Shown: positions 1 to 64,000 of the stretch, one piece after another
How positions within the stretch are numbered: the first letter of the stretch is position 1
Layout: every line of letters begins with the position of its first letter
Virus record (IMG/VR): IMGVR_UViG_3300031993_000069
Strand: one strand, 5' to 3'
DNA: 64,000 nt
Origin: a virus
The notes under the pieces: model-generated
What the model was told of the DNA's origin: nothing
Seen by the model: only the letters and a program-made list of their open reading frames with translations
The model's database searches: none
Translations under genes and position numbers: made by a program

Positions 1-158
1 GGAAACAAAGTCTTATCCTTACAAAACTGATATTATTTCGTTGAGAGAAAAATTCTTATTCAATAAATAATAAAAAATAGGGCCGGCCAGATAAAAATTG
101 ACTGGCCCTTACTGTATAATATTGTAATTAATGATAATACGTCAAGGAGGATAGTTTT

Positions 159-362
159 ATGTTTGCTTTACAAGAAATAATGCATGATTTAGCTACTAAA
201 GATGAAGTAGAAATTAGAGGTGAAAAATACAGAATAAAAAACCTTGTTTCTGCTACTGACAATGAGTCTGTTTTAAAGATTAGAGTTGTCTTAGAACAGA
301 TTGCTGGCATAAAAAACATTGATGTAGATATCGATATTTCTGCTGTTGTTTACAAAAGCTAA
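159..362 (+). CDS. hypothetical protein (67 aa)
   Basis: ORF preceded by RBS AGGAGG 8 nt upstream; -10 TGTATAATAT at ~109. Confidence 0.5.
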   Translation: MFALQEIMHDLATKDEVEIRGEKYRIKNLVSATDNESVLKIRVVLEQIAGIKNIDVDIDISAVVYKS

Positions 363-391
363 ATTAAGGGTATGAGGAAGGTAATTAATTA

Positions 392-649
392 ATGGATCCA
401 GAAACAGAGATGTTACAGATTAATGAAGAGCTTGAATTTGTAGATAGTATGATTGAGGCTCTTAAAGAACTAAAAAAACGTAAAGGATACAAAGATTGTT
501 TAGAAGATACCATCAACCTAATAGATAAATTAAAAGATAGAAAAAAACGATTAAAAAAAGCAGCCGATGATTTAACTGAAGAGATAATTGCTATCTCCGA
601 AGTATATGAAGATTTAGACTTCAAAGCGCTAGATGCTGAAGTTTATTAA
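392..649 (+). CDS. hypothetical coiled-coil protein (85 aa)
   Basis: ORF with GAGGAAGG RBS; charged K/E-rich sequence. Confidence 0.5.
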   Translation: MDPETEMLQINEELEFVDSMIEALKELKKRKGYKDCLEDTINLIDKLKDRKKRLKKAADDLTEEIIAISEVYEDLDFKALDAEVY

Positions 650-1211
650 AAACATTGGCTAAATTAAATAGAGCCCATGCTTATTTCTACAAAAATAGTA
701 AGTTTAAGGAGCCATTTTAGCTGGGTCAGAATATATTGTTTATAAACCGCGTGCTTCTAGTCGCCTCTCAAATATCGTAAGCACGACGAGATTATGCTTA
801 TTTCTAAAAAGAAGATCAAATGATAGTTGAGGCGCAAAAGCTAATCCGGTAATTATAATAAACAAGCTTTAAATCAATATTTGCTCTGAGCGGTACGACT
901 TATTGTCAAGTATCCGTGTTCGCGAAGCAGCTAACATAGCGCGAGAAACGACAATAAGCAAAAAGGAGCAGAGACTACACTTATTTCTGACCAAAATTTT
1001 TATGAAAGAAAACATAAAATTGGCCGCGACTTAGTTAGTCCTAAATATTTGTTTAAAGCTTGTTTTAATTTTTAGAATAAAATTGTATAATAATATAGAG
1101 CTTATGCTTATTTCTATTGGTTAAAGAAGGTTCGATTCCTTCACCGCCCGCCAATCCCGGGCAGTGATTCTAGCTAAGCCATTACAATTTTTAAAAAAAT
1201 TTATAAAACTA

Positions 1212-1241
1212 TTTACAAAAATAAAAAAATAGTTGTATAAT
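1212..1241 (+). promoter_or_regulatory. sigma70/sigmaA-like promoter (TTTACA-N16-TGTATAAT)
   Basis: TTTACA -35 and extended -10 TGTATAATAT. The same architecture recurs at ~7237, 7541, 8929, 15505, 17428 and, -10 only, at 109, 1085, 3767, 6515, 10205, 13271, 14522, 15074, 18250, 18768, 21348, 30218, 32826, 35274, 60175. Confidence 0.6.
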
Positions 1242-1421
1242 ATTAATGTGAGCGGATGACTCACAAGTTAGAGCCTATACTTATTTCTCAGAAAATATGG
1301 TATTCTAAAGCAGTTAGGCCAGATTGTTATTAAAAACGTTAAGCAGCGCTTAATGTGTTAGACGAACTGGCAGCTCTAGCATATTAAGGGCTGCTTATTT
1401 AGTTAAAGGAGGTCATTAATC

Positions 1422-3437
1422 ATGATGACAAGAAATCAATTCAATGCACTTAGTGCAACCACAATCCCATCCAACATTCATGTCAATGCACAAACTATTT
1501 TGATTGCAAGACATTATTTACTTGCGGCTCCAATTGCCCAAGAAGATGCTATTAAGACTGCATATTACAATGCTTATCTTTTTGCTAACTTCGGTATTGT
1601 TGTCGACAAGCCAAAGCTTTTAAGCGATATTAGCGTTAAGGAAATTGCTGATTTATTCAAGCTTAATGTTCCAGCTTCTTTCTACAAGAACCCACAAGAC
1701 ACTAAGTATTACACTCGCGGTGAACTTTTCGTTAACCAAGTTATCTCTTACTTCTTGGCTTACGGCGAGGAAAACTCTGCCATCGATTTATTCGGTGCTG
1801 ATAAGAAACTCCCAGAATATCCAGAAGGCGACGAAATCAAACTTCGTGAATTCAAGATTTTAACTGCTGACGAAGCTGATGTTGTTTTAGCAGATATTGC
1901 TAAGGCTTACTGTGACTACAAACGTCCATGGTCTTTAGATGAGACTTATGAATTTGTCTGGTTATATGACCACGGTTACTACAAGAACTTTGATGTTCTT
2001 TGCGGTGACAATGCTATTACTATGCTTGAAAAGGATACTAACTTTGCTCGCTTCTTATTTAAGAAAGACTTAGTTAAAATCTCTGTTTCTCGCTGCGGTG
2101 AAAAGTCTAAACTTGTTTTAGATACTGAAACTAGAGACCTTATCCGTAAGGCTATTCCTTTAGTTAAAGATTGCCCAATGACTAAAAAGCAAGCTAAGTA
2201 TTTCAATACTTTAATTGCTAAAGTTGGTGCAACCGGCAAGGTTAAAACTGCTTCTAATGCTAACTCTCCATATGCTAAGGCACAAGCTGCTTTAGATAGA
2301 GGCGATGTTTTAGGCGCAGCTAGAATCTATGCTGCCAACGGTTCTTTATTCGAAAGAAACATCAAGATGTTAATCTCTCGTGCTAATCCAGCAGAAGCAA
2401 TGGAAATCATCAAAATGATTCCAAATAAGAACCCAATCGCTCTTTACCAATTTGTTACTACTTTAATGGAAGACAATGGCGGAAATCGTACATTTACTTT
2501 CACCAAGAACAAATTAGTTAAAAAGCACGTCGAAACTGAGTATGAAGCTAAGTGGAGAAAATCCAGACTTAATGAGGCAACTCGTAAGATGGTCCATGAC
2601 GCTACATTCACTCAAATCGAGGCTGGTTATCGTTTACAACCTTCTTTAGGTAAGGTTTATGTCTCTGAAGACTTCTTCAAAGTTGGTGTCCCTGTCAACA
2701 CTTCTGCCTCTGGCAAAGGTATTGATGTCTTACCAGCTGGTTCTAGAATTCCAGTCAGAGGCAACAAAATCCGTACCTTCGTTCACTGGGAACATGCATT
2801 TGATATCGACTCTTCTTTAGTCATCATTGATGAAAAAGGCAATGTTGACGTTATGGGTTTCTTCAACTACATGCATAAAGCTTATTCTAATGATTTGCTT
2901 TTCTCTGGTGACGTTACAAGCCCAACTGGCACTGAATACTACGATATGGACTTAGATGGACTTCGTAGACATGGTGTCCGCTACATCATCCAAACCTTCC
3001 ATGGTTTCTGCTCTAACCTCAACAGCGGAGAAATCTACTGTGGTTATCAAGACAAGAAGAACCTTAACACTAAGGCTTGGGATCCAAAAAACATTGAATT
3101 AAAAATTCATGTTAAGGGTGATACTCGTGCCTTCATGTCATTCGGTGTCGACTTAGAAACCAATGAAGTCGTTATCTTCAATATGCTCTTAGACTCTGAA
3201 AGCCGTGTCGTCTCTGGCGACATGAAAGATACAGTAATGAAATACTTATCTTCTAGCTGCTTAGAGCTTAATATGGGCCTTGTTGCTACATATAGAGCAT
3301 CTGAAATTGTTGCAACTCCAGAAGAAGCAGATGTCGTCTTTGACGCTACCTATACTGCTCTTGAAGGCCAAAAGGTCGTTCGTCCTTACGAGGTCGAAAA
3401 GCTTGTTGGTTTAGCTTCTGGAGCTGAACTTAACTAA
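1422..3437 (+). CDS. large hypothetical protein (671 aa)
   Basis: Long uninterrupted ORF with RBS AAAGGAGG. No TGA codons. No recognisable motif. Confidence 0.7.
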   Translation: MMTRNQFNALSATTIPSNIHVNAQTILIARHYLLAAPIAQEDAIKTAYYNAYLFANFGIVVDKPKLLSDISVKEIADLFKLNVPASFYKNPQDTKYYTRGELFVNQVISYFLAYGEENSAIDLFGADKKLPEYPEGDEIKLREFKILTADEADVVLADIAKAYCDYKRPWSLDETYEFVWLYDHGYYKNFDVLCGDNAITMLEKDTNFARFLFKKDLVKISVSRCGEKSKLVLDTETRDLIRKAIPLVKDCPMTKKQAKYFNTLIAKVGATGKVKTASNANSPYAKAQAALDRGDVLGAARIYAANGSLFERNIKMLISRANPAEAMEIIKMIPNKNPIALYQFVTTLMEDNGGNRTFTFTKNKLVKKHVETEYEAKWRKSRLNEATRKMVHDATFTQIEAGYRLQPSLGKVYVSEDFFKVGVPVNTSASGKGIDVLPAGSRIPVRGNKIRTFVHWEHAFDIDSSLVIIDEKGNVDVMGFFNYMHKAYSNDLLFSGDVTSPTGTEYYDMDLDGLRRHGVRYIIQTFHGFCSNLNSGEIYCGYQDKKNLNTKAWDPKNIELKIHVKGDTRAFMSFGVDLETNEVVIFNMLLDSESRVVSGDMKDTVMKYLSSSCLELNMGLVATYRASEIVATPEEADVVFDATYTALEGQKVVRPYEVEKLVGLASGAELN

Positions 3438-3465
3438 TAAATTAAGTCAGTCTTTATAAAAAATA

Positions 3466-3494
3466 AGATCCGTAAGAAATTGCGGATTTTATTC
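3466..3494 (+). terminator. rho-independent terminator
   Basis: Hairpin ATCCG-loop-CGGAT followed by a T-run. Confidence 0.5.
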
Positions 3495-3805
3495 GCTAAA
3501 TTAAAGATAACCCTGTACGTAGGGTGTGTATAATGTAAAATGTCACAGCAGATATTTAATGAGGCCTGGCAACATTCCTCCCTCAACCCCGTTGCCAGTA
3601 TTCCGGATGTTCTCTAAAATGTCTAAGAAAATTCTTGGGATAAAAATTGTAGTGACTCCAAGACGAACAGACTTCTTACCAGCGGCTAATAAGCGTATTC
3701 GCTAAAAGTATGTTTATTAGCCGCTTAATATACTATAGATGCTAGCCCTTGAGGCTATTTTTTATTAAATATTGTATAATATATTAGTATTTATAGGAGA
3801 TTTAT

Positions 3806-4147
3806 ATGTTTAAATTAATTAGAGATAAAATTCCAGAACTAACAAAGAAATCTGGTAACATTTGTAATTATGCAAAAGTTGAAAGTCCTGAATTATTCGC
3901 CGGATTATTACGTAGTAAATTAATTGAAGAAGTTAATGAATATTTAGCTTCTGGAACTGTTGATGAACTTGTTGATATTATTACAGTTATTAAAGTTATT
4001 TTAAAGGCAAATAATATTTCAGAAGAAGACTTTGATAAGCTTTATAAAAATAAGCTTGATACAAAGGGCGGTTTTGAAAAACAATACATTGGATTTTATC
4101 CAGATGCTCCGGTAGCCACAGCACGAGAAGAATCTGAAGATAAGTAA
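3806..4147 (+). CDS. MazG/HisE-like NTP pyrophosphohydrolase domain protein (113 aa)
   Basis: N-terminal LIRDKIPE... and an all-alpha E/D-rich pattern typical of PRA-PH/MazG-like phage NTP-PPases. Preceded by a TGTATAATAT promoter. Confidence 0.45.
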   Translation: MFKLIRDKIPELTKKSGNICNYAKVESPELFAGLLRSKLIEEVNEYLASGTVDELVDIITVIKVILKANNISEEDFDKLYKNKLDTKGGFEKQYIGFYPDAPVATAREESEDK

Positions 4148-4287
4148 TTAAATTTAAGCTTATATAAAGAGATTATCTTTGGGGTAATCTTTTTATTTAG
4201 CTAAATTAAATGATAACTTGGCAATGTTATTTAGGGCACGATGGGCCAATATAGCGCTACAGGTTTATCGGAAACGAGGAGATTATT

Positions 4288-5196
4288 ATGGACAATTCAG
4301 TTTATACTGGTTGGAAAAAATGGAGTCCTAGTTCTGATGAATGGCTAACATTATATAATGATGGTAAAGTTCCATTTGAACTAAAAGAAAACCAATATCT
4401 AATTGTCAAAACTGATGGTAGTAGCTCAATTTTTTACTGCTATGAAAATGGGCAATTAAGAAAATTCACTGGTGGTGCAATTAAGACCATCAAAGATTTA
4501 ACTCCGGTTCCATTAGAGGAGCCAAAACAAAAGCAGGATGAAAATAAAAAGCCCGCTAAAAAATATTCTAAAGGCAAGAATATAGTTATTACACCAAGGA
4601 ATGAAGAGCAAGTTTGTGCTTTTGACCTTATGAAAGACCCTACAAAAACTGTTAAATTGTTAACAGGCACTTGGGGCACAGGTAAGACTTTAATTTTAGT
4701 ATCGGCTGCATTAGAAGCATTAAAGCAAGGACGATTTGAAAGAATTGTTTGGATTAGAAATAATGTTGATGTTAAAGATACAAAAGATTTAGGTGCTTTA
4801 CCAGGCGAAGTTATTGATAAATTACTTCCATTTTTAGGACCTTTTATTGACCATGCTGGTGAAAACAGTGTTCGAACTATGTTAAATAAAGGAACACTTG
4901 TAGTTGAACCACTTCAATCATTGAGAGGCCGAAATTTTGAGAATACATTAATTATGTGTTCAGAAGCAGAAAACTTAACAAAAGAGCATATTCAATTAAT
5001 TATTGCTCGTGCTGCTGAGGGCAGTGAAGTTTGGTTTGATGCCGATAACAGACAACGTGACAAAGCTTCATTTGAGAAATCACGTGGTATTGAAACGCTT
5101 ATTGAAAGATTTGCCGGACAAAAGCTTTTCGGTTATGTCCATTTAGTTAAATCTGAGCGTTCTGCAACTGCTGCTATGGCAGACTTATTGAATTAA
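4288..5196 (+). CDS. phoH: PhoH-like ATPase
   Basis: Walker A GTWGTGKT and a PhoH-family C-terminal region. Common phage auxiliary gene. Confidence 0.85.
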   Translation: MDNSVYTGWKKWSPSSDEWLTLYNDGKVPFELKENQYLIVKTDGSSSIFYCYENGQLRKFTGGAIKTIKDLTPVPLEEPKQKQDENKKPAKKYSKGKNIVITPRNEEQVCAFDLMKDPTKTVKLLTGTWGTGKTLILVSAALEALKQGRFERIVWIRNNVDVKDTKDLGALPGEVIDKLLPFLGPFIDHAGENSVRTMLNKGTLVVEPLQSLRGRNFENTLIMCSEAENLTKEHIQLIIARAAEGSEVWFDADNRQRDKASFEKSRGIETLIERFAGQKLFGYVHLVKSERSATAAMADLLN

Positions 5197-5198
5197 CT

Positions 5199-5816
5199 AT
5201 GAAAACTTGAACAATATACTGTCATATTAACAAAATTAATGGTAAAAGATATATTGGCCAAACTAGCAGACAAAAATTAAATTTGAGATGAAAAAGTGGT
5301 TATGGATATACTTTAAAAGACCAAAAGATTTTTGCAGAGGCTATTAAAAAATATGGCTGAGAAAATTTTGATCATCAAGTTTTAGAATCTGGCATTAAAA
5401 CTTTAGAAGAAGCCAATAAAAGAGAAAAATATTGAATTTCTTATTATAATACTTGGGTTTATAGCCAAAATTGTAATGGATATAATATGACTGAAGGTGG
5501 TGATTCTGTTGTTTCTCATACAGCGTGAAATAAAGGAAAACCACAATCAGAAAAACAAAAGCTTGAACATAGCAAAAGAATGTCTGGCAGAAAATTATCT
5601 GAAGAGCATAAAAAAGCTATTAGTGCTGGTCTTCAAAGAAAAGAAAATACCCATAATAAAGCAGTTAAATGCATAGAATTAAATAAAGTTTATAGCTCAG
5701 CAGTAAAAGCATCTACTGAATTAAATATTTTAAGAACAAGTATTACTAATTGCCTGCATAAGCATTCAAATACAGCTGGTGGGTATCATTGAGAGTTCTT
5801 TAAGGAGGAAAACTAA
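5199..5816 (+). CDS. GIY-YIG homing endonuclease with NUMOD-like C-terminus; contains 6 in-frame TGA codons read as Trp
   Basis: Translation with TGA=W gives ...INGKRYIGQTS..., KYGWENF, YWISYYN, AWNKGK and a C-terminal GGYHW, which are hallmark GIY-YIG/NUMOD3 motifs. With standard code the frame breaks at every expected Trp. Confidence 0.75.
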
Positions 5817-5817
5817 A

Positions 5818-6459
5818 TTGTCTCTGGTTATAGCGATAAAAGATAAAGATAGAATTGTGCTTGGCGCTGATAAACAAACCAGCGTAAGTGATTTTAAAGA
5901 CCACTCTAGCACAAAGATTTGGCCTGTCGAAGAACTTCCTGGTGCTTTAATGGGAAGTGTCGGAACTTGTCGTGCATCACAAATTATTCAATATGCTAAT
6001 ATCATCGATAAAAATTTAATTAATGGAGACCTTTCAACAGACTTCATTATTTGTTCATTAGCTCCAACAATTGCTGCAGGCTTAAAAGCTCATGGCATTG
6101 TTGTAGAACCAGGCGAAAATGGCTCGTGTGATATGATGCCAAATTCATTTATATTTGCTTATAAAGACAAAGCTTGAATGATTTGGAATGATTTAAGTGT
6201 AACAGAGATTGGTGACTATTTAGCAATTGGCTCCGGAGCCGATGTTGCTAGAGGTGCTTTATTTGCTACAAAGAAAGAGAAAAATCCGTTTGAGCGTATC
6301 GTTACAAGTATTGATGCCGCTGCCGAGTCAACATTGTTTGTTGATGATGGAATTGATTTATTAGCTACAAAATCGCACAAGGATGATGCAGAGCTTGTTG
6401 CTGCTGCATTTGGTTATAATATTAAAAAGAAATCTGCTGATAATGGTAAGAAGAAGTAG
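5818..6459 (+). CDS. HslV/proteasome-like Ntn-hydrolase peptidase (TTG start; alternative ATG at 5779); one in-frame TGA at 6175
   Basis: SLVIAIKDKDRIVLGADKQTS resembles the HslV N-terminus TTIV..RRNG.VV.AGDGQ.T, and LAIGSGADVARGAL resembles the HslV IAIGSGGPYA motif. RBS AAGGAGG lies 9 nt upstream of the TTG. ORFs 5779..6177 and 6178..6459 are in the same frame, joined by a TGA. Confidence 0.6.
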
Positions 6460-6483
6460 AATTAAATAAATATTAAAACCAGA

Positions 6484-6515
6484 AATCCCGAGTGCGCCAA
6501 AAACATTCGGGATTT
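6484..6515 (+). terminator. rho-independent terminator
   Basis: AATCCCGAG...TTCGGGATTTT hairpin plus U-run after the stop of 5818..6459. Confidence 0.7.
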
Positions 6516-6546
6516 TATTATTGTATAATATTAAAGAGGTATTTAT

Positions 6547-7152
6547 ATGGCAGAAAACTTTCAAGATACAATTGCATCAATTAGAGATGCTTATTTTCCA
6601 GGAAAAAGAACTCCAGAAGAAAATAAAGCTCTTTGTGAGAAATATCCATTCTTAAAATGGTACGGTGATCCTCTTTATATGGGTTATAGTGAAGAAGGTG
6701 AACCAAACTATAAATATACCTGGGAAGATGAAATGCCTGAAGGCTGGAAAATTGCTTTCTGTCCACAAATCTGGGATGAATTAAAAGCTATTCTTGAAAA
6801 AGCTAATTATGTTAATGAATTTAGATTTGTTCAGATCAAAGAAAAATGGGGAACATTAAGATTATATTATGGCGGTGTTCCTAATGAAATTTTTGATGAG
6901 GTTCTTGCTTGGGAACAGAAGTATGATAAGCTTTCAGAAGAAATTTGTATAGACTGCGGTAAAAATAAAGCTACCCATATGTCATTAGGTTGGATTAGCT
7001 TTGTTTGTAAAGATTGTGCTTTAAGGCGTGATGAAGAGCAGTTTAAAAAGTATAATAGTGGCCATGAACATTTTGTTAGATTAGAAAATATCGATGAATT
7101 TTATAATAACCGTGAAGAATATTGGAAAAAATATAAAGACGAAATTGTTTAA
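6547..7152 (+). CDS. hypothetical protein (201 aa)
   Basis: ORF with RBS AAGAGG and promoter TGTATAATAT at ~6517. Confidence 0.6.
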   Translation: MAENFQDTIASIRDAYFPGKRTPEENKALCEKYPFLKWYGDPLYMGYSEEGEPNYKYTWEDEMPEGWKIAFCPQIWDELKAILEKANYVNEFRFVQIKEKWGTLRLYYGGVPNEIFDEVLAWEQKYDKLSEEICIDCGKNKATHMSLGWISFVCKDCALRRDEEQFKKYNSGHEHFVRLENIDEFYNNREEYWKKYKDEIV

Positions 7153-7236
7153 TAAATTAATAAATCAATAAATTATTAAATTAATAAATTATTAAATTAA
7201 TAAAAAATAATTGGCTAAATTATTTTGAAAAAGCTA

Positions 7237-7266
7237 TTTACATTTATAAAAAATAGTTGTATATTA
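7237..7266 (+). promoter_or_regulatory. sigma70-like promoter driving the first tRNA operon
   Basis: TTTACA-N15-TTGTATATTAT. Confidence 0.55.
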
Positions 7267-7349
7267 TTATTGAGCTTGTGCTTACTGCTTGAACGCTGTG
7301 GTTCGAATCCACCTTGCCTGTGGGGAGCAGAAAGATAGCCAAGCCTTAT

Positions 7350-7433
7350 GCCCCGGTGGTGAAATGGTAGACACAAGGCACTTAAAATGCCTCGCCGAAA
7401 GGCATGCCAGTTCGACTCTGGCCCGGGGCACCA
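7350..7433 (+). tRNA. tRNA-Leu(TAA), class II
   Basis: Cloverleaf with acceptor GCCCCGG/CCGGGGC, anticodon loop CTTAAAA, long variable arm, A73 and encoded CCA. Confidence 0.8.
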
Positions 7434-7438
7434 CTCAT

Positions 7439-7515
7439 GGCGTCATGGAGAAGGGGCTTAACTCAGCAGCCTCTCAAGCTGCCATTCGCGGGTTCGAATC
7501 CCGCTGACGTCACCA
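7439..7515 (+). tRNA. tRNA-Glu(CTC)
   Basis: Acceptor GGCGTCA/TGACGTC, anticodon stem GCAGC/GCTGC with loop CTCTCAA, T-loop GGTTCGAATCC, CCA. Confidence 0.65.
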
Positions 7516-7636
7516 AGTTGTTAAAAATTTTTAGAAAATATATTTACAATTTAAAAAAATAATTGTATAATATTAATGAGCGTTGAAAAAAGATACGCTA
7601 AATTAAAATGGTCGCAAGACAGGAAGGAAAAGATTT

Positions 7637-7750
7637 ATGGCAAAAGTTATGTTTGGGAACATTCATGAACAACGTAATGATTCAGTATATGGTTGCTGGA
7701 ATATTTTTGCTACTCTTGGATCATCCGGTTTTGTGCAGGTTAATCGATAA
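7637..7750 (+). CDS. small hypothetical peptide (37 aa) inside the tRNA island
   Basis: RBS AGGAAGGAAA 7 nt upstream of the ATG; followed by a strong terminator. Confidence 0.3.
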   Translation: MAKVMFGNIHEQRNDSVYGCWNIFATLGSSGFVQVNR

Positions 7751-7780
7751 GATTAATTAAGAAGAATAACGCATAAATTA

Positions 7781-7812
7781 GGGTGGTCCGAAAAAGACCA
7801 CCCTTTAATTTT
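7781..7812 (+). terminator. rho-independent terminator
   Basis: GGGTGGTC-CGAAAAA-GACCACCC followed by TTTAATTTT. Confidence 0.8.
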
Positions 7813-7813
7813 C

Positions 7814-7899
7814 TGGGGAGATAGCCAAGCGGCAACGGCAGCTGACTGTAAATCAGCCCTCTGACGAGTTCGTAGGTTCGAGTCCTACTCTCCCCACCA
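7814..7899 (+). tRNA. tRNA-Tyr(GTA)
   Basis: Acceptor GGGGAGA/TCTCCCC, anticodon loop CTGTAAA, long variable arm, CCA. Confidence 0.8.
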
Positions 7900-7903
7900 A
7901 CAT

Positions 7904-7980
7904 GGTGTATGGAATCCGACGGTTTTGGATGCTAGTCTGTGAAACTAGATCATTGGGTCCGACTCCCAGCATGCACCCCA
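7904..7980 (+). tRNA. tRNA-His(GTG) with encoded G-1
   Basis: G-1:C73 pair, acceptor GTGTATG/CATGCAC, anticodon loop CTGTGAA, CCA. Confidence 0.75.
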
Positions 7981-7985
7981 GTTAT

Positions 7986-8061
7986 GGGCCGGTAGCTCAG
8001 TTGGTAGAGCACGTGCCTGAAGAGCATGGTGTCGGCGGTTCGATCCCGCCCTGGCCCACCA
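7986..8061 (+). tRNA. tRNA-Phe(GAA)
   Basis: Acceptor GGGCCGG/CTGGCCC, D-arm GCTCAGTTGGTAGAGC, anticodon loop CTGAAGA, CCA. Confidence 0.85.
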
Positions 8062-8076
8062 TAAGAAAGGAAAAGT

Positions 8077-8505
8077 ATGAAAGTTGTATTCTTAGATATC
8101 GATGGCGTATTGAATGATGCTGTTAATATCCACAACCTGATGGATGACAAACCAACAAAAGAGCACTTAGACTGCCTAAAAGCAATCTTAGATGCTACTG
8201 GTGCAAAAGTCGTACTGTCCTCAACTTGGAGATTATTCCCAAACTCCAAGAATATCGTAAAGAATTGTTTACGAAACATTGGCTCTGATATCTATGATAT
8301 AACTAAAGAGCTGCCAAAAGGGAGAGGTGCCGAAATAAAAGAATGGCTTAGTCGACACCCGGAGGTAAATCAGTTCGTTATCTTAGATGACGACATTGCT
8401 GATATTAAGCCATATTACCCAGCGAATATCGTAAAAACGACATTTTATAGGGGATTGCTTCCTCATCACATTGAGCCAGCAATAAAAATCTTAAATGCCG
8501 AGTAA
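8077..8505 (+). CDS. HAD-superfamily hydrolase/phosphatase (142 aa)
   Basis: N-terminal FLDIDGVL (HAD motif I DxDG) and a later ILDDD motif. Sits inside the tRNA island. Confidence 0.6.
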   Translation: MKVVFLDIDGVLNDAVNIHNLMDDKPTKEHLDCLKAILDATGAKVVLSSTWRLFPNSKNIVKNCLRNIGSDIYDITKELPKGRGAEIKEWLSRHPEVNQFVILDDDIADIKPYYPANIVKTTFYRGLLPHHIEPAIKILNAE

Positions 8506-8519
8506 AATCGGCATCACAT

Positions 8520-8596
8520 TGGAGCGTAGCTTAGCTGGTTAAAGCACTCGGCTGATAACCGAGAGACCGCCGGTTCAAATCCGGCCGCTCCAACCA
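8520..8596 (+). tRNA. tRNA-Ile(GAT)
   Basis: Acceptor TGGAGCG/CGCTCCA, anticodon stem CTCGG/CCGAG with loop CTGATAA, CCA. Confidence 0.8.
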
Positions 8597-8600
8597 ATCT

Positions 8601-8675
8601 TGGGGAGTAGCCAAGCGGTAAGGCACGTGGCTTTGAACCATGTATGCGAAGGTTCGAACCCTTCCTCCCCAGCCA
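8601..8675 (+). tRNA. tRNA-Gln(TTG)
   Basis: Acceptor TGGGGAG/CTCCCCA, loop CTTTGAA, CCA. Confidence 0.8.
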
Positions 8676-8743
8676 GTTAGAGCCTATACTTATTTCTAAA
8701 AACTTCCGACTGCAAATCAGAATAATATAGTTAGGCCAAAATT

Positions 8744-8817
8744 AGGGGTATCGTCCAACGGTAGGACTACGGTCTCCAAAACCGTCTATCTGGGTTCGAA
8801 TCCTAGTACCCCTGCCA
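8744..8817 (+). tRNA. tRNA-Trp(CCA)
   Basis: Acceptor AGGGGTA/TACCCCT, anticodon loop CTCCAAA, G73, CCA. Confidence 0.85.
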
Positions 8818-8821
8818 ATGT

Positions 8822-8909
8822 AGAAGCTTGTGTGAGCGGTTGAAACAGTTGGTCTAGAAAACCAATATGCTGAAAGGCATCGAGGGTTCGAATCCCTCAG
8901 CTTCTGCCA
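8822..8909 (+). tRNA. class II tRNA-Ser with anticodon loop CTAGAAA (anticodon AGA, A34)
   Basis: Acceptor AGAAGCT/AGCTTCT, G73, long variable arm TATGCTGAAAGGCAT, anticodon stem TTGGT/ACCAA. Confidence 0.6.
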
Positions 8910-8928
8910 AAAATATTTAAAAAAAGTA

Positions 8929-8957
8929 TTTACAACCTAAATAAATGGTTGTATAAT
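8929..8957 (+). promoter_or_regulatory. sigma70-like promoter
   Basis: TTTACA-N16-TGTATAATAT. Confidence 0.6.
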
Positions 8958-9190
8958 ATGAATGTGAATATGAGGACTGAAAAGACCATCACTCAGTAAG
9001 TTTGAATAGAGTAGGTATGACGACTCCTGACACCGCTTAGTCGTCATGTCTGTGAACAAGATTTCACAGCGGCAGGCTAATGCCGTAAAACTTAGTCTAG
9101 GGTACAGCTGATGCGAACGTGGCAAAGGCCGAGGCCGAAGAAGGGCATAACAGGAGCGGACACCCTCTAAAGAGTGAGGCCACCAGATAT
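8958..9190 (+). ncRNA. unidentified structured ncRNA candidate (~230 nt) transcribed from the 8929 promoter
   Basis: ORF-free and GC-enriched. Contains several perfect hairpins (ATGACGACT...AGTCGTCAT, CTGTGAA...TTCACAG, CGGCA...TGCCG). Ends where tRNA-Glu begins. Confidence 0.35.
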
Positions 9191-9267
9191 GGTGCCGTGG
9201 AGAAATGGTTTAACTCATCACCCTTTCAAGGTGACATTCACGGGTTCGAATCCCGTCGGCATCACCA
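9191..9267 (+). tRNA. tRNA-Glu(TTC)
   Basis: Acceptor GGTGCCG/CGGCATC, anticodon stem TCACC/GGTGA with loop CTTTCAA, CCA. Confidence 0.8.
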
Positions 9268-9272
9268 AATTT

Positions 9273-9359
9273 GGAGAGCTGTGATAATTGGTAGTCGGGC
9301 GGTCTTGAAAACCGTTGGGTCGAAAGGCCTTCAGGGTTCGAGTCCCTGGCTCTCCGCCA
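9273..9359 (+). tRNA. tRNA-Ser(TGA), class II
   Basis: Acceptor GGAGAGC/GCTCTCC, loop CTTGAAA, long variable arm, G73, CCA. Confidence 0.85.
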
Positions 9360-9467
9360 TTATCACTTATTAGTACCCACTTGCTCAATACTAGTAATGA
9401 GCAGACAAAAAAGAACGCCAGGTGAAATAAATTTTAAGGGTTTAAGTTCAGAGTAGCCACTTATCAT

Positions 9468-9544
9468 GGGTCACTAGCTCAATTGGTTAGAGCAGCCGGC
9501 TGTTAACCGGCAGGTTGTGGGTTCGAGTCCCTCGTGGCCCGCCA
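9468..9544 (+). tRNA. tRNA-Asn(GTT)
   Basis: Acceptor GGGTCAC/GTGGCCC, loop CTGTTAA, CCA. Confidence 0.8.
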
Positions 9545-9682
9545 TACGGTCCTTAGATATATTACCTTCTCGTGGTGGGACTGAACAGCTAAAGGATACT
9601 TGGAATTAATAGTATCGGCTAGACGAAACTTATATCGTAAAGACACGACTGGCCTGACGTGCGTAAATAACGGCCACCAAAT

Positions 9683-9757
9683 GGATCGCTCGTATATCGG
9701 TTAGTATACTTGGCTGTCTACCATGGGAGGAGGGTTCGATTCCCTCGCGGTCCGCCA
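9683..9757 (+). tRNA. tRNA-Asp(GTC)-like (atypical anticodon stem)
   Basis: Acceptor GGATCGC/GCGGTCC, loop CTGTCTA, T-arm GAGGGTTCGATTCCCTC, CCA. One mismatch in the anticodon stem and a pyrimidine at position 37. Confidence 0.5.
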
Positions 9758-9945
9758 TTGGAGCCTATACTTATTTCTAATTTGAAGATTCCAAGCCGCC
9801 ATTCGTAGGTTCGAATCCTACCATACCAGTATGGTATGTAGCCAAGCGGGAAGGCAGCGGCCTCAACAAAGCCAGTTAGGCCAAAATTAATTAAAACAAA
9901 TAAAGGAGATTAAGCTTATGTAATTATTTTAAAGGAGAAAAACTT

Positions 9946-10200
9946 ATGAATAGTTACTTTCGTAAAAAATACGAGAAACAAAAGCTTAAAAAACTAGCTG
10001 AAAAATGTGCTGGTTGGTGTGGCGGCAGCTATTATAGCGAAAGAAAAGGCCGTTACATTCGTTTTTGGAAAAGCCAAGGTAAAAATTCCTTCTGGGCTAC
10101 CGAAAAAAGATATGGCAGACGCATCTATCGAAGAAAGGCTAATAAAGTTGATTATAAATTAGCTAAAAAAGCCTTCGATCTTTGGTGGAATGTTTGGTAA
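9946..10200 (+). CDS. small basic hypothetical protein (84 aa)
   Basis: ORF with RBS AAAGGAG; Lys/Arg-rich. Confidence 0.5.
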   Translation: MNSYFRKKYEKQKLKKLAEKCAGWCGGSYYSERKGRYIRFWKSQGKNSFWATEKRYGRRIYRRKANKVDYKLAKKAFDLWWNVW

Positions 10201-10232
10201 AATGCTGTATAATATTAAGAGGTATACTCAGT

Positions 10233-11192
10233 ATGACTAAAATTATCCAAAATTTTTCAAGCAAAAAGCATATTAAAGCACTTCCTGTATTTGATATATT
10301 ACTTTGGAGTGCTGGATTACTTAATTTTAAAAAATTAGGCTATAAAACGAAGCTCTATTGTGAAAAATCAGATATTCCCTTCTTAAAGCGCTGGGGTTTA
10401 TATGATCTCTATGATGAAATTGATAGTAGATATCTAACAAAATTAGAGGAAGATGAGCGCTTTAAACAAATTGATGGTAATTGGTTTTGGTCTGTAAGAA
10501 AGCTATTTTGCATTGAACATGAATATAGTCTTAAATCAAAAGATAAATTCATGTATTTCGATACTGACATCTTACTTTATGACCATATTGAATTGCCAGA
10601 TTGGGCAAACCTATTCGTCTGGTCTATTGAAGAAGAGCCTATTTATATTCCTTGGGAATTCATGTCAGTTCCAGAAGGTTATAAAAAGCCTGAAGAATTC
10701 GATGATGACATGATTGCCTATAATTGTGGTATCTTAGCATTCAGCGATAAAGAAAAGTTTGAGCAATATTTTGCTGAATACTTGAAATTTACACAAGGAA
10801 ATCCCTGTAAATTATTACAAGGAGCTAATACTTCTGAGAAAACCCTCAAAAATATTTGGGCCTGTAATGCAGAGCAACGTATCCTATTAAATATTTCTCG
10901 TGCTGGAGACTGGAAAACTGTTATATTTGCAAATCCAGAGCAAGAAACCGGAATTCTTGGTTTCTATAAGGGCGGTAAACATTTCTATTTACTTCGTGCA
11001 ATTCTAAGAGATTTCACAGATGAAACTCAGGAGTCATTTAGAAACTTCTGGTTAGATATGTATAATGAAAATATCAAAGAATGCTTAGAGGTATTAGAAA
11101 AAGAAAATCCAGCACAATTAAATATATTCTTAGAAATTCCTTGGATTAAAAATTTATATAAATATAATTTCAAGGTAAAAGAATATAAGTAA
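10233..11192 (+). CDS. hypothetical protein (~320 aa)
   Basis: ATG at 10233 follows the TGTATAATAT promoter (10205) and RBS AAGAGG. The track ORF 10182 start lies upstream of the promoter. Confidence 0.6.
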   Translation: MTKIIQNFSSKKHIKALPVFDILLWSAGLLNFKKLGYKTKLYCEKSDIPFLKRWGLYDLYDEIDSRYLTKLEEDERFKQIDGNWFWSVRKLFCIEHEYSLKSKDKFMYFDTDILLYDHIELPDWANLFVWSIEEEPIYIPWEFMSVPEGYKKPEEFDDDMIAYNCGILAFSDKEKFEQYFAEYLKFTQGNPCKLLQGANTSEKTLKNIWACNAEQRILLNISRAGDWKTVIFANPEQETGILGFYKGGKHFYLLRAILRDFTDETQESFRNFWLDMYNENIKECLEVLEKENPAQLNIFLEIPWIKNLYKYNFKVKEYK

Positions 11193-11203
11193 AGGAGATA
11201 GCA

Positions 11204-11494
11204 ATGGGCGAAGATGTTTGGACATTGGGGCTATTTACCCTAAGAGACTACAACCATACAGAACCAGAATTAAAGGCTTGTGACCATTTATTCTGTATTA
11301 CTTATCAACAAGGGCAAGAGGAATATCCAGTAATGCTCTTGTGGAAACGCGGTAAACGATGTTTTACCAGGACCTGTAATGCTCCAGGTCTTAAATTACC
11401 AAAAGATATGCAAACAGCTATGTATCTATCAAGATTATCTACGGCTGCCATTCGTATCTTAAATGGTGAAAAGTTTAACCTATTTGATATATAA
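11204..11494 (+). CDS. hypothetical protein (96 aa)
   Basis: ORF with RBS AAGGAGATAGCA. Confidence 0.5.
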   Translation: MGEDVWTLGLFTLRDYNHTEPELKACDHLFCITYQQGQEEYPVMLLWKRGKRCFTRTCNAPGLKLPKDMQTAMYLSRLSTAAIRILNGEKFNLFDI

Positions 11495-11508
11495 AATAGG
11501 CACGACAT

Positions 11509-11594
11509 TGCGGTGGAGTGGCACGGACAACTATAAACCATTCTAGGCTCATAACCTAGCGATACCGGGTTCGACTCCCGAGCACCGCAACCAG
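11509..11594 (+). tRNA. tRNA-Met(CAT)-like with an enlarged D-region
   Basis: Acceptor TGCGGTG/CACCGCA, anticodon stem CTAGG/CCTAG with loop CTCATAA, T-loop TTCGACT, CCA. Length 85 nt with a 16-nt D-loop. Confidence 0.5.
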
Positions 11595-11875
11595 GAGTAG
11601 TTTTTGTTAGTTTTTGGAGCGCCAAGATCAAATACAAACTAACAGACAGTGTGACTATGTATATGATAGCACTATTCTAAAAATCGAAAGGATATACACC
11701 AGAAATTTGGTCGGCTAGTTGGCGTAAACCTAGCGATAGGAGCGTTTGCAACAGACCCTCAATAACTGCAGTGAGAGGGCAAGCACGAGCCTCCAAGAAG
11801 AGACTGCGATGGATGAAATATTCCTAGTGCACTTGGGCCGAGGACACAAGGTTCACTGGTTAAAGAACAAAACAC

Positions 11876-11951
11876 GGGGTATTGGTGCAGCGGTTAACAT
11901 GCCTCCCTGTCACGGAGGAGACCACGGGTTCGAATCCCGTATGCCCCGCCA
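11876..11951 (+). tRNA. tRNA-Asp(GTC)
   Basis: Acceptor GGGGTAT/ATGCCCC, anticodon stem CCTCC/GGAGG with loop CTGTCAC, CCA. Confidence 0.8.
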
Positions 11952-11980
11952 GTTCTTATTCAATTTATTTAGGAGGAGTT

Positions 11981-12283
11981 ATGATTATTACATTTAATGA
12001 TTTTTATGTCAATGTAACAGAAAATAATGTGCATATTCATGACTCTTACAAGATAAAAGGTAAGAAAAGAAAGCTTGAAATCATTAATGCAATCATAGCT
12101 TTCTGTCCAGAAGCTTTCAAAACTAGAACAATTAAGTCAGTTCTGAGAGAGTGGCGTGCACATAATGTCTTATATAAATTACATATTGCTAGAAATAGCA
12201 CAATGCATACAGACATTGAAGCACATCAAAAATTATTTTATAAAATTAGCTATTTACTTATTAATATATTCGGTATAGAATAA
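11981..12283 (+). CDS. hypothetical protein (100 aa)
   Basis: ATG with RBS AGGAGGAG 5 nt upstream, directly after tRNA-Asp. Confidence 0.5.
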   Translation: MIITFNDFYVNVTENNVHIHDSYKIKGKKRKLEIINAIIAFCPEAFKTRTIKSVLREWRAHNVLYKLHIARNSTMHTDIEAHQKLFYKISYLLINIFGIE

Positions 12284-12289
12284 GTATAT

Positions 12290-12365
12290 GGCTGGGTAGC
12301 CAAGTGGTTAAGGCGTCAAGCTCATACCTTGAAGATCGTCAGTTCAAATCTGACCCCAGCTACCA
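12290..12365 (+). tRNA. tRNA-Met(CAT)
   Basis: Acceptor GGCTGGG/CCCAGCT (G1·U72), loop CTCATAC, CCA. Confidence 0.7.
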
Positions 12366-12370
12366 GGTAT

Positions 12371-12445
12371 GCTCGCTTAATTCAGCGGGAGAAGGCAATC
12401 CTTACAAGATTGAGGTCGGCAGTTCGAATCTGTCAGCGAGCACCA
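12371..12445 (+). tRNA. tRNA-Val(TAC)
   Basis: Acceptor GCTCGCT/AGCGAGC, anticodon stem CAATC/GATTG with loop CTTACAA, CCA. Confidence 0.75.
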
Positions 12446-12644
12446 CGGCATGTATGCAATTATAAAACGCAGCCTACCGGTAAAGTAGGTGCTCTGAGTA
12501 GTCTCGAAGTAAGAGCTTTGTGGAATATTGCTAAATCGAGACTTTAGTAACAATATTCTAGGTGCAATTCCCACCATGCCAACCACCGCTCGGCTAGAGC
12601 ACAGCAAATCATACGGCTGTGTAGGAGAATCCCCGAGCAACCAC

Positions 12645-12718
12645 GCGGGAATAGGACAGTGGTAGTCCATCTGCTTGCCATGCAGACTACGCGGGTTCGA
12701 TTCCCGTTTCCCGCTCCA
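12645..12718 (+). tRNA. tRNA-Gly(GCC)
   Basis: Acceptor GCGGGAA/TTCCCGC, loop TTGCCAT, CCA. Confidence 0.8.
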
Positions 12719-12789
12719 CCAGGACAGATAAAGATTAGGTTCTTTATTAGGTTCTATGGCTGGACAAATCGATAAAACCAGCCACATTT

Positions 12790-12863
12790 GCGGGTATCGT
12801 CCAATGGTAGGGCCTCTGCCTTCCAAGCAGAAGATACCGGTTCGATCCCGGCTACCCGCTCCA
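12790..12863 (+). tRNA. tRNA-Gly(TCC)
   Basis: Acceptor GCGGGTA/TACCCGC, loop CTTCCAA, CCA. Confidence 0.8.
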
Positions 12864-12892
12864 TGCAGTATTTAGAAGGAGAAAATGCAATG

Positions 12893-12985
12893 AAAACACT
12901 TAAACTCAGTAAACTAAGTCGCCGTCGCTGTATAGCATGTTTTCGTTGTTGTCTTATAAATACCGCGTTAGCTCAATTGGATTAG
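12893..12985 (+). CDS. small Cys-rich basic peptide (30 aa) candidate
   Basis: RBS AGAAGGAGAAAATGCAATG. The peptide MKTLKLSKLSRRRCIACFRCC... has CxxC..CC spacing. Overlaps the 5' end of tRNA-Arg. Confidence 0.2.
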   Translation, partial: KTLKLSKLSRRRCIACFRCCLINTALAQLD

Positions 12986-13039
12986 AGCATATCGCTACGA
13001 ACGATAAGGTTGTGGGTTCGAGCCCTACACGCGGTGCCA
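12962..13039 (+). tRNA. tRNA-Arg(ACG)
   Basis: Acceptor ACCGCGT/ACGCGGT, loop CTACGAA, CCA. Confidence 0.8.
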
Positions 13040-13045
13040 GACATA

Positions 13046-13122
13046 GGATAGGTACCCAAGTGGCTTAAGGGAGCGGTCTGCAACACCGTTATTCGTGGGT
13101 TCGAATCCCATCCTATCCTCCA
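13046..13122 (+). tRNA. tRNA-Cys(GCA)
   Basis: Acceptor GGATAGG/CCTATCC, loop CTGCAAC, CCA. Confidence 0.8.
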
Positions 13123-13125
13123 AAT

Positions 13126-13200
13126 GGTCGTATAGCTCAACGGCAGAGCGGGCTCCTTATAAGGGCTAGGTTCCTGGTTCGAATCCAGGTGCGACCACCA
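13126..13200 (+). tRNA. tRNA-Ile(TAT) (AUA-decoding type)
   Basis: Acceptor GGTCGTA/TGCGACC, anticodon stem GGCTC/GGGCT (2 G·U) with loop CTTATAA, CCA. Confidence 0.55.
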
Positions 13201-13301
13201 AAACATGTTAATAGCACGCTCCTTTATGAAAAATCTTCAATATAAAGGAGTTTATTTATTTCAGCAAATATTGTATAATATAAAAGCAAGGAGCTATAAA
13301 A

Positions 13302-13820
13302 ATGATTGGTAAACACTTAAAAGACTATAAAAAAGCTTATAAAGCTGACCGCAGAGAAAACAGAAGAACTTGCGTTAAAAGAAATTCTGATTGGAAAAAA
13401 CGCTGGTTACCATTTATTAAGTATGATCATGATTTTGACGGCTTCTTCCTAATTGAACTTATGGTTCATAAATTACATATTATGCTTGATTACTATGACC
13501 ATGGCAAATATTGTATGCAAGTCGATGAGAGCCGACTTGAAATTGTTGAAAGCTTAAAAGAAGCTTGTAGACTTGGTGATTTAATCTTAGAGGATGATTT
13601 CAATGAACCTGCCTATAAAGTTATGATGGAACACCACCGTATGTGGACTGAGCCATGCAAAGACAATAGTCATCTTTGTGAAATTAAAATGGAATGGGAT
13701 AGCCCAGAGGCTAAGGCTGAATATGATAGGCTTGAAAAAGAAACTGATGCTCTCAGAGAAAAGACTATCGATGAATTCTTCGATTTTGTTAGAAAACATT
13801 ATCGTGAATGGTGGGATTAA
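13302..13820 (+). CDS. hypothetical protein (172 aa)
   Basis: ORF behind TGTATAATATAAAAGCAAGGAG. Confidence 0.6.
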   Translation: MIGKHLKDYKKAYKADRRENRRTCVKRNSDWKKRWLPFIKYDHDFDGFFLIELMVHKLHIMLDYYDHGKYCMQVDESRLEIVESLKEACRLGDLILEDDFNEPAYKVMMEHHRMWTEPCKDNSHLCEIKMEWDSPEAKAEYDRLEKETDALREKTIDEFFDFVRKHYREWWD

Positions 13821-13861
13821 TTAGTCCTCATCGAAAATGTCATTGAAAAAAACTAGACATT

Positions 13862-13952
13862 GGAGGAATACCCAAGAGGCCGAAGGGGACGGTTTGCTAA
13901 ACCGTTAGTGGTCGCAAGGCCAGCGAGGGTTCAAATCCCTCTTCCTCCGCCA
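13862..13952 (+). tRNA. tRNA-Ser(GCT), class II
   Basis: Acceptor GGAGGAA/TTCCTCC, anticodon stem ACGGT/ACCGT with loop TTGCTAA, long variable arm, G73, CCA. Confidence 0.8.
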
Positions 13953-13957
13953 TCTAT

Positions 13958-14034
13958 GCCCCGGTAACCGAATTGGCATAGGTACTAGACTTAGAATCTA
14001 GGTTCTGTGGGTTCAAGTCCCACTCGGGGTACCA
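13958..14034 (+). tRNA. class I (77 nt) tRNA with anticodon TAG (a Leu anticodon) and short variable loop
   Basis: Acceptor GCCCCGG/TCGGGGT (two G·U), anticodon stem CTAGA/TCTAG with loop CTTAGAA, 4-nt variable loop, T-loop GGTTCAAGTCC, A73, CCA. Confidence 0.55.
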
Positions 14035-14037
14035 TAT

Positions 14038-14415
14038 GGGCTCGTACTGGTTTCGATTGGTATTTGATGCTTATGACTACAGCAAGCTGATAACTTACTA
14101 TCAAACAAAAACAAACGACAAAACAAACTTTATGGCACACCTTGCCAACAACCAAATGGTTGCTGCTCGCGCCTAGTTCGCGAGAATGGTGATTGAGCTA
14201 GATAAGGTCGAATTTAGTTCTCTATTAATCAGACCTCGATGTTTATATCTAAGTAACTCCATATAAATGTTTAAATAAAGAGTAGACAACTGCTAGTATC
14301 GGATCGAAGGACTTGAGGTTCGCCGATAAAAAGAATATTTCTCAGGTTAAAGCTGTAATTAACGTTGTGGGGGTTTGGTATCAAGACAGGAGTTCGATTC
14401 TCCTCGGGTCCACCA
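14038..14415 (+). ncRNA. ssrA: tmRNA (transfer-messenger RNA)
   Basis: The 5' end GGGCTCGTACTGGTTTCGATTGG resembles the canonical tmRNA 5' end GGGGCUGAUUCUGGAUUCGAC. The 3' end AGGAGTTCGATTCTCCTCGGGTCCACCA pairs with the 5' acceptor and has G3·U70 and A73 (Ala identity). Length 378 nt. The internal frame ...NNQMVAARA-TAG is a candidate tag ORF. Confidence 0.75.
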
Positions 14416-14419
14416 TAAT

Positions 14420-14506
14420 GGGCGAGTGGCGTAACTGGTAGCCGCAATGGTCTAAGAAGCCATTGACCGAAAGGTCGTAGGGGTTCAAGTCCCCTCTCGC
14501 CCACCA
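14420..14506 (+). tRNA. tRNA-Leu(AAG), class II, A34
   Basis: Acceptor GGGCGAG/CTCGCCC, anticodon stem ATGGT/GCCAT with loop CTAAGAA, long variable arm TGACCGAAAGGTC, A73, CCA. Confidence 0.6.
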
Positions 14507-14561
14507 GAGTTATCTTTAATAATATTGTATAATATATTAGATATTGAAAGGAATTTATCTT

Positions 14562-14894
14562 ATGTATAGTTTACAAGAATTAATTGAACATGGATATGTC
14601 GATAGTATTACAACTGATGGAACACATCTTGGTGATGGTTATACTATTGTTGTTAAACTAAGCAGATATTCTATTGGTAAGATTACAATTAATGTTGGTA
14701 TTGATGAATACTTAGATGATGCTGTTACGCTTATTAATGGTATTATTGATATTCAAGAAAGCTTAAATAAAGAAGCTAAACCGGAAGAAAAGCCAACTAT
14801 TAGACATGTAACTGATCCAGATGAAATAAAGGAAATACTTTCTGGAACAGCAATTAAAGACACAAAAATTGAACCAGAGGATTATGCGGAATAA
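14562..14894 (+). CDS. hypothetical protein (110 aa)
   Basis: ATG behind promoter TGTATAATAT (14525) and RBS GAAAGGAA. Confidence 0.55.
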   Translation: MYSLQELIEHGYVDSITTDGTHLGDGYTIVVKLSRYSIGKITINVGIDEYLDDAVTLINGIIDIQESLNKEAKPEEKPTIRHVTDPDEIKEILSGTAIKDTKIEPEDYAE

Positions 14895-15073
14895 TGTATC
14901 AAATTATTAAAGACGATAAATATTATCTATATAATGATATAGGCGAAGAATTAATGACAATTACCTTCGACAATTCATTACCAGGAGACCAAGTAGTTAT
15001 TACTACACAGGATGAAGTTTATGCTGGTCCAATAAAATTTGTTACTTTTTCTGGAGATATTCCAAAAGAGTAG
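14894..15073 (+). CDS. small hypothetical protein (59 aa)
   Basis: ATG overlaps the upstream stop (ATAATG). Coding-like composition. Confidence 0.35.
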   Translation: MYQIIKDDKYYLYNDIGEELMTITFDNSLPGDQVVITTQDEVYAGPIKFVTFSGDIPKE

Positions 15074-15089
15074 CTTGTATATTATTAAT

Positions 15090-15186
15090 AGGGGCTTAGT
15101 GTAACGGCAGCACAACGGTCTTCAAAACCGCAAAGCGGGGGCCTCCAAAACCCCAGGTGCGGGTTCGAATCCTGCAGCCCCTGCCA
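15090..15186 (+). tRNA. Trp-like opal-suppressor tRNA, anticodon TCA, with an unusual 25-nt extra arm
   Basis: Acceptor AGGGGCT/AGCCCCT, G73, CCA. The D-arm and anticodon stem ACGGT/ACCGC are nearly identical to tRNA-Trp(CCA) at 8744, but the loop is CTTCAAA. A 25-nt insertion AAAGCGGGGGCCTCCAAAACCCCAG between the anticodon and T arms forms a hairpin. Own promoter TTGTATATTATTAAT sits immediately upstream. Confidence 0.7.
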
Positions 15187-15252
15187 TATAGAGCCTGTAC
15201 TTATTTCTATCACAAACCTTGAAATTTGCACGCAGTAGTCAGGCCATTTATT

Positions 15253-15438
15253 TTTATGAAATTTAAGTATAGAATTATTTGGGTTAATACAGTTAAAGGA
15301 AAACAAGAATATGTTGATATCGATGACCAGCATATTGTATTGTTTGTCGCTAAGAAAAAAGTTAGCGATGGAATGCAAGGAGTCATCATTCAAGTTTCTG
15401 GTGATCCATCTATGACTGACCCAGATGATGCTAGCTGA
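15253..15438 (+). CDS. hypothetical protein (61 aa)
   Basis: ORF downstream of motif A. Confidence 0.3.
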   Translation, partial: FMKFKYRIIWVNTVKGKQEYVDIDDQHIVLFVAKKKVSDGMQGVIIQVSGDPSMTDPDDAS

Positions 15439-15504
15439 CCGGCTATTGATGCGAATGCTTCTGAAGCTGAAAATAAAATAATTTAAAAAAATTAAAAAAA
15501 ACTA

Positions 15505-15534
15505 TTTACAAAAAATAAAAAAGTATTGTATAAT
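15505..15534 (+). promoter_or_regulatory. sigma70-like promoter
   Basis: TTTACA-N16-TGTATAATAAT. Confidence 0.6.
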
Positions 15535-15539
15535 AATAT

Positions 15540-16180
15540 TGTGAGTGTTAAGCAAGCACTCCAAAAGTGTTCTTTGAAAAATTTTAATTGGCACCTCGAT
15601 GAAGACATCTTGCACGATGGTCGAGGCTCGGCTCTAAGATGATGATAACTGGTGGGATACTGCTGGGTAAGTTGAAACTTCCAAAGTGATGAAGAAGTAA
15701 ACCTATTTAATTAGGATTGAGTCGATGGCGCAATTTGTTGCAGCGATTTAGATGAAAACACATATGCGGGTCCGACAAGAAGCTCTGGCCGTAAGGTCAT
15801 CTCACCTGTGGTATTAAGCCTGAGAAACTTAATGCCCGGTAACTCAAAGGAAGGACGCGACTTGATGTCAAGAAATTGACTATAACTGGTAATGTGTTTG
15901 TACAAGTAGCCGTATGTCGTACTACAAAGCTTTAACAGGATATTTATTAAATACTTTGCTGAAGCTCGGTGAAAGTTGATAGGTAAAGGTCCTATCTGTG
16001 GAAGTCGTAAGACCATTGGAGAAGTTATAGGGTAGCTCCCTGTGACTCAGCCTCCCGTGAGCATCCATTAATAAAGTCAAGCAATAAGGGTTGTATGGTG
16101 AAGACCGGAAATTAAAATTTTTTAAAGAGCACTTAAAAGTATTGCTAAATTAAGTAGACTTAAAAAGTCAGAAGGAGAAA
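15540..16180 (+). ncRNA. unidentified ~640-nt ORF-free structured RNA candidate
   Basis: Lies between a strong promoter and a small ORF. GC-enriched relative to the genome, with no ORF above 60 aa on the + strand. No RNase P P4 motif (GGAAAGUCC) seen. Confidence 0.3.
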
Positions 16181-16184
16181 AAGC

Positions 16185-16274
16185 ATGTTAAACTTAGTTA
16201 CTGTTAACGTTAGACCTACAGCAACAGCCAAACCAGCGTTGGTAAGTTTTGATATGCTCATGACCTCTGATAGA
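16185..16274 (+). CDS. small peptide (29 aa) candidate
   Basis: RBS AAGGAGAAAAAGC then ATG; followed by a perfect terminator. Confidence 0.25.
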
Positions 16275-16302
16275 TAAGTTAACTTAAAAACTTAACTAAG
16301 AT

Positions 16303-16335
16303 ACCGCAGTTGTGATGAGCAGCTGCGGTTTTTTT
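16303..16335 (+). terminator. rho-independent terminator
   Basis: CCGCAGTTGTGATGAGCAGCTGCGG followed by TTTTTTT. Confidence 0.85.
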
Positions 16336-16506
16336 AAGAAAAAATAACTAGCAATGTAAAACTCATAAGAGAGACGTGACGAAACCAAGGACTTCTGTGC
16401 CTTGGTCCCAAAAGTCTAAGGGATGAAATGAAGCCAGCAGTGCACAAAAAACTTGTTGCCTGATAAAAAAAGAGGCTGGTCAGGCAGAAGAAGAACGAAA
16501 GCTAGT

Positions 16507-16590
16507 TAATTATATGGGCCGATAGTTTAATTGGGAAAATACCCGCCCTGCAAGCGGGAGTTAGGGGTTCAAATCCCCACGTGTCCACCA
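16507..16590 (+). pseudogene. tRNA-like element (Ala-TGC-like anticodon arm, T-arm and CCA) with a non-pairing acceptor stem
   Basis: CCCGC-CCTGCAA-GCGGG anticodon-like arm, GGGGTTCAAATCCCC T-arm and a 3' CCA. The 5' GGGCCGA does not pair with the 3' CGTGTCC. Confidence 0.3.
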
Positions 16591-16595
16591 TTTAT

Positions 16596-16671
16596 GGGGG
16601 TGTAGCTCATCTGGGAGAGCACTTGATTAGCATTCAAGAGGTAGCGAGTTCGATCCTCGTCACTTCCACCA
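16596..16671 (+). tRNA. tRNA-Ala(AGC), A34
   Basis: Acceptor GGGGGTG/CACTTCC with G3·U70 and A73. Anticodon stem CTTGA/TCAAG with loop TTAGCAT. CCA. Confidence 0.6.
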
Positions 16672-16735
16672 GACAGAACCTGTGCTTATTTCTAACGTTA
16701 AATTTGGGATTTAAAAAGTAGCAGCCAGGTCAATT

Positions 16736-16811
16736 GCCGCCTTAGCTCAACTGGCAGAGCAACCGCCTTGTAAGCGGTAGGTTACTGGTTCGATTCCGGT
16801 AGGCGGCACCA
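16736..16811 (+). tRNA. tRNA-Thr(TGT)
   Basis: Acceptor GCCGCCT/AGGCGGC, loop CTTGTAA, CCA. Confidence 0.8.
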
Positions 16812-16815
16812 CTTT

Positions 16816-16892
16816 GGGGGTGTAGCTCAATTGGGAGAGCGCTCGCCTTGCAAGCGAGGGGTTGCGGGTTCAAGTCCCGTCACGTTCCACCA
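16816..16892 (+). tRNA. tRNA-Ala(TGC) with a 1-nt bulge in the 3' acceptor strand
   Basis: Acceptor GGGGGTG with G3·U70, anticodon stem CTCGC/GCGAG with loop CTTGCAA. The 3' strand CACGTTCC carries one extra nt. CCA. Confidence 0.6.
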
Positions 16893-17049
16893 CTAAAATG
16901 TAAGCCTATACTTATTTCTCCTCCTAAATTGTTGGGGGCCTTAGTTAGGCAATCAAAAAATTCATGCCACGGAAGGAAAACCGTATAAACCCTTACAGCT
17001 TCGTTCTTAGCCAGACGTAGACTAAGATAAAGTTAAGCTGATGTAATTT

Positions 17050-17126
17050 CGGGAGTTGGCTCAGCTTGGTAGAGCACTTGATTTGGGATCAAGGGGTCAA
17101 GGGTTCGAATCCCTTACTCCCGACCA
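17050..17126 (+). tRNA. tRNA-Pro(TGG)
   Basis: Acceptor CGGGAGT/ACTCCCG, loop TTTGGGA, CCA. Confidence 0.8.
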
Positions 17127-17251
17127 TTAGAGAACCTGTACTTATTTCTTAGCTTTGGGAGCCGCTGTTTGTTGGTTCGAGTCCAGCCTTCCCGACCATT
17201 ATCGGGAAGTAGGCAAATTGGTAAAGCCGGCGTTTATTAGTCAGGTCATAT

Positions 17252-17327
17252 GCGCTTTTAGCTCAGTTGGGAGAGCGTCTGCTTGACGTGCAGAAGGTCG
17301 TAGGTTCGAGCCCTGCAAGGCGCACCA
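17252..17327 (+). tRNA. tRNA-Val(GAC)
   Basis: Acceptor GCGCTTT/AAGGCGC, anticodon stem TCTGC/GCAGA with loop TTGACGT, CCA. Confidence 0.75.
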
Positions 17328-17331
17328 TTAT

Positions 17332-17408
17332 GCTCCTCTAGCCCAACTGGCAGAGGCAATGAGCTCAAACCTCATTCAGTATCGGTTCGAATCCGATGGG
17401 GAGTACCA
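17332..17408 (+). tRNA. class I (77 nt) tRNA with anticodon CAA (a Leu anticodon) and short variable loop
   Basis: Acceptor GCTCCTC/GGGGAGT, anticodon stem ATGAG/CTCAT with loop CTCAAAC, 5-nt variable loop, A73, CCA. Confidence 0.5.
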
Positions 17409-17427
17409 AAAAATTATTAAAAAACTG

Positions 17428-17456
17428 TTTACAACGCAGAATAAATGTTGTATAAT
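17428..17456 (+). promoter_or_regulatory. sigma70-like promoter
   Basis: TTTACA-N14-TTGTATAAT. Confidence 0.55.
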
Positions 17457-17566
17457 TATGAATGTAAGGTCGCGATGTGTGAGCATTAAACTATCGGCCC
17501 CTCACCTCCGAAAACCGTAGGCCGAGTCGGACCTTATATATAGATTGTTCAAAAAGGAGAAGAGTT

Positions 17567-17647
17567 ATGATGACAATGAACAAGAAAAACATCAAGAATA
17601 GAAAAACTAGAAAAACTAGTTCATTTAGTCATGGCTTAATTCAGTAA
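17567..17647 (+). CDS. small basic peptide (26 aa) candidate
   Basis: RBS AAAAGGAGAAGAG then ATGATG; followed by a terminator hairpin and T-run at ~17678-17712. Confidence 0.25.
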   Translation: MMTMNKKNIKNRKTRKTSSFSHGLIQ

Positions 17648-17772
17648 AACACTAATAATACGTTAACGTAAGATAGAGTGCCGAGTGGTTAAGCCGCCCG
17701 GCATTTTTTCTGGGATTACGTTAGCGCAACGGACAGGGACGACATAAGAGCGTGCTTTTCCAGAAATCACAT

Positions 17773-17849
17773 ACCTCCGTAGCTCAACTGGACAGAGCAT
17801 CGGTCTTCTAAACCGCAGGTTGGGCGTTCGAGTCGCCCCGGGGGTGCCA
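17773..17849 (+). tRNA. tRNA-Arg(TCT)
   Basis: Acceptor ACCTCCG/CGGGGGT, loop CTTCTAA, CCA. Confidence 0.75.
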
Positions 17850-17853
17850 AATC

Positions 17854-17928
17854 GCGTCCATAGCCAAGTGGTATGGCAATCGGCTTTTAACCGATGTACC
17901 GAGGGTTCGAATCCTTCTGGGCGCACCA
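17854..17928 (+). tRNA. tRNA-Lys(TTT)
   Basis: Acceptor GCGTCCA/TGGGCGC, loop CTTTTAA, CCA. Confidence 0.8.
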
Positions 17929-17933
17929 CATAT

Positions 17934-18010
17934 GCCTCCATAGCAAAATTGGCTAATGCACCTGACTCTTAATCAGGGGATTCTGGGTTCGAGTCCCAGT
18001 GGGGGTACCA
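17934..18010 (+). tRNA. tRNA-Lys(CTT)
   Basis: Acceptor GCCTCCA/TGGGGGT, loop CTCTTAA, CCA. Confidence 0.75.
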
Positions 18011-18012
18011 AT

Positions 18013-18088
18013 GCGCCGGTAGCTCAGCCGGTAGAGCACGTGACTTTTAATCACGGGGTCCAGAGTTCGAACCTCTGCCGGCGCACCA
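18013..18088 (+). tRNA. tRNA-Lys(TTT), second copy
   Basis: Acceptor GCGCCGG/CCGGCGC, loop CTTTTAA, CCA. Confidence 0.75.
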
Positions 18089-18090
18089 AT

Positions 18091-18165
18091 GCTGATTTAG
18101 TTTAATTGGTAAAATAATTCTCTCGTAAAGAATAGTAGTGTGTTCGAAACATACAATCAGCACCA
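18091..18165 (+). tRNA. tRNA-Thr(CGT), AT-rich
   Basis: Acceptor GCTGATT/AATCAGC, anticodon stem ATTCT/AGAAT with loop CTCGTAA, T-arm GTGTGTTCGAAACATAC, CCA. Confidence 0.7.
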
Positions 18166-18261
18166 TTAGAGCCTATGCTTATTTCTAGCTCAATGAGAGC
18201 GTTTGACATTTAATCAAAAGGTATAGCTAGGCCATTCTTGATAAATCTACTGTATAATATA

Positions 18262-18500
18262 ATATGGTTGCGATGAATTTTGCAGTTTCGACCCATGTGC
18301 ACAGAAATAGAAACTGCCTATAGGTTAATGTTGACCATAGTTATTGGTGCAGAGTACGTAATCTGCGAGGTAAACTCCGGTGTATGTTCATTCGCCGACC
18401 TATGAAGCTAAAAAATGAACGGAGATAGCGTATAAAAATGATTTATGAAAAGTACGTAACGCCCATGAGGAGAGGCCTCATGCTTCAATAAAAAACAAAA
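18262..18500 (+). ncRNA. unidentified structured RNA candidate (~240 nt) behind the 18250 promoter
   Basis: ORF-free. Ends in the hairpin CATGAGG-AGAG-GCCTCATG immediately before the next tRNA. Confidence 0.3.
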
Positions 18501-18503
18501 CTT

Positions 18504-18579
18504 GCCGGCTTAGCTCATCTGGTAGAGCAATTCACTAGTAATGAATAGGTGGTCAGTTCGAGTCTGGCAGCCGGCACCA
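18504..18579 (+). tRNA. tRNA-Thr(AGT), A34
   Basis: Acceptor GCCGGCT/AGCCGGC, anticodon stem ATTCA/TGAAT with loop CTAGTAA, CCA. Confidence 0.6.
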
Positions 18580-18707
18580 TGAGCCTATACTTATTTCTAA
18601 ATTCGCCTTATAAGCGGGTGGTCGCAGGTTCGAGTCCTGCCGCCGCAACCATTACATTGCGGCGTAGCTCAGTTGGGAGAGCACCTATTTCTAGTTAGGC
18701 CTTTCTG

Positions 18708-18764
18708 AAAAAATAAGCCAAAACTGGCTTATTTTTTATTTTAAGCCAAAATTGGCTTATTTTC
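18708..18764 (+). terminator. tandem rho-independent terminators closing the RNA-gene island
   Basis: AAGCCAAAACTGGCTTATTTTTTATTTT and AAGCCAAAATTGGCTTATTTT. Confidence 0.8.
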
Positions 18765-18792
18765 CAATGTATAATATATTGAGGGTTAAATT

Positions 18793-19602
18793 ATGAACAA
18801 AGAAATCATTGAATTTGGAAAACGTATGGATGCTGCAGAAGATAAGGCAATGTTAGTTGACTATGCCGAACATGCGACATCTGTTTTAGATTTAGGCGCT
18901 GGAACTGGTAAAATCTCACGAGATATTGCTGAAAAATGGGGCGCACACGTCGATGCAGTCGATATTCAATTTAAGGATAATTGTCAAAATTCTGATAGCG
19001 TTACCTATTATGGTATGGGCATTAATGAATTTTTAGCTAATTATCCAGATAAGAAATATGACTGTATCGTTTTAAGTGCAATTTTACATGAGCTTTCTGA
19101 TGAATATATTGAGGAAATGTTAGCAAAATTACAAAATGTAATGAAGGCAAATTGTCGTATTCTTGTTAGAGAGCCATTTTATGATGAAGCTCTTGGCCCT
19201 GTGCTTGTGCAAGATTTAAATAAATATGTAGATTTAGTTAAAGATCATCTTCCAGCAGGCAAAGCTATTGAATTTGCTTTGACTCCAAAATTAAATTCTG
19301 GAAATTGCTTATGCATTGAAGATTTAATTGGTATTGACTGGATTAATTTATCATTTACAATTAGCTACGGTGATCAAGCCTGGGAACGCGAAAAGCATGA
19401 ATTACGCTATGCCAGGTCATTAGACTGGTGTAAAAGGGTATTTGATATGCCAAAACGCCCATTTACTGGTTTCCAAGCCCTACCAGTTTTAGATAAAACT
19501 TATAGACGTCATTTTATTAATGCAAATATTCCAGCAGAGGCATTCGATTTAATTCAATATACTGGAATGCTTGTGATTATTGATTATTCAATTATTGAAT
19601 GA
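18793..19602 (+). CDS. class I SAM-dependent methyltransferase
   Basis: Motif I VLDLGAGTGKIS; Rossmann-fold MTase layout. Ends at TGA; if TGA is sense it extends 3 codons to TAA. Confidence 0.75.
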   Translation: MNKEIIEFGKRMDAAEDKAMLVDYAEHATSVLDLGAGTGKISRDIAEKWGAHVDAVDIQFKDNCQNSDSVTYYGMGINEFLANYPDKKYDCIVLSAILHELSDEYIEEMLAKLQNVMKANCRILVREPFYDEALGPVLVQDLNKYVDLVKDHLPAGKAIEFALTPKLNSGNCLCIEDLIGIDWINLSFTISYGDQAWEREKHELRYARSLDWCKRVFDMPKRPFTGFQALPVLDKTYRRHFINANIPAEAFDLIQYTGMLVIIDYSIIE

Positions 19603-19685
19603 AAAAATTAAATTTTGGTAATAATTCTTAAAAAAAGAATGTATTATATACTGATAACAAACTTAATGAAAGGAGACATTAAATT

Positions 19686-21257
19686 ATGCCATTAGGTGCT
19701 ATTATCGGAATTAGTGTTGGCGGAGCTCTCTTGCTCTTCTTAATCATCTTCTTAGCTTGTGCTTATACAAAAGCTGGACCAGATGAAGCCATCATGATCT
19801 CTGGCTTAGGTAAGAGAAAAATTTTAAGAGGAAAGGCTGGTTGGAGATTACCATTCTTACAAAGAAAAGATAAATTATCTCTCAAAGTATTCCAAGTTGA
19901 CATCAAAACTCGTGAATCCATTCCAACAAATGAATTTATTAATATTAATGTTGATGGTGTTGCGAACTTAAAAGTTTCTAGTGACCCTGAGTTATTAGAA
20001 AGAGCATTTGAAGCCACTCTTGGTATGTCACAATCTGACTTGATTGAACAAGTCAAACAAGTTCTTGAAGGTAACATGCGTGAAATCATTGGTACTGTTG
20101 GTATTAGACAACTCGTCCAAGACCGTAAAGGTGTTGCTGAAGCTGTTAAAGAAAATGTCATTCCTGACATGAATAAACTTGGTCTTGAATTAGTTAACTT
20201 CAACATTCAAAACTTCTCAGACAATAACCATGTTATTGAAAACTTAGGTATTGATAACATCTCTCAAATTTCCAAAGAAGCTGCTATTGCTAAAGCAAAT
20301 GCTGAAAGAGACGTTTCTATTGCCCGTGCTGAAGCTGCAAAACAAGCCAATGAGGCTGAAGTTGCTTCTAAGACAGCTATTGTTCAAAAGAACACAGAAT
20401 ATAGCCTTAAAGAGTCTGAATTAAAGATTAAAACAGATACTGCGAAGGCTGACGCTGATGCTGCTTACAAAATTCAAGCACAAAAGAGACAAGAAGAAAT
20501 CAATACTGCTACTGTTAATGCTGAAATTTCTAAGAGAGAACGTGAAGTTGAACTTGGAAACAAAGAAGTTGAATTAGCAGAAAAGAAATTAGCTGCTACT
20601 GTTAACAAGAAAGCTGATGCTGATAAGTATGCTGCAGAAAAAGAAGCTGAAGCAGAATTATACAGACGTCAAAAGAAAGCTGAAGCTGAACTTATTGAAG
20701 CTCAAAGACAAGCTGAAAAACTCAAAGTTGCCGCTGAAGCTGAAAAACTTGCTCGTAAAGAAAAAGCTGATGCTGTTGCTATCGAAGCTGAATCTCAAAG
20801 AGTTGCTCGTGCTAAAGCTGCTGAAGCTATCAAGTTAGAAGCTGAAGCTAATAAGCAAGCTGCTCTTGCTGAAGCTGAAGGTATTAAGGCAAAAGGTGAA
20901 GCTGAAGCTACTGCAACTAAAGAAAAGGCAGAAGCTATGAAGGCCTTCAATGATGCTGCTACATTAAAGCTTGTTTTAGATAGTGGTGTCTTACCAGAAA
21001 CTGTCAGAGCTTACTCTGAACCAATCGCTGCTGCACTTGCACAAATCGATGGTATCACAATGTACGGTTCCGGTAATGAGGCTCAATTAGTTGAGAACAT
21101 TCAAAAATCTGGCGATCAAATCTTTGCGGGTTTAAATAAGACATTAGGTATCGACCTTAAATCAGTTCTTCTTGGTTACCTTGGACCAAAAGTCTTAGGG
21201 GCTGTCGCAGAGACTCCAACCAAGAAAACAAAAGGTAAAACAGATTTAACTGAATAG
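19686..21257 (+). CDS. flotillin-like SPFH/band-7 domain protein
   Basis: N-terminal TM helix, an SPFH domain, and a long A/E/K-rich coiled coil typical of FloT/YuaG. Confidence 0.8.
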   Translation: MPLGAIIGISVGGALLLFLIIFLACAYTKAGPDEAIMISGLGKRKILRGKAGWRLPFLQRKDKLSLKVFQVDIKTRESIPTNEFININVDGVANLKVSSDPELLERAFEATLGMSQSDLIEQVKQVLEGNMREIIGTVGIRQLVQDRKGVAEAVKENVIPDMNKLGLELVNFNIQNFSDNNHVIENLGIDNISQISKEAAIAKANAERDVSIARAEAAKQANEAEVASKTAIVQKNTEYSLKESELKIKTDTAKADADAAYKIQAQKRQEEINTATVNAEISKREREVELGNKEVELAEKKLAATVNKKADADKYAAEKEAEAELYRRQKKAEAELIEAQRQAEKLKVAAEAEKLARKEKADAVAIEAESQRVARAKAAEAIKLEAEANKQAALAEAEGIKAKGEAEATATKEKAEAMKAFNDAATLKLVLDSGVLPETVRAYSEPIAAALAQIDGITMYGSGNEAQLVENIQKSGDQIFAGLNKTLGIDLKSVLLGYLGPKVLGAVAETPTKKTKGKTDLTE

Positions 21258-21282
21258 TTAGCTAAAACCTTACAATAATTTA

Positions 21283-21318
21283 AAAAAAACCATGCAAAAC
21301 TTGCATGGTTTTTCTTTA
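21283..21318 (+). terminator. rho-independent terminator
   Basis: AAAAAAAACCATGCAAAAC-TTGCATGGTTTTTCTTT. Confidence 0.85.
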
Positions 21319-21361
21319 TAAATATTAGTATCTTTTAAGGTATTTTATTGTATAATATTAT

Positions 21362-21577
21362 ATGACAGACCCAAACTTATTATTAGAAATGTTTATCGTA
21401 GGATTTATCGGGATAGTCTCAATCTGCTTTGGACTCATAATTTATATTAAGCATAAAGAGGATAAAGGTTGGGATAAAGCTCGATGGGTTCTAATGGCGG
21501 CAGTAATCTCTGTGGGGATTATGGTTACAATATTCGAAATTGTTTGGCTCTGTATGTATCTAGGCTTACCAGTATAG
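21362..21577 (+). CDS. small membrane protein (71 aa, 2 TM)
   Basis: Hydrophobic ORF behind a TGTATAATAT promoter. Confidence 0.5.
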   Translation: MTDPNLLLEMFIVGFIGIVSICFGLIIYIKHKEDKGWDKARWVLMAAVISVGIMVTIFEIVWLCMYLGLPV

Positions 21578-21587
21578 GAGGATAGTT

Positions 21588-21686
21588 ATGATTACTATAT
21601 TAGCATTTTATGGCATTGGACTTGGATTATTAAATTTACTTGTTATTGGTTTATTTGCTGGTCTAAAGCTAAAGGAGAGAAAATAA
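21588..21686 (+). CDS. small hydrophobic peptide (32 aa)
   Basis: RBS TAGGAGGATAG then ATG; single TM. Confidence 0.3.
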   Translation: MITILAFYGIGLGLLNLLVIGLFAGLKLKERK

Positions 21687-21687
21687 T

Positions 21688-22218
21688 ATGAAACAAACAT
21701 TAGTCGTTAATCTTTTAGGCGGTCCTGGTGTTGGTAAATCTACATTAACCGCAGCTGTATTTGCAAAGTTAAAAGATGCTGACGTCGATTGTGAAATGGC
21801 ATCTGAATTTGCAAAAGAATTGGTTTGGGAGCAAAGAAACGAAACATTTAAAGATGAGTTATATATCTTTGCAAAGCAAGCCCATAGATTATTTAGATTA
21901 AATGGAAAGGTTGATGTAGTTGTTACAGACAGACCATTAATTCTTACTTGTTTCTATGCTCAAAATGATAAAGCATTAAGTAAATTCTGTTTAGATCGCT
22001 TTGAACAATATAATAACTTAAATTATTTATTGGTTAGAGAAAAGACTTATAATCCAAATGGTAGAAATCAAACAGAAGATGAAGCTAGACAAATTGATAG
22101 TGCAACTAGATATATGCTAGCAAGTTATGATATTGATTATAAAGAAGTTCCAGGAAATATGGAAACTGCAGACATTATTGTTAATGATGTTTTAAAGCTA
22201 TTGGAGGAAAGAAAATAA
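21688..22218 (+). CDS. P-loop NTPase / nucleotide kinase-like protein
   Basis: Walker A LLGGPGVGKSTLT at the N-terminus; 176 aa. Confidence 0.6.
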   Translation: MKQTLVVNLLGGPGVGKSTLTAAVFAKLKDADVDCEMASEFAKELVWEQRNETFKDELYIFAKQAHRLFRLNGKVDVVVTDRPLILTCFYAQNDKALSKFCLDRFEQYNNLNYLLVREKTYNPNGRNQTEDEARQIDSATRYMLASYDIDYKEVPGNMETADIIVNDVLKLLEERK

Positions 22219-22886
22219 TGGGCGTTTTGTGTAATGAAATTAAACAAAAGCATAAGAAGATTATTGAAAATTTTGGCGTAGATCCTTGGATTAAAGAAGA
22301 AATTATTAATGTTCTTGATATTCAAATTTCTGCTTTACCAATTTTAGACCAAAAACAATATACTATTCTTATCAACTCAGTAGAACATCCTGATGGATAT
22401 AAATTAGATTTAACTGCCCATCCAACTCTTAGAATTAGAAGTGGAAAACTCATTAGAGACCCTGCTGGAAATCCTGACTCATTCTTTTGGGATGAAGCAA
22501 CATATGAAAAGAATAAATCACGCTCTACTTATTTTTTAATCAGTGGAGAGACCGGGGAATATCTTGAAAACTACTTTGAATTGCGTAAGAAAATTATTTC
22601 AAAGGAAGATGGCGAACAGCTATCCTTTAAAGTTGCATCAAGAAAATGGCCACTTGAAGTAATGATTACTCCTGCAGAGCAGAGAACAGCTTTAGAAGTT
22701 ACAGAAGAAGTTTTAGAAAGACTTCCGGCACTTTTAGAATCATATAATGATATTGACCCAACTGCCACAGTTAAATTAGCTATCGGTGATTTATTAGTTT
22801 TAGATAAAAATGGATTTTATTATCGTGTAGCAAAAGATTTAAAAGAACAAACATATTGTAAAGGAGTTTTAAAAAATGGCAATTAA
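22218..22886 (+). CDS. hypothetical protein (222 aa)
   Basis: ORF with start overlapping the upstream stop. Confidence 0.55.
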   Translation: MGVLCNEIKQKHKKIIENFGVDPWIKEEIINVLDIQISALPILDQKQYTILINSVEHPDGYKLDLTAHPTLRIRSGKLIRDPAGNPDSFFWDEATYEKNKSRSTYFLISGETGEYLENYFELRKKIISKEDGEQLSFKVASRKWPLEVMITPAEQRTALEVTEEVLERLPALLESYNDIDPTATVKLAIGDLLVLDKNGFYYRVAKDLKEQTYCKGVLKNGN

Positions 22887-23100
22887 AATTCTTAGAGATG
22901 GCTATGAACAAAAGCCTACTATTCGTATCTATACTGTTACATGTCCAACATGTGGTTGTATTTTTGAATGCAATTATCATGATTTTAAATGGCAAAGCCG
23001 TGGACTTGTCTTAGATGCTGGAGTCGATTGTCCACATTGTGGAAAAGAATTACATCTCGGCCCAGATACTCCTTGTAGAGTAGAATTTGAGGAAGAATAA
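22876..23100 (+). CDS. zinc-ribbon protein (74 aa)
   Basis: CPTCGC...CPHCG Cys pairs. Confidence 0.5.
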   Translation: MAIKILRDGYEQKPTIRIYTVTCPTCGCIFECNYHDFKWQSRGLVLDAGVDCPHCGKELHLGPDTPCRVEFEEE

Positions 23101-24147
23101 ATGCTAGATTACCAAAACGTTAAAATCCCAGAAGAAATTATTATCGTTGAAAAGCAAATTCAATATAGCTGGTATCAATCAAAGGCCAATGGTATGCACC
23201 AAGGCTATGTTGTTGATGCCAATAATAAAAAGATGCTTGAAACTGCTTTAAACTGGGCAAAAGGAACCGCCTATGATGAAAGCCTTTTAGAAGGTAAAAA
23301 TTGGTGGGATTGCTCTGAAGAAATTAAAAAAGCTTATAGAGCATCAGCCAAAGAGGTCGAAGGTATTCAACACAAATATACTAATGGTAATTTTAAATTA
23401 AGAATTATTGACTCAGCAGATAATAGTAGCCAAGGTGGAAAATTATCTTTCTGGAATTGTGGAATTACTTGTCCAGATGGTTTAGAATTATTAGTTGGTA
23501 TCAATGCTGATATCTTACTTGAATTATTAATTACAAATACTTTTGTTAATGGCGTTTGTCCAACAAAAGTTTGGCTTGGTCGTGTTAAGGGAACTCAGGT
23601 TGGAGCTTTCTCTGAAAATATGGAGTTATTCGAACAAGCTAAAAAAGATGAAGCTACAAGACGTGCTAATGCTGCAGCTGGAAGTAATTATAAACCAGGA
23701 GCATTAGTCAGCAATTTAACCAATACAGAAATTTATATTGGCACATTATATACGGCCGCTGATTTTGATGATAGTGGTTGGAGACGTTATACACTAACTG
23801 TTTATAAAAAACCGCAGGTTAGACATTTCTTCTTAGGATATGACCCCGAAAAAGGAACTATTAGTAGATATGTCTATGGCTCAGATATTAAAAAGACAAA
23901 GCCAAAAAGAGTTATTAATGGCCAAAAAGATATTGGTATGACTCCACATGCTTATTTATCAAAGATTATTGATAGCTATTACAAAGAAGGCAATGTCAGT
24001 GATTATTCTAAGTTCTGCTATGACAAATTATTATTAGGCTATGCAGATACCCCAGAAGAAGCATTAGCAAAGCAAGAAGAATTTATTGCTTTGATTAAAA
24101 AACAATATAGTCCTCGTGACTATTTAGATATTAAATACGAAGATTAA
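23101..24147 (+). CDS. hypothetical protein (348 aa)
   Basis: ATG abuts the upstream stop. Confidence 0.6.
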   Translation: MLDYQNVKIPEEIIIVEKQIQYSWYQSKANGMHQGYVVDANNKKMLETALNWAKGTAYDESLLEGKNWWDCSEEIKKAYRASAKEVEGIQHKYTNGNFKLRIIDSADNSSQGGKLSFWNCGITCPDGLELLVGINADILLELLITNTFVNGVCPTKVWLGRVKGTQVGAFSENMELFEQAKKDEATRRANAAAGSNYKPGALVSNLTNTEIYIGTLYTAADFDDSGWRRYTLTVYKKPQVRHFFLGYDPEKGTISRYVYGSDIKKTKPKRVINGQKDIGMTPHAYLSKIIDSYYKEGNVSDYSKFCYDKLLLGYADTPEEALAKQEEFIALIKKQYSPRDYLDIKYED

Positions 24148-24158
24148 GGAGAACATTT

Positions 24159-25109
24159 ATGATTAGAGATGCACTCGGTGACAGAATGAAAGGTTATGAA
24201 GCTGTCACAAAAACTACATTAGTAAGCAGAATGCCAGTCATTATTAGATTAGATGGCTGTCATTTCCATACTTTTTGTCGTGGATTTAAAAAGCCATTCG
24301 ATCCTTTAATGGTTAAGACCATGCAAGCAACCATGAAATATCTCTGTGAGAATATTCAAGGCTGTGTTTTAGGCTATACTCAAAGTGATGAAATCACTCT
24401 TGTTTTAGTCGATTATAGAAAGCATAATTCCTCTGCTTGGTTTGATAATGAAGTCCTTAAAATTACGTCAGTCTCTGCTTCTTTAGCAACATTTGCATTC
24501 AATAAATTCTTCAACGAATTCTATCTTGAACAACTTGCTGAAAAGGGTGAAGCTGATGAATATGATTTAGTCTATGATAGAAAACGTAGAATTGGTGCAT
24601 ACTTCGATGCAAGAGTTTTCAATGTCCCAAGAGAAGATGTTACAAACTGTGTTCTTTGGAGACAATTAGACGCTGAAAGAAACTCAATCAATTCTCTTGC
24701 ACAATCTTTATTCAGTCATAAGTCTCTTCAAGGTTTAAATCTTAAAGCTACTATGACTAAGATCGAAACAGAAAAAAGCATTGTCTGGGGTGATTTACCA
24801 ACAACTCAAAAACGTGGTTCTTGCTGCATCAAAGATGTTTGGTATACTTTAGATGATGGTCAAAATGTTAAGAATAAGTCACACATTTGTTATAAAGATA
24901 AAACAGGTGAATTCTATTTTGATGGTGATGGTTTCTACTTCTATGCTACTGGCTTAAAAGATAACCTTAATTGTGCTTTTTCTGCCCAAGGTGTTAAGAT
25001 GAATGTTAAAGAGCATTCTGCTTGGAGAATTGATAATGAAATTCCAAGATTTATCGATGAAGGCAGAGAATATATCGAAAAGTTAATCTATCCAGAAGAC
25101 GAGGAATAA
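24159..25109 (+). CDS. Thg1-like protein (tRNA-His guanylyltransferase / 3'-5' nucleotidyl-transferase family)
   Basis: VIIRLDGCHFHTF...FKKPFDP...GYTQSDEITLVL matches the Thg1/TLP core R.DG..F..F.....KP.D...YGQSDE.S.V. Confidence 0.7.
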   Translation: MIRDALGDRMKGYEAVTKTTLVSRMPVIIRLDGCHFHTFCRGFKKPFDPLMVKTMQATMKYLCENIQGCVLGYTQSDEITLVLVDYRKHNSSAWFDNEVLKITSVSASLATFAFNKFFNEFYLEQLAEKGEADEYDLVYDRKRRIGAYFDARVFNVPREDVTNCVLWRQLDAERNSINSLAQSLFSHKSLQGLNLKATMTKIETEKSIVWGDLPTTQKRGSCCIKDVWYTLDDGQNVKNKSHICYKDKTGEFYFDGDGFYFYATGLKDNLNCAFSAQGVKMNVKEHSAWRIDNEIPRFIDEGREYIEKLIYPEDEE

Positions 25110-25112
25110 TAT

Positions 25113-25544
25113 ATGGGCAGAAAAGAAACAGTCAGAGAATTTATTAATAACAGGTCAAGTGGTGCTTGGATCACTTTTGAATTTGATGTAGATAGAGTCT
25201 CTGAGACAGTTTTTAAGCAATATCGTTGTATTAGCGTTGAAGACTTCCTAGTTGAATATGGCAGAAGAAGTAGTTATATTCTTGATGATTATGTTGTCGT
25301 AAGCACTGAGGAGTCTTATCCAAGCAATTCACAAGGACAAACTATTTGGATGACATTACAAAAGAAATCTGATTATGTTGAAACCTTAGAGCCAATAAGC
25401 TTAACACCATTTGAAGTTGAAGATATTGTAACTAAGTTAGAAAAAGTTAAAAAGTCAATTAATGAAATCTCTCCTGTTTATGATGATCCAGCTATTAAAG
25501 AAATAGATAGCATTATTAGAAAGCTTGAGGAACATGATGGATAA
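25113..25544 (+). CDS. hypothetical protein (143 aa)
   Basis: ORF in a tightly packed operon. Confidence 0.5.
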   Translation: MGRKETVREFINNRSSGAWITFEFDVDRVSETVFKQYRCISVEDFLVEYGRRSSYILDDYVVVSTEESYPSNSQGQTIWMTLQKKSDYVETLEPISLTPFEVEDIVTKLEKVKKSINEISPVYDDPAIKEIDSIIRKLEEHDG

Positions 25545-25848
25545 GGAAGTTATTGAACTTTTAAATAATATTCTCAAAGCAGCTTATGAATTCGGTTGGG
25601 AAGTCGGAGCGAGCTGGGATATTAATCATTATAAAGATTTAGTAGGTCCTAGTGGCTATCTTTATGATGATGCTAAAATAGATAATAATTTAAGAGAGAA
25701 TATTACAAAATTACTAGCAAAACTTGGATATAATCCAGAAAATTTCTATATTTATACTAAAGAAGATACTGGTTATCATTCATGCGACTGGGAATACATT
25801 GCACCAGTTATAGACTCTAAGGAGAAAGAAGAATGTCAAGAAAATTAA
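25525..25848 (+). CDS. hypothetical protein (107 aa)
   Basis: Overlapping start. Confidence 0.5.
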   Translation: MRNMMDKEVIELLNNILKAAYEFGWEVGASWDINHYKDLVGPSGYLYDDAKIDNNLRENITKLLAKLGYNPENFYIYTKEDTGYHSCDWEYIAPVIDSKEKEECQEN

Positions 25849-26168
25849 AGTTACTTGCAGGTGATACAATCAATTATATTGATTTAGAATTAACCTGGTG
25901 GATTGACGCTTATGATGAGGATAGCGGAAAGTTTCCTTATAAAATAAGATTTAGGGGAGCCGATGGAGGTAACTCTCAAACTATTGGTTGGAAAAAAGAA
26001 AAAGATAGAGATAACTATCTTGAAAAATTAGAAAAACTTCTTCATCCAGTTACATTAGAGGATGATGAGGAAGAGGAAGAAGCTGTTGTTCCCGAACCAA
26101 AAATACCTGAAACACCAAAAGAAGATGTATTAGCATCAGATTACGACCCAATGGAGGCAATTAAATAA
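25833..26168 (+). CDS. hypothetical acidic protein (111 aa)
   Basis: Overlapping start; DDEEEEE tract. Confidence 0.5.
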   Translation: MSRKLKLLAGDTINYIDLELTWWIDAYDEDSGKFPYKIRFRGADGGNSQTIGWKKEKDRDNYLEKLEKLLHPVTLEDDEEEEEAVVPEPKIPETPKEDVLASDYDPMEAIK

Positions 26169-26371
26169 TGGAAAGATTACAAGTTAAATTCTGCAAAGGC
26201 GAAAAAGAATTAAATGAATTTTTAATGACATTAAATATTGGACATGTTGGTTATCCACAACTTCAATCAATTAACTATGTCGCTGAAATTCAAGGCAAAG
26301 GTTCTGATGTTGAAATCAATATGGGTAGCTCAGTCATTGCTGCCGTTCAATACTTTGTAGAGGTAGAATAA
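26168..26371 (+). CDS. hypothetical protein (67 aa)
   Basis: ATG overlaps the upstream stop. Confidence 0.45.
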   Translation: MERLQVKFCKGEKELNEFLMTLNIGHVGYPQLQSINYVAEIQGKGSDVEINMGSSVIAAVQYFVEVE

Positions 26372-26667
26372 TGGACCCAATTTTCAATGAATCCGAAAGA
26401 ATTGAAAGATTAATCAAGGCAAGCAAAAAGTCTCCTGAAAAAGCCATTTTAAAGCTTGTAGAGGAGACTGGTGAGCTAGTCAGTGCCATCGAAGCCTTGA
26501 CTAGTTATAAACATGGAGATTATACTCATGTTCAGGAAGAGGCAATTGATGTCCTTCAATGTGCAATGAGCATATATTTCTTAATACAAAACGAAAAACC
26601 ATTTGATGGCGAAGCTATTATGAAAGCTAAGGATGACAAGTGGGAAAATAAGTATTTAAACAAATAA
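26371..26667 (+). CDS. MazG-like nucleotide pyrophosphohydrolase domain protein (98 aa)
   Basis: EETGELVSAIE...EEAIDVLQCAMSIYFL matches the MazG EExxE/D...DxL pattern. Confidence 0.5.
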   Translation: MDPIFNESERIERLIKASKKSPEKAILKLVEETGELVSAIEALTSYKHGDYTHVQEEAIDVLQCAMSIYFLIQNEKPFDGEAIMKAKDDKWENKYLNK

Positions 26668-26883
26668 AATTTAATTATCGTATAATATTTTAGAACTTCT
26701 ATGTAGGGCAATTTTATTCGCTAAATTAATGTGACGACGTAAGTTGTCATTACATAGAAAAGGGCACAACCACGGTAACGTGGCGTCGCAAAACTAAAGG
26801 GCCTTGGGAGAGGCAGCCAGTTGCTTCTGTGAAACCGTTATTCATGGAAGTTTTTTATTTATATGGACAAGGAGAACACACAC

Positions 26884-27537
26884 ATGAAATTAAGAAACAA
26901 ATTAGCAGCTATCACAGCTGCAGCAATGTTAGCATTTGCCGGCTTAGGCTTTGCTGCTTGGACATTCACAAATTCTGTCGAAGTTGAGAAAGAAGCATCT
27001 TCAATTGTTACAGTTGCAGTTGAAACAAATGCAGTTAAGCTTTATACAGATTCTGGTTTAACGGATGAACTAGAAGCGAGTGAACACATTTATTTAATTG
27101 CAGATGCTCCATCAACAGGAGCTGGACATTTAGCAGGAAAAGGATTACATTGGTCTCTTTCTGCTGATAATTCTACAGATCCTATTACTGCACTTTATGT
27201 TGTTCCACAAATTAAGTATAATGCTGAAGACCTTAAGGATATTACAACTGTCAACTCCACAATTACTGCTACTTCTGATGCATTAGTTGTTGAAGATGTA
27301 AATTATACCTATTTCAGTATTGCTGCTTTAGCTATTGATAATGGTGCTTCAACTGTCAATTTAGGCAGTGCAACAACAGATACAGTAATTGCATCATCTG
27401 CTTATACTTTAAATCTTCCAACACTTGAATATACTTATGTACCAACAAATGTTGCTGAAGTTACTGCTATGCATACAGCATTAGCTGCTGCAACTATTAC
27501 ATTCAGCATTTCAAGTGAAATTTCAAGCGTTGCTTAA
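26884..27537 (+). CDS. TasA/camelysin-like secreted protein with SipW-cognate signal peptide
   Basis: The signal peptide ends ...LGFAAWTFTNSVEV, which resembles the TasA/CalY motif GGTWAAFND. Ser/Thr/Ala-rich mature region. ATG at 26884 behind RBS AAGGAGAACA. Upstream motif GCTAAATTAAT at 26720. Confidence 0.6.
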   Translation: MKLRNKLAAITAAAMLAFAGLGFAAWTFTNSVEVEKEASSIVTVAVETNAVKLYTDSGLTDELEASEHIYLIADAPSTGAGHLAGKGLHWSLSADNSTDPITALYVVPQIKYNAEDLKDITTVNSTITATSDALVVEDVNYTYFSIAALAIDNGASTVNLGSATTDTVIASSAYTLNLPTLEYTYVPTNVAEVTAMHTALAAATITFSISSEISSVA

Positions 27538-27553
27538 TTAAGAGGTTTAATTT

Positions 27554-28360
27554 ATGACATCAATTACGATTATTACAATAGTCGTAGTTGCACTCTTAAC
27601 TGTATTAATCTTTGGTTTAGCTTGGCTAGGTTATAGCTCTTGTTTAAAAAGCTATAAAATGGAGGTTGACCAAGGAAAACATGATGCTGAAATATTCAAA
27701 GAGTATCATTCTAAAAAGAAAAATAAAGGAGGACTAATTGGACTTATTGGTTCATACTTAGCCCTCCTCGCTTTATCTGGGCTATTTGTAACGGGAATAG
27801 TCTATAAAGCAAATGGTGAAAATTTTACTATTAATAATCAAACAGCCTTAGTTATTAAATCAGGGTCTATGTCTGAATATTATAGCGAAGAACTTGCTAA
27901 TAAATACTCAATTTATCCAGAATATCACTTTAATGTTGGAGATATTTGTGTATTTGAAAAGGTATCGGAAGATACTGAATTAGTTGAGGGTGAAGTCTAC
28001 GGCTATAAATACAAGAATATTATTATCACTCATAGACTTATTGGGTCTTTTGGAGATACGTATGAGTTTAGAGGAGATAATAACCCAGTTTCTGATGGCC
28101 TTTTAATTAAAAAAGCTAGTATTTTATATCATTATACTGGCAATAAAGTACCAGGAATTGGTGCCTTTGTTTTATATGCACAATCTTATTTTGGTATTTG
28201 GTCATTAGTTGGTATTATTGGGGTAATGACTAGCTCTGAGGTTGTTTATCATAAGATAGATAAGATAAATAAAGAAAGAGATAAAAAGCTTGATCCAAAG
28301 TTTATTCCGGAACCACCAAAGCTAAAAGAAAGAAAGCGAGGTAAAAAACATGAAAAATAA
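27554..28360 (+). CDS. ER/archaeal-type signal peptidase I (S26B, SipW-like)
   Basis: Box B VIKSGSMSEYY, box D IIITHRLI (catalytic His) and box E RGDNNPVSDG (GDNN, with no SPase-I Lys box) are ER/SipW-type hallmarks. N- and C-terminal TM segments. Confidence 0.75.
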   Translation: MTSITIITIVVVALLTVLIFGLAWLGYSSCLKSYKMEVDQGKHDAEIFKEYHSKKKNKGGLIGLIGSYLALLALSGLFVTGIVYKANGENFTINNQTALVIKSGSMSEYYSEELANKYSIYPEYHFNVGDICVFEKVSEDTELVEGEVYGYKYKNIIITHRLIGSFGDTYEFRGDNNPVSDGLLIKKASILYHYTGNKVPGIGAFVLYAQSYFGIWSLVGIIGVMTSSEVVYHKIDKINKERDKKLDPKFIPEPPKLKERKRGKKHEK

Positions 28361-29336
28361 ATTTTTACTCGCATTAATTAGCTTATTTGCTGTAACAGCT
28401 TTGATTGGAACAACCTATTCAGCTTGGACATTTACTAATGACCCAAGTATAACTAATAATGTTCAAATTGAAGTGCCTACTTGGAATTTCTTAACAGACC
28501 CCGGTTTTGCTAAACTTGATAATGTTAGAAATGTAACAAACTTAGTAGCTTCAAAAGAAGAGTCTATCACAGTAGGAAGTTCTGAGGCGCTTAGATTAAC
28601 TAGCACAACTGGAACATCTACAAAAGACCATACTGTAAATATTAATTTAGACCGAGACTATTATCTTTCTGAAATTCAATTCTTTAAGTTTGAGTTTGAT
28701 TATTATCATAGATATAAGAGAGAACAATATAATAAAGGTTTCCCAACAGTTCAATTTACAATTAATAATTCTACTTTGGGAACAAATCAAGGTGGAACTG
28801 ATACTTGCACAAGCAAGTCTCCATTTGTTGCTACGGCTATCGATGAAGATTGGTGGCATTTAGAATATTATATATTCGCTCATATGCCAACAATTGCCAA
28901 AGGTAAAGATACTCCAATTGCTACAACTAAAAAGATAAATGGCGTTAGAATCACTGATAGAACTATGTATGACTACGCTGGCACAACAGCTTATGTAGTT
29001 ATAGATAATATGCAATTTAGTGCTGAACCAACTTCAAGATTAGGTATCTTCAATAGATGGACAAGTGATGTTGTTGGAAATTTATTCTGGTTTAAAGTTG
29101 CTTGGTCTAGCGAAATACATTCTGTTAAGCTTTATTCAAGTGATACAAGCATAGCTGTTCCAGAATTCGATCCAACCGATACAGTTTCTACAAGCTATCC
29201 ATTCCCAAATGGAAGCCCATTCTACTTTGAATTATTACAGCCAGGAACTGTTAGATTTACTGCTGTATTAGAAATTGGTGATAATCATGATATTTATACC
29301 ATTATTTCTGATAATTTCACGGTAAATGCAGCTTAA
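28350..29336 (+). CDS. TasA/camelysin-like secreted protein with SipW-cognate signal peptide (paralog of 26884)
   Basis: Signal peptide ...LIGTTYSAWTFTNDPS; 328 aa. Confidence 0.6.
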   Translation: MKNKFLLALISLFAVTALIGTTYSAWTFTNDPSITNNVQIEVPTWNFLTDPGFAKLDNVRNVTNLVASKEESITVGSSEALRLTSTTGTSTKDHTVNINLDRDYYLSEIQFFKFEFDYYHRYKREQYNKGFPTVQFTINNSTLGTNQGGTDTCTSKSPFVATAIDEDWWHLEYYIFAHMPTIAKGKDTPIATTKKINGVRITDRTMYDYAGTTAYVVIDNMQFSAEPTSRLGIFNRWTSDVVGNLFWFKVAWSSEIHSVKLYSSDTSIAVPEFDPTDTVSTSYPFPNGSPFYFELLQPGTVRFTAVLEIGDNHDIYTIISDNFTVNAA

Positions 29337-29351
29337 AATATCAAAATTTAT

Positions 29352-30170
29352 TGTATAGTAATATATAGTTCCCCTGTGTCGGGGGTCCTGGTGCTAAAAA
29401 GTGGTTGTCATTGCCGGCCCGGCTGCCTCGGTAAGTCGCGGTTATCGATATAACCCGGTGTCCTTGCGGACTATTTCCAGGAATAACGAGCGCGAGCCCA
29501 CCTAGTCGGAGAGTCAGACCGCAACACCTGACGTTAAATCAATGTTCCTCCGTGAATAGGCAGTGGGAGAAGAGTAGGATACAAATGGCAGCGTGCCCGC
29601 AGAAGAAACTATTTCAATAATTTACAACGCTTAGGCGTTTAAATAGAGGATGACTAGTAACGCAAAGGAGTTCGACCTCGATAAAAAATGAATCCTTAGG
29701 TCAAGCTGAAATGACATAATTCAGCAGAATAAACTGTGTAAATTCGTGGCGTGAAAGAACGAGGCTGAAGATGAGCTGAGGCCGTGACGCTGGCCCACGT
29801 TAAAAAGAGAAGGAACGGGACTCTCATTAAATTGAGATTAGAGCCTACATGGTAGGCGGTAAGATGAAAATATAGGACGATGCCTGTCAGCATTGAGTAA
29901 ATGGGTAAGACTCTTGGAATAGACCTTAGATAAAGCCTTTAGAGTAGCGAAACCATAACACCTATATGGCCCTACAGCGGTCCCAGACGGACTCCACTTA
30001 ACCCCCCTCATTTATTATATCCCGAAGATGTAAACATCATCATTACTTGTAAGGCCTAGGTAATAGGCAAAGAAAAGGGAGAATGGGGCAGCTCATAAGA
30101 CACGTCCGAAGATGACGTTAAAGGTCTAATGAAGCTTAACTCGCAAAATAGTTAAGTTTTTATTTTTCTT
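29352..30170 (+). ncRNA. giant structured ncRNA candidate (~0.8 kb, GC-enriched, ORF-free)
   Basis: Follows promoter TTGTATAGTAATAT (29342) and opens with a GC hairpin CCCCTGTGTCGGGGG. About 48% GC against ~30% in the flanks. No ORF above 65 aa on either strand. Confidence 0.45.
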
Positions 30171-30289
30171 AAAAAATGATACGCTAAATTTATTACTACG
30201 GACTTTCCAAAAAAGTATCGTATAATATTTTAACGGATTCGCGAATTGGTATCCATAGCAATTCAGTCCGAAAGAGCAAGGAGAAAGAT

Positions 30290-30643
30290 ATGGAAAGAGA
30301 CACATTAGAACAATTCAGTAATAATCTTGACGAAAGTCGTAAAGCTGAATTAAAAGAACTAAAAAACTTACAAGAAAAGAAACTCAATAATGCAGAAGCA
30401 TTAATTGAAAAAAAGAAAATCTTAGCAAGTGAAGCGAAAAACATCGCAGAAACTAGCCAAATTCCTCTAACGCATATTTATAAATGTATTAGAGAGGAAG
30501 CTAAGGAAGGCAGAGTAAAGCTTGATTGGGGCATTTATAATATGAGCTCCAAATGCATTGAACTCACAAAAGAAGCCTTAATTAAAGATGGCTATTCAGT
30601 CGAAGTAAATAAAGACGAAAACTTATTAAAGATTAGTTGGTAA
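30290..30643 (+). CDS. hypothetical coiled-coil protein (117 aa)
   Basis: Promoter TCGTATAATATTT (30221), RBS AAGGAGAAAG. Confidence 0.55.
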   Translation: MERDTLEQFSNNLDESRKAELKELKNLQEKKLNNAEALIEKKKILASEAKNIAETSQIPLTHIYKCIREEAKEGRVKLDWGIYNMSSKCIELTKEALIKDGYSVEVNKDENLLKISW

Positions 30644-30649
30644 TATCGG

Positions 30650-32830
30650 AGTAATCCGTTATTATATATCTTCCTGAAAATCTTTGGACAAAAGCCAAAG
30701 CGAATGATTGCATAAGTTGTATCGAGTGCAATCACGAGAAAGGGTACGCTGGGATGCTGGGAAGTAAAATATAGTGCACCAGTAATTGTCGGTGGCAATA
30801 TAAAACCGTTCGACGGAGATACAACTCTTGATCGATAAAGGCCTTGTTGATGGGTGAGGCTAGTGACCTCTTCAGGTAGAAATGAATCAACAGTATTAGA
30901 GCTTAAAAAGCACTCATAGAGGAAAACACCGAAATGTTCCAAAGGGGCTGACGAAATCCTAAGCGTCTATAAATAAAGTTTAGTGGAGCTTTATGAACGA
31001 GTGGTTGATTACCCAACGGTCCGCTTTACGAAGCGTTAAGAGGTTGGTAGGGGTTAAAGTTGTCTACCTATAATCACAAAACAACTGCTTCCTTGGCTAA
31101 TTTAGTCCGGTAGGAAGCTTATCAAAAGAGAGGTTGGGCATTCCTCCCCACATTGTGGTATTCCTTAATTGGATTTCTTCGGTAATTTATTACCGCTTCC
31201 TTGCCCGGCGGGCTAGGCTACCGCCCTCCTTCTGTTACCTAGCTAATGCAGAACGGTATTTTCTTAGGATATACTTCAGGTATGTCCTCTGATGCTAATT
31301 ACATCTGAATAAGATGCGATTATATATCAACATGTTGATTGCCAGTAAGCCATATGACTAGACATGAGCTTGCTCTTGAAAAGGCGCAACGGGGTTTGAT
31401 GAGAAAGTGACCACAACTAGTTATTAAAATCATCCGAGGATGCTATAAATACCTCGTTAAAAACTAATAGTTAAATAACCGTTCTCGATACGCCTCTTAA
31501 CAATGCGCAACAATCGGGCCTTCGTAATTCATAACAAAACCATGAGTATGGACGCATACGATGATTGGCACAAAAGGAATTACAAATCTGGCCGACCCAA
31601 TGGATAGTTTGAGGTGCGACTCCTCAATTGGTCTCAAAAAGCCCATGCAGCAGTAACCAGGGCTAATACTAAGACGTCAAAACGTGAAAGAGTCTGCTGC
31701 AAGAAGGAAAACTATAAACCTCCGGTTGGTGCCCGGCTAAACTGTAAGAAACAAGCTGCCTTTAAACAGTATAAAGATTAGGGGTGCGGAACTATCGCTG
31801 ATGTTAGCCTGTAGGAAAAGCGTCATAATGAGAGGCCAAAGGTTGTTGTGGTAAGAGCATGAACCGCGTTAAGCACAAGCGGGGAACAGCAGTAATGAAA
31901 CCGTGGTTTGGAATGACCTCATAACTAACCTAAAAATCCACAGAAATCGTTTCTGGACGTACAAACCAGATGGTAACCTTGAAATAGGTGCGAGAAGGAA
32001 AACTTAGCCAAACCCGTATTTAGCTTAATGTGGAAGCTTTATTCCAGCTTTGTTAGTGTGCTTTGTTGATACGTTGTTATCTAACAATGGCGGTTCGTCC
32101 GCAGGAGCAGCATTAAGAAATTCGTCTAAAACTATTCTATACATAATTTATTTATAGATTATGTAGGGGGAACCAAATACCGAGCCCATGAATCATAAAG
32201 ATCGGCGTCGAAGCAACGAAAGCTGCCATGTTGTCCGTGCACGGCGAAAGAAGGAACGGTCTAACGCAGTTGTCTAACGGATTGATTCACCGTTATAGAT
32301 TCTCACACAGAGAGGAGTACTGCTAAAGTAATGGTCAACATAAGGTTTGCGGTGATTATCTATGATAATTATAAAAACCTCGGTGAACTAGTTGACAGAG
32401 GCACGAAAAACCGCAATTTTCAAAAGAGAAGGAGCTTAATTGTTCCAATCTATCGTTTCCACCACCTGGTACTGATTATCGTGGAAGTCTTCTATGACTA
32501 TTTGTGGACGACCTAGCGCCTATATGGCTGACACTGTAAGACTTAGCATCTTATAAGGCTAGAGAAAGCCGGGGAAACTCCAGGACGGGTCTTGTTATTA
32601 CCCTGCTAAGAGGCGAAAGCAATATAAAAACACCCGAGTAAATCTAAGAACCTGCAATTTGGGGTTGAGCCCAGTTGAGAATTGAATAGGTAGTGCATTC
32701 ACTCAACAATGCTTATTAGCTTATGGCTCGAGGTTATCTCGCGCGACTAATAAGAAGAGCCCATGACGATAGGGAGCCGAATGGCATGCTATGTCCAGCA
32801 CTACATTTTTTTATATTTAAAATACTGTAT
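30650..32830 (+). ncRNA. second giant ORF-free structured RNA region (~2.2 kb), possibly several ncRNAs
   Basis: 2.2 kb with only two marginal ORFs (61 and 116 aa, the latter antisense and overlapping). GC-enriched, with many long-range complementary segments. Bounded downstream by the 32826 promoter. Confidence 0.4.
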
Positions 32831-32892
32831 AATATAATAGTTCAAAAGTCTCAAAAGGACGATTTGTAGCCCAAAAGGCGAAGGAGAATTAT

Positions 32893-33759
32893 ATGTCACG
32901 ATTTTCAGGAAAATGTGATTTATTTGATCACATCTCAGGACGTGGCGGCTGATATGACAAAGACGGAAATCCCGTTAAGTTTGGTCAAGAAGGCGTTGGC
33001 GTCTATTATTCAGATGAAATGCAAGATTTTATTGCATTCAAAAAAGAAACTGGCGGGGTAATCCATCAACATAAAAAAGTCAAGGTTGATGAGTGGAATC
33101 AAGATGAAGTAGCTAAACATTGCAAGTTTTTTAAAGTTATTCCTCATGAAGAAATTATTAAAGATAAGCGCTATAATGGTGGGGAGAGAAAACAAACAAC
33201 TTATACCTATAGCTATTATGGTAAAGAATATACATTAAAAGAGCTTAATAAACATGGTGTTTGGGTAGAAATTGATATTCATTTTAATACAATTTTAGAC
33301 TTAATTCCTTATTATCCATACTTAGTTGCTTGTGCAGCTTATAGTGATGGAAAAGCTTATGTTGTTATTTCACAAGAAAGCTATGTTACAGAAGAAAGAG
33401 ATGAACATATTGAACATGGATATTTCAGTGAATTCTGGGAACATTATGCTAAGGAATTACAAGACCATTATAGAGAAATTGTCTTAACTTATTTCAATCC
33501 AGAAGGAAGAGAAAGAGTTAAAGAAATTACTTTTGATGAAAATGGATTAGGTTATGTAGGTGAGCCTATTGATTATAACTTTGATCCAGATTGGCGTTGG
33601 GAAGATGGAAAGCGCCATGACCATTGGACTTCCCCTAAATTAGTTGATGCTGAAAAAGGCTGTATCAAAATTAGTGAGGAAGACCAACGACACTATATTG
33701 GAAATAAAGCATTAGTCTATTATGTGACCACAAAAAATGCTAAATTATATTTGGGGTAG
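32893..33759 (+). CDS. hypothetical protein (~288 aa) with in-frame TGA at 32950
   Basis: ATG at 32893 with RBS AAGGAGAATTAT. Frame-continuous with track ORF 33019..33759 across one TGA (GRGGWYDKDG). Confidence 0.6.
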
Positions 33760-33764
33760 GGAAG

Positions 33765-34139
33765 ATGGCACAAGAATATAATCAACACTATTTCAGTAAG
33801 GAAGAAGTCAAGAAAGGCTTACCTTGGAAATTTATTAAACAATTATTTGAACTATTCAACGAGTCTGACGAGCATCGTATTGATATGCATATTTATCAAG
33901 AAGATTGTGAAGCGATGGTCGTTGAGTGGACTCAGCAAAACTGGAAGTACTTAAATGAAGAAGGTGGCTTCCAATACGTCAACAGTGATCAACAGGTCAT
34001 GCAAGAATTATATTTACCTGACAACTCTGTTGTTATGTGTTATAATGATGCAGATGCAGAGGAAACTTTGCAAGAATGGTTAAAGGAACATCCAAAATAC
34101 AAAAAGAATTCCAATAACAGATGGGTTGAAGAAGAATAG
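33765..34139 (+). CDS. hypothetical protein (124 aa)
   Basis: ORF with RBS GGGAAGATGG. Confidence 0.5.
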   Translation: MAQEYNQHYFSKEEVKKGLPWKFIKQLFELFNESDEHRIDMHIYQEDCEAMVVEWTQQNWKYLNEEGGFQYVNSDQQVMQELYLPDNSVVMCYNDADAEETLQEWLKEHPKYKKNSNNRWVEEE

Positions 34140-34292
34140 ATGAAAAAGACTTTATTAAAAATTCTTAAAACAATTGGTGCTGTTCCGCTCTGTTTAGTTG
34201 GAGCGGTTTGTTTAATACCATTTGCAATTATATTTTTATTGATTGATTTGCCATTATTGGCTATTGATGATATTTGGCATAAGGAGGACTAA
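34140..34292 (+). CDS. small membrane protein (50 aa)
   Basis: ATG overlaps the upstream TAG (TAGATG); two hydrophobic segments. Confidence 0.35.
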   Translation: MKKTLLKILKTIGAVPLCLVGAVCLIPFAIIFLLIDLPLLAIDDIWHKED

Positions 34293-34295
34293 AAC

Positions 34296-35243
34296 ATGAA
34301 ATACTTCGTTGTATCAGACATTCACAGCTTTGACATTCAGCTAAAAAATGCGCTAAAAGCTGCTGGTTTTGAAAAAACTAACAAAGACCATACTTTAATC
34401 GTTTGCGGCGATATTTTTGATCGTGGTGCCGGTACAATGGAATTATTCAAGTTTTTATACTCAATTCCAAAGAAACGTTGCATCCTAATTAAGGGCAATC
34501 ACGAAGACTTATATTTAGAGCTTCTTAAAAAGAAATTCCCAGATGGATATGACTTCTCAAACCATACCGTAGATACTTTCTGTCACATTGCGGGTTATAG
34601 CCCAGAAATCATGACTGCTAAGTATTGGTATAAGCTTGGTGAAGAAAATCCATATGAGAGAATGCAACAAACCTGGCAAGAAATTCTAAAAGAAGTTAGA
34701 GAAAATAAGATTACAGGCTGGCTAAAAAGCAATCAATGGAGAAACTTCTATGAATTAGATAAATATATCTTCGTTCATAGCTTTATTCCATTAATTAATC
34801 TTGACGGCCAACCAAGCTGGTATATCAACAATAGAAAATTCCATTACTTTGCCAATTGGCGTACTGATGCTACTGAATTAGAGTGGTATGATGCCAGATG
34901 GGGATGTCCATATCAAAATTATCTTGACGGCTACTTCAAACACGAAGAGGAAGAAGGCAAGGTATTAGTTTGCGGACACTGGGTTGTAACTGACTTTAGA
35001 CAAGCCATAAACAACAGAATGACCGACAATACTGATATTTATTACTCAGAACATTTAATTGGCCTAGATTGTGGCGTTTGGCACTATAAAGGCACAAGCG
35101 GATATTATCATCCACAAAATGTTCTTGTAATTGATGACTCAGACTTCGATACTTGTTATGACCAACGTGGTAATAAGTTAGAATACGAGAAATCAGTTCC
35201 AATTATTCGAACAGTTACTCCAAAAGATGGAGAAGAATTCTAA
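34296..35243 (+). CDS. calcineurin-like metallophosphoesterase (PPP-family phosphatase-like)
   Basis: Motifs VSDIHS, GDIFDRG, GNHE. Confidence 0.85.
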   Translation: MKYFVVSDIHSFDIQLKNALKAAGFEKTNKDHTLIVCGDIFDRGAGTMELFKFLYSIPKKRCILIKGNHEDLYLELLKKKFPDGYDFSNHTVDTFCHIAGYSPEIMTAKYWYKLGEENPYERMQQTWQEILKEVRENKITGWLKSNQWRNFYELDKYIFVHSFIPLINLDGQPSWYINNRKFHYFANWRTDATELEWYDARWGCPYQNYLDGYFKHEEEEGKVLVCGHWVVTDFRQAINNRMTDNTDIYYSEHLIGLDCGVWHYKGTSGYYHPQNVLVIDDSDFDTCYDQRGNKLEYEKSVPIIRTVTPKDGEEF

Positions 35244-35275
35244 AAAAAAGGGTTTACAAACCCTCTTTTTTATTG
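35243..35275 (+). terminator. rho-independent terminator
   Basis: AAAAAAAAGGGTTTACAAACCCTCTTTTTTATT. Confidence 0.85.
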
Positions 35276-35299
35276 TATATTATATATGAGGTATTAAAG

Positions 35300-35995
35300 A
35301 TGATTAGCATTTTATACGACATTTTCAAACATTGGAGTGCTAAAGGATCAGTCTATATTATTAGCGATCCTCATTTTCTTGATGCCGAAAGCTTTGAATT
35401 CAGAACTGCCCAAGGGAAACTTCCAAAAGATGTTACTACTATTGAGGCTTTGGCTGAATATCAAATCAAAGAAATCAATAAGATTTGTCATAAAAATGAT
35501 ACATTAATTTGCTTAGGAGACGTTGGTGACATCGAATGTGTCAAGAAATTAAAAGCTGGACATAAGGTTTTAATTTTAGGAAACCACGATAGGGGCAAAG
35601 ACTATTACATGAGAAAAATCAATTATATTATGGACAATGCTAAAGGCACTGTTGAGATTGATTTGAACATGTATAGAGTTGAAGATAACCATTTATTCGA
35701 TGAAGTCTATGCTGGACCGCTCATGATTTCTGATAAGATTTTATTGTCTCATGAACCAATTATCCCATGTCCTGACTATATTGTTAACTTATGTGGACAT
35801 GTTCATGCAAATGGACACAAATTCAAGGTCAAAAAGCATCAATATTACAACTTCTGTGCTGAAGCAATTCATTATAAACCTGTTTCATTGGCTGAACTAA
35901 TCAAGCATGGGTTACTAAGTGGGGTCAAAGACATTCACGAGGTTACGGTTGCTGGCGCAGTTGCTAGAAAACAACACAAAACTAAGGCTGAGTAA
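35300..35995 (+). CDS. calcineurin-like metallophosphoesterase (second copy)
   Basis: Motifs ISDPHF, LGDVGD, LGNHD. Promoter TTGTATATTATAT at 35276. Confidence 0.8.
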   Translation: MISILYDIFKHWSAKGSVYIISDPHFLDAESFEFRTAQGKLPKDVTTIEALAEYQIKEINKICHKNDTLICLGDVGDIECVKKLKAGHKVLILGNHDRGKDYYMRKINYIMDNAKGTVEIDLNMYRVEDNHLFDEVYAGPLMISDKILLSHEPIIPCPDYIVNLCGHVHANGHKFKVKKHQYYNFCAEAIHYKPVSLAELIKHGLLSGVKDIHEVTVAGAVARKQHKTKAE

Positions 35996-36057
35996 ATACG
36001 CTCAGTCTTTTTATTTTGCTAAATTAACTGATATCCAAATCAAAAAGGAGTTAATTT

Positions 36058-36609
36058 ATGCAAGATAAATATATTACACCTGCATATAAGCACAGTAAGC
36101 TAGGAAATTTCTTATTTTTCTTATGTGCAAAGGTTACAAGAGGCCTTGTAAAAGCTAGATGGCTTTATTATCTTTTAGCTTGCACTTGGGGCTTCATTTT
36201 TACATTAATTGGTCTATTAATCACAGGGGTTTTAGCTATCGCAAAGCTCTTTAATAAAAATATTTCTTTTGAAAAATATAATTGGATTTACTTTGCAAAA
36301 GTCGGTCCTGATTATTGGGGTGGTTTTGAAATGGGCTTGATGTTTGTTAGAGACCAAAAATCTTATTATGTAATTAATGAACATGAATTTGGACATACTT
36401 TCCAAAACTGTTTATTTGGCCCATTCATGTTATTTTTAGTCAGTTTACCATCAGCAATTCGCTATTGGTATAGAGAATTAAAATATGAAAGAAAAGGCTT
36501 AATTCCACCTACAGATTATGATGCAATTTGGTTTGAAGATGCCGCAACTCGCTGCGGTGCTTATGCAGTAGCTCAAATTGCTCAAAAAAGAATTAATAAA
36601 AAGAAATAA
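36058..36609 (+). CDS. membrane protein with HExxH zinc-metallopeptidase motif
   Basis: Multiple TM segments plus NEHEFGHTF. Upstream motif TTTTGCTAAATTAACTGATATCC. Confidence 0.45.
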   Translation: MQDKYITPAYKHSKLGNFLFFLCAKVTRGLVKARWLYYLLACTWGFIFTLIGLLITGVLAIAKLFNKNISFEKYNWIYFAKVGPDYWGGFEMGLMFVRDQKSYYVINEHEFGHTFQNCLFGPFMLFLVSLPSAIRYWYRELKYERKGLIPPTDYDAIWFEDAATRCGAYAVAQIAQKRINKKK

Positions 36610-36671
36610 TGTGCTAAATTAATTGATAAAGGCGACTTTATTGGGAATGAACTAAACAGGAGGAACCAGAA

Positions 36672-37241
36672 ATGCCAGATTGGTTAACAATTGTTATTGC
36701 TGTAATAGGCTTAATCGGTACTGTTTTAGGCGTTCTAGGTGTTTCCGGATACCTCGGTGAGCGCGCTAAATTCAAGGCTGAAAAGAAAAACAAAAAAGAA
36801 GAAAAAACTGAGATGGAACTTGAGCAACTTCATGTCAAGCAAATGGAGGACACATTCCGCTCCGTATATCGTGAAGAGTCGCAAGGAATTAGAGACGAAT
36901 TATCAGAAATCAACAAAGAAATCGTAGAAATCAAAGAGGATTTGTCAGCGAATACCGTTGGAACAGTTACAATTCTTCGTGATAGAATGAAGGCGATCTT
37001 AGATGATTGTAGAAATGCTGGATATGCCAATACAAGTACAAAAGGCAACTGGCACGAACTCTACAATACATACAAAAGTTTAGGTGGAAACCACTTCAAA
37101 GAATACGTCGATGCTTGGAAAGCTGAATTAGACGGATTACCAAGCGTTCCACCAGAACCAGTTAAGGTTAGAGGCAGAAGAAGTTCAACATCTATTGAAG
37201 GCGTTATGCCAGTTGATGCTTCTGTTAAAAATAAAAAGTAA
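36672..37241 (+). CDS. membrane-anchored coiled-coil protein (189 aa)
   Basis: N-terminal TM followed by a charged coiled coil. Upstream GTGCTAAATTAATTGATAAA motif. Confidence 0.5.
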   Translation: MPDWLTIVIAVIGLIGTVLGVLGVSGYLGERAKFKAEKKNKKEEKTEMELEQLHVKQMEDTFRSVYREESQGIRDELSEINKEIVEIKEDLSANTVGTVTILRDRMKAILDDCRNAGYANTSTKGNWHELYNTYKSLGGNHFKEYVDAWKAELDGLPSVPPEPVKVRGRRSSTSIEGVMPVDASVKNKK

Positions 37242-37262
37242 TAGGAAAGGACACAAAATATT

Positions 37263-37607
37263 ATGGGTGATTGGATTACAACAGTTAACGGATTAATTAC
37301 ATTAATCACTGCTTTAATTGGTTTAATCGGCACTGGCGTAGGTACATTCTTCGCTATCAAAAACTGGATTAAAGCCACAAAAGAAAAGAGTTCTAAAGAG
37401 ATTTGGAACATGATTATGGAAATGGCTGATGCAGCTATGAAAGAATATGAACATTCTTCATTACATGGGGCCGATAAAAAGACAGCAGTCATTGAATCTG
37501 TAAAAGCAAGCTGCAAAGCAGCTGGTGTTGATATTGACCTATTCGTTGACCAATTAAGCGCATACATTGAAGATGCAATTAAATGGTATAACGGAATGAA
37601 AAAATAG
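37263..37607 (+). CDS. holin-like small membrane protein (114 aa)
   Basis: N-terminal TM segment LITLITALIGLIGTGVGTFFAI and a charged C-terminus. Sits upstream of the structural block. Confidence 0.4.
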   Translation: MGDWITTVNGLITLITALIGLIGTGVGTFFAIKNWIKATKEKSSKEIWNMIMEMADAAMKEYEHSSLHGADKKTAVIESVKASCKAAGVDIDLFVDQLSAYIEDAIKWYNGMKK

Positions 37608-37623
37608 TCAATGATTATTATGA

Positions 37624-37661
37624 GGGCCCGAATACCATATAGGATTATTGGGCCCTTTATT
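37624..37661 (+). terminator. rho-independent terminator
   Basis: GGGCCCGAATACCATATAGGATTATTGGGCCC followed by TTTATT. Confidence 0.8.
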
Positions 37662-37681
37662 AAATTAATGGAGGTTTTAAA

Positions 37682-38044
37682 ATGCATAAAATAGCTGAAA
37701 ACGGAATTATAACAATGACCGCAGGCGATTCTTTGCTTGCACCTCTTTATATTAGCTATGATACTCCAGAAGGCTCTGAAGCCTATTATACCTTAGAGGG
37801 AAACGATAAGGTATATTTTGCCATTTTAGAGCCACAACAACCATTTGAAGCTGGATTAGTTAGAAAAATCTATACAGCTGAAAACTTAAACAAATATGGT
37901 TGCGTTATTATTGAATTAGACGCAACTGATACTGAAAATCTTCGTAAGGGAACTTATTATTACGAAATCAAATTTTCAACCATTAAAAACAATAAAGAAT
38001 ACGTTGATACAATTGTTCCTAGAAGAAAATTATACATTATTTAA
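37682..38044 (+). CDS. hypothetical structural protein (120 aa)
   Basis: ORF with RBS GGAGG. Confidence 0.5.
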   Translation: MHKIAENGIITMTAGDSLLAPLYISYDTPEGSEAYYTLEGNDKVYFAILEPQQPFEAGLVRKIYTAENLNKYGCVIIELDATDTENLRKGTYYYEIKFSTIKNNKEYVDTIVPRRKLYII

Positions 38045-38055
38045 GGGGCGTATTT

Positions 38056-38472
38056 ATGGATTATATTAAAGGAAAATTAAAGATATTAGGCGACTTAGAA
38101 TACTTTAACAGAGACAGCGCTTATTATAGCCCACGTGGTATCAATCTTACTGGAGCTGAAATAGTTGCTGACATCGATACCGCTTTAATTGAGCTTTCTG
38201 AATTCAAGGTTTATTTAACTTTAGAAAGTACTTTTGAGCTTACCTTTAATACTAATTTATATGCTCGTGGTTTATATGAAACTGTTATTTATCCAGCAAC
38301 TTATGGACCATTAGAGCATATTTTCTGTGTCGGTCCATTAGAAACCATTGACCTTAAAGACAACTGGGAACAAAAAGTTGTTATGATTAACAACAAAGCA
38401 TATTATGCCTATACTCAAAAGAATAGAGTAAAGGATAACAATTTAACTTATAGATTTGTAGTAAATAGATAG
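38056..38472 (+). CDS. hypothetical structural protein (138 aa)
   Basis: ORF. Confidence 0.5.
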   Translation: MDYIKGKLKILGDLEYFNRDSAYYSPRGINLTGAEIVADIDTALIELSEFKVYLTLESTFELTFNTNLYARGLYETVIYPATYGPLEHIFCVGPLETIDLKDNWEQKVVMINNKAYYAYTQKNRVKDNNLTYRFVVNR

Positions 38473-38486
38473 GAGGAAGCTAGAAC

Positions 38487-41400
38487 ATGGTACAATTTCC
38501 AAGTGGTTTAATAATTACATCTAAAGAGCCAATAGATTGCCGTTTAGCTTTAACAAATGCTGAGATGCTTGCAATCAGCCTTGCAATCAGAAATAATCGT
38601 TCAGGATCAGCGATTGAAGACATTAGCGATTATAACATGCCGGATAAATATCTTAGCATTAGCGAAGATGACGGCAGAGTTTATTATTTCTATTGTGAAG
38701 ACCCAAACATTGAGTCAAAGCATAATGACTGGCAAGAAGAAACCGGTTATTTTAAAGCTTCCGAATATAGATTAGATGAAGCTTTAGCAGCAGAAATTGC
38801 TAGAGCTATTGCTCGTGAAGATGATATTGATGAAAGAGCTTTACATAAAAAGTTCTGGGGACCAGCTAAAGTTGAGTCTGTCGAGGGCAAAAAGATTTGG
38901 TTTGGTGAACAAGAATATCGTAATAACTTAGTCTTAACTGGAACAGACATCACCGGCGTTAGAAAATTAAAAACAGATTGGGCTTATATTGAAGAAGCCT
39001 TTATTGATAAAGAAAAGACTGGAACTGCAGACATTTTAACTGCAAATGTTGAAACTGCTAATATTGAAACAGCAAATATCGTTACTGAAAACGTTCAAAC
39101 TGAAAACATCGATACTATCAATGCTTTACATGCAAATATCGAAGATGCTAATATTGGCACAGCAAAAGTTGATACTGCCAACATTGAAAACGGCAATATT
39201 GAAAATGAAACAGTCAAAGTTTCTGGTATTGTAACTGCAAATATCAATAAAGCAAATGTTGATACCGCAGATATTTTACATGCTCACATTGGTGATGAAA
39301 CTGTTACAAGTGCAAATATTAATGATGCAGATATCGCAACATTAGATGTTACTATAAAAGCTGAAATTAAAGAAGCTTCTATTGAAACTGTCGCTATTGA
39401 TGAAGAAACAGTAACTACTTCAAATATTGATAGTGCAAAAATTAGAACTGAAGAAGTTGGTACTTCTAATATTACAACTGCAAATATCAATCATACTCTT
39501 ACTGATTTATTAGATGCTGATGATGCTAATATTGATACATTAGATGTAAATGTCAAAGCCAATATTAATGATGAGTCAGTTGGAACCTCTGATATTGGAA
39601 CAGCAGGAATTGGAACTGCAAACATCGGAACAGCTAACATTGGCATTAAAGCAAATATCAATGAAGCGGCTATTGGAACGGCTGGTATTGGTGATGCTGA
39701 TATTGCTACTTTAGATGTCACAACAAGCGCAAATATTAAATCAGCTTCTGTTGAAACTGCAACAATTGATGCTGAAACAGTCACAACTTCTGATATAACC
39801 ACAGCAAATATTGGCACTGCTAATGTTGGAACATTAAATGTCGGAACAAAGGCAAATATCAATGATGAGGCTGTCGGCACTTCTACAATTGGAACATTAC
39901 ACGTTACTGAAACTGCTGAAGTTGACGGAAACATCACTACACATTCAGATTTATATGTAGAAGCTCAAAAGACTGCTGCTAATACAGAAAATGCACTTAA
40001 GATTAATTCTTCTGGAAAAGTCGAAAAAGTTGATTTAACAACTGCTTCCCCAACCAAGAATGGTAAGACTTTAGAATATATCGATAGTGTTTCACAAGAC
40101 AGCATTGGTAAGATTTCTGCTACAAAGAAAGAAATCACATTAACTGATGGCGGTCAAGGAACACTTACATTAAATGACAGTGATATTACTATCACAAATT
40201 TAACAACTTCTGGAAAACCAACATTCACAGGAGTTACACTTTCTAGTGCTCCATTAGCAGATACAGATGCTACAACAAAGAAATATGTAGATGATGCTGA
40301 TAGTGATTTACAATCTCAAATCGATACTATTGAGTCAAGAACAGATGTCATTGACGTTGTTGCTTGCTATGACTATAATAACTACGAAGAACCAAAACCA
40401 ACTTCTGATATCGTCCACTATGATACTTCAAGCGGAAAGATTTCAGACAAAGACGTTGTTAAGGTCTTAATTGATGAAACTCACAATGATGCTGTTTCTT
40501 ATTATAGATATTCTACAAGCACAAGCTCATTCAGCTATGTAGGTACTGTTGAAGCTTATTATACTAAAGCTGAAACAGATGGCTTTGTTTCTGGTTTACA
40601 AGCTCAAATTGATGAAGATATCGAAGTTGTTCCTTATCAAACAACTACTGCTTTAACAGATAGCCAAATGGCAAAAGCTTATGCTGGCAAATTGGCAGTT
40701 TATTTTAGTAATCATTTATTTATTTTAACAAATATTAAAACTGACAAACTTATTTTTAGCTATTTTGAATATTCTGGTGAGGATCGTACAACACCATTTC
40801 CAGTAAGTAAAAAATTATTAACATATGAGATTCGTTTAGACAGGGCAACAAAGATGTTCTCAGGTCATGGCGGATCAGAAGAGAATATCATTTCTGCCTA
40901 TGATAATTCTATTGCAAATAACTTAATTCCAGATGCTGCTGGAAAGCAAATCATCCGTGCTCTTAACTTAAGAAAAACACAAGATATGATTGCAAATGTT
41001 TATGATGCAACTGCAACATATGCTTATGGTGATTATTGTATTTATCAAAATGATTTCTATAAATGCACGACTGCAATTACTTCAGCAGAAGCTTGGAATT
41101 CTAGTCATTGGACAAAGATGACTTTGGCTGATGCTAGTAATGAAGATGATATTGAAATTATTGATTATCAATCCAATACTCCATTAACAGATGCTCAAGT
41201 AAAAAAGGCTAAAGAAGGTAAGTTAGTAGTTAAAGGTAATTGAGGCTATGGATTAACTTATTATGCAAAAGCCTTTAGACAAGACAATAATTATATTTAT
41301 TTTTTAGGCAATCAAAAAGAAAGTACAATATTTAACCCAGATAGTCCAACTAGACCTCCTGTAATGGCTGGCATTTTTATGCCTTATTGTACACTATCCT

Positions 41401-42671
41401 TATCTACAAAAATGTTAGGAAATCCTAGCACTCAAGAATTAGACACGATATCTCTTGATAGTAGAAATTATATGTCCCTTGGAACAACACCAGAGTTAAC
41501 AAAAGGTAGAGTTGTTCTTGAAAGTAATTTACGTCGCTTAAGAGATATGCTCGCAGCTGAATATAGCTCATCAGCAACTTACTCTGTCGGAGATTATGTA
41601 ATTTATCAAAATGAATTATATAGATGTTCTACAGCTATTACAACTGCTGAAACTTGGACTGCAGCACACTGGACTAAGACAAGTTTAAGTAATGAAGTTG
41701 AAACTGAAAAAATTCAAGTAGTTACCCTTAGCAGCAGCGGTACTGGTACATTTTCAGATAGTGACTATGCTAAAGTATTAAGAAATAATTGTCTTTTAAA
41801 AGATGTCGATGGTATTTATTACCATAAATTCTATGAGACCGATAGCTTTATATCGTATATTCAAATACATGGAATTTCAACTAGTAGTATAAACTTTAAA
41901 ACTTATTCTATTACAAAAAGTTCAAAAACATATACAAATGGAACAACTCTTAATATAAGATCTATTAATATTAATGAAAGTTTAAGTGGAAACGAAGTAG
42001 AAACTAAAGAGTTAACAGTTGAGTCTAATAAATACAAAGTCCTTAATTCAGAACAATTCTATCCAGCTTATAATTCAACATACACATATTCAATTGGTGA
42101 TATTGTTTCCTATAAGGGAAAATTCTATATTTGTATTTCTGCTATTTCTACGGCAGAAGCTTGGACGGCTGCTCACTGGGCTGAGACAAATCCTGGAACA
42201 CAAATAGTTGAATTAGCTAGTGGTAGTGGTACATTTTCTGATATAGAGTTTGCAAAAGTTAATAGTCTTGATTGCGTTATTAGTTTTAGCAAAAGATTAT
42301 ATTACAGAGTAAATAATAATGCTTTGCCTGATAATATTGATTATCGAGTAATACATACTTCTGTAATGAACGGCGATCTTACTTTTGATACTATTCGTAT
42401 CACTAAATCTACAAAATCTTATGTTAGAAGCGATATGTCAGCTGGTGTTTCAAGAGTTGCGGCTAACCAAACACTTGCAGGCACTGAAGCAGAACTTACA
42501 AGCTTAACTGTAGGACAAACTAAATATAAAGTTCCAACTCAAGCTCAATCTTTAGCTTATTTAACAACAGCTCCAACGGCAGACAATACAGATGGAGTTA
42601 AATTAGTTGTATTAAGCCAAGAGCCAGCAACAAGATACGAAGGTTATCTATATATAATCACGGAGGAATAA
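38487..42671 (+). CDS. giant tail-fibre protein (~1394 aa) spanning track ORFs 38487..41243 and 41364..42671 via in-frame TGA (Trp) at 41241
   Basis: The two ORFs are in the same frame with no other stop between them. N-terminal part carries about 45 short T-A-N-I repeats. Three copies of a ~40-aa motif Y.(V/I)GD.V.Y...(Y/F)Y.C..AI(T/S).AE.W...HW(T/A).T. Confidence 0.6.
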
Positions 42672-42675
42672 CACA

Positions 42676-42921
42676 ATGCCTTTATTCCCAGGATTAAAAA
42701 ACGTTGACCATATATATTTCGGCGGCAAGAATGTCGTTAAGATTTACTTTGGTCAAAAAGTAGTATATGAAGAAGGAGTCTTGTACTCTTCAGACAATAA
42801 GGCATTGGCAGACACAAATGGCTTAATTTTAGAGCCATCAACCGAAACAAACTTCACATTGGCAGACGGAAAGACAATGTATACTGCCGATGGATTAATA
42901 TTCAGTGCATTAGAGAATTAA
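42676..42921 (+). CDS. hypothetical protein (81 aa)
   Basis: ORF. Confidence 0.45.
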   Translation: MPLFPGLKNVDHIYFGGKNVVKIYFGQKVVYEEGVLYSSDNKALADTNGLILEPSTETNFTLADGKTMYTADGLIFSALEN

Positions 42922-42932
42922 GGAGATAAATT

Positions 42933-44024
42933 ATGGCAAAATATCAACTTACACAAACAGCCGAAGCTATTCAAAGGGATTTAGATTTAACAGAAGCCCT
43001 TGGTTTAGAATATGACGGCACAGTAATGTATTATGGCGGCGATATTGTAAGAAAAGACAATAAATTTTATCAATGCAATAGCGCTACTACATATGGCCCA
43101 ACAGCCACATTCGATACGACATATTGGGATGTAGTCAGCTTAAACGAAGTAAAAGAATGGCTAATCAAAAGAATTGGCTGGGCAATTACAGACCACGATT
43201 ATAATTCTACTTATTCTTATAGCGCTGGAGACACGGTTTGTTTCAAAGGATACTTATATGTCGCCAATACTGATATTGCGGCTCCTGCTGGCACATTTGA
43301 TTATACAAAATGGACAAAGACTTCTGTTGAAGAGCTCATTTGGGCAAAACAAGATACATTAGTTTCAGGAACCAATATCAAAACAGTTCACGGTAACTCT
43401 ATTTTAGGAAGTGGCGATATTGATGTCGTCGGTCCAATTGGCCCTACTGGAGCTACAGGACCTCAAGGGCCTACTGGAAAGACCGGGGCAACTGGACCAA
43501 CTGGACCGCAAGGACCTACAGGAAAGACTGGTCCTCAAGGTCCTACTGGTAAGACAGGGACAGGTAATCAAGGGCCTACTGGAAAAACAGGTCCGCAAGG
43601 CCCAACCGGAAAGACTGGTGGAACTGGTCCAACTGGCGCAAGTGGTGATCCATCAAGTTTTTATTGGGCAAATATTCAAATTCAAACCCAATCATCAACT
43701 TCTAAATCACCAACATTCAATGAATGTACTGCGACTAAATTCTATGCAACATCAGATAGCCGTTTAAAAGAGAATATCAAACCATTTGATAGTGAAAAAT
43801 CAATTTTAGACTTACCGATTTATGAATTCGATTTCAAGTCTAGCGGTAAACACGCAATTGGCTGTTTAGCTCAGGATTTGCAAGGAATTTGCCCAGAAAT
43901 CGTTTATGAAAATGAAGAAGGCTATTTAGCTATCGAAGAGTCTAAATTAGCATATTTATTAATCTTAGAAATGAGAAAAGAGATTTCAGCATTAAAAGAA
44001 GAAATCAAAGAATTAAAGAAGTAG
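42933..44024 (+). CDS. collagen-like tail fibre with C-terminal peptidase-S74 intramolecular-chaperone domain
   Basis: Two copies of the Y..GD.V.....Y.....T motif, a conserved junction [20 protein letters not shown], and about 20 G-P-T-G-x-T triplets. C-terminus [13 protein letters not shown]...LPIYEF matches the S74 chaperone start SDxRLKENI. Confidence 0.7.
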
Positions 44025-44038
44025 AAAGGAGTTAATCT

Positions 44039-45325
44039 ATGGCAGGCGCAAGATATTTTTATGGCACTGGTTCATCAGATTATATAGGCGAGCAAGCTGC
44101 AAAAGTTGCAAGCAGCAGTGACTATACGACTCCTTTAAGCAATACAGTAATTAATAGCTATTTTTCTGATACTAGTGCTAATTATTCATATATAACCCCA
44201 AGAGAAGACGCTGGTAATACTTATGGTTTATGGGGAAACTATGACTACTATAAAATAGCTGCAAATAAATTTTATACAAAAACTAATAATGTAGAGACAG
44301 TCTTAAAGTTTGTTGATAGAAGGTCTGCACCGCTTTTATCTAAAGCAACTAGAGATACAAACTGGGGCCGTTGTCAAGCACCCTTTAGTTATTATGCTTT
44401 TGCTCATAATTTTGCGGGTTATACTGCAAAACTTTATTGGGATAGCACAAATAATAGAATTCAAGTAAATGTTTATAGCGATGATAATTATTCATCATTA
44501 AATACATCCTTTACCATCAATGCTTATGGCGTATTCATCATGATTGCCGGCGGCGGTGGCGGTGGAGGGGGCGGAGACGCCCAGTACTGAGGCCAAGGAA
44601 GTCCCGGCGGCGGTGGCGGCGGAGGCGGTGGAACTGCCCTCGTCTATCTTGATCTTAGATGATTAAATAATTACAGTTCTGGTTGTTATGCCAGAATTAA
44701 GGTTGGAACTGGCGGTTCAGGGGGCTCTGGCGGGGCTGGATTCCAATCAGGTAGTGATGGAACTTCTACCGATATAGATATTTGTAGCTCTTCTGGTACT
44801 TCTATGTATTATATTACTGCTTATCCTGGTAAAGGCGGAGCAGGACATGCTTGGGACGTAGCTGCTGATTCAGCTGGCGGCAAGGGTGGAACAGTAGACT
44901 GAGGACATCAACAAAGTCAATGGGCATCAATGTCAACAGGAATTAAAGTATTAAGTTCTGCTACTGGCGGAAAAGGTGGAGATGGCTGTCGTGGTAGCAG
45001 TGGTTATTCTGGCAGTTATATTTCTTCAGGAAGCTGAGGATTGCCATTCTCAAATTCTTGGGGTAAAACAGATACATTTACATACGGTAGCTCTACTTGC
45101 TATATGGGCGGTGGAGGCTCAAACAATAACCAAGGTGGAGGAGGTGGAGGTTGCGGAGCTGGCTATAAAGACTCGCAATATCCAACTGCCACATCAGGTT
45201 GCGGAATGGGCGGACGCGGTGGTGGTGAAAGCCAAGCCGGATTATCTGGCGGAAGTGGTTTCTGTGGAATATTTTATGGATATGTTGCAGGAATTGATTC
45301 TGGCTGCGATCCAAAAACTGTTTAA
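44039..45325 (+). CDS. glycine-rich fibre/structural protein (~428 aa) containing 4 in-frame TGA (Trp) codons
   Basis: Track ORFs 44039..44590 and 45041..45325 are in the same frame. Gly runs (GGGGGGGGG) and TGAs at ~44588, 44659, 44899 and 45036 sit in Gly/Ser-rich context. Confidence 0.55.
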
Positions 45326-45345
45326 TAATGAGGAGATAAAAACTT

Positions 45346-46383
45346 ATGGGAAAATACACAAGTAAATACACAGGACAACAAATAGATGATAAACTTGATG
45401 CTATTAGTAATATTCCAGTTGGTGCATTAAAAACTGCTAATGATGATTTAGCTATTGGTTATAATTCTACAACAAATTCAACGGTTGGAAGCCATAATAC
45501 TGCTTATGGAACTAATGCAGATGCTAGAGGTGATGATAGTGTTAGCATTGGAATGGACTCAAAAGCTACTGGAAAACATAGTGTAGCTCTTGGAAGATTT
45601 GCTTATGCTACTGCAGATTATGCTGTTGCTGTTGGTCGTGGAGCACAGGCCGTATATAATTATACTACTGCCATTGGCTATGGTGCGGTGGCTAATAATG
45701 GATATGACTTGGCAATTGGCTATAATGCTCGTGCTTCTAAAGCACAGTCTATGGCTATTGGGAGCGGCGCTGAAGCTAAGCAAGATTATAGTACAGCTTT
45801 AGGTCGTAATGCTTCTGTAGATGGCGTAGGGTCTATTGCGATTGGCCGTAATTCAGCTATTGGTAGTAATTGTAGTTATGCAATATCAATTGGAACACAA
45901 ACTAAAACATATGTTTCAAATTGAATTAATTTTGATGGAGAATCAAATGACTATATTCGTACATTGTCTCTTTACGACCTAACTAAAATCTTTTTTAGAA
46001 ATGAAAATATAGATTCAAATAAAACTACACAAGCGGCCTATACTAATGGTAAAACATTACAAAATTATTTAGATGAAAAAATCACAGTATTAGCAACAGG
46101 TGCATTTACTACTTATACAGCAAAATCAATTGCAACATTAATCTCAGAAGGATATAATTATGTAAGACTTACTGGTTATCGTTCTGATGCTGATAAACAC
46201 CAAAGAAGCTGGTTAGTTAGCTTAGCAACTTTAAATGCTGGAACAACAGTTGAAATTCAAGAAGCAATTAGCGGTTGGACTACTGCTGCTTATATTTATA
46301 TCTTTAATAGTAATGGAAATATAGCTTGAGATGGCGGTGGTGGAATTACTGTCACAGTTAATTTAATTGAAGGCATTAAATAA
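45346..46383 (+). CDS. repeat-containing fibre protein (~345 aa) with 2 in-frame TGAs
   Basis: Track ORFs 45346..45924 and 45964..46329 are in the same frame. Repeats of AIG..A.A/SIG; TGAs at 45922 and 46327. Confidence 0.55.
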
Positions 46384-46406
46384 TAATTAAATTTAATAGA
46401 TATATT

Positions 46407-46438
46407 AGCAGATTTTAAGAGAATCTGCTTTTATTTTT
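46407..46438 (+). terminator. rho-independent terminator
   Basis: AGCAGATTTTAAGAGAATCTGCTTTTATTTTT. Confidence 0.8.
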
Positions 46439-46479
46439 GCTAAATTATATGATTAGTCCAAAGATAAGGAGATATAGAT

Positions 46480-49400
46480 ATGCCTGAATATAAACCAAAT
46501 TCCTCATTCTTATCCGAAAAAGAAGTAGTTCAGACCGCCAAAGATGTTGTTGCAGAAGTTCAAGTTGCAGACGTTCAAGTCAATGGCGTTTCTACTGTCG
46601 AAGAGGGTATTTCACATATTAATTTAAAAACAATTCATGGTCAATCTATCGTAGGCACTGGTAATATCGACGTTGTTGGTCCGCAAGGTCCAACAGGAGC
46701 TAAAGGAGCTGATGGTAAAGTAGGACCAACAGGTGCTACTGGAGCCAAAGGTGAAGACGGAGCCACTGGACCAACCGGTCCACAAGGCCCAGCCGGAGAA
46801 GCTGGCGCAGCTGGAAGCACTGGTCCAACTGGACCTCAAGGTCCCGCTGGTGAAGCTGGCTCTAAGGGCGAAGATGGAGCTTTAGGTCCTACAGGACCTC
46901 AAGGTCCTGCTGGAGCAGCTGGAAGTGAAGGCCCAATCGGCCCTACCGGTCCTCAAGGCGAGAAAGGTGACAATGGTAATGACGGAGCCGTTGGTCCAAC
47001 CGGACCTCAAGGCGAAACAGGCGCTACTGGCGCCATTGGACCAACCGGTGAAACCGGTCCTACTGGTCCTAAAGGTGAAGATGGAACAAGCTTCCGTATT
47101 TTAGCTAACGCTGAAGCATGTACTCAATTAGGTGATGGCTATGTAGATTATCGTGGCCATTTAATGGTTCTTACTAGCTTAGATCCAAGAAGCTTTACAG
47201 ATGCTGGAGAAATTCGTGGTCCTCAAGGTCCAACCGGTGAGGCTGGAGATAGAGGCCCAACTGGAGAAGCTGGCGAACAAGGACCTGTCGGACCTACTGG
47301 TCCGCAAGGCGAAGCCGGTGTTTCAGGAAGTGTAGGACCTACCGGTCCTGCGGGCGTAAATGGAAGTCAAGGACCTGTCGGCCCAACTGGTGAAGTTGGT
47401 CCTACTGGTGCAACTGGCCCAACCGGTAAAGATGGTAAAGATGGCTTAACCACAAGCGTAAGCGTAAATGGTAATACTTATACCCAAGTTGAAGGTTTAA
47501 TTACTTTACCAAATTATCCTGTCGTTCCAACAAATGTCAGTGCATTTACAAATGATGCTGGCTACATTACAAGCGTTTCTTGGACAGACATTCAAGGTGC
47601 TCCTACTGTTGGACAAGGCGTTTTAACTATTCAAAAAAATAATACTACAATTGATACATTCAGTGCCAATGCGACTGGAAATAAGACAATTAATATTTCA
47701 GTCCCAACAAAGGTTTCTGACTTAACAAATGATAGTAAATATGTTACAAAAGATGTAAATAACTTAACTAATTATACTGTTACTGGTGATTTAGCTGCAG
47801 TTGCTTTAAGCGGTGATTATTCAGATTTAACTAATAAGCCAAACTTCGCTACTGTCGCTTTAACCGGAAATTATAATGATTTAATTGGAAGACCTACCAT
47901 TCCAACTATTCCAGTCACAGACGTTCAAGTTGGCGGTGTTTCTGTATTAGACGGAACTATTGCTAAGATTAATAGTGTTATGGGTCCAACTGGTCCTGCT
48001 GGAAGCGCTGGACCTGCCGGTCCAACAGGCCCTGCGGGTATAGGAACTCAAGGACCAACCGGTCCTGCAGGAAGTAATGGTGCTACTGGTCCTACTGGTC
48101 CTGCCGGAACTGGAAGCCAAGGTCCTACAGGCGCAGCTGGTCCAACAGGCGCTCCTGGACAAATCGGTCCAACCGGACCTGCTGGAAGCGGAAGTCAAGG
48201 ACCTACCGGTGCGCAAGGGCCTACCGGCGATATGGGACCTACTGGTCCTGCTGGTTCTAATGGTAATGATGGTATTACTCCACATATCGGAACCAATGGT
48301 CACTGGTATATTGGTCAAACTGATACTGGCATTGTTGCTGAAGGTACTAATGGCGAAAATGGAAGTAAGATTTATTTTGGACAAGGCGTACCACAAGCAG
48401 GCTTTGGTTTAAATAATGACGTTTATATTGATTTATTCACTTATAATATTTATAATAAAGGTAATGGTTCTTGGATTTTCTCAGGAAATATCTTAGGTGA
48501 AACTGGTCCTATCGGACCTACTGGTGCTAGAGGTTTAGCAGGTCCTACTGGCGAACATGGTGCAGATGGTGCAGATGGACCACAAGGTCCTACTGGTCCA
48601 AAAGGCGCTGATGGACAAAGCCTTAATGTTAAAGGAACTGTTCCAAACTATGCTACATTAATGCAAATTACTGCTGCTGATGGAGACTACTATATTGTTG
48701 AAGTAGATGAAGAGCATGGTAATTTACGTGGTACATTATATATTTATAAAGGCAATCAATGGAAATACTTAGGACAATTTAGAGGTGCTGAGGGTCCTAC
48801 TGGTCATGTTGGCCCAGTCGGTCCAACTGGCCCACAAGGTCCTACTGGAAGAGTTGGTCCTACCGGAAAGATTGGCCCAACAGGTTTAACAGGTCCTACT
48901 GGTAAAACTGGCTCTGTTGGCCCAACAGGTTTAACAGGTCCTACTGGTAAAGACGGTCCTAAAGGTCCAACTGGTGATATTGGTCCTGTTGGTCCTACTG
49001 GAAACCCTGGTTCTACTGGCCCTACTGGAGAGGCCGGACCTACTGGACCTCAAGGTCCAACTGGTCCTAAAGGCGAGGATGGTAGATCAGTAAATATTAA
49101 ACCATCTGCTGCCGATTGCACAACTGTTGGTGATGCTTATATTGATACAACTAATAACCACTTAATGTTATTAATTGCTATTAATCCAAATGAATGAAGA
49201 GACTTAGGACAATTTGCTATTATCGGTCCAACAGGTCCTCAAGGACCTATTGGTCCTACTGGATTACAAGGTCCTATCGGTCCTTCCGGTTTAAGAGGTC
49301 CAACAGGTGCTTCTGGTTTATTAGGACCTACCGGTAAAACAGGTCCGACTGGCTCCGCTGGTTCTATGGGTCCTACAGGCCCATCTGGCGTTGGTAGCCA

Positions 49401-49818
49401 AGGCCCAACAGGTGCTACTGGCCCTACAGGACCACAAGGCTTAATTGGTCCTACTGGTCCATCAGTTAGCTCTGCTGTAACCTTATATGATGGCGATGGT
49501 ATGACAAATGAAATGGCTGTCAGTGGCGTAACTCCAGCCGCTCTTACTTTCACAAATTTAAAGAATTATGGATTAATTGTCATGCTAGGCTATAAGAATG
49601 GTCACAGCAATGGTAATGGTATTATTATATTTTCTCCTGCTGCTCTTGATGCTTGGGGAAATTACACAGTTGCTTTAGGTGCTGATAACTGGCAATATAA
49701 TCTTAAATTATGGAAACCAGGTGAAGGCTCTGAAAAGATAACTTGGGCAACACAATCAGATTATGGCAGTAGCTATGAATTTACTGTTCATAAAGTTTAT
49801 GGAATTGGGAGAGTATAA
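46480..49818 (+). CDS. collagen-like tail-fibre protein (~1112 aa) spanning track ORFs 46480..49197 and 49366..49818 via in-frame TGA at 49195
   Basis: Junction motif [25 protein letters not shown] followed by hundreds of G-P-T-G/G-x-x-G triplets in several blocks. Upstream motif TTTTTGCTAAATTATATGATTAG. Confidence 0.7.
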
Positions 49819-49820
49819 TC

Positions 49821-50177
49821 ATGAAAATTAATTATATTTTAAATACAGATAATACAATAAAAACCTGGTGGAAAATTCCATTTGATGAGAATGTTCCATT
49901 CATCGAAGTTCCAGAAGATACTATAATTTATTCAAACGCTGATAAAGTTATTGATGGAAAATTCGTAAGAGATAATGAAGCTATTGAAGCTTTATTAGCT
50001 GAAAAACAAGCCAAGCTTGAAAAGGCAAGAAGAATTGCTGAATTGAAAAAATTATTAGCAGATTCAGACTATATTTGCTTAAAACATGCTGACGGTGAGA
50101 TTACCGATGAGGAATACGCCGCAGTAAAAGCTCAACGTCATGCTTGGCGTGTTGAAATCAATGAATTAGAGGCATAA
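49821..50177 (+). CDS. small conserved protein following the fibre gene (candidate tail-fibre assembly/chaperone; paralogs at 54343 and 58321)
   Basis: 118 aa. Shares N-terminal MK(I/V)NY.LNTDNTI and C-terminal DY.(C/A)LK(H/Y)A(D/E)GE...EEYA..K.QR.AWR.EI.ELE with 54343..54702 and 58321..58644. Confidence 0.5.
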   Translation: MKINYILNTDNTIKTWWKIPFDENVPFIEVPEDTIIYSNADKVIDGKFVRDNEAIEALLAEKQAKLEKARRIAELKKLLADSDYICLKHADGEITDEEYAAVKAQRHAWRVEINELEA

Positions 50178-50194
50178 AATAATATAAAATATTA

Positions 50195-50222
50195 AGAGGC
50201 AACCTTATGCCTCTTTTTATTT
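50195..50222 (+). terminator. rho-independent terminator
   Basis: AGAGGCAACCTTATGCCTCTTTTTATTT. Confidence 0.8.
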
Positions 50223-50297
50223 ATATCAATATAATTTGCTAAATTAATTGATTAGTTTGCAACAAACAATTAAAAACAATGTTAAGGAGCGTAAAAT

Positions 50298-51191
50298 ATG
50301 AGTAAATTATCTGATTTTACAGAAGCAACTCCAGTTGTTAATGATTTTTTAACAGATACCGTAGATGCTGATGAAATAATTATTGGTGGCACTTGTACAC
50401 ACGTTTTTGAGCTACCATTTATTTATGATCGAGTAGTAAAAAGCGCTAGAGTTATCTATAAACAAGGCTTAGAAGTAAAATTAACAGTAGATGTCAAGCA
50501 AAGTATGATTCAAATCAAAGGAACGTCTACAAATATTTATGTTTTCCTTCCAGTTGTTTACACAGAACTATTTGATAAAACTTTATTAGATGCTTATTGC
50601 CAACTTGAGATTATTACAAAAGACAATAAAAAGCTTTATGATGAACCACATAAATTAAGAGTTTTAGCACCGTTAACTGACTCAGAAAAACCAGTAGGCA
50701 TTATCGATGATGTCAAGGTAAATGGCGAGTCCGTAGTTTTTGGCGGTGTTGCTTATATCAATGTTCCAGAAAATATGTCTGACCTTGTTAATGATGTTGG
50801 ATATATCAGTAAGGTAAAAACTATCAATGGACAATCTATTGAGGGCGAAGGTAATATTGAAATTAAAGAGGTTTTTGTTAAGGATTTCTCAGATATTACA
50901 CTTTTAGAAGTATCTCCAGTAGAATTCATTGAATTAATTCGTAATCACTATCATTTAATCGATGCTGAGTCTTTAATTGTTCCAACAGAATTATTTGACT
51001 GCGATGAGGCATCAATTACAATCAGATTAAATGGAACTAATTATGTTATTAGATTATCAAGAAATAACCCAACAAATATGACAGGCACATTAGTTATGGC
51101 TGTAGACCAAAGCATTTATGAGCTTGTAATTGGTTTATTATATGTCGAAGGCGAATTAAAAGCTATAATTCGTTGTGCAAGTATTTATTAG
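50298..51191 (+). CDS. structural protein (297 aa) sharing the fibre junction motif
   Basis: Contains KTINGQSIEGEGNIEIK. Upstream motif ATTTGCTAAATTAATTGATTAG. Confidence 0.55.
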   Translation: MSKLSDFTEATPVVNDFLTDTVDADEIIIGGTCTHVFELPFIYDRVVKSARVIYKQGLEVKLTVDVKQSMIQIKGTSTNIYVFLPVVYTELFDKTLLDAYCQLEIITKDNKKLYDEPHKLRVLAPLTDSEKPVGIIDDVKVNGESVVFGGVAYINVPENMSDLVNDVGYISKVKTINGQSIEGEGNIEIKEVFVKDFSDITLLEVSPVEFIELIRNHYHLIDAESLIVPTELFDCDEASITIRLNGTNYVIRLSRNNPTNMTGTLVMAVDQSIYELVIGLLYVEGELKAIIRCASIY

Positions 51192-51205
51192 GAAGGAGCT
51201 ATTAA

Positions 51206-54200
51206 ATGAAAAGTAAATTTAGTAATTCTTCATTCTCTTCTACTGATTTCGGAAACAATGTAAGAGACGAAGCATTAAAATTTGAATTAGAGAATAACGT
51301 TGCTGCAGAAATTAAAGTAGCTCAATCAGGAAATATTATTAGTATAGCTCTTTATAACCAAAGAGGAGAAGTCCTTGGAGCACCACAAGAATTTAGTATT
51401 CAAAGTGCACAAGGTGCCATTACTAATATTGCTCTTGATGATATTAAGAGAGAACTTATTGTTGATTTTGAAACCGCTCCTTCAATTCATGTCGACTTTA
51501 AGTCAATTTTCAATACTTTAAATTCTTTAGTAAATACAAAACAAGATAAGCTTAAATTTGGTTATGGCTTAAAATATGATAAGTCTACAGACACTTTATT
51601 GGTTGATAGAGCTAATGTAGATTATAAAGAAGGCACTGGAATTATTATTGATGCCGCTAATAAAATTATTAGTATTGATACAAGCTTACTTGATGCAAAG
51701 CAAGATAAGTTAGTTTCTGGTGTAAACATTAAGACTATTAATCATAATGATATTTTGGGTGAAGGCGATATCTCAATTATCGGACAACGTGGAAAGTCTG
51801 CTTATGAGATTGCAGTCGATGAAGGCTATGAAGGTACTGAGGCTGAATGGCTTGCTAGCTTAGTTGGTCCAAAAGGTGATATCGGCCCTACTGGAATTCC
51901 AGGACTTGTTGGTCCTACAGGAGCTCAAGGAGAAACAGGTAATATTGGTCCTACTGGTTTACCTGGTGCTATTGGACCTACTGGTCCAAGAGGCATGACT
52001 GGTTCAATTGGTCCAACTGGTAAGGTTGGTCCAACAGGACCTATCGGTCCTGCTGGCCCTCAAGGTATTCAAGGCCCAACAGGTAGCTATATTGAGTCAA
52101 TTGAAAAACTTACAACAGTAGAATATACTGATACATATGAAATTAAATTAACAGATGGAACAACACATCAATTCAAAGTTGTTAATGGTACTATGGGTCC
52201 TACAGGACCTAAGGGTGATACTGGTGCGACTGGTGATAGAGGCCCTTCTGGACAAAACGGCATCTCTCCAGTTTTAGCTATCGATATTGATGGCTATTGG
52301 ACTATTAACGGCGAAAGCACTGGTGTTCGTGCAATTGGTCCAATTGGTCCAACTGGTGCAAATGGCCCACTTGGTCCGCAAGGCCAAAAAGGTGATACTG
52401 GTGATAGAGGCCCAACAGGTCCTAAAGGAAATACTGGTCTTGCCGGTAAAGCCGGTCCAACAGGTCCTATTGGACTTGTCGGTCCAACAGGCGCACAAGG
52501 ACCTACCGGTGCAAAAGGAGAAGAGACAAAAGTTTCTGTTAATAGCGTTGTCTATGAGCCAGATGAAAATAATATTGTCACCATTCCAGATTATCAAGAA
52601 ATTATTCCTAATGCAGTATTGACAGGCATTGTTGAACCAAATGATAACATGCTTAAGTCATTACGTATTGATGGTGTAACATTTGATGCTACTAGTGCCG
52701 AATATTTAACTAATTTACCAAACAGCGCTTTAAATGAAGATCAATACAGACAAACTTGTAAAAATCTTTGCTTTATTGGACATGATGATACTCTCTATGC
52801 AAAAGCATACGAAACAGCTGATTCAATCATCTTCTATTCTATCTCATACTTGGAGCCAGGTGCTGAAGGTGGTTTATATCAAATCGGCAGTAAAAAATTA
52901 ACTGTTAGCAAAATAACAAAAGAATATGAGATTTCAAACAGCGTTAATATCACAATTTATGATTTAACAAAATTAAATGAATTACTTGATGGAAAATTAA
53001 GCATTGCTGATATTGAGTTATTAGGAACCCAAGAGGCTGGAAGCCCAATTGCTGGTCGTATTACGCTTAATGGTACTACTTGGAACCTTACAAAAATTAC
53101 TGGAATTAATACCACTCCAAGTGCAACAACTCCAGTATTAAATACTTTAAATATTAATGGTACTTTATATAAATTAAGTGCCTTAACAACAGTTGATTCT
53201 GAGGCAGCTATTGCAAATGCTTTGCAATCAGAAGCAGCAAGTACAACTATTTCTGCTCTTGATGGCTTAAGAGAGCTTGTTTCTGACGGTTATGAATATT
53301 CTGAAACACTCAATAGCGGAGATGTTATTGGTGAAACTACTGACCTTTATAAAGTTCTTATCAATAAACTTCCATTTAAGGCAAACGGAATTTGCTTTAA
53401 ATTCATTGGTACTTCCAGTGGTGGTGTTTCATTAGAGTATGTTGGTAGAGTAAATGTTACCGGCACTGAAAATGCAAAAATTCAAAATTATCTTCTTTCA
53501 TTTAATACTAGTACTAAAGCAGTTACCATTATTTTTGGATATGATTTTGAGGATATTGATTCTGTCCTTGGCATTGTAAAGGCCCAAAGTAGCGGTTCTG
53601 TTGTAAAGCTAGCTGATACTGCTGCATTAAAGGAGCTTGTTTCAACTGGCTATTATCCTACAGAACCTATAGTTAATGGCACTACAGTTGTAGAAAACAG
53701 CAACTTAGATATTGTTTTAAGAAGTAGAATTCCTATTACATTACCAGATGGTATTACTTATAGATATAAAACAAGATATACTGAAGATGGTGATACAATT
53801 TTTGAGTATTCAAGCGAAATTGTTGGATTAGAAAATCTGGTAGCAGACTCAAATAACCCAAATACATTCGAATTAAAAACTGCGCCAACTGCTGATTTAT
53901 TTGTATTAAGATATAATTTAGATACAAGAAAAATTAATTTAATTACAACAAGACTTGGCACCAAAATTGTCTATGAAGGAAGCTTAAGTGGACAAGGAAC
54001 ACAAGGAATTCCATATGATTGGCTAAGTAGCTTCAAATTAGTCATGTTTAGTGGCTATAAAGAGGGTGTTCCAGCCCCAAATAAAACAACAATTATTATT
54101 GATCCAAAACAAATTGTTCCAGATGCTTATTCTAATGAACAAACTGCTATTTTCCCACTTTCTGCTAAAGACGGCGATGTCAGCTGGTCTTACCGAGTTC

Positions 54201-54328
54201 TCATTAAAGAGTCTGTTGTCGATGAACACGTTTATTGGTGGACAGACTTCTACTGGGATTGGTGGGAAGGAAGCGTTAAGCACTCAAGCAATGTATTCTT
54301 TGTAAATAGAATTGTTGGAATTAGATAA
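51206..54328 (+). CDS. collagen-like tail-fibre protein (1040 aa)
   Basis: Junction motif [20 protein letters not shown] followed by G-P-T-G triplet blocks; large non-collagen C-terminal domain. Confidence 0.7.
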
Positions 54329-54342
54329 GGAGCTAGATTATT

Positions 54343-54702
54343 ATGAAAGTTAATTATACATTAAATACAGATAATACGATATCTTCTATTACAGCTTATC
54401 CTTTTAATAATAATGCACCATTTATTGAGATTACCTCAATCGATGATGTAACAATTGGAGTTGATTTAGTTATTAATGGCAAATTTGTCAAAGACGCCGA
54501 AAGACAAGCAAAAATTAATAGAAGTAGTCAAATTATAGCTCAAGTAGAGGATTTAAAGTCTAAGCTAGCAAAAACAGACTATTTAGCTATTAAATATGCC
54601 GAAGGTGAGTTATCACCCGAAGAATTTGCACCAACAAAGTCCCAACGTCATGCTTGGCGCTTAGAAATCGGAGAGCTAGAAGAAGAACTAAGAAATCTTT
54701 AG
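54343..54702 (+). CDS. small conserved protein (paralog of 49821)
   Basis: See 49821. Confidence 0.5.
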   Translation: MKVNYTLNTDNTISSITAYPFNNNAPFIEITSIDDVTIGVDLVINGKFVKDAERQAKINRSSQIIAQVEDLKSKLAKTDYLAIKYAEGELSPEEFAPTKSQRHAWRLEIGELEEELRNL

Positions 54703-54724
54703 TTTCTGATTAATTCAAAATTAT

Positions 54725-54757
54725 TAAGAGTACTTTATTAAAGTACTCTTTTATTTT
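54725..54757 (+). terminator. rho-independent terminator
   Basis: AAGAGTACTTTATTAAAGTACTCTTTTATTTT. Confidence 0.8.
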
Positions 54758-54805
54758 ATTATTTGCTAAATTATATGATTAATGACTTTTTAGGAGGCAG
54801 TATAG

Positions 54806-55195
54806 ATGGATAAAAAATTTAGAATAGACTGAATTTTAGCCAATTATACCGTAGAAACCTGGAATGAAATGTATAAAAAAGCCGAAAAGGGAGAGCCTGA
54901 TGCTCAAACTGTTGATTATAATGACATTTATCCAGATGCTACGAATAGTTTAAACATTGACTATAATACTATGTACCATCTTGTTGAAACTGGGTCAGAA
55001 ATTACAGATCCAGAAATGAAACGAGATGTAGAAGACTGGAATAAAGGTATTCTTCCTCCTGAATCTGATCATGACGAAGTTATAGGTCATACGCTAGTTT
55101 TAAGAGGAAAAAGTACTGTTATTGCAGCAACTAATACTATTAAATTGGATAATAATGAAACTATAAATAATAAAAAGCATTCATTAGTTTTATAA
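54806..55195 (+). CDS. hypothetical protein (~129 aa) with in-frame TGA at 54830
   Basis: RBS TAGGAGGCAG then ATG. Frame-continuous with track ORF 54869..55195 across a TGA. Upstream motif TATTTGCTAAATTATATGATTAATGAC. Confidence 0.5.
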
Positions 55196-55209
55196 GGAGA
55201 GAGTAAGAT

Positions 55210-58200
55210 ATGAGTGATAAATATGTAAATAAAGTTGAAGCTCAAGACGGTCAAGAATATCCTGTTAGAGATGAACGAATTCCAGAAGTATCCGCTGAGG
55301 ATAATGGTAAAGCCTTTGTAGTAAAAAACGGCGTTATTGACCTTGAAGTTATCTCTCATGGCCCAGTCGGCCCAACAGGTGCCGCTGGTCCTAAAGGCGA
55401 TAAAGGCGACAAGGGAGACAAGGGTGATACTGGAGCGCAAGGCCCACAAGGTGAGCCTGGTGCTAAAGGAGACTCAGGAGATGTAGGTCCAACCGGACCT
55501 GCTGGAGCAAAAGGCGAACAAGGTATTGAAGGTAAAGTTGGTCCAACTGGTCCTAAAGGAGCAGATGGAACCAATGGAGAAAAAGGTGAACAAGGTAACT
55601 TAGGTCCAACAGGACCTAAAGGTGATAAAGGCGATATTGGTAATGTCGGACCTACTGGTCCACAAGGCATTGCTGGTACAGCCGGAGCTCTTGGACCAAC
55701 TGGTCCTAAGGGCGAAAAAGGAGACCAAGGAATTGTTGGTGAAACCGGTCCAGTTGGTCCTACTGGACAAGCTGGCGCTGAAGGTAAACAAGGTCCTACT
55801 GGAGCTGAAGGAAAAGTTGGCCCAACCGGTAGTAAAGGTGAGACTGGTAGTGTAGGTCCAACCGGTGCTACAGGTGCACAAGGCTTAACAGGACCTACCG
55901 GAAGTAATGGCGACACAGGAGCCATTGGTCCTACTGGACCACAAGGCTCGCAAGGTTTAGTTGGCCCTACAGGAGCTAAAGGTGAAAAAGGTGCTGATGG
56001 AACATCAATTACTTTAAAACCTGATGCTGAATCATGTATTAATATTGGTGATGCCTATATGGATGAATATGGACATCTTCAAATTTTAGATAGTTTAGAT
56101 CCACGTCATTTTAAAGATGCTGGACAAATTAGGGGCCCACAAGGCCCAACAGGCGCAACAGGAGCTCAAGGAGCTACTGGTCCGACTGGTGAAAAAGGCG
56201 ATACCGGAGAAACCGGAGCTAAGGGCCCAACTGGTGAGAAAGGTGCAACTGGAAATGTTGGACCTACTGGTGAAGCTGGAGCTATTGGTCCTACTGGACC
56301 AAAAGGCGAGAATGGTTCTGACGGTGCTGAAGGTAAACAAGGACCTACAGGTCCTCAAGGTATTGCCGGTAATTTAGGTCCAACAGGCCCTAAAGGAGAG
56401 CAAGGTATTCAAGGCTTACAAGGTCCAACTGGTAAAGATGGCGCGACTGGCTCTGAGGGTCCTATCGGACCTACAGGCCCTAAAGGAGAAACAGGAGCCA
56501 CCGGTGAAACTGGTGCTACTGGTCCTGTCGGACCTACGGGCGCTAAGGGAGACAATGGTGCAAAAGGTCCAACAGGAGAAAAAGGTGAGACCGGCGCTAT
56601 TGGACCAACCGGTGAAAAAGGAGAGGCTGGTGCATTAGGACCAACCGGTCCAAAAGGCGACCAAGGCGAAAAAGGAAATGATGGTGCAATCGGACCTACC
56701 GGTCCTCAAGGCATTCAAGGTATTGAGGGTAAAGTAGGACCTACTGGTGCCAAAGGTGAAACTGGAAATCTTGGTCCAACTGGCTTAGCTGGAGAAGATG
56801 GAAATAATTATTATACAACCTCTAAGTGGGCGCCAGAAAATCTTTCTTGGGATTTATGGGTCTATGAGTCTGAAATGAACAATTGGGATAGCAAGATTTC
56901 TGCTGGAGATATTGTCTATCTAGGTAATTCTTATTATGGTATCGTTCAAAGCTTAGGTGAAGACGGTACTGGTAAATATGCTGTTGTAAACGCTTATGTT
57001 AATATTAAAGGTCCAACAGGAGCTCAAGGTGAACAAGGCGTTGAAGGTAAATTAGGTCCTACAGGTCCACAAGGTCCTGCAGGAGCAAGTATCACTGGTG
57101 ATGTTGGTCCAACTGGACCACAAGGCGAAACAGGTTCTCAAGGACCTGTCGGTCCAACCGGCGCTGCTGGTAAAGATGGAAAAGACGGTGCTGATGGAAA
57201 AGTCGGCCCAACGGGTGCTAATGGCTTAAATGGTGCAACAGGTCCTACAGGACCTAAAGGTGCAGACGGTCAAGCTGGAGCAGAAGGACCACAAGGTCCT
57301 ACTGGTCCTAAAGGCGAGACTGGTGCAACAGGTGCCACTGGTACAGAGGGTAAAATTGGACCTACAGGCCCACAAGGTCCAGCTGGTGAATCAATTACCG
57401 GTAATACTGGACCTACAGGTCCAGAGGGCAAATTAGGCCCAACTGGTCCTAAAGGTGAAAATGGAACTAATGGTGCTACTGGTCCTACTGGACCACAAGG
57501 CCCTAAGGGTGAAGACGGCAAAGACTCAACAGTTGCAGGTCCTCAAGGACCTACAGGTCCTGCTGGACAAAATGGACAAGATGGAGCTACTGGTGCTTTA
57601 GGTCCAACTGGACCTAAGGGCGCTGATGGCATAGGTACCAAAGGTGATACGGGTCCAACTGGTCCTCAAGGACCTGCTGGAGAAAGCATCACGGGTGCAA
57701 CCGGACCTACTGGTGAAACTGGAGCTCAAGGACCTCAAGGTCCTACAGGCCCAAAAGGAACTGATGGAAGCGCAGGAGCTACGGGTCCTACCGGACCTAA
57801 AGGAGCAGATTCAACTGTTCCAGGCCCTGTCGGTCCTACAGGACCTAAGGGAAATGATGGAGTTGGCTCTGTTGGTCCAACCGGTCCAAAAGGTGCAGAC
57901 TCATCTGTTGCTGGACCTATCGGTCCAACTGGCCCACAAGGTATCCAAGGTGCTACAGGACCTACTGGTCCTGCTGGAAGTGATGCCAATGCTACTATTC
58001 AAACAATTGCAGTTGGAGCATTCACATCTGGTTCCGCATCTATTACTGATTTAACAACTTTAATGGCTAAATATTCACACGTAATTATTTACGGCCACCA
58101 TCAATATGCCCCAACGGTTGAAATGTGTGCAGTTATTGACTTAACGTCACTTAATTCTGGAACAACCTATACATTAAATGGTTGGATTAAGGACTGGGAC

Positions 58201-58305
58201 AGAAATATTCCAATTTATGTTTTCAAAGCTAGCGGATATATTGATTGGAATTCAGGCAACTCTGACGCCGTTTATATTACTGCAATTTTAGGTATTACTA
58301 AGTAA
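55210..58305 (+). CDS. collagen-like tail-fibre protein (1031 aa)
   Basis: About 75% of the protein is G-x-x triplets (GPTG/GAKG/GEKG). Confidence 0.7.
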
Positions 58306-58320
58306 GGAGTTTAAAAATAT

Positions 58321-58644
58321 ATGAAAATTTACTTATTATTAAAAGATACTATTATTACTGGTTATTCTTATTCAGAACTTCCAGAAACAATTGAAGTTGA
58401 AATCGAAAATCCAAATAGTATCAAACTTGGTATTGATGCTTACGTCGATGGAAAAATCATTTCAAATGAAATTCCAGCTGCTCAAGTCAAAGCTGCTAGA
58501 ATTAGAGAATTAAAAGGCTTATTAGCTGAGTCTGATTATCTTTGCTTAAAGCATGCTGATGGCGCCTTATCAGATGAAGAATATGCTGAGACAAGAGCAC
58601 AAAGACAAGCTTGGAGAGAAGAAATCAATAGCTTAGAAAACTAA
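58321..58644 (+). CDS. small conserved protein (paralog of 49821)
   Basis: See 49821. Confidence 0.5.
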   Translation: MKIYLLLKDTIITGYSYSELPETIEVEIENPNSIKLGIDAYVDGKIISNEIPAAQVKAARIRELKGLLAESDYLCLKHADGALSDEEYAETRAQRQAWREEINSLEN

Positions 58645-58650
58645 TTTTAG

Positions 58651-59976
58651 GTGACTGAAATGGCAGAAAAAGTATTAAATGATAAATCAGCCAATGAGAA
58701 AGTCTATGATATCTTTAATATGCCATATGTTAAAGAAAATCCTAGAGTTAACCCAACAGCCAAAAAAATTCTAAATGATGAATTTACGTTGACTGATATT
58801 AGAAAAATATATAAAGAAGCTAAAGAAAAACTTTATGAAGAAACTACCTCGGACCTCTTAGATGATTATGTCTATTGGGGTCCAAGTAGAAGTCATTCTG
58901 AAGATTGAGGCTATGATAGCTCTGATATGGTCGGCGGAATGGGCTATAATATCTTTACCATTAAAGATGTTGCGTTTACAGACCAAGGCTATGGAATGAG
59001 TGGCGACCTCAAACGTACTGATAAGTTTGATATCTCATTAGAGCTTGCTTTATGGGGCTTATACAATAGTCGCTATGATGAAGATGAGGCTAGCGAATTC
59101 TTAGACCAAATGGAGAGTGACTCTGAAATTGCTTTTGAAGATATTCAAGAAGAGCTCAATGAAATTTGGGAAAAAGAAGAAAATGAAAGACAGACCAGAG
59201 ATGCTGAGAGTAAAAAAGTTTATGGCGTTAAAGGCCAAGTTACTATAAACATTAGCGTTGATGCTCCAAGCAGTAATCATTCAAATCATAAGGCAGAATT
59301 AAAATATGATTATGATGTTGTCGCTGATGTTGACTTGCCTTTCCAACCAGGAACGCCTATAGTAAGCAAGATTGTTCCAGTTGACTTTAATTTAACTGAT
59401 ATTAAAGATCCAAATGATTTTGATAAGGCACTTGGTAGAGAGCTTTCAAAAGGCTTAGAAAGCATAGCTGATTTAGAAATGGATAAGATTTATAATTCAA
59501 ATCCATTTAAGGTTAGCTTTGATTTCATTCCATATAATAAACAAAAACCAGCTTCAATGAAATATATCTTATATCAATCACCAAAAAACAATAAATATTA
59601 TATTACTTCAAAAGGCATTGGTATTGAAAATTTAAGATTATTCTGGGATTCTAAAAGCTTAAATTATAAATCAATGACTATATCAAAGACAGCTTCTTCT
59701 GGACACAGATATACCGTAGATGCGGTTAAAGATATTGCATTAAACCGCAGTAATTGCAATCAAAACTATCTTGCATTAGATGATGAAGACGCTTATAATA
59801 AATTCATTGTTCCTAATAATAAGATGAATATTGCTGTTAAGCTTGGCTTACGATTATTATTCTTAGTCGATTATCATGTTGATTTAGAAATTACTGAAGG
59901 CAGCAATAAAACTAAAAAAGTTGATGATTACTCAGGAAGCCAAAAAATTAAGGAATTTCCTGCGAAATTGATATAG
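58651..59976 (+). CDS. hypothetical structural protein (~441 aa) spanning track ORFs 58651..58908 and 58927..59976 via TGA at 58906
   Basis: Same frame with a single TGA in between (SHSEDWGYDSSD). Confidence 0.55.
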
Positions 59977-59984
59977 AATTTCCT

Positions 59985-60017
59985 AAAGAGCATTTATTAA
60001 TAAATGCTCTTTTTATT
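59985..60017 (+). terminator. rho-independent terminator
   Basis: AAAGAGCATTTATTAATAAATGCTCTTTTTATT. Confidence 0.85.
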
Positions 60018-60202
60018 ATGCTTTATTATATAGCTTTATATTATATTATAAAGCTTGAATGCGCGCGCCCGTATGTATATTTTTTAAAGAAAAATGTGCG
60101 CAAAAATCAAGAATTTACTGTATTCTATATTAGAGGCATTAAGCCAGAAAAGGCCTGAAATATCAGGTTTATTTATTGTATAATATAGTAAGAGGTTTAG
60201 TC

Positions 60203-60532
60203 ATGAAAGCAGAAAATTTTAACAAAATCGTTGAAGATCAAGTAGAACACATTAGAAAAGTATTAGTCAAGAAAGCTGATGAATATAATTTAGAGGAAGA
60301 CCGTTTAGGCTTTTTTAAGAGAGCTGCGACATTTGCACAAACAACTCCAGAAAAAGCTTTATATGGTTTTCTTTTAAAACACTTAGTTAGCTTGAATGAT
60401 ATGATTGTTTCTGGCGAAAAGTATTCAAAAGACTTATGGTTAGAGAAAATCACAGATATTGAAAATTATCTTATTCTTCTTTTAGGTTTATTAGAAGATG
60501 ATAAAATGTTTAAGAAAGTCGAGAAGAAATAA
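60203..60532 (+). CDS. hypothetical all-alpha protein (109 aa), possibly NTP-pyrophosphohydrolase-like
   Basis: Promoter TTGTATAATATAGT (60176), RBS AAGAGG. Confidence 0.5.
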   Translation: MKAENFNKIVEDQVEHIRKVLVKKADEYNLEEDRLGFFKRAATFAQTTPEKALYGFLLKHLVSLNDMIVSGEKYSKDLWLEKITDIENYLILLLGLLEDDKMFKKVEKK

Positions 60533-61029
60533 TGAGCCAAAAATACACACAATATATTGTAGACCATAGAACAAATGTTCAAAAAGCTTATTTATGGCTT
60601 GTAGAGCATGGTCTAGTCGATGCAGATATTCAATCACAAGCTGCACTTAATATTGCGGCGCATGATATGTCTAAGTATCAACCAGAAGAATACAAAGCAT
60701 ATGATGATTATTTCTATGGCACAAGAACCAAAGAAGTAGAAAAAGACTTCAATTATGCTTGGTTACACCATATCCATGCAAATCCTCATCATTGGCAATA
60801 TTGGGTATTAAAGCATGATGATGAACCAGAAGAAGCCTTAGAAATGCCTAGAGAATATGTTTATGAAATGATCGCAGATTGGTGGTCATTCAGCTTTAAG
60901 AAAGGCGACTTAAAAGAAATCTTTGGCTGGTATAAAGAACATAAAGGCATGGTCCTTCATCCAAATACAAGAAAATTAGTTGAAACTACTTTAGATAAAA
61001 TTAAAAAGATTTTGGAGGAAGAAAAATAA
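60532..61029 (+). CDS. hypothetical His-rich protein (165 aa)
   Basis: HDMSKY...LHHIHANPHHWQYW histidine cluster suggests a metal-dependent hydrolase. Confidence 0.45.
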   Translation: MSQKYTQYIVDHRTNVQKAYLWLVEHGLVDADIQSQAALNIAAHDMSKYQPEEYKAYDDYFYGTRTKEVEKDFNYAWLHHIHANPHHWQYWVLKHDDEPEEALEMPREYVYEMIADWWSFSFKKGDLKEIFGWYKEHKGMVLHPNTRKLVETTLDKIKKILEEEK

Positions 61030-61292
61030 TGACTGATCAAGAAGTAATTGAATATATCAAAGCTCATTTAAGAGATTATGATAAAGCATTTGGCTCAAAC
61101 TCAACCTTAATTGGTTTTTGGGTTGAAAACAATCCAGAGCTTGAAGCTTGGGCTAAAGAAGTTGTTGAAGCCAATACTGGTAAAAAATTTACTAAGACAT
61201 TTTTAGATGACTTAGCTGAACCTGCAGAAGAAAGTATTAGCGAGTCTTTTGAAGAGGCTTATGAGGAATTAAATAAAACTTGGGAGGATTAA
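61029..61292 (+). CDS. hypothetical acidic protein (87 aa)
   Basis: Overlapping start (TAATG). Confidence 0.5.
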   Translation: MTDQEVIEYIKAHLRDYDKAFGSNSTLIGFWVENNPELEAWAKEVVEANTGKKFTKTFLDDLAEPAEESISESFEEAYEELNKTWED

Positions 61293-61293
61293 T

Positions 61294-62139
61294 ATGGCAT
61301 TAGCAGATAAGATTTTTAAAGAAGAAGTAAATAAACTTTTAACAGAAGGCTTTAATGATAAAGACTATGAAGTCAGACCTCATTGGCCAGATGGAACTCC
61401 AGCCCATACAATCAAAACCTTCTGTACAGTCAGACGTTATGATTTAAGCAAAGAATTCCCTGCATTAACACTTCGCACACAAGCGTTTAAAGGCGTCGTA
61501 AGAGAGCTTTTATGGATGTGGCAAAAGAAGTCTAATGTAGTTGATGAATTGGGCAAATCGGCAGCCATTTGGCGCGCCTGGGAGCGTCCTGATGGAACTA
61601 TCGGTAAGACATATGGTTATCAGTTAGGAAAGGTCTCACATTATTCTTATGGTGACTTAGATCAAGTTGATAATTTAATTTATTTATTAAAGAATAAACC
61701 AATGGACCGCAGAATGATTGTCACAATGTGGTGTCCACAAGATTTACACGATATGGCGCTTCCACCTTGTGTCTATGAGTCAATTTGGGACGTGACTGAT
61801 GGAAAGCTTAACTGCACATTAATTCAACGTTCTGGCGACCTTTTAGCAGCAGCATGTTCAGGTGGTTGGGATACAATGGAATATGCTATCTTAATGCATA
61901 TGCTTGCACAAGTCTGTGGTTACAAAGTTGGTGAATTAGTCCATATCGTTCATAACTTACATATTTATGACAGACATATGGAAGTTGTCAAAAAGGTTTG
62001 TGAAAACCCAGAATATGATGCTCCAACTCTTTGGATTAACCCAGAAGTAAAAGACTTCTATGCATTCACAGAAGATGACTTCAGATTAGATAATTATCAA
62101 TCAACAAAATTAACAGAAAAGTTTGAGGTAGCTGAGTAA
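61294..62139 (+). CDS. thyA: thymidylate synthase family protein (ThyA-like, divergent)
   Basis: DRRMIVTMWCPQDL...MALPPC...GKLNCTLIQRSGD aligns with ThyA R..I...WNP.DL...ALPPCH...L.C.LYQRS.D. The downstream segment (AAACSGGWDTMEY) differs from the canonical LGVPFNIASYALL. Confidence 0.7.
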   Translation: MALADKIFKEEVNKLLTEGFNDKDYEVRPHWPDGTPAHTIKTFCTVRRYDLSKEFPALTLRTQAFKGVVRELLWMWQKKSNVVDELGKSAAIWRAWERPDGTIGKTYGYQLGKVSHYSYGDLDQVDNLIYLLKNKPMDRRMIVTMWCPQDLHDMALPPCVYESIWDVTDGKLNCTLIQRSGDLLAAACSGGWDTMEYAILMHMLAQVCGYKVGELVHIVHNLHIYDRHMEVVKKVCENPEYDAPTLWINPEVKDFYAFTEDDFRLDNYQSTKLTEKFEVAE

Positions 62140-62564
62140 TGATGAAAGAACAAGAATATGAAAATATTAAAGGCATCGTGCATAGCGATTTCTTAGACAA
62201 ACCTGCTGTAAATACAATTTATTACGGACAACCAGACGAATATATCCAATGTCCGCATTGTGGTGAGTTAGCCAAACTTGACCCAGAAATCTTGACATCG
62301 CTTCCACCACAAAGAAGATATAGATGCTCACATTGTGGTCAAATTGGAACTATCTTCTGTCATGAAGCCCGAATTATTCTTGGCGATGAAAAAGGCTGGA
62401 AACCTTGGGACCAAATGCCTGAGCCAAAAGCTTTATATGGCACAAGGTGTATTATCTGCGGTGAAGAACATTCTATCAGCATTTTCCATGAAGGACCATT
62501 TGTCTGTGACAAATGTAAAAGAGCTGTTATGAAAATGCGTAAATTATTAGAGGAAGAAGAATAA
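62139..62564 (+). CDS. zinc-finger protein (141 aa)
   Basis: Two CxxC pairs twice (CPHCG...CSHCG and CIICG...CDKCK). Confidence 0.5.
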   Translation: MMKEQEYENIKGIVHSDFLDKPAVNTIYYGQPDEYIQCPHCGELAKLDPEILTSLPPQRRYRCSHCGQIGTIFCHEARIILGDEKGWKPWDQMPEPKALYGTRCIICGEEHSISIFHEGPFVCDKCKRAVMKMRKLLEEEE

Positions 62565-63103
62565 TGATTATTTCAATTGTTTGTTGTGCTAAAGATTATG
62601 GAATTGGCAAAGCAAATGGCTTGTTATTCGATATTCCAGAAGATATGATGCACTTTAGAAAAGAGACGACTGGAAAGATTTGCGTATTTGGCTATAATAC
62701 TTATATGTCTCTTCCAAAGAGACCGCTTAAAAATCGTATTAATGTAGTTCTTTGGGATAAAGCAACTTCAATGGATTGCTTACCAGGAGCTATTACATTC
62801 AATGATTTTAATGCCCTAATGAATTTTGTTAAAATCATGAGTAGCCAATATGATGTATATATTTCAGGCGGCGCTGGCGTGTACGCTGCGACATTGCCTT
62901 ATGTAGATTTAATTGATTTAACATTAGTTGATGCAGTTGACCCAGAGGCCACAGCATTCTTCCCAGACCCAATAAAAGCTGGCTTTGTTTGTAATATTGC
63001 AGGCAAGCCCCATAAAACTGATGGTGCTCTTGGTACCAATGGTTATACAATTCAAAAACAACTTTGGTCAAGACCTGCACCAGAAAGCGAGATGATTCTA
63101 TAA
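62564..63103 (+). CDS. folA: dihydrofolate reductase
   Basis: N-terminal MIISIVCCAKDYGIGKANGLLFDIPEDMMHFRKETTGKICVFGYNTY matches the DHFR MISLIAA...IG..N.LPW....D...FK..T.G..V.MGR.T core. Adjacent to the ThyA-like gene. Confidence 0.8.
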   Translation: MIISIVCCAKDYGIGKANGLLFDIPEDMMHFRKETTGKICVFGYNTYMSLPKRPLKNRINVVLWDKATSMDCLPGAITFNDFNALMNFVKIMSSQYDVYISGGAGVYAATLPYVDLIDLTLVDAVDPEATAFFPDPIKAGFVCNIAGKPHKTDGALGTNGYTIQKQLWSRPAPESEMIL

Positions 63104-63846
63104 TGGATAATTTTACAGATAATTTAATTGATGAATATGCTCACTCTGCTTTTTATAAACAATTAAAAACATTGCATGATAGTTTTATTTTACAAACTAT
63201 TGAGCAAGATGGAAATACTTATATTCCCCATGCTTTGGAGGCAGAGTTTTTTGATTTATTAGCTACAAGACGCAGTGAAATGTTATCTGAAGAATGTTTC
63301 GAATTAACAAAAGCAATTAATACTCTTGTTTATAACGTTTTAATAAATGTTATAGCAGGCGGTAAATCTGGTTTAGACGTTGGACAAAGTACTTATAATG
63401 CTTCAGTTACAGAGTATGGCTTACATACAAATTATGGCTGGGCATATTATGGTGGTGGTGAACTTGATCATGAATATCATCACACCGGTCAAGGTACCAA
63501 AGGTGCAGATTTTAAGTTAAATGAAGCTTTTGATATAGAAATTTATAATAAAGCTAAGCAAAAAGCAATGATTTTAACTATTCCTGCTGGCACCGAAATT
63601 GATGCTAAAGATTATATGACAACCAGCACCATGGATGTTGAATTAGGTAAAAATATTAATGGTAGTTTAGGACATTTCGGAAATTCATTGTTTATTCATA
63701 TAATTTCTAGTGACTCTTATTATCTAACAAAAAATATTGCTGGTGCTCAGCTTTATCCGGTATTAAATTTCAGTACCAGAACAGAGCGTAAGCAAGTAAA
63801 ATTAGGTGTAGATGAAGCTGGTATTTTAACTGTTTCTTATTATTAA
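63103..63846 (+). CDS. hypothetical protein (~247 aa)
   Basis: ATG at 63103 overlaps the DHFR stop (TAATGG). The track ORF starts earlier at 63064. Confidence 0.5.
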   Translation: MDNFTDNLIDEYAHSAFYKQLKTLHDSFILQTIEQDGNTYIPHALEAEFFDLLATRRSEMLSEECFELTKAINTLVYNVLINVIAGGKSGLDVGQSTYNASVTEYGLHTNYGWAYYGGGELDHEYHHTGQGTKGADFKLNEAFDIEIYNKAKQKAMILTIPAGTEIDAKDYMTTSTMDVELGKNINGSLGHFGNSLFIHIISSDSYYLTKNIAGAQLYPVLNFSTRTERKQVKLGVDEAGILTVSYY

Positions 63847-63847
63847 A

Positions 63848-64000
63848 ATGCAATTTTATATAAGTTATTTTCAACAATTACGAAACTTTGATAAAACGTT
63901 TATTCCAATTGACACCTCGGTTTGGGCACCAAAATGGCTTGATCCATCTAATGGTAAGCGCCAGTATGTTAATGATAATGGTGTTTTAATTGGTATTAAA
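63848..64000 (+). CDS. hypothetical protein, 5' partial (runs off window)
   Basis: ATG at 63848; open to the window end. Confidence 0.3.
   Translation, partial: MQFYISYFQQLRNFDKTFIPIDTSVWAPKWLDPSNGKRQYVNDNGVLIGIK

Follow-up and report, generated by a model that had tools for sequence, protein, structure and literature searches.

A family of phage small RNAs with a covarying closing stem and exchangeable pieces of tRNA

In the YrlA/Ro60-Rsr system (RF02553; Chen et al. 2014, PMC4201824), the 5′ and 3′ ends of a small RNA pair into a stem, which in YrlA is protein-binding. YrlA also contains a tRNA-mimic module (T arm, acceptor-like stem-loop and D arm), is encoded, often as several copies, beside the gene of a presumed protein partner, and occurs in phages; the YrlA-type 7-bp acceptor stem can be cleaved by RNase P (PMC4201824). 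The RNA units described here resemble YrlA in all these respects of architecture and setting. They differ from it in their neighbouring protein, which combines helical repeats with a TerD fold instead of TROVE/vWA domains, in modular payloads that include an anticodon stem-loop or a minihelix alone, and in the presence of 14 copies inside a tRNA array.

The circularly permuted tRNA genes of Cyanidioschyzon merolae (PMC3978253) and the split tRNAs of Nanoarchaeum encode the 3′ half of a tRNA before the 5′ half, and a helix of flanking sequences joins the two. Both features recur here, but without a 3-4-3 bulge-helix-bulge or an archaeal or eukaryal splicing endonuclease context. The setting is a bacterial virus, and most units lack the anticodon loop or else the acceptor and T arms.

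A virus tRNA can also act against a tRNA-targeting defence, as when T5 tRNA-Lys counters PARIS (PMC11464382). By analogy, the units, being phage tRNA-related RNAs, may serve to cope with anticodon nucleases of the host, and anticodon loops of the Lys-UUU type rank with their commonest payloads. Such virus tRNAs, however, are complete and functional and replace the cleaved ones, whereas many units are only anticodon stem-loops on a handle and could therefore act solely as decoys or tethers. ROOL and GOLLD are likewise non-tRNA RNAs embedded in phage tRNA islands and processed together with the tRNAs, ROOL in the tRNA array studied here and GOLLD in related loci. Unlike them, the units are small, multi-copy and built on a common handle; they have no sequence or structural relation to either RNA, and a search for complementarity between handle and ROOL found none. 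The species 1 and 2 RNAs of T4 are stable small RNAs that share a transcript with the phage's tRNA clusters and are processed alongside the tRNAs.

The DNA analysed (the window) is a 64,000-nt stretch of IMG/VR virus record IMGVR_UViG_3300031993_000069. Its 14 units and their relatives in other phages almost certainly constitute a structured RNA family. This family is new to Rfam 15 and to the literature searched, where neither an entry nor a description was found for the RNAs or their handle pairing.

Handle structure and covariation

Motif A (GAGCCTRTRCTTATTTCT, 18 bases) occurs 14 times in the 64-kb window at up to 3 mismatches, always on the + strand and at the positions that an earlier note on this DNA had listed, compared with a chance expectation of 0.42 and a maximum of 3 in shuffles. 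Its exact core, CTTATTTCT, is found 13 times in the 64 kb, confined to motif-A copies and with zero occurrences on the − strand. Five copies do fall in the ORF-free region 660-1420.

Downstream of every motif-A copy in the window, at 50-122 nt, lies a 9-nt partner of its own, motif B. The earlier note had given seven motif-B sites; the motif is real but accompanies 14 of 14 copies, starting at 719, 839, 1033, 1172, 1312, 7337 and 8729 for units 1-7 and at 9874, 15237, 16723, 16943, 17239, 18225 and 18693 for units 8-14. The fixed consensus AGT(T/C)AGGCC missed the other sites because B co-varies with A. A and B pair into a bulged helix of 9 bp, 5′ G[A]NNNNN[Y]RCU / AGYNNNNNC 3′, in which motif A is the 5′ half of the conserved closing stem, or handle. 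A terminal G-C pair is followed by a bulged A, five covarying pairs, a bulged pyrimidine and three pairs (RCU/AGY); the two bulges, of 1 nt each, are on the same strand, and an invariant single-stranded UAUUUCU comes after the helix. Minimum-free-energy folding recovers the handle in 12/14 window copies.

The idea that A and B pair was borne out: a perfect 9/9 complement is present in 12 of the 14 window copies, with compensatory changes. Covariation was assessed on 39 distinct handles, with 500 shuffles and slid alignments as controls. Among these handles, 99.7% of cells pair, double-sided changes affect 6 of the 9 pairs (77 cells) and one pair takes all four Watson-Crick types; no shuffle (0/500) reached the observed pairing or covariation, and slid controls paired at 7-54%. 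These counts are biased towards pairing because motif B was found by complementarity, a bias controlled by comparing each unit's own complement with those of other units. In this non-circular test, 80 of 129 motif-A occurrences in related phages have their own exact complement within 170 nt, versus 0.39% for other units' complements. The RNAs that the A/B stem closes are small and discrete.

The family comprises 89 distinct units of 45-180 nt in about 45 IMG/VR loci, often in tandem, at syntenic positions across phages with 39-81% protein identity. In related loci, 1-6 nt separate a unit from the tRNA before it and 4-8 nt from the tRNA after it, while neighbouring units are 7-30 nt apart. An A occupies position −1 in 94% of units, and the 5′ boundary is a conserved UA|G. 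Some loci have tandem units without tRNAs, and elsewhere a single unit lies upstream of the protein gene described below, with no tRNA array apparent in the loci scanned (as judged without a tRNA scan); such minimal systems argue against the view that the signal is primarily tied to tRNAs.

The fourteen units and their payloads

Window units either start at promoters or adjoin tRNAs, typically with a gap of 1-8 nt. At least ten copies had been placed 0-6 nt after a tRNA CCA. This number was overstated, although a tRNA does precede 8 of the 14 (Gln, Asp, SeC/tca, Ala-agc, Ala-tgc, Pro, Thr-cgt and Thr-agt), at gaps of 1-5 nt in seven and 13 nt in one; the next tRNA comes 4-6 nt after four window units (7350, 8744, 16736, 17252). 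Copies had also been described as lying just downstream of −10 boxes, which holds for two of the three. The extended −10 box TGTATAAT (1084..1091, +), kept in related locus L100, ends 6 nt ahead of unit 4 (1098), and the promoter-like TTTACA-N17-TATATT (7237..7265, +) ends 6 nt ahead of unit 6 (7272). The third, TTTACA-N18-TATAAT (1212..1241, +), heads a transcript on which both unit 5 and the 671-aa ORF lie, and some 50 nt around it are identical in L100, but its −10 box ends at 1241, some 29 nt upstream of unit 5 (1271).

A processing signal had been proposed for the A/B pair; the pairing stood, while the functions were unsupported as stated. The absence of a U-run after any window unit speaks against an antiterminator or terminator, no unit falls on any of the 17 terminator-like sites in 1-19000, and no window unit has the form of an intrinsic terminator, a G+C-rich hairpin with a U-run directly behind it. 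Unit ends adjacent to tRNAs are most simply products of ordinary tRNA processing.

All units are on the + strand. Unit 1 (671..727, 57 nt; handle GAGCCCAUGCUUAUUUCU ... AGCUGGGUC) has one G·U pair and a payload that is not tRNA-like, unit 2 (788..847, 60 nt; GAGAUUAUG.../AGCUAAUCC) carries the compensatory change GAUUA/UAAUC, and unit 3 (971..1041, 71 nt; GAGACUACA.../AGUUAGUCC) encloses a long A/U hairpin. Unit 4 (1098..1180, 83 nt; GAGCUUAUG.../AGCUAAGCC) holds a T arm (GAAGGUUCGAUUCCUUC) and an acceptor stem whose closing loop contains CCA. Unit 5 (1271..1320, 50 nt) is nearest to the 671-aa ORF, within its 5′ leader, and its payload hairpin AGAAAAUAUGGUAUUC is kept in L063 and L100. Unit 6 (7272..7345, 74 nt; GAGCUUGUG.../AGCCAAGCC) has a variant single-stranded tract (CUUACUGCU) and a T-arm payload, and tRNA-Leu begins 4 nt further on. 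Unit 7 (8680..8737, 58 nt) begins 4 nt past tRNA-Gln, ends 6 nt before tRNA-Trp and mimics an anticodon stem-loop, with the loop CUGCAAA (Cys GCA type).

Unit 8 (9761..9882, 122 nt), 3 nt past tRNA-Asp, contains a permuted tRNA-like domain of T arm, 7-bp closed acceptor stem and D arm, with a weak Rfam YrlA match at 9797-9859. Unit 9 (15191..15245, 55 nt; GAGCCUGUA.../AGUCAGGCC) begins 4 nt past a tRNA with anticodon tca. Unit 10 (16676..16731, 56 nt), flanked by tRNA-Ala(agc) and tRNA-Thr(tgt), imitates an anticodon stem-loop whose loop is UUUGGGA (Pro UGG type, G37). The first handle pair of unit 11 (16902..16951, 50 nt), 13 nt past tRNA-Ala(tgc), is A·A, and the other eight are intact. Unit 12 (17132..17247, 116 nt), between tRNA-Pro and tRNA-Val, encloses a permuted tRNA-like domain whose acceptor stem has 8 bp and whose loop is CCAUUA, and gives a weak YrlA match at 17163-17233. 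Unit 13 (18169..18233, 65 nt), 3 nt past tRNA-Thr(cgt), joins a D-arm-like hairpin to a Lys-UUU-type anticodon stem-loop (loop CAUUUAA). Finally, unit 14 (18581..18701, 121 nt), 1 nt past tRNA-Thr(agt), runs from an anticodon hairpin (loop CUUAUAA) and a T arm to an acceptor stem of 7-8 bp, which a CCAUUACA loop closes, and then a D arm.

Payloads inside the handle are exchangeable pieces of tRNA: anticodon stem-loop mimics, T arms with closed acceptor stems, or whole circularly permuted YrlA-like tRNA domains, and they differ at orthologous positions between phages. A canonical anticodon-like hairpin occurs in 25 of 50 short units versus 6.7% of shuffled inserts, the types including Pro UGG (10), Lys UUU (6) and Cys GCA (3); a single nuclease target is unlikely because the anticodon types are diverse. 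Long units combine a T arm and a D arm with a closed acceptor stem, with the tRNA's 3′ half first and then the 5′ half; some have a full anticodon hairpin (18581, L057, L002) and most have the handle junction instead. Acceptor and T arms are missing in over half of all units, and no tRNA-like payload is recognisable in the five window units at 671-1320 (though unit 4 is listed with a T arm) or in many others.

Units 9761, 17132 and 18581 contain the YrlA tRNA-like domain; a T arm is found in 1098 and 7272, together with a closed acceptor stem in 1098, and the nine short units lack the domain. Matches to RF02553 are partial, limited to the tRNA-like core (model positions 23-86 of 114), and score at best 40.1 (unit 14), 28.2 and 24.4 bits against a whole-model gathering score of 69. 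The Rsr/Ro60-contact motif GNCGAAN0-1G (PMC4201824) is absent from the 5′ strand of the handle, which reads GAGCCUAUACUUAUUUCU, and from the position frequencies over 89 units. Neither ARAGORN nor the Rfam tRNA model (RF00005, at threshold) calls any unit, none of which forms a contiguous cloverleaf having both an anticodon loop and free acceptor ends.

The neighbouring protein and candidate functions

The 671-aa ORF (1422..3437, +) is unannotated and without a Pfam family. Its N-terminal half is helical, with no informative structural match, and its C-terminal domain has the β-sandwich of TerD-domain proteins (Pfam PF02342), a fold with no established RNA-binding role. The ORF lies beside units in 19 loci, and any other window ORF matches at most 6. 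A protein-first search found a same-strand unit ending about 10-140 nt upstream in 29 of 29 loci (39-81% identity), in some of which the handles are altered yet still compensated. Synteny thereby points to the 671-aa protein as the probable partner of the handle. Related phages share gene order by descent. No Ro60/TROVE gene adjoins the units, and the window ORFs that were scanned include no TROVE/Ro protein, RtcB or RNA ligase.

We favour, with a probability of roughly 0.55, a Y-RNA-like ribonucleoprotein system whose handle and protein partner are not of the Ro/Y type. Units would be transcribed from one strand, inside phage tRNA arrays or off their own promoters. Their 3′ ends may arise when RNase P cuts the next tRNA and trimming proceeds back to the helix, and their 5′ ends by a cut at the conserved UA|G a few nucleotides past the preceding tRNA or by transcription initiation. 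In long units, where the acceptor stem has 7-8 bp and its closing loop contains CCA, RNase P probably cleaves at that loop, as in Mycobacterium smegmatis YrlA, whereupon the handle would keep both halves together. The 671-aa protein would bind the handle to form the ribonucleoprotein. Reasoning from Ro60/Y RNA, we infer that the payload serves as a decoy or a tether, its targets being factors that bind tRNA, for example the ribosome, anticodon nucleases, or modification or processing enzymes. Sequestering or tethering these could protect or tune the phage's large tRNA pool.

The helices might instead work only in cis within tRNA operons, punctuating or stabilising them by marking processing sites or blocking exonucleases, with no trans function. 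Unit-tRNA gaps of just 1-8 nt and the UA|G boundary agree with this, and a closed helix would shield both ends. We nevertheless consider it unlikely, since many tRNA junctions in the same array have no unit, units also stand in tandem without tRNAs or alone upstream of the protein gene (no array apparent, without a tRNA scan), the invariant UAUUUCU and the bulges exceed the needs of a clamp, and the payloads are conserved or canonical tRNA parts. Autoregulatory or attenuator operators in the leader of the 671-aa gene, with the remaining copies as titrating or relic sites, seem quite unlikely. That leader always contains a unit, and a terminator-like U-run directly follows the single unit in L124 and L125 and comes about 15 nt further downstream in L126; yet 13 further window copies with elaborate payloads lie up to 17 kb off in tRNA arrays, the window's proximal unit has no U-run after it, and the array of phage Weasels2 is downstream of the gene. 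Operators would need the protein to bind the handle, and are therefore a sub-case of the favoured ribonucleoprotein reading, not an exclusive rival.

It is very unlikely that the long units are true tRNA genes, permuted or split, that give functional two-piece tRNAs after a cut in the acceptor loop, with short units as degenerate remnants. The 3′-then-5′ order, acceptor stems of 7-8 bp, a CCA immediately behind the 3′ strand, T and D arms that are intact, the M. smegmatis YrlA precedent and a short unit nested with tRNA-like spacers in the acceptor loop of a long one (L058) would fit. However, the anticodon stem of most long units leads into the handle and bears no anticodon loop, the phage already has about 36 ordinary tRNAs, tRNA-calling programs pass the units over, and more than half of all units have no acceptor and T arms. 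Ends of a MITE- or REP-like mobile element targeting tRNA genes, as the earlier note had ventured for motifs A and B, can hardly be right. The presence of several copies, their preference for the vicinity of tRNAs and payloads that differ between orthologous positions are set against the use of one strand instead of both orientations, positions fixed by synteny despite 39-81% protein identity, the absence of an associated transposase, integrase or target duplications, and ends that co-vary to preserve pairing rather than remain identical as terminal repeats.

Beside their genes for remote homologues of the 671-aa protein, the cultured phages Weasels2, LpeD, WXIN and XacN1 carry tandem units built to the same plan, and Weasels2 gives a similar partial YrlA match of 26 bits. 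These units share a pyrimidine-rich tract, UUACUUC / UUCCUUCUA / CYUUCAU, and all five proteins match one NCBIfam model.

The motif as half of a handle helix

The window (~35% G+C, phage-like) carries 36 tRNA genes together with a tmRNA and a ROOL RNA. The 18-nt motif A described in the earlier note was recovered in all 14 copies at exactly the positions reported (671, 788, 971, 1098, 1271, 7272, 8680, 9761, 15191, 16676, 16902, 17132, 18169 and 18581), with at most three mismatches and on the + strand only, against 0.42 copies expected from shuffles. Exact matches to its 9-nt core, CTTATTTCT, number 13 across the 64-kb window; all fall in motif copies and none on the other strand. Five copies do lie in the ORF-free region 660-1420. 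Eight copies follow a tRNA 3′ end, at a distance of 1-5 nt in seven cases and 13 nt in one; the "ten or more" originally counted was thus too high. The -10 boxes said to precede several copies are found 6 nt before 1098 and 7272, but ~29 nt before one further copy. A search with relaxed core and relaxed helix found no additional units elsewhere in the window.

For each copy, positions 9-11, 3-7 and 1 were reverse-complemented to give the expected partner, which was then sought downstream. An exact partner (9/9) exists for 12 of the 14 copies; the remaining two contain a G.U pair and a terminal A.A, respectively. Units so defined span 50-122 nt and are closed by the handle helix 5′ G[A]NNNNN[Y]RCU against AGYNNNNNC 3′, which unconstrained folding returned in 12 of 14 units. 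Co-variants of the two strands include GCUUA/UAAGC, GAUUA/UAAUC, GACUA/UAGUC, ACCUG/CAGGU and GCUUG/CAAGC. The 9-nt downstream motif B is thus genuine, but its fixed consensus had found only half of the partners because the partner varies along with motif A.

A motif scan of IMG/VR returned 99 loci, about 45 of which hold more than 100 units (89 distinct), commonly in tandem, with many further compensated helix variants and on contigs mainly of 135-237 kb. For a non-circular test, 129 distinct [GA]A-N7-CTTATTTCT occurrences were picked without regard to pairing. Their own exact complement lies within 170 nt in 80 of the 129, while complements of other units are found there in 20 of 5160 cases (0.39%); partnerless occurrences are mostly one recurring string from unrelated contigs, outside the family. 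Hits to GAACTTATGCTTATTTCT were rejected as family members, being without motif B and occurring singly in numerous unrelated viral contigs (L005, L006, L008, L009, L012 and ~30 other loci). In those contigs GAACTTATGCTTATTTCT may be conserved coding sequence, reading ELMLIS in one frame.

Across 39 distinct handles, 99.7% of cells are paired, with two-sided changes at six of the nine pairs (77 cells) and all four Watson-Crick types at one of them. None of 500 shuffles attained the observed pairing and covariation, and sliding the partner strand along gave 7-54% pairing. Conserved elements comprise the bulged A2, the bulged Y8 and an invariant UAUUUCU past the helix, a pyrimidine immediately 5′ of motif B (90%), A at position -1 (94%), U at -2 (73%) and A just 3′ of the unit (74%). 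It is nearly certain that the motif is one half of the closing helix in a family of multi-copy small RNAs displaying parts of tRNA.

Payloads, layout and processing

The inserts enclosed by the handle, or payloads, differ with unit length. In short units, the payload is a hairpin whose 7-nt loop is of canonical anticodon type; such hairpins were detected in 25 of 50 short units versus 6.7% of shuffled inserts. These loops include UUUGGGA (Pro UGG, with G37), CUUUUAA (Lys UUU, often with a D-arm-like hairpin 5′ of it), CUGCAAA (Cys GCA, as in window unit 8680), CUUGUAA and CUGGAAA. In middle-sized units such as 1098, a T arm is combined with an acceptor stem whose closing loop starts with CCA. 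Long units (9761, 17132 and 18581 in the window) are circularly permuted tRNA-like domains, in which a T arm is followed by an acceptor stem of 7-8 bp with a short CCA-containing closing loop and then by a D arm; the handle is reached at the position of the anticodon stem, and some carry an extra anticodon hairpin. No tRNA likeness is recognisable in the payloads of several units, among them window units 671, 788 and 971. The units are not fresh copies of the phage's own tRNAs, as local alignment scores fall below the tRNA-versus-tRNA background.

In a related phage (L058, 10895-11072), the acceptor loop of a 178-nt tRNA-like unit houses a second, anticodon-type unit of 54 nt. Its spacers of 5 and 4 nt are those typical of tRNA/unit junctions, which suggests that the acceptor loop is handled like genuine tRNA ends. 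Between the window and its closest relative, L100, promoters and handles are conserved and orthologous units show a compensated A7G change. One orthologous position has different payloads in the two, T arm plus acceptor in one and anticodon type in the other, and payloads thus behave as exchangeable cassettes.

Units start 1-6 nt past a tRNA 3′ end (20 cases) and end 4-8 nt ahead of the next tRNA (26 cases), with 7-30 nt from unit to unit. This tight spacing implies that units share polycistronic precursors with tRNAs. The + strand carries a recurrent promoter type, TTTACA-N17/18-TATAAT, at 1212, 7237, 7543, 8929, 15505 and 17428. The 3′ end of a unit would be produced by RNase P cutting at the downstream tRNA and exonuclease trimming, and the 5′ end by cleavage at the conserved UA|G or by transcription initiation; the closed helix would then protect both ends. 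Between the second and third units, the non-coding stretch 848-970 (+) contains GAGCGGTACGACTT..GTCAA, conserved in L100; its predicted folding is not unusual (z = -0.14).

A candidate protein partner and arrays in cultured phages

The candidate protein partner is the 671-aa product of the ORF at 1422-3437 (+), with a helical N-terminal half and a TerD-fold C-terminal domain. Among window ORFs compared with unit loci it recurs most, at 19 loci, every other ORF recurring at six or fewer. All 19 loci have its homologue on the same strand; upstream of it is a unit, and frequently one to five more stand downstream. A protein-first search retrieved 23 viral and 6 genome-bin loci (39-81% identity), and in all 29 a unit ends ~10-140 nt 5′ of the start codon. 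Some of these handles are altered yet compensated, with a U9-A pair in L126 and L128 and the Y8 bulge missing in L127. Minimal loci consist of a promoter, a single 45-47-nt unit and the gene, and nothing more (L128 and the genome bins L124, L125 and L126, with units at 1549-1594, 3901-3947 and 3869-3914 in the last three, respectively). A U-run lies directly 3′ of the unit in L124 and L125 and ~15 nt downstream in L126; in these three loci the handle could double as an attenuator.

The protein matched no Pfam family, and its PHROG is one of unknown function. Its close relatives number more than 535, and a 50%-identity library contains at least 1,537 clusters of the family, to whose members no function was found assigned. 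Structural and sequence searches located remote homologues in cultured phages. The window protein and four of these all match NCBIfam NF041916 (MXAN_6230/SCO0854 family RING domain-containing protein) across the C-terminal half of the model only, indicating that there is a cellular relative carrying a RING domain in addition. A PADLOC anti-defence search gave nothing meaningful, its sole match being the WXIN protein at a marginal E=0.016.

The cultured phages carry unannotated tandem arrays of small-RNA-like units, with a handle that differs from the window's but keeps to the same plan. In Rhodococcus phage Weasels2, four tandem units (L129 5829-6216) occupy a 390-nt gap after the gene, which lies within a tRNA island with RtcB 3 kb away. 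Here a covarying outer helix leads through a conserved loop to a covarying 6-bp inner helix, a single-stranded UUACUUC tract and the payload; one payload comprises an anticodon hairpin, T arm, closed acceptor and D arm, arranged as in window unit 18581. In the other three phages the array lies in the non-coding gap immediately 5′ of the gene: two units with the tract GCUUACUUCUA in Lactobacillus phage LpeD (L130 2930-3110), five with GCYUUCAU in Mycobacterium phage WXIN (L131 3560-3950) and three with UUCCUUCUA in Xanthomonas phage XacN1 (L132 2990-3400). Their core motifs are absent elsewhere in the loci, bar three isolated matches of the degenerate WXIN pattern, and these three arrays had no match in Rfam 15. 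A pyrimidine-rich tract, YUUMYUUCU, is common to arrays across hosts of different phyla. This recurrence of gene, RNA type and tract across host phyla is the main argument that protein and handle cooperate. Judging from synteny, the unit RNAs probably work together with the adjacent TerD-fold protein.

Known systems, possible function and neighbouring genes

Several familiar elements share some features with the units. Terminator, MITE/REP and CRISPR-like readings were ruled out by strand use, covariation, synteny and missing U-runs. The earlier proposal that the paired motifs are the ends of a mobile element is not borne out, given single-strand use, the covarying helix and synteny. A self-cleaving ribozyme was dropped, as the conserved part amounts to only 27 nt and matches no Rfam ribozyme family. 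Pairing of the handle with ROOL or another RNA was rejected: AGAAATAAG does not occur on the window + strand, and none of the sub-strings listed (shortest AGAAATA and GAAATAA) lies within ROOL. Permuted tRNA genes share the order of the halves with the units, which, unlike them, have no bulge-helix-bulge context and in most cases no anticodon loop. In the window, Rfam 15 at E<=1 matched nothing but tRNA, tmRNA, ROOL and YrlA cores below threshold. A GenBank search for a near-identical phage found none, just tRNA-sized matches, and neither the RNA family nor the role of the protein was found described in the searchable literature or Rfam 15.

Of known systems, Ro60/Rsr with its YrlA-type Y RNAs comes closest. 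YrlA and the units have in common a terminal stem as protein handle (a candidate one here) and a tRNA mimic as second module; partner-gene adjacency, several copies and occurrence in phages are also shared with Ro60/YrlA. Long units have the architecture of the YrlA tRNA-like module, to which the sub-threshold Rfam matches are limited. However, on the defining features tested the units do not qualify as YrlA RNAs: beyond this low score, there is neither a GNCGAAN0-1G motif nor a TROVE protein. In Mycobacterium smegmatis YrlA, which has a 7-bp acceptor stem, RNase P cuts at that stem and CCA is added in vivo (PMC4201824).

By analogy, the unit RNAs might serve as decoys or tethers for factors that recognise tRNA. 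We tentatively propose, at a probability of roughly 0.3, a new RNP system of large tRNA-rich phages from several bacterial phyla, in which a helical-repeat/TerD protein and arrays of handle RNAs act as programmable decoys or tethers. The exchangeable cassettes would show isolated tRNA parts to tRNA-attacking or tRNA-modifying host factors, anticodon nucleases for example, making the system a functional analogue of Ro60/Y RNA from non-homologous parts. If so, an unannotated protein family would gain a testable function, and a second, independent Ro/Y-RNA design of protein-binding stem and tRNA mimic would bear on why RNA surveillance uses tRNA mimicry. Isolated anticodon stem-loops on a common handle would be natural decoy candidates against tRNA-targeting immunity. 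With analogous arrays present in cultured LpeD, Weasels2, WXIN and XacN1, the question can be tested directly.

The usual view of phage tRNA islands is as a supply of tRNAs for codon usage or anti-defence only. Here a different RNA class makes up as much as a quarter of the island "genes" and is missed by annotation pipelines and Rfam 15.

The island holds further RNAs. A full-length ROOL RNA (15571-16127, +) scores 213 bits in Rfam, where the gathering score is 99. It sits within the tRNA array, starting 325 nt downstream of unit 15191-15245, with its own promoter TTTACA-N18-TATAAT at 15505-15534. In related phages GOLLD takes its place (L010 9181-9694, L046 5016-5531 and L070 6758-7279), ~0.5-1 kb from handle units in L010 and L046 and ~5 kb in L070. 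ROOL and GOLLD are both cage-forming RNAs, so the units co-occur with either. The tmRNA (14038-14415, +; tag DKTNFMAHLANNQMVAARA) sits between tRNA-Leu genes with spacers of 3-4 nt. A 97-nt tRNA at 15090-15186 (+), typed as SeC by ARAGORN, has the anticodon tca and may act in UGA suppression, and a tRNA at 16516-16587 (+) with the odd anticodon loop CCUGCAA was detected by Rfam alone. No tRNA-His was found in the window.

A Thg1-like tRNA-His guanylyltransferase/3′-5′ polymerase is encoded at 24159-25109 (+; Pfam 1.6e-30, PHROG 1.8e-81), a PhoH-like ATPase at 4288-5196 and two metallophosphoesterases at 34296-35995; these genes may provide RNA-end-repair functions near the array. Long collagen triple-helix repeats occur in three proteins of ~900-1040 aa (46480-49197, 51206-54328 and 55210-58305, +). 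A few kb upstream lie CBM_5_12 ORFs at 38487-41243, 41364-42671 and 42933-44024, the last also with Peptidase_S74, and all these proteins are probably tail fibres.

Follow-up and report, generated by a model that had tools for sequence, protein, structure and literature searches.

Phages that have reassigned TGA from stop to Trp, with suppressor tRNAs and a bias of the recoded codon towards late genes, have been reported previously (Borges et al., 10.1101/2021.08.26.457843). Examples among gut and rumen phages are the TGA-recoded Jade phages and certain crAss-like ones (Borges et al., 10.1101/2021.08.26.457843; Yutin et al., PMC7886860). In E. coli extract, thirteen phage tRNA(UCA) species inserted Trp; the study graded tRNAs of more than 100 nt as low-confidence and did not discuss the structure of the variable arm (PMC12636597).

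The phage sequence analyzed here is a window of 64,000 nucleotides, in which TGA is very probably a rare Trp codon (genetic code 4) decoded by a phage-encoded tRNA-Trp(UCA), a reading in which we infer that TrpRS charges the tRNA and that the charged tRNA competes with RF2. Recoding of TGA to Trp in phages is already known, and this phage adds one more case. It resembles the phages described by Borges et al. and Yutin et al. in its in-frame TGA codons assigned to Trp, a phage suppressor tRNA located in a standard-code-compatible region, enrichment of TGA in structural genes, a large genome, an origin in animal-gut metagenomes and signals of the Firmicutes type. Unlike those phages, this window has no TrpRS/RF1 “code-change module” and its holin is not recoded; its suppressor tRNA also contains a second anticodon-like hairpin, which is not mentioned in the literature searched. 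As with the tRNA-Trp(UCA) of Mycoplasma and Spiroplasma, U34 would read UGA, and UGG by wobble, and TGA is not a stop. Those bacteria have lost RF2 and use TGA as the dominant Trp codon, whereas here TGA makes up about 8% of the codons for Trp, the virus itself encodes the tRNA, which carries a 23-nt insertion, and a tRNA-Trp with the CCA anticodon is retained.

The phage from which the window comes is large and tailed, has 37% GC and originates from gut- or rumen-type metagenomes. The host probably belongs to the Firmicutes; signals of this type in the window include strong AGGAG ribosome-binding sites, a ROOL RNA and a c-di-GMP-I riboswitch (Rfam). No terminase or capsid gene was found in the 64 kb, and a megablast search of positions 38000-58000 gave no matches among INPHARED phages. 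About 45 window proteins were compared with PHROGs and Pfam, and none was recognized as a TrpRS, a release factor or any other protein of a code change. For an ORF-poor region at 29.3–32.9 kb, an Rfam E-value search and a repeat search provided no explanation.

Analysis of frames bounded by TAA or TAG, together with a curated gene set, revealed 18 in-frame TGA codons, which fall in nine genes whose frames would otherwise run uninterrupted to TAA or TAG (Table 1). Every TGA in the gene list of the initial annotation was reproduced; its total of “at least 16” was too low, as its own counts per gene sum to 18. The stop codons of the 64 curated genes were 52 TAA and 12 TAG, with no unambiguous TGA stop (0/64). 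If 15–20% of stops were TGA, finding one TGA stop or none among 64 genes would have a probability of 4e-4 to 1e-5. Inside genes, TGA occurred 19, 120 and 1017 times in the three frames, while TAA and TAG were both absent from frame 0. The window genes contain 19 TGA and 217 TGG codons for Trp, and the open frames continue for 90–475 codons past the TGAs. The base following an in-frame TGA was A in eight cases, G in eight, T in two and C in none, which resembles TGG contexts and is unlike real stops (T in 31 of 73), although this is weak evidence.

Two of the TGA codons are ambiguous. The single ambiguous TGA stop claimed earlier was confirmed at position 19600 of the methyltransferase gene, where it is followed by AAA AAT TAA. 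This is the ancestral stop position, at or beside which the orthologs in relatives L019 and L002 end with TAA or TAG, and the codon could act as a true stop. TGA 46327 could also be a true stop, because a TAA lies only 17 codons downstream; these 17 codons are conserved with one synonymous change, and the P0119 gene call ends at that TGA. Two start codons had to be corrected: that of the HslV-like gene was moved from 5950 to TTG 5818, which gives an N-terminus matching the L003 ortholog, and that of the last fibre-module gene from 58651 to ATG 58660. Under code 11, the latter gene would have a start whose ribosome-binding site is poor, and a gap of 282 nt would open.

Table 1. Coordinates of TGA-bearing genes and RNA features within the 64,000-nucleotide window.
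Feature	Coordinates	Strand	Remarks
GIY-YIG/NUMOD homing endonuclease	5199..5816	+	TGAs 5208, 5289, 5358, 5433, 5526, 5790; 6/7 Trp codons
Proteasome/HslV-like Ntn-hydrolase gene, TTG start	5818..6459	+	TGA 6175; L003 ortholog has TGG there
tRNA array	7350..18579	+	38 tRNAs (37 ARAGORN, 1 Rfam-only)
Canonical phage tRNA-Trp(CCA)	8744..8817	+	ARAGORN; comparison with tRNA(UCA)
tmRNA	14038..14415	+	inside tRNA array
Opal-suppressor tRNA, Trp type	15090..15186	+	anticodon UCA 15122-15124; ARAGORN, Rfam
Second anticodon-type hairpin, variable-arm position of tRNA(UCA)	15138..15154	+	stem GGGG(C)/(A)CCCC, 7-nt loop
SAM methyltransferase gene	18793..19611	+	TGA 19600, 2 codons, then TAA; Pfam methyltransferase domains
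Conserved gene of unknown function	32893..33759	+	TGA 32950; L019 and L002 orthologs have TGG in motif GGWYD
Large tail-fibre protein, 1394 aa	38487..42671	+	TGA 41241
Glycine-rich fibre-module protein	44039..45325	+	TGAs 44588, 44660, 44900, 45035; Pfam Gly_rich_2
Fibre protein, YadA-head-like domain	45346..46383	+	TGAs 45922, 46327 (second ambiguous); Pfam YadA_head
Collagen-like fibre protein	46480..49818	+	TGA 49195; internal repeat pairs TGA with W
Small fibre-module gene	54806..55195	+	TGA 54830 (codon 9); strong ribosome-binding site at 54806, 120 open codons after TGA
Fibre-module gene	58660..59976	+	TGA 58906 (codon 83); 355 open codons after TGA

Homolog columns, exchanges of TGA and TGG with relatives and the Trp-type tRNA(UCA) encoded in the window all agree with the earlier assignment of TGA to Trp. 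In homolog alignments the TGA positions correspond to W or aromatic columns and never to G, C or S, with non-conserved columns at 2 of the 13 sites assessed. The endonuclease has 109 homologs, many of them with PF01541, PF07460 or PF22083. Three of its six TGA columns are occupied by W in 45, 53 and 52 of 60 homologs and two more are aromatic, while the column within AWNKGK consists mostly of gaps. Among the other motifs in which Trp had initially been recognized, KYGWENF and GGYHW are strongly W in the homologs, but YWI is mixed (L/W/Y). The protein contains the GIY-YIG motif, which reads ..TIYCHINKINGKRYIGQT.. in this case. The Pfam GIY-YIG domain (PF01541) was detected only with the TGAs translated as W (22.5 bits, against a cut-off of 22.6), and not with X at these positions. 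The score for PF22083 was 24.8 bits, which is under the cut-off of 27, and a PDB sequence search with TGA as X gave no match. For the adjacent proteasome-like protein, the Pfam Proteasome score (22.5 bits) lies just above the cut-off of 22.4. In the glycine-rich protein, W is found at position 44588 in six of nine homologs and at 45035 in all nine, and the columns of 44660 and 44900 are variable and not W. This protein matched no related loci in the viral contigs searched.

Codons TGA and TGG replace each other in both directions between the window and its relatives L022, L023, L024 and L140. Such swaps occur in the endonuclease when compared with its 91%-identical counterpart in L023, and in the glycine-rich protein when compared with L022 and L024. 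The large tail-fibre protein has an ortholog in L140 with six TGAs; opposite one of them, in the HW motif, the window has TGG. The domain in which this motif lies (..YxCxxAITxAEAWxxxHW..) is repeated in the window protein and present on both sides of its TGA. An internal paralogous repeat of the collagen-like protein aligns NQ-W-KYLGQF with NE-TGA-RDLGQF. Assemblies made independently from other samples (L022-L024 and L140-L142) contain the same TGAs; L140-L142 share 85–99% identity in the fibre module. Contig L002 was considered as a standard-code relative, as its coding density does not rise under code 4. Its TGA-ending ORFs extend by 101 and 355 codons, however, so that L002 is probably also recoded, and the idea of a standard code in close relatives was dropped.

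The concentration of TGA in structural genes and the homing endonuclease, pointed out in the initial annotation, was borne out by the codon counts. The share of TGA among Trp codons (TGA and TGG) is 10/70 (14%) in the fibre module, 3/159 (2%) elsewhere (Fisher p = 5e-4) and 6/7 (86%) in the endonuclease, which points to a late-gene bias. The early genes said to lack TGA do so, with five TGG codons in gene 1422-3437 and six in phoH (4288-5196). Two recoded genes, encoding the endonuclease and the proteasome-like protein, lie in an early-looking region. The holin gene (37263-37607) contains no TGA, and neither do 8 of the 14 genes of the fibre module. We only infer a late-gene timing switch; given these TGA-less genes and the low overall share of TGA among Trp codons, any such switch would act on a subset of genes.

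The central mechanistic element, which was absent from the initial annotation, is the suppressor tRNA. It is encoded within the tRNA array, whose interspersed protein genes have no in-frame TGA; the array is a standard-code-compatible region that carries the code-change tRNA. With its insertion the tRNA is 97 nt long. The acceptor stem has 7 bp (A1-U72) and the D and T stems have 4 and 5 bp, respectively; the discriminator base is G73, and the CCA end is encoded. In the acceptor stem, the anticodon arm and the T arm, C34U is the only difference from the tRNA-Trp(CCA) of the window. The suppressor is a paralog of that tRNA, which is its apparent parent. The anticodon and G73 are identity elements of tRNA-Trp (PMC12135181). 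Within the Trp identity set, G73, A1-U72, G5-C68, C35 and A36 are all present and C34 is replaced by U. The best Rfam match is the general tRNA family RF00005 (54 bits) and not tRNA-Sec. ARAGORN labels the tRNA “SeC” because of the extra helix that separates its anticodon arm from its T arm; this label was rejected in view of the Trp-like sequence and the 7-bp acceptor and 4-bp D stems. A promoter and terminator scan around the gene revealed no dedicated promoter. Like the tRNAs tested in E. coli extract, this one is phage-derived and has the anticodon UCA; those tRNAs are charged with Trp by bacterial TrpRS (PMC12636597).

Across many contigs a well-folded, conserved tRNA(UCA) of this family co-occurs with recoding, and loci that carry it gain about 0.1–0.2 in coding density under code 4. 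The tRNA core of L166 (Ga0265298_10018719) is identical to that of the window. The family is essentially absent from the genomes of 185,579 species. Seven of the eight pattern matches in cellular genomes are due to chance, lying in Flavobacteriaceae and other genes, and are not tRNAs; the remaining one is on a contig from the bin of a “Bacilli bacterium” MAG.

In the mechanism that we propose, host TrpRS would charge the phage tRNA(UCA) with Trp, and the charged tRNA would compete with host RF2 at UGA. TGA-bearing genes, mainly those of the tail fibres and the mobile, almost fully recoded GIY-YIG endonuclease, would then yield full-length products only after the tRNA has accumulated.

The alternative that survives best, although we regard it as improbable, is that the host itself uses code 4, as a Mollicutes-like or other bacterium in which TGA specifies Trp, and that the phage follows its host with no phage-driven change. 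Such a host would be consistent with the lack of an unambiguous TGA stop in the window and with the only cellular match of the tRNA family, given that the GTDB class Bacilli takes in mycoplasmas. However, TGA is the main Trp codon of low-GC cells with code 4, whereas in this phage, at 37% GC, it is a minor Trp codon limited to a minority of genes. Argument against a code-4 host also comes from the phage carrying its own UCA tRNA in addition to a CCA tRNA-Trp, and from the near absence of the tRNA family from the cellular genomes. The ribosome-binding sites, the ROOL RNA and the riboswitch point to standard-code Firmicutes.

Leaky termination, in which a near-cognate host tRNA-Trp reads the TGAs at low efficiency and the UCA tRNA is either inactive or of incidental importance, is very unlikely. 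It would fit the small number of TGAs and their context, with no C and mostly A or G as the next base, as after TGG. However, six TGAs in the 205 codons of the endonuclease and four in the 428 codons of the glycine-rich fibre protein mean that leakage alone would give a negligible yield. The loss of TGA stops across the entire window and the co-occurrence of a conserved tRNA(UCA) with recoding are also at odds with it.

Selenocysteine can be dismissed almost entirely: it is suggested by the ARAGORN label and the long variable arm, but bacterial tRNA-Sec has an 8-bp acceptor stem and a 6-bp D stem, the tRNA sequence is of the Trp type and falls in the general Rfam family, the homolog columns are never Cys, TGA swaps with TGG, and some of the sites are in structural proteins, which have no redox role. 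There is just as little in favour of Gly (code 25, as in Gracilibacteria/Absconditabacteria hosts), or of real stops, pseudogenes or assembly errors: several TGAs of gene 44039 do have Gly-rich surroundings, but none of the TGA columns is a Gly column in homologs, the identity features of the tRNA are those of Trp, the independent assemblies contain the same TGAs, and the frames stay open well beyond them.

With TGA taken as a Trp codon read by the phage tRNA(UCA), the unusual feature of this tRNA is the hairpin at its variable-arm position. Its 5-bp stem encloses the loop CUCCAAA (15143-15149, with CCA at 15145-15147), identical to the anticodon loop of tRNA-Trp(CCA), and it is flanked by single-stranded linkers of 4–7 nt before and 4 nt after. 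In about 90 copies from phages and metagenomes the two sides of the stem covary: it is fully paired in 35 of 40 unique cores, with many compensatory changes. A model-based alignment gives 96% pairing for the helix, with changes on both sides of each of its four pairs. Among 61 unique long-arm tRNA(UCA) sequences, chosen without any constraint on the variable arm, UCCA is kept in the loop in 44. The evidence for the structure is this covariation and not folding energy, because the MFE fold of the tRNA alone is no better than that of shuffled sequences (z = -0.13). Type II tRNAs and tRNA-Sec likewise have an additional helix between the anticodon and T arms. The variable arms of type II tRNAs have loops of 3–5 nt and linkers of 1–2 nt, unlike the 7-nt anticodon-type loop and long linkers seen here, and the other arms of tRNA(UCA) are of the tRNA-Trp type.

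Our tentative reading of these sequence features, which is possible without being the likelier outcome, is that the tRNA represents an undescribed, nearly phage-restricted class of tRNA-Trp(UCA), whose variable arm may serve as a decoy anticodon arm giving TrpRS the CCA signal while the UCA arm decodes. The CUCCAAA hairpin would supply the C34-C35-A36 signal missing from the true UCA anticodon, and we propose that synthetase recognition might in this way be split from decoding within one tRNA. The CCA loop would be read by host TrpRS or by some other factor that recognizes the anticodon of tRNA-Trp. A precedent is the operator of E. coli thrS mRNA, where mimicry of an anticodon arm recruits an aminoacyl-tRNA synthetase. 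Binding of these enzymes to anticodon mimics in mRNA has been described (PMC6542539). The proposed logic of CUCCAAA is the same, in that a hairpin copying a cognate anticodon loop would be bound by the anticodon-binding domain of the synthetase; unlike the thrS mimic, which resides in mRNA and regulates translation, the one considered here lies inside a tRNA, and its binding by TrpRS is hypothetical. A search of the open-access full-text literature found no description of a variable-arm anticodon mimic, which is not proof of novelty.

Several points count against the decoy. According to a structural study of E. coli TrpRS, the enzyme need not tell C34 from U34 (PMC12135181), and the variable-arm loop is far from the site of the true anticodon on TrpRS. 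In E. coli extract, ordinary phage tRNA(UCA) receives Trp, so that an extra CCA loop is not strictly needed. Switching of the tRNA between two cloverleaf forms, one with UCA and the other with CCA presented, is a less likely variant of the decoy reading.

The region requires annotation with code 4, as nine genes are truncated or split under code 11; public gene calls of related contigs stop at these TGAs, e.g. in P0119 and in a 914-aa call in L140. A TGA suppressor was detected in only 35% of code-4 phage genomes, and suppressor charging was left to an assumed side reaction of host TrpRS (Borges et al., 10.1101/2021.08.26.457843). The UCCA-loop arm could aid the finding of suppressor tRNAs, and the copy of the CCA loop in the variable arm is a candidate answer to the question of how a UGA-reading tRNA keeps its Trp identity in a standard-code cell. 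If this is true, the phage tRNA would be a natural design that uncouples the anticodon from synthetase recognition, which would be useful for genetic-code expansion.

Genes of the 64-kb window (37% GC, coded nearly entirely on the plus strand) were delimited as frames bounded by TAA or TAG only, and were then curated by ribosome-binding sites, mostly of the AGGAG type. Nine of the 64 curated genes contain 18 in-frame TGA codons, and all positions listed in the initial annotation were reproduced exactly. Its statement that a single gene ends at TGA, with an ambiguous stop, was likewise borne out: 52 genes terminate at TAA and 12 at TAG, and the sole candidate TGA terminator, at 19600, is followed by two codons and then TAA. 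Assuming a TGA-stop frequency of 15-20%, the 64 genes would show at most one such stop with a probability of 4e-4 to 1e-5. Past most in-frame TGAs the frame remains open for a further 90-475 codons, and the 1394-aa fibre protein has a repeated domain both before and after its TGA. Two starts were corrected: that of the proteasome/HslV-like gene, previously placed elsewhere, to TTG 5818 (in agreement with the N-terminus of its ortholog), and that of the last recoded gene to 58660. Readthrough is ambiguous at two TGAs. Orthologs carry TAA or TAG at, or adjoining, the position of 19600, while TGA 46327 is followed by TAA 17 codons downstream; the public gene call of a relative terminates at the latter TGA, and the tail beyond it is kept in the relative with one synonymous change. 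This call (P0119) and a second one, both on the related locus L140, end at in-frame TGAs, so the database proteins of this phage group are systematically truncated by code-11 annotation.

To avoid bias, TGA was translated as X in homolog searches. Three TGA columns of the GIY-YIG endonuclease are occupied by W in 45, 53 and 52 of 60 aligned homologs; a further two have aromatic or mixed residues (Y/W/F; L/W/Y) and one consists mostly of gaps. In the Gly-rich protein two of four TGA columns are W (6/9 and 9/9 homologs), and the remaining two are variable. The strongest evidence is provided by DNA comparisons with relatives, in which TGA and TGG are exchanged in both directions between the window and close DNA of other samples. 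TGA 6175 is TGG in the ortholog of IMG/VR contig L003, and TGA 32950 is TGG in those of L019 and L002. Further exchanges were found in the endonuclease (columns 54 and 86, versus L023, 91% amino-acid identity), the Gly-rich protein (columns 144, 196, 284, 345 and 356, versus L022 and L024), codon 127 of gene 36672 (window TGG, L140 TGA, within an identical 13-residue context) and the large fibre protein (L140 TGA opposite window TGG in an invariant 'HW' motif). Paralogous internal repeats of the collagen-like fibre protein pair NQ-W-KYLGQF with NE-TGA-RDLGQF. Since none of the aligned TGA columns is Gly, Cys or Ser, while homologs have W and orthologs TGG, these comparisons show that TGA encodes Trp, as had been proposed (W rather than G).

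The tRNA array, with its UCA decoder, was overlooked in the initial annotation. Features of this and other loci are summarized in the table.

Features of the window and of related loci (positions refer to the window unless a locus is named; TGA share, TGA/(TGA+TGG))
Position	Feature	TGA share	Remarks
5199-5816	GIY-YIG endonuclease	6/7	
7350-18579	tRNA array		37 ARAGORN tRNAs, 38 with one Rfam-only tRNA, plus tmRNA
8077-8505	HAD_SAK_2 protein		RNA-repair type
8744-8817	tRNA-Trp(CCA)		
14038-14415	phage tmRNA		within tRNA array
15090-15186	suppressor tRNA(UCA)		97 nt
15138-15154	extra hairpin of suppressor tRNA		variable-arm position
15505-15534	promoter-like site		near-consensus
15571-16127	ROOL RNA, full-length		RF03087, 213 bits; ~400 nt 3′ of suppressor tRNA
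16303-16329	terminator-like hairpin		
16516-16587	Rfam-only tRNA		40.6 bits; acceptor stem mismatched; anticodon loop CCUGCAA (UGC, Ala?), position 33 C rather than U
19686-21257	SPFH/Band 7, flotillin-like protein		523 aa; directly after methyltransferase
24159-25109	Thg1-like tRNA-His guanylyltransferase		
25113-32892	block missing in L019 and L002		between Thg1-like gene and 32893 ortholog
26753-26828	c-di-GMP-I riboswitch aptamer		RF01051, 52 bits; just upstream of unknown gene 26884-27537
29337-32892	3.5 kb nearly devoid of credible ORFs		both strands, codes 11 and 4
30290-30643	117-aa ORF		
31484-31519	abiF RNA match		sub-threshold
34296-35995	phosphoesterase/RNA-ligase-like proteins		RNA-repair type
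37263-37607	holin (Pfam Phage_holin_6_1)		four TGG, zero TGA; directly upstream of fibre module
38487-59976	fibre module, 14 genes	10/70	
	remaining 49 genes	3/159	
L003 1742-2159	tmRNA		directly adjoining tRNA(UCA)
L004 5259-5349; L018 762-851	tRNA-Trp, normal CCA anticodon		90-91 nt
L038 138-214, 1856-1951; L040 2161-2256, 3898-3974	amber-type CUA tRNA and long opal tRNA(UCA)		CUA tRNA labelled 'Pyl' by ARAGORN
L140 3693-7640	gene with truncated public call		914 aa vs 1315
L140 10001-10699	public gene call P0119		232 aa vs 250

ARAGORN labels the suppressor 'SeC' because of its length, but a tRNA-Sec identity was rejected: the acceptor stem measures 7 bp and the D stem 4 bp, and the best-matching member of the Rfam clan is the general tRNA family. 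In its G73 discriminator, T arm, anticodon arm (ACGGUCU[U]CAAAACCG) and acceptor stem (AGGGG.., A1-U72), the suppressor agrees with the phage tRNA-Trp(CCA) and with E. coli tRNA-Trp; functionally, only C34 differs, being changed to U. Thus, it has all recorded bacterial Trp identity elements (PMC12135181) except C34. In E. coli extract, phage tRNA(UCA) species were shown to incorporate Trp (PMC12636597). The host TrpRS would charge the suppressor, which would compete with host RF2. The search for a release factor, recommended for the rest of the genome, covered the window: neither a TrpRS nor a release-factor gene was found among ~45 window proteins scanned.

Other elements of the array were also recorded. 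The Rfam-only tRNA may be degenerate or unusual, and none of the 38 tRNAs that the window was found to encode is a tRNA-His, despite the Thg1-like gene. A tmRNA lies near tRNA(UCA) in several related or recoded contigs (L003, L030, L033, L034, L041 and L042), a possible link of ribosome rescue with UGA recoding. Contigs L038 and L040, carrying both CUA and UCA tRNAs, may suppress two stop codons.

Compared with tRNA-Trp(CCA), the suppressor contains 23 extra nt that fold as a hairpin, whose loop of 7 nt, CUCCAAA, has exactly the sequence of the tRNA-Trp anticodon loop; two stem-loops of anticodon type, UCA then CCA, therefore follow one another in this tRNA. A pattern requiring both loops, with stem pairs 3-5 of the hairpin unconstrained, matched 19 IMG/VR contigs and 73 metagenome stretches, most of them within large tRNA arrays with tmRNA, often directly beside a normal tRNA-Trp(CCA). 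Of 40 unique cores, 35 have a stem that is fully paired, or paired except for a loop-closing C·A as in the window. There are many compensatory changes (pair 5: G-C 14, A-U 12, C-G 7, U-A 2); these loop-anchored counts are alignment-independent, whereas the alignment to the covariance model R1 leans to the structure of that model (helix 96% paired, all four pairs changing on both sides). In a rescan free of selection on the loop, for which a UCA anticodon arm, a long gap and a T arm sufficed, 44 of 61 unique tRNA-like model matches had a variable-arm hairpin with UCCA in its loop, typically CUCCAAA, GUCCAAA, UUCCAAC or GUCCAUA. In anticodon-loop numbering, the constant part is U33-C34-C35-A36, with variation at positions 37 and 38. 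Most of the other 17 begin with GG and end with CGCCA, and we judge these to be tRNA-Sec-like by overall form. Only 19 loci have this anticodon arm in a tRNA(UCA) of normal length. Coding density at loci with the long form rises by ~0.1-0.2 under code 4. The extra hairpin is shown to be real and conserved, and to go with opal suppressors of phages. No description of a CCA-loop hairpin in the variable arm of an opal suppressor tRNA was found in the open-access full-text literature searched. In the more distant relatives L004 and L018 the length of tRNA-Trp is due to a different, AU-rich long variable arm (AGAAUUUUAAUAUUCU), so long-arm tRNA-Trp variants recur in this phage group.

We prefer the reading that the hairpin may show a CCA anticodon loop to some factor that reads the tRNA-Trp anticodon, be it TrpRS or another, and would so compensate for the C34U change. 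The logic would resemble that of anticodon-arm mimics in mRNAs, which recruit synthetases, except that here the mimic sits in a tRNA. Against it, the structure paper on E. coli TrpRS states that the enzyme has no need to tell C34 from U34 (PMC12135181), phage UCA tRNAs of the ordinary form become charged in an E. coli extract (PMC12636597), and a loop in the variable arm does not share the geometry of a true anticodon. Possibly, the molecule instead adopts two alternative cloverleaf forms, the other being a tRNA-Trp(CCA) whose variable loop is canonical, of 4 nt (AGGU), and into which the UCA hairpin is inserted after position 26; a function in modification or defence evasion is another possibility. 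A relic of duplication is unlikely, because the stem covaries.

The initial annotation had offered a code-4 host as an alternative to phage recoding, and this is disfavoured. TGA makes up only ~8% of the window Trp codons, and the phage brings tRNA-Trp of both kinds, UCA and CCA. One genome from each of 185,579 species was scanned with a pattern specific to the long tRNA(UCA) family. Just one match is a true tRNA, located on a 41.7-kb contig of a 'Bacilli bacterium' MAG; the remaining seven are coincidences in coding sequence. Strong Shine-Dalgarno sites, the ROOL RNA and the c-di-GMP-I riboswitch point to a Firmicutes host. Together these observations speak for a recoding particular to the phage, in a host with the standard code, as proposed for recoded phages (10.1101/2021.08.26.457843). 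The nearest relatives (L002, L003, L019 and L140) also look recoded and so give no standard-code contrast.

The distribution of TGA bears on the proposed use of recoding as a late-gene switch. TGA has a higher share of Trp codons in the fibre module than in the other genes (Fisher p = 5e-4), and the tRNA array with the neighbouring RNA-repair and nucleotide-metabolism genes has no in-frame TGA, except the ambiguous 19600 ending the methyltransferase gene; genes for PhoH, a HAD 'Swiss-army-knife' domain protein, the Thg1-like enzyme, phosphoesterases, ThyA and DHFR are all TGA-free. This distribution agrees with the published pattern for recoded phages (10.1101/2021.08.26.457843) and is compatible with expression gated by suppressor-tRNA accumulation. 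However, the window holin is not recoded, in contrast to lysis genes described from other phages with alternative codes. As eight of the 14 fibre-module genes also lack TGA, two recoded genes adjoin phoH, and only part of the genome is covered, a late switch is plausible, not shown. A relative of the endonuclease from a different sample, 91% identical to it, is recoded nearly completely as well, which suggests a mobile gene adapted to, or confined to, code-4 phages. Elsewhere in the window, the flotillin-like protein is unusual phage cargo, and the ORF-poor 3.5 kb, lacking notable repeats, contains only the 117-aa ORF and the abiF match.

The recoding of the window is real, and its original interpretation was essentially right. 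As recoding, it is one more case of the known reassignment of TGA to Trp in phages; the suppressor tRNA sets it apart as a notable variant, and gives a testable clue to the way in which tryptophan identity is preserved in phage opal suppressors.

Follow-up and report, generated by a model that had tools for sequence, protein, structure and literature searches.

A phage tRNA array with tmRNA, ROOL RNA, repeated RNA modules and a putative tryptophan-inserting opal suppressor

Phage tRNA arrays of the kind considered here have published parallels (PMC10264068; PMC7824862; 10.1101/2021.08.26.457843; PMC5737381). In particular, tRNA damage has been argued to act as a selective pressure (PMC10264068; PMC7824862), and recoding of TGA is known from gut phages (10.1101/2021.08.26.457843). 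The locus analysed here lies in a 64-kb stretch of viral DNA (hereafter, the window) and gathers, within about 11 kb and on one strand, 39 tRNAs, a tmRNA and a ROOL RNA together with nine copies of a small structured RNA module (Table 1). Taken together, its features probably mark the locus as an island for translation and RNA maintenance in a large tailed phage of a gut- or rumen-type community.

A sequence-only reading had claimed about 40 tRNAs for all 20 amino acids plus a tmRNA, and our results bear this out. At default settings ARAGORN places 36 tRNAs and one tmRNA on the + strand at 7350-18579 and none of either kind in the rest of the 64 kb; a third tRNA-Ala from Rfam, and tRNA-His and a second tRNA-Met at relaxed thresholds, bring the total to 39, with all 20 amino acids covered. 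Far from rejecting most of the cloverleaves, the Rfam tRNA model accepts 37 of them at 40.6-75.5 bits (gathering score, 29 bits). An encoded CCA is present on 38 of the 39, as the reading's "nearly all" implied. The anticodons it listed are correct, but Leu-TAG (13958), Leu-CAA (17332) and the third Ala were missing from the list. The ROOL RNA, the RNA modules, the ORFs within the array and the surrounding RNA-repair genes were likewise absent from that account.

Table 1. Features of the window, with coordinates, strand and supporting evidence.
Feature	Coordinates	Strand	Evidence or remark
Five-module cluster	671-728, 788-848, 971-1042, 1098-1181, 1271-1321	+	model R1 36.8-47.5 bits
671-aa protein, N-terminal helical-repeat + TerD-fold domain	1422-3437	+	candidate module partner
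PhoH-like ATPase	4288-5196	+	Pfam PF02562, 8e-32
Proteasome/HslV-like peptidase gene	5779-6459	+	in-frame TGA 6175-6177
RNA module	7272-7346	+	R1 32.4 bits; T-arm-like hairpin
tRNA-Leu(TAA)	7350-7433	+	ARAGORN; Rfam 56.0 bits
tRNA-Glu(CTC)	7439-7515	+	ARAGORN; Rfam 57.8 bits
tRNA-Tyr(GTA)	7815-7899	+	ARAGORN, Rfam
tRNA-His(GTG), marginal	7905-7980 (G-1 at 7904)	+	ARAGORN -ps70
tRNA-Phe(GAA)	7986-8061	+	ARAGORN, Rfam
HAD_SAK_2 protein, inside array	8077-8505	+	Pfam PF18143, 1.9e-25
tRNA-Ile(GAT)	8520-8596	+	ARAGORN, Rfam
tRNA-Gln(TTG)	8601-8675	+	ARAGORN, Rfam
RNA module, short insert	8680-8738	+	R1 47.9 bits; directly 3' of tRNA-Gln
tRNA-Trp(CCA)	8744-8817	+	ARAGORN, Rfam
tRNA-Ser(AGA)	8822-8909	+	ARAGORN, Rfam
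tRNA-Glu(TTC)	9191-9267	+	ARAGORN, Rfam
tRNA-Ser(TGA)	9273-9359	+	ARAGORN, Rfam
tRNA-Asn(GTT)	9468-9544	+	ARAGORN, Rfam
tRNA-Asp(GTC)	9683-9757	+	ARAGORN, Rfam
RNA module, circularly permuted tRNA-like insert	9761-9883	+	Rfam YrlA 28.2 bits, model 23-85
tRNA-Met(CAT), marginal	11510-11593	+	ARAGORN -ps90/-ps85
tRNA-Asp(GTC), second copy	11876-11951	+	ARAGORN, Rfam
tRNA-Met(CAT)	12290-12365	+	ARAGORN, Rfam
tRNA-Val(TAC)	12371-12445	+	ARAGORN, Rfam
tRNA-Gly(GCC)	12645-12718	+	ARAGORN, Rfam
tRNA-Gly(TCC)	12790-12863	+	ARAGORN, Rfam
tRNA-Arg(ACG)	12962-13039	+	ARAGORN, Rfam
tRNA-Cys(GCA)	13046-13122	+	ARAGORN, Rfam
tRNA-Ile(TAT)	13126-13200	+	ARAGORN, Rfam
tRNA-Ser(GCT)	13862-13952	+	ARAGORN, Rfam
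tRNA-Leu(TAG)	13958-14034	+	ARAGORN, Rfam
tmRNA	14038-14415	+	ARAGORN; Rfam RF00023 66.5 bits (gathering 47), full length
tRNA-Leu(AAG)	14420-14506	+	ARAGORN, Rfam
tRNA(UCA), putative opal suppressor	15090-15186	+	ARAGORN; Rfam 54.4 bits
RNA module	15191-15246	+	R1 48.4 bits; directly 3' of suppressor tRNA
ROOL RNA	15571-16127	+	Rfam RF03087 213.1 bits (gathering 99.1)
tRNA-Ala(TGC), weak, third tRNA-Ala	16515-16589	+	Rfam 16516-16587; not in ARAGORN defaults
tRNA-Ala(AGC)	16596-16671	+	ARAGORN, Rfam
RNA module	16676-16732	+	R1 42.9 bits
tRNA-Thr(TGT)	16736-16811	+	ARAGORN, Rfam
tRNA-Ala(TGC)	16816-16888	+	ARAGORN, Rfam
RNA module	16902-16952	+	R1 40.0 bits
tRNA-Pro(TGG)	17050-17126	+	ARAGORN, Rfam
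RNA module, permuted tRNA-like insert	17132-17248	+	Rfam YrlA 24.4 bits; basal helix 8/8
tRNA-Val(GAC)	17252-17327	+	ARAGORN, Rfam
tRNA-Leu(CAA)	17332-17408	+	ARAGORN, Rfam
tRNA-Arg(TCT)	17773-17849	+	ARAGORN, Rfam
tRNA-Lys(TTT)	17854-17928	+	ARAGORN, Rfam
tRNA-Lys(CTT)	17934-18010	+	ARAGORN, Rfam
tRNA-Lys(TTT)	18013-18088	+	ARAGORN, Rfam
tRNA-Thr(CGT)	18091-18165	+	ARAGORN, Rfam
RNA module	18169-18234	+	R1 48.8 bits
tRNA-Thr(AGT)	18504-18579	+	ARAGORN, Rfam
RNA module, permuted tRNA-like insert + anticodon-arm-like hairpin	18581-18702	+	
SAM methyltransferase	18793-19602	+	3' edge of array
SPFH/Band-7-flotillin protein	19686-21257	+	3' edge of array
Thg1-like tRNA-His guanylyltransferase / 3'-5' polymerase	24159-25109	+	Pfam PF04446, 1.6e-30
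Fibre-like gene	38487-42671	+	CBM_5_12 domains in both halves; in-frame TGA 41241-41243
Collagen-repeat fibre-like gene	46480-49818	+	Pfam Collagen; in-frame TGA 49195-49197

The phage nature of the locus is apparent from tail-fibre PHROG matches at 42933-44024 and from genes for collagen-repeat fibre-like proteins, PhoH, thymidylate synthase and DHFR. Among its relatives, IMG/VR viral contigs reach 237 kb and ENA contigs 290 kb (range 130-290 kb), and 20-28 tRNAs are carried per 10 kb flank. The relative L006, with an 80% identical marker protein on a 146 kb contig, carries 26 tRNAs in nearly the order of the window (Leu-TAA and Glu-CTC are swapped and there is one extra Gln-CTG), and others carry 25 (L013), 28 plus a tmRNA (L028) or 21 (L008 and L017); as judged from these contigs, the tRNA array is a clade trait. 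The sequence-only reading likened the set to those of jumbo- or mega-phages; the longest contig on record for this phage, at about 146 kb, falls short of the 200 kb jumbo threshold. Homologs of the marker protein also occur in MAG bins (Bacteroidales, Anaeroplasmataceae, Clostridium sp. CAG:288, Christensenella and others), which might favour a bacterial chromosomal tRNA cluster or a non-viral element. However, these matches lie on short contigs or on a 130 kb scaffold, which fits phage DNA caught up in the bins, and the marker protein is found on 24 IMG/VR viral contigs, holin and NrdD genes occur in a relative, and the region combines tail-fibre families and collagen-repeat proteins with genes all on one strand and no rRNA or housekeeping genes, so that a bacterial origin is hardly credible.

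By standard wobble, the tRNA set reads every sense codon used by the genes of the window. CGG, the sole sense codon without a phage tRNA, is absent from the 15,635 codons counted. The phage's top, T-ending (NNT) codons are matched by four additional A34 tRNAs (Leu-AAG, Ser-AGA, Thr-AGT and Ala-AGC). Reading of CUC, UCC, ACC, GCC, CGC and CGA needs A34-to-I34 editing or four-way U34 reading; a gene and domain scan of the 64-kb window found no deaminase gene. The near-autonomous decoding set of the sequence-only reading is supported because the context is a tailed phage with tRNA-rich relatives. Nevertheless, no initiator-type tRNA-Met was recognised among the array tRNAs, and the set is therefore not fully autonomous. 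Two members are also odd: the tRNA-His has the G-1 described earlier, together with C73 and CCA, but is seen only when ARAGORN is relaxed to -ps70, and its T loop (TCCGACT) is non-canonical; one of the two Met tRNAs is found at defaults, but the other (11510-11589 in the -ps90 run) shows an aberrant D arm and an oversized D loop and appears only at -ps90/-ps85. Neither is found at E <= 1 in the Rfam search, and both may be pseudogenes.

This agreement between tRNA set and codon use (CGG absent, A34 tRNAs fitting NNT codons) could mean that codon compensation, for an AT-rich phage in a host short of matching tRNAs, is the main or sole purpose of the array, with no part against tRNA-targeting defences or host shut-off. 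We find this rather unlikely, since the set covers all codons, common ones too, which is more than compensation needs, and tRNA-repair functions are co-located (Thg1-like, HAD_SAK and phosphoesterases, with a Pnkp-Rnl1 fusion in the related locus L001). In this regard, RNA-repair genes surround the array, and their position beside it points to tRNA damage as a selective pressure. HAD_SAK_2 is the HAD domain of "Swiss Army Knife" RNA-repair proteins. We favour an island that would render phage protein synthesis largely independent of a host tRNA pool that is ill-matched to AT-rich phage codons, run down upon host shut-off or cut by anticodon nucleases. The Thg1-like, HAD_SAK, kinase-like and phosphoesterase neighbours would mend damaged tRNAs, and the tmRNA (tag peptide DKTNFMAHLANNQMVAARA*) would clear stalled ribosomes.

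As to expression, five + strand promoter-like sites (TTTACA-17/18-TATAAT) match at 11 of 12 positions and a sixth, ending in TATATT, at 10 of 12, in agreement with the interleaved host-type promoters already described. These near-identical promoters are of the sigma-70/sigma-A type. The one at 7237-7265 precedes the predicted first tRNA transcript, and the ROOL RNA, full length (model positions 1-574 of 574) and inside the array, has its own (15505-15534), being followed by a short ORF (16186-16275) and a terminator (16303-16329). The "strong terminators" of the earlier account are only partly confirmed, because only two clear + strand intrinsic terminators exist in the array (7780-7804 and the one after the ROOL RNA) but the overall count is not above that of shuffles (17 vs 14.5). 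Consensus promoter matches, taken by themselves, would suggest several independent tRNA operons. The array would be transcribed as several units, each after such a promoter, and, given spacings of 3-10 nt between most tRNAs, RNase P and 3' processing would free the tRNAs from polycistronic precursors.

The tRNA(UCA) combines 7/5 acceptor/T stems and a 4-bp D stem with G73 and a long variable arm. In alignments it matches the phage tRNA-Trp(CCA) best (35.4, against at most 27.2 for Ser, Leu and Tyr), and it closely resembles that tRNA in acceptor stem, D arm, anticodon stem and T arm. Judged by its sequence, it is an opal suppressor that arose from tRNA-Trp by insertion of a long variable arm, as the Trp(UCA) decoder of the sequence-only reading implied. 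ARAGORN labels it SeC, wrongly in view of the 7/5 stems and Trp-like body. The long variable arm and G73 would also suit a selenocysteine tRNA, with in-frame TGAs encoding Sec, but bacterial tRNAs of this kind have 8/5 stems and a 6-bp D stem, the arms match those of tRNA-Trp(CCA), the TGA column of the HslV-like peptidase is invariant Trp rather than Cys or Sec, and no SelA, SelB or SelD gene was found among the ORFs scanned, all of which make that assignment very improbable.

At that column, W is present in 18 of 18 full-length homologs, one of them 99% identical, and relatives have TGG at the site; it is the only in-frame TGA that homology ties to Trp. In the collagen-repeat gene, Gly-X-Y repeats run on past the TGA across a 56-codon "spacer", before any ATG, and in the other fibre-like gene a 40-codon open spacer follows the TGA. 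In-frame run-on into the next ORF occurs in 5 of 11 TGA-ending ORFs vs 3 of 62 ending in TAA or TAG. These patterns argue that there is low-level TGA-to-Trp recoding in the phage, which, with TGA at only 5 of 214 Trp positions in the window, is therefore far from full code 4. That low share, the TGG of close relatives and a summed long-open-frame length that grows least when TGA, as compared with TAG or TAA, is taken as sense would equally suit a standard code, with in-frame TGAs as inactivating mutations or assembly errors and the suppressor incidental or giving rare read-through. We regard this as quite unlikely, given the run-on excess, the stop-free spacers, the well-folded (54.4 bits) Trp-derived UCA tRNA in the same genome and the recoding of the same type in gut phages (10.1101/2021.08.26.457843). 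The preferred recoding would let a handful of genes (HslV-like peptidase, fibre-like) be completed only after expression of the phage tRNA.

The RNA module family has 14 copies, nine in the array region and five about 6 kb upstream, and no entry in Rfam; a motif search recovers 13 copies against 0.02 expected. In the window copies, pairing holds in 99.2% of cells and 6 of 9 pairs have compensatory changes; 43 distinct copies from relatives are 99.5% paired, with 47 compensatory cells. The modules of the upstream cluster show 8/8 pairing with their 3' partner. Three copies carry inserts resembling the permuted tRNA domain of YrlA: that at 9761-9883 comprises a T arm, a closed acceptor hairpin and a D arm over an 8/8 basal helix, and that at 18581-18702 scores 40.1 bits against Rfam YrlA (model 24-84; E 6e-8 on a short stretch). 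Most likely, processing would release the modules as stable small RNAs.

Their positions also lend themselves to a cis-acting role, as processing sites punctuating tRNA precursors and as a control element in the 5'-UTR of the helical+TerD gene, instead of small RNAs that work in trans with a protein partner: eight begin 1-13 nt 3' of a tRNA end, two begin at predicted transcription start points (that at 7272-7346 at the first tRNA transcript), and in 22 of 24 related loci the conserved helical+TerD gene has one in its 5' leader, just upstream of the gene (in the window, the five-module cluster occupies this place). We hold this role possible, if doubtful, since clusters of 3-5 modules occur in tandem with no intervening tRNA (window 671-1321, L052 and L080) and the variable apical inserts, including complete permuted YrlA-type domains, are typical of modular trans-acting RNAs and needless for a cleavage signal. 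The two roles are compatible with each other; RNA-binding proteins commonly autoregulate through a copy of their ligand in their own leader. Staying with trans-acting RNAs, we hypothesise from synteny that the modules are ligands of the helical+TerD protein, for which sequence tests for Ro60/TROVE similarity were negative; Y RNA with Ro60 is the proposed model for this pairing.

Together, our findings place this locus among known systems: a near-complete phage tRNA set with a ribosome-rescue RNA is a known kind of thing, and what is unusual in this array is a stop codon apparently read as tryptophan and the interleaving of uncatalogued small structured RNAs.

Between 7350 and 18579, ARAGORN at default settings predicts 36 tRNAs and one tmRNA; every one is on the + strand, and the rest of the 64 kb yields no such prediction. 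The Rfam tRNA model (RF00005) returns 37 matches of 40.6-75.5 bits against a gathering threshold of 29, and the match that it adds to the ARAGORN default set is a third tRNA-Ala(TGC). With two marginal genes, for His and a second Met, neither of which has an Rfam match at E <= 1, the final count is 39 tRNAs, serving all 20 amino acids. The array of about 40 tRNAs with a tmRNA described in the sequence-only reading is thereby confirmed and its interpretation supported, the covariance model having recognised most of the hand-folded cloverleaves instead of rejecting them. The anticodons listed there are right, with Leu-TAG, Leu-CAA and the third Ala left out, and the CCA said to be encoded in nearly all genes is present in 38 of 39. 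The tRNA-His reported to carry G-1 does have G-1, C73 and CCA, but the gene is marginal, with an atypical T loop (TCCGACT) and detection only under ARAGORN -ps70; the second Met tRNA was likewise found, but only with -ps90 and an oversized D loop. No initiator-like Met tRNA was recognised by eye, and one appears to be absent from the set. Coordinates are collected in the table.

Features of the tRNA array and of the remaining window
Feature	Position	Strand	Details
Modules, tandem cluster of 5	671-1321	+	
Promoter matches, 11/12	1212; 7543; 8929; 15505; 17428	+	TTTACA-17/18-TATAAT
Marker protein gene	1422-3437	+	671 aa, helical repeat + TerD
TGA in proteasome/HslV-like gene	6175-6177		
Sixth promoter match	7237		TATATT end, score 10/12
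14th module copy	7272		more diverged
tRNA array with tmRNA	7350-18579	+	tmRNA RF00023: 66.5 bits vs 47, model positions 1-374/374
Very short ORF	7638-7750		37 codons
tRNA-His(GTG)	7905-7980	+	G-1 at 7904
HAD_SAK_2 protein	8077-8505	+	inside array
tRNA-Ser(AGA)	8822	+	A34
Conserved spacers	8911-9190; 11653-11875; 12446-12585		non-coding
Conserved spacers scored for folding	8962-9190; 11594-11875; 12446-12644		z-scores -1.2; -0.45; -2.3
Modules with permuted tRNA-like insert	9761; 17132; 18581	+	vs YrlA RF02553: 28.2; 24.4; 40.1 bits
tRNA-Met(CAT), second	11510-11589	+	
Two-hairpin element	12447-12642		
tRNA-Ile(TAT)	13126-13200	+	
tRNA-Leu(AAG)	14420	+	A34
tRNA(UCA)	15090-15186	+	54.4 bits (Rfam); ARAGORN label SeC
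Promoter match of ROOL RNA	15505-15534	+	
ROOL RNA	15571-16127		RF03087: 213.1 bits vs 99.1, model positions 1-574/574
Terminator after ROOL RNA	16303-16329		
tRNA-Ala(TGC), third	16516-16587	+	
tRNA-Ala(AGC)	16596	+	A34
Very short ORF	17568-17648		26 codons
tRNA-Thr(AGT)	18504	+	A34
Methyltransferase; SPFH/flotillin protein			3' edge of array
AAA_28 kinase-like protein			array surroundings
Metallophosphoesterases, n=2			array surroundings; PHROG links to RNA ligase fusions
Thg1-like enzyme	24159-25109	+	
c-di-GMP-I riboswitch aptamer	26753-26828	+	RF01051: 52.4 bits vs gathering 35
ORF after aptamer	26863-27537		224 aa; no Pfam or PHROG family
ORF-poor stretch	29400-33000		~3.6 kb
Sub-threshold abiF RNA	31484-31519		34.5 bits vs 37
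TGA between CBM_5_12 halves	41241-41243		
Tail-fibre family protein	42933-44024	+	many PHROG tail matches
Poly-Gly ORF	44039-44700	+	
TGA before collagen repeats	49195-49197		
ORF fusion across TGA	58651-59976		
Collagen-repeat proteins, n=3; CBM_5_12 fibre-like proteins		+	collagen 905-1040 aa; Pfam
PhoH; thymidylate synthase; DHFR		+	

The repertoire was compared with 15,635 codons from 59 window genes, on the premise that wobble is standard, that A34 acts as inosine and that U34 reads all four codons of a family box. Under these assumptions CGG is the only sense codon for which the phage has no tRNA, and it is used 0 times, in agreement with the near-autonomous decoding set that had been proposed; strict two-way U34 wobble would add only Pro CCT and CCC to the uncovered list. 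This is an unusually clean case in which a viral tRNA repertoire and codon vocabulary coincide exactly. Five tRNAs carry A34 (Arg-ACG, Leu-AAG, Ser-AGA, Thr-AGT and Ala-AGC), and the four other than Arg match the phage-favoured CTT, TCT, ACT and GCT codons. Outside Arg, A34 tRNAs hardly occur in prokaryotes (10.64898/2026.05.15.725136), which makes this locus, with its Leu, Ser, Thr and Ala species, of particular interest; the set resembles that of eukaryotic ADAT substrates, and related contigs add Val-AAC and Ile-AAT (L015 5253, L019 14282). A scan of about 50 window ORFs gave no tRNA adenosine deaminase, aminoacyl-tRNA synthetase, release factor, SmpB or RNA ligase. As a separate observation, tRNA-Ile(TAT), also found in the relatives L006, L008, L010 and L017, would read AUA directly without lysidine.

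The tRNA with a UCA anticodon had been listed as a second Trp decoder. It folds with 7/5 acceptor/T stems and a 4-bp D stem (ARAGORN), so that the bacterial tRNA-Sec geometry implied by its ARAGORN label (8-bp acceptor with 5-bp T stem, 6-bp D stem) is absent. Both the SeC label and a Ser-type suppressor, the latter first suggested by the long variable arm and G73, were dropped in favour of Trp on the grounds of fold, homolog column and alignment score: apart from the inserted long arm, the molecule closely resembles the phage tRNA-Trp(CCA), scoring 35.4 against at most 27.2 for Ser, Leu and Tyr. Among 73 + strand ORFs, 11 end in TGA, and the frame continues into the next ORF in 5 of these 11 as compared to 3 of the 62 ending in TAA or TAG. 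One such TGA splits a proteasome/HslV-like gene at a column that is Trp, not Sec or Cys, in 18/18 full-length homologs, one of them 99% identical, and relatives encode TGG at this site. At a second, Gly-X-Y collagen repeats run through a 56-codon stop-free spacer downstream of the TGA, before any ATG; at a third, a 40-codon open spacer follows and CBM_5_12 domains lie in both flanking halves. Because of the Trp column, the collagen continuation, the open spacers and the Trp-like body of tRNA(UCA), TGA is very probably decoded as Trp at least at some sites, the homology support coming from one gene, and the earlier listing as Trp(UCA) is upheld. Searching for a second such site, we found no relative of the 58651-59976 fusion among viral contigs, and a protein search gave two homologs only, both beginning past the junction. 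Separately, the poly-Gly ORF has a poly-Gly run, a TGA and in-frame more poly-Gly (GGGGGGGGGDAQY*GQGSPGGGGGGGGG) up to a second TGA; this is a possible further read-through site.

Such reading is sparse. There are 5 in-frame TGA against 209 TGG codons (about 2% of Trp positions), and reading TGA as sense yields only 5 gene fusions. Summed open frames of at least 100 codons, a quantity that is not coding density itself, rise from 16,103 to 17,351 codons when TGA is sense, the smallest rise of the three stops; the published recoding criterion is a coding-density gain above 5% for contigs over 100 kb (10.1101/2021.08.26.457843), and with so few TGAs the window may well fall short of it. In that study the Agate and Jade clades are described as code-4 (TGA-to-Trp) gut phages with phage-encoded suppressor tRNAs (10.1101/2021.08.26.457843). 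The present phage shares with them a suppressor tRNA(UCA), in-frame TGA aligned with Trp, in-frame stops in fibre-like structural genes and a likely standard-code Firmicutes host. It differs in having only about five in-frame TGAs in 64 kb, close relatives still at TGG and a long inserted variable arm on the suppressor; neither an RF1 nor a TrpRS gene was found in the window. Relative to the code-4 gut phages, this looks like minimal or incipient recoding. In this regard, an apparent early stop-codon reassignment, with a Trp-derived suppressor, few TGG-to-TGA changes and relatives still at TGG, bears on how code changes start.

All long ORFs of the window lie on the + strand. That the array belongs to a viral genome is supported by the tail-fibre PHROG matches and by 24 related IMG/VR contigs with similar arrays. 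When the array and the structural region were compared by megablast with 50,697 GenBank phages, only short tRNA matches or none came up, and therefore no close cultured relative. The marker protein, encoded upstream of the array, has more than 500 metagenomic homologs on contigs of up to 290 kb and occurs on 24 IMG/VR viral contigs of up to 237 kb, while this phage's own proteins were found on a contig of about 146 kb. Beside the marker gene of L006 stand 26 tRNAs in near-identical order to the window, with Leu-TAA and Glu-CTC swapped and one extra Gln-CTG; the corresponding arrays hold 25 tRNAs in L013, 28 and a tmRNA in L028, and 21 each in L008 and L017. Since relatives carry similar arrays, the big tRNA array is a trait of this clade of large phages. 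MAG bins with the marker protein belong mostly to gut and rumen Firmicutes lineages, a weak hint of a Firmicutes host. Two observations concern single relatives. L017, of 220 kb, has at 16193-16281 an 89-nt ARAGORN tRNA-like gene whose 8-nt anticodon loop contains UCAC and which may be a divergent suppressor or frameshift-type tRNA. In L001 (279-3021, and its copy L002) anaerobic NrdD is encoded by two ORFs of 432 and 339 aa about 420 nt apart, in L004 by one of 727 aa; the split might reflect an intron, an intein or a recoding site.

In addition to tRNAs, the array holds a ROOL RNA and a repeated RNA module. The tmRNA, for which ARAGORN predicts the tag DKTNFMAHLANNQMVAARA*, and the ROOL RNA both match their Rfam models over the full length. 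The ROOL gene has a promoter match just upstream, and a short ORF followed by a terminator downstream, which places it in a defined transcription unit amid tRNA-maintenance genes. ROOL RNAs near tRNAs and in phages are published (PMC5737381), and other members are reported to form a homo-oligomeric cage by cryo-EM (PMC12286853). The present one agrees with the published ROOL RNAs in full-length match, tRNA adjacency and phage setting; it differs in its own strong promoter and its mid-array position among 39 tRNAs, with nothing else distinctive.

Host-type promoters and strong terminators had also been described as interleaved with the tRNAs. Promoter consensus matches were found at six sites; the terminator part is weak, as the array has just two clear terminators on the + strand and the total terminator count is not above that of shuffled sequences. 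Two very short ORFs, each bounded by a strong promoter and a terminator-like hairpin, immediately precede the Tyr-His-Phe and Arg-Lys-Lys-Lys-Thr clusters respectively, a layout that recalls leader-peptide attenuators. Three non-coding spacers are 85-88% identical to L006, while flanking coding DNA reaches only 73-82%; as folding z-scores of array spacers are unremarkable, we make no structural claim for them. The 12447-12642 element has two hairpin domains, each with an acceptor-like closing stem and ACCA after it.

The repeated module is recognised by a 19-nt motif (GAGCCTATACTTATTTCTA), present in 13 copies at no more than 3 mismatches against 0.02 expected, always on the + strand, with a 14th diverged copy. 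Every copy pairs perfectly with an AGT-TAGGC-C partner 22-94 nt downstream, giving the architecture 5'-G(A)GCCUA(U)ACU-UAUUUCUA-[variable insert]-AGU-UAGGC-C-3'. Over the 14 window copies, 99.2% of basal-helix cells are paired and 6 of the 9 pairs show compensatory change, shuffled and slid controls being nowhere close. R1, a covariance model built from the window copies only, was then run on relatives left out of its building and returned 63 matches; in the 43 distinct ones, 99.5% of cells are paired and 47 show compensatory change. Eight modules start 1-13 nt past a tRNA 3' end and two at predicted transcription starts. Most inserts are short hairpins; three modules carry a circularly permuted tRNA-like domain in this place. 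The basal helix has no matching family in Rfam. Within IMG/VR, R1-positive modules were confined to large contigs of this clade, where three to five frequently stand in tandem; of the 72 matches to a 16-nt module pattern, about half had no R1 match and were set aside as chance. Of 24 distinct related loci, 22 have a module on the strand of the marker gene homolog and no more than 300 nt upstream of it; among them are six MAG loci with a protein 39-55% identical and loci without any tRNA within 10 kb. The module family is thus uncatalogued, strongly covarying and tightly linked to one uncharacterised protein family.

This arrangement recalls the YrlA-type Y RNAs with Ro60/Rsr (PMC4201824), and some jumbo phages encode a ROT/TROVE protein with a tRNA-like partner (PMC7824862). 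Like YrlA, the modules combine a conserved bulged basal helix with a variable apical part, which in three copies is a permuted tRNA-like domain (T arm, closed acceptor hairpin, D arm), and they adjoin a conserved helical-repeat protein gene amid RNA-repair genes. Unlike YrlA, they reach 14 copies per 64 kb, a far higher number, and their basal helix and conserved loop UAUUUCUA do not fit the model: the permuted inserts align to model positions 23-86 only, and the best score is 40.1 against a gathering threshold of 69. The marker protein departs from Ro60 as well, having a TerD domain in place of a TROVE/vWA signature. Across 32 marker homologs Pfam gave no TROVE match at E <= 10, with TerD weak and in 3 members only; hhalign against an approximate sequence of human Ro60 gave a probability of 0.2; and a C-terminal vWA/MIDAS domain of the Ro60 type was not found. 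Searches of PDB sequences with phmmer and a profile, and of PDB with Foldseek, returned nothing, and tblastn against the 50,697 GenBank phages only remote partial matches; full-length structural relatives are found in Lactobacillus phage LpeD (A0A291I9M6) and Campylobacter virus IBB35 (H6SUA9). Membership of the modules or the protein in the YrlA or Ro60 families is not supported and, because the TROVE tests are negative and Foldseek against PDB is empty, the analogy is functional and suggestive only.

It is possible, if on balance somewhat doubtful, that the 14 elements are a new phage family of modular small RNAs working like Y RNAs, each built from a bulged basal helix that covaries, a loop strand of invariant UAUUUCUA and an exchangeable apical part, which in some is a permuted tRNA mimic, and that the helical-repeat and TerD protein is their dedicated partner in a Ro60-independent RNP of tRNA arrays; its role could be tRNA quality control or repair, or that of a decoy for tRNA-targeting host defences. 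Synteny and architecture suggest that the small RNAs would be bound by this protein. Modules and protein make a directly testable candidate RNP, the protein's structural relatives residing in cultured phages.

The RNA-maintenance genes around the array fit the jumbo-phage repair repertoire catalogued previously (PMC7824862) and are consistent with host-tRNA substitution, the view being that phage tRNAs replace depleted or cleaved host tRNAs (PMC10264068). The array resembles this repertoire and T4-type tRNA-repair counter-defence (Pnkp and Rnl1 against PrrC) in being flanked by genes of the Thg1-like, HAD_SAK, kinase-like and metallophosphoesterase kinds, and L001 has a kinase-phosphatase-Rnl1 fusion beside the marker gene; a difference is that no RNA ligase was found in the 64 kb window. 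The Thg1-like gene is 16 kb from the atypical tRNA-His, which already encodes G-1, and its product may restore damaged tRNA 5' ends instead of adding G-1. Farther along, a c-di-GMP-I aptamer lies 35 nt upstream of an ORF that may be regulated by this host second messenger. A stretch of about 3.6 kb has no ORF above 117 aa on either strand, in code 11 or with TGA or TAG as sense; recoding was rejected as the cause, since long frames are not restored. Its GC is slightly raised, it has no tandem repeats, and Rfam finds in it only an abiF RNA below threshold; additional non-coding RNAs or numerous tiny genes could be present there.

Viewed as a tRNA and tmRNA array of a phage, the feature is of a known kind. 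Huge phages carry up to 60-odd tRNAs. Arrays of tRNAs, phage tmRNAs, ROOL RNAs near tRNAs and TGA-to-Trp recoding have each been described, and the headline finding therefore belongs to a known type; the locus is useful because all these features co-occur in one compact, comparable clade. Among large lytic phages, the cluster C1 mycobacteriophages have 32 tRNAs and 1 tmRNA in 155 kb (PMC13014143). Such arrays share with the present one dozens of co-oriented tRNAs in one block with the tmRNA inside, encoded CCA ends and a lytic-type large phage genome. Unlike the C1-type arrays, this one interleaves a ROOL RNA and nine copies of the uncatalogued module, and adds four A34 tRNAs beyond Arg and an opal suppressor to a repertoire that fits the phage's own codon set exactly, CGG being unused. 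Taken together, what is distinctive is this exact match, the A34 tRNAs, the Trp-derived long-arm suppressor with sparse TGA, the ROOL RNA and the gene-linked module family.
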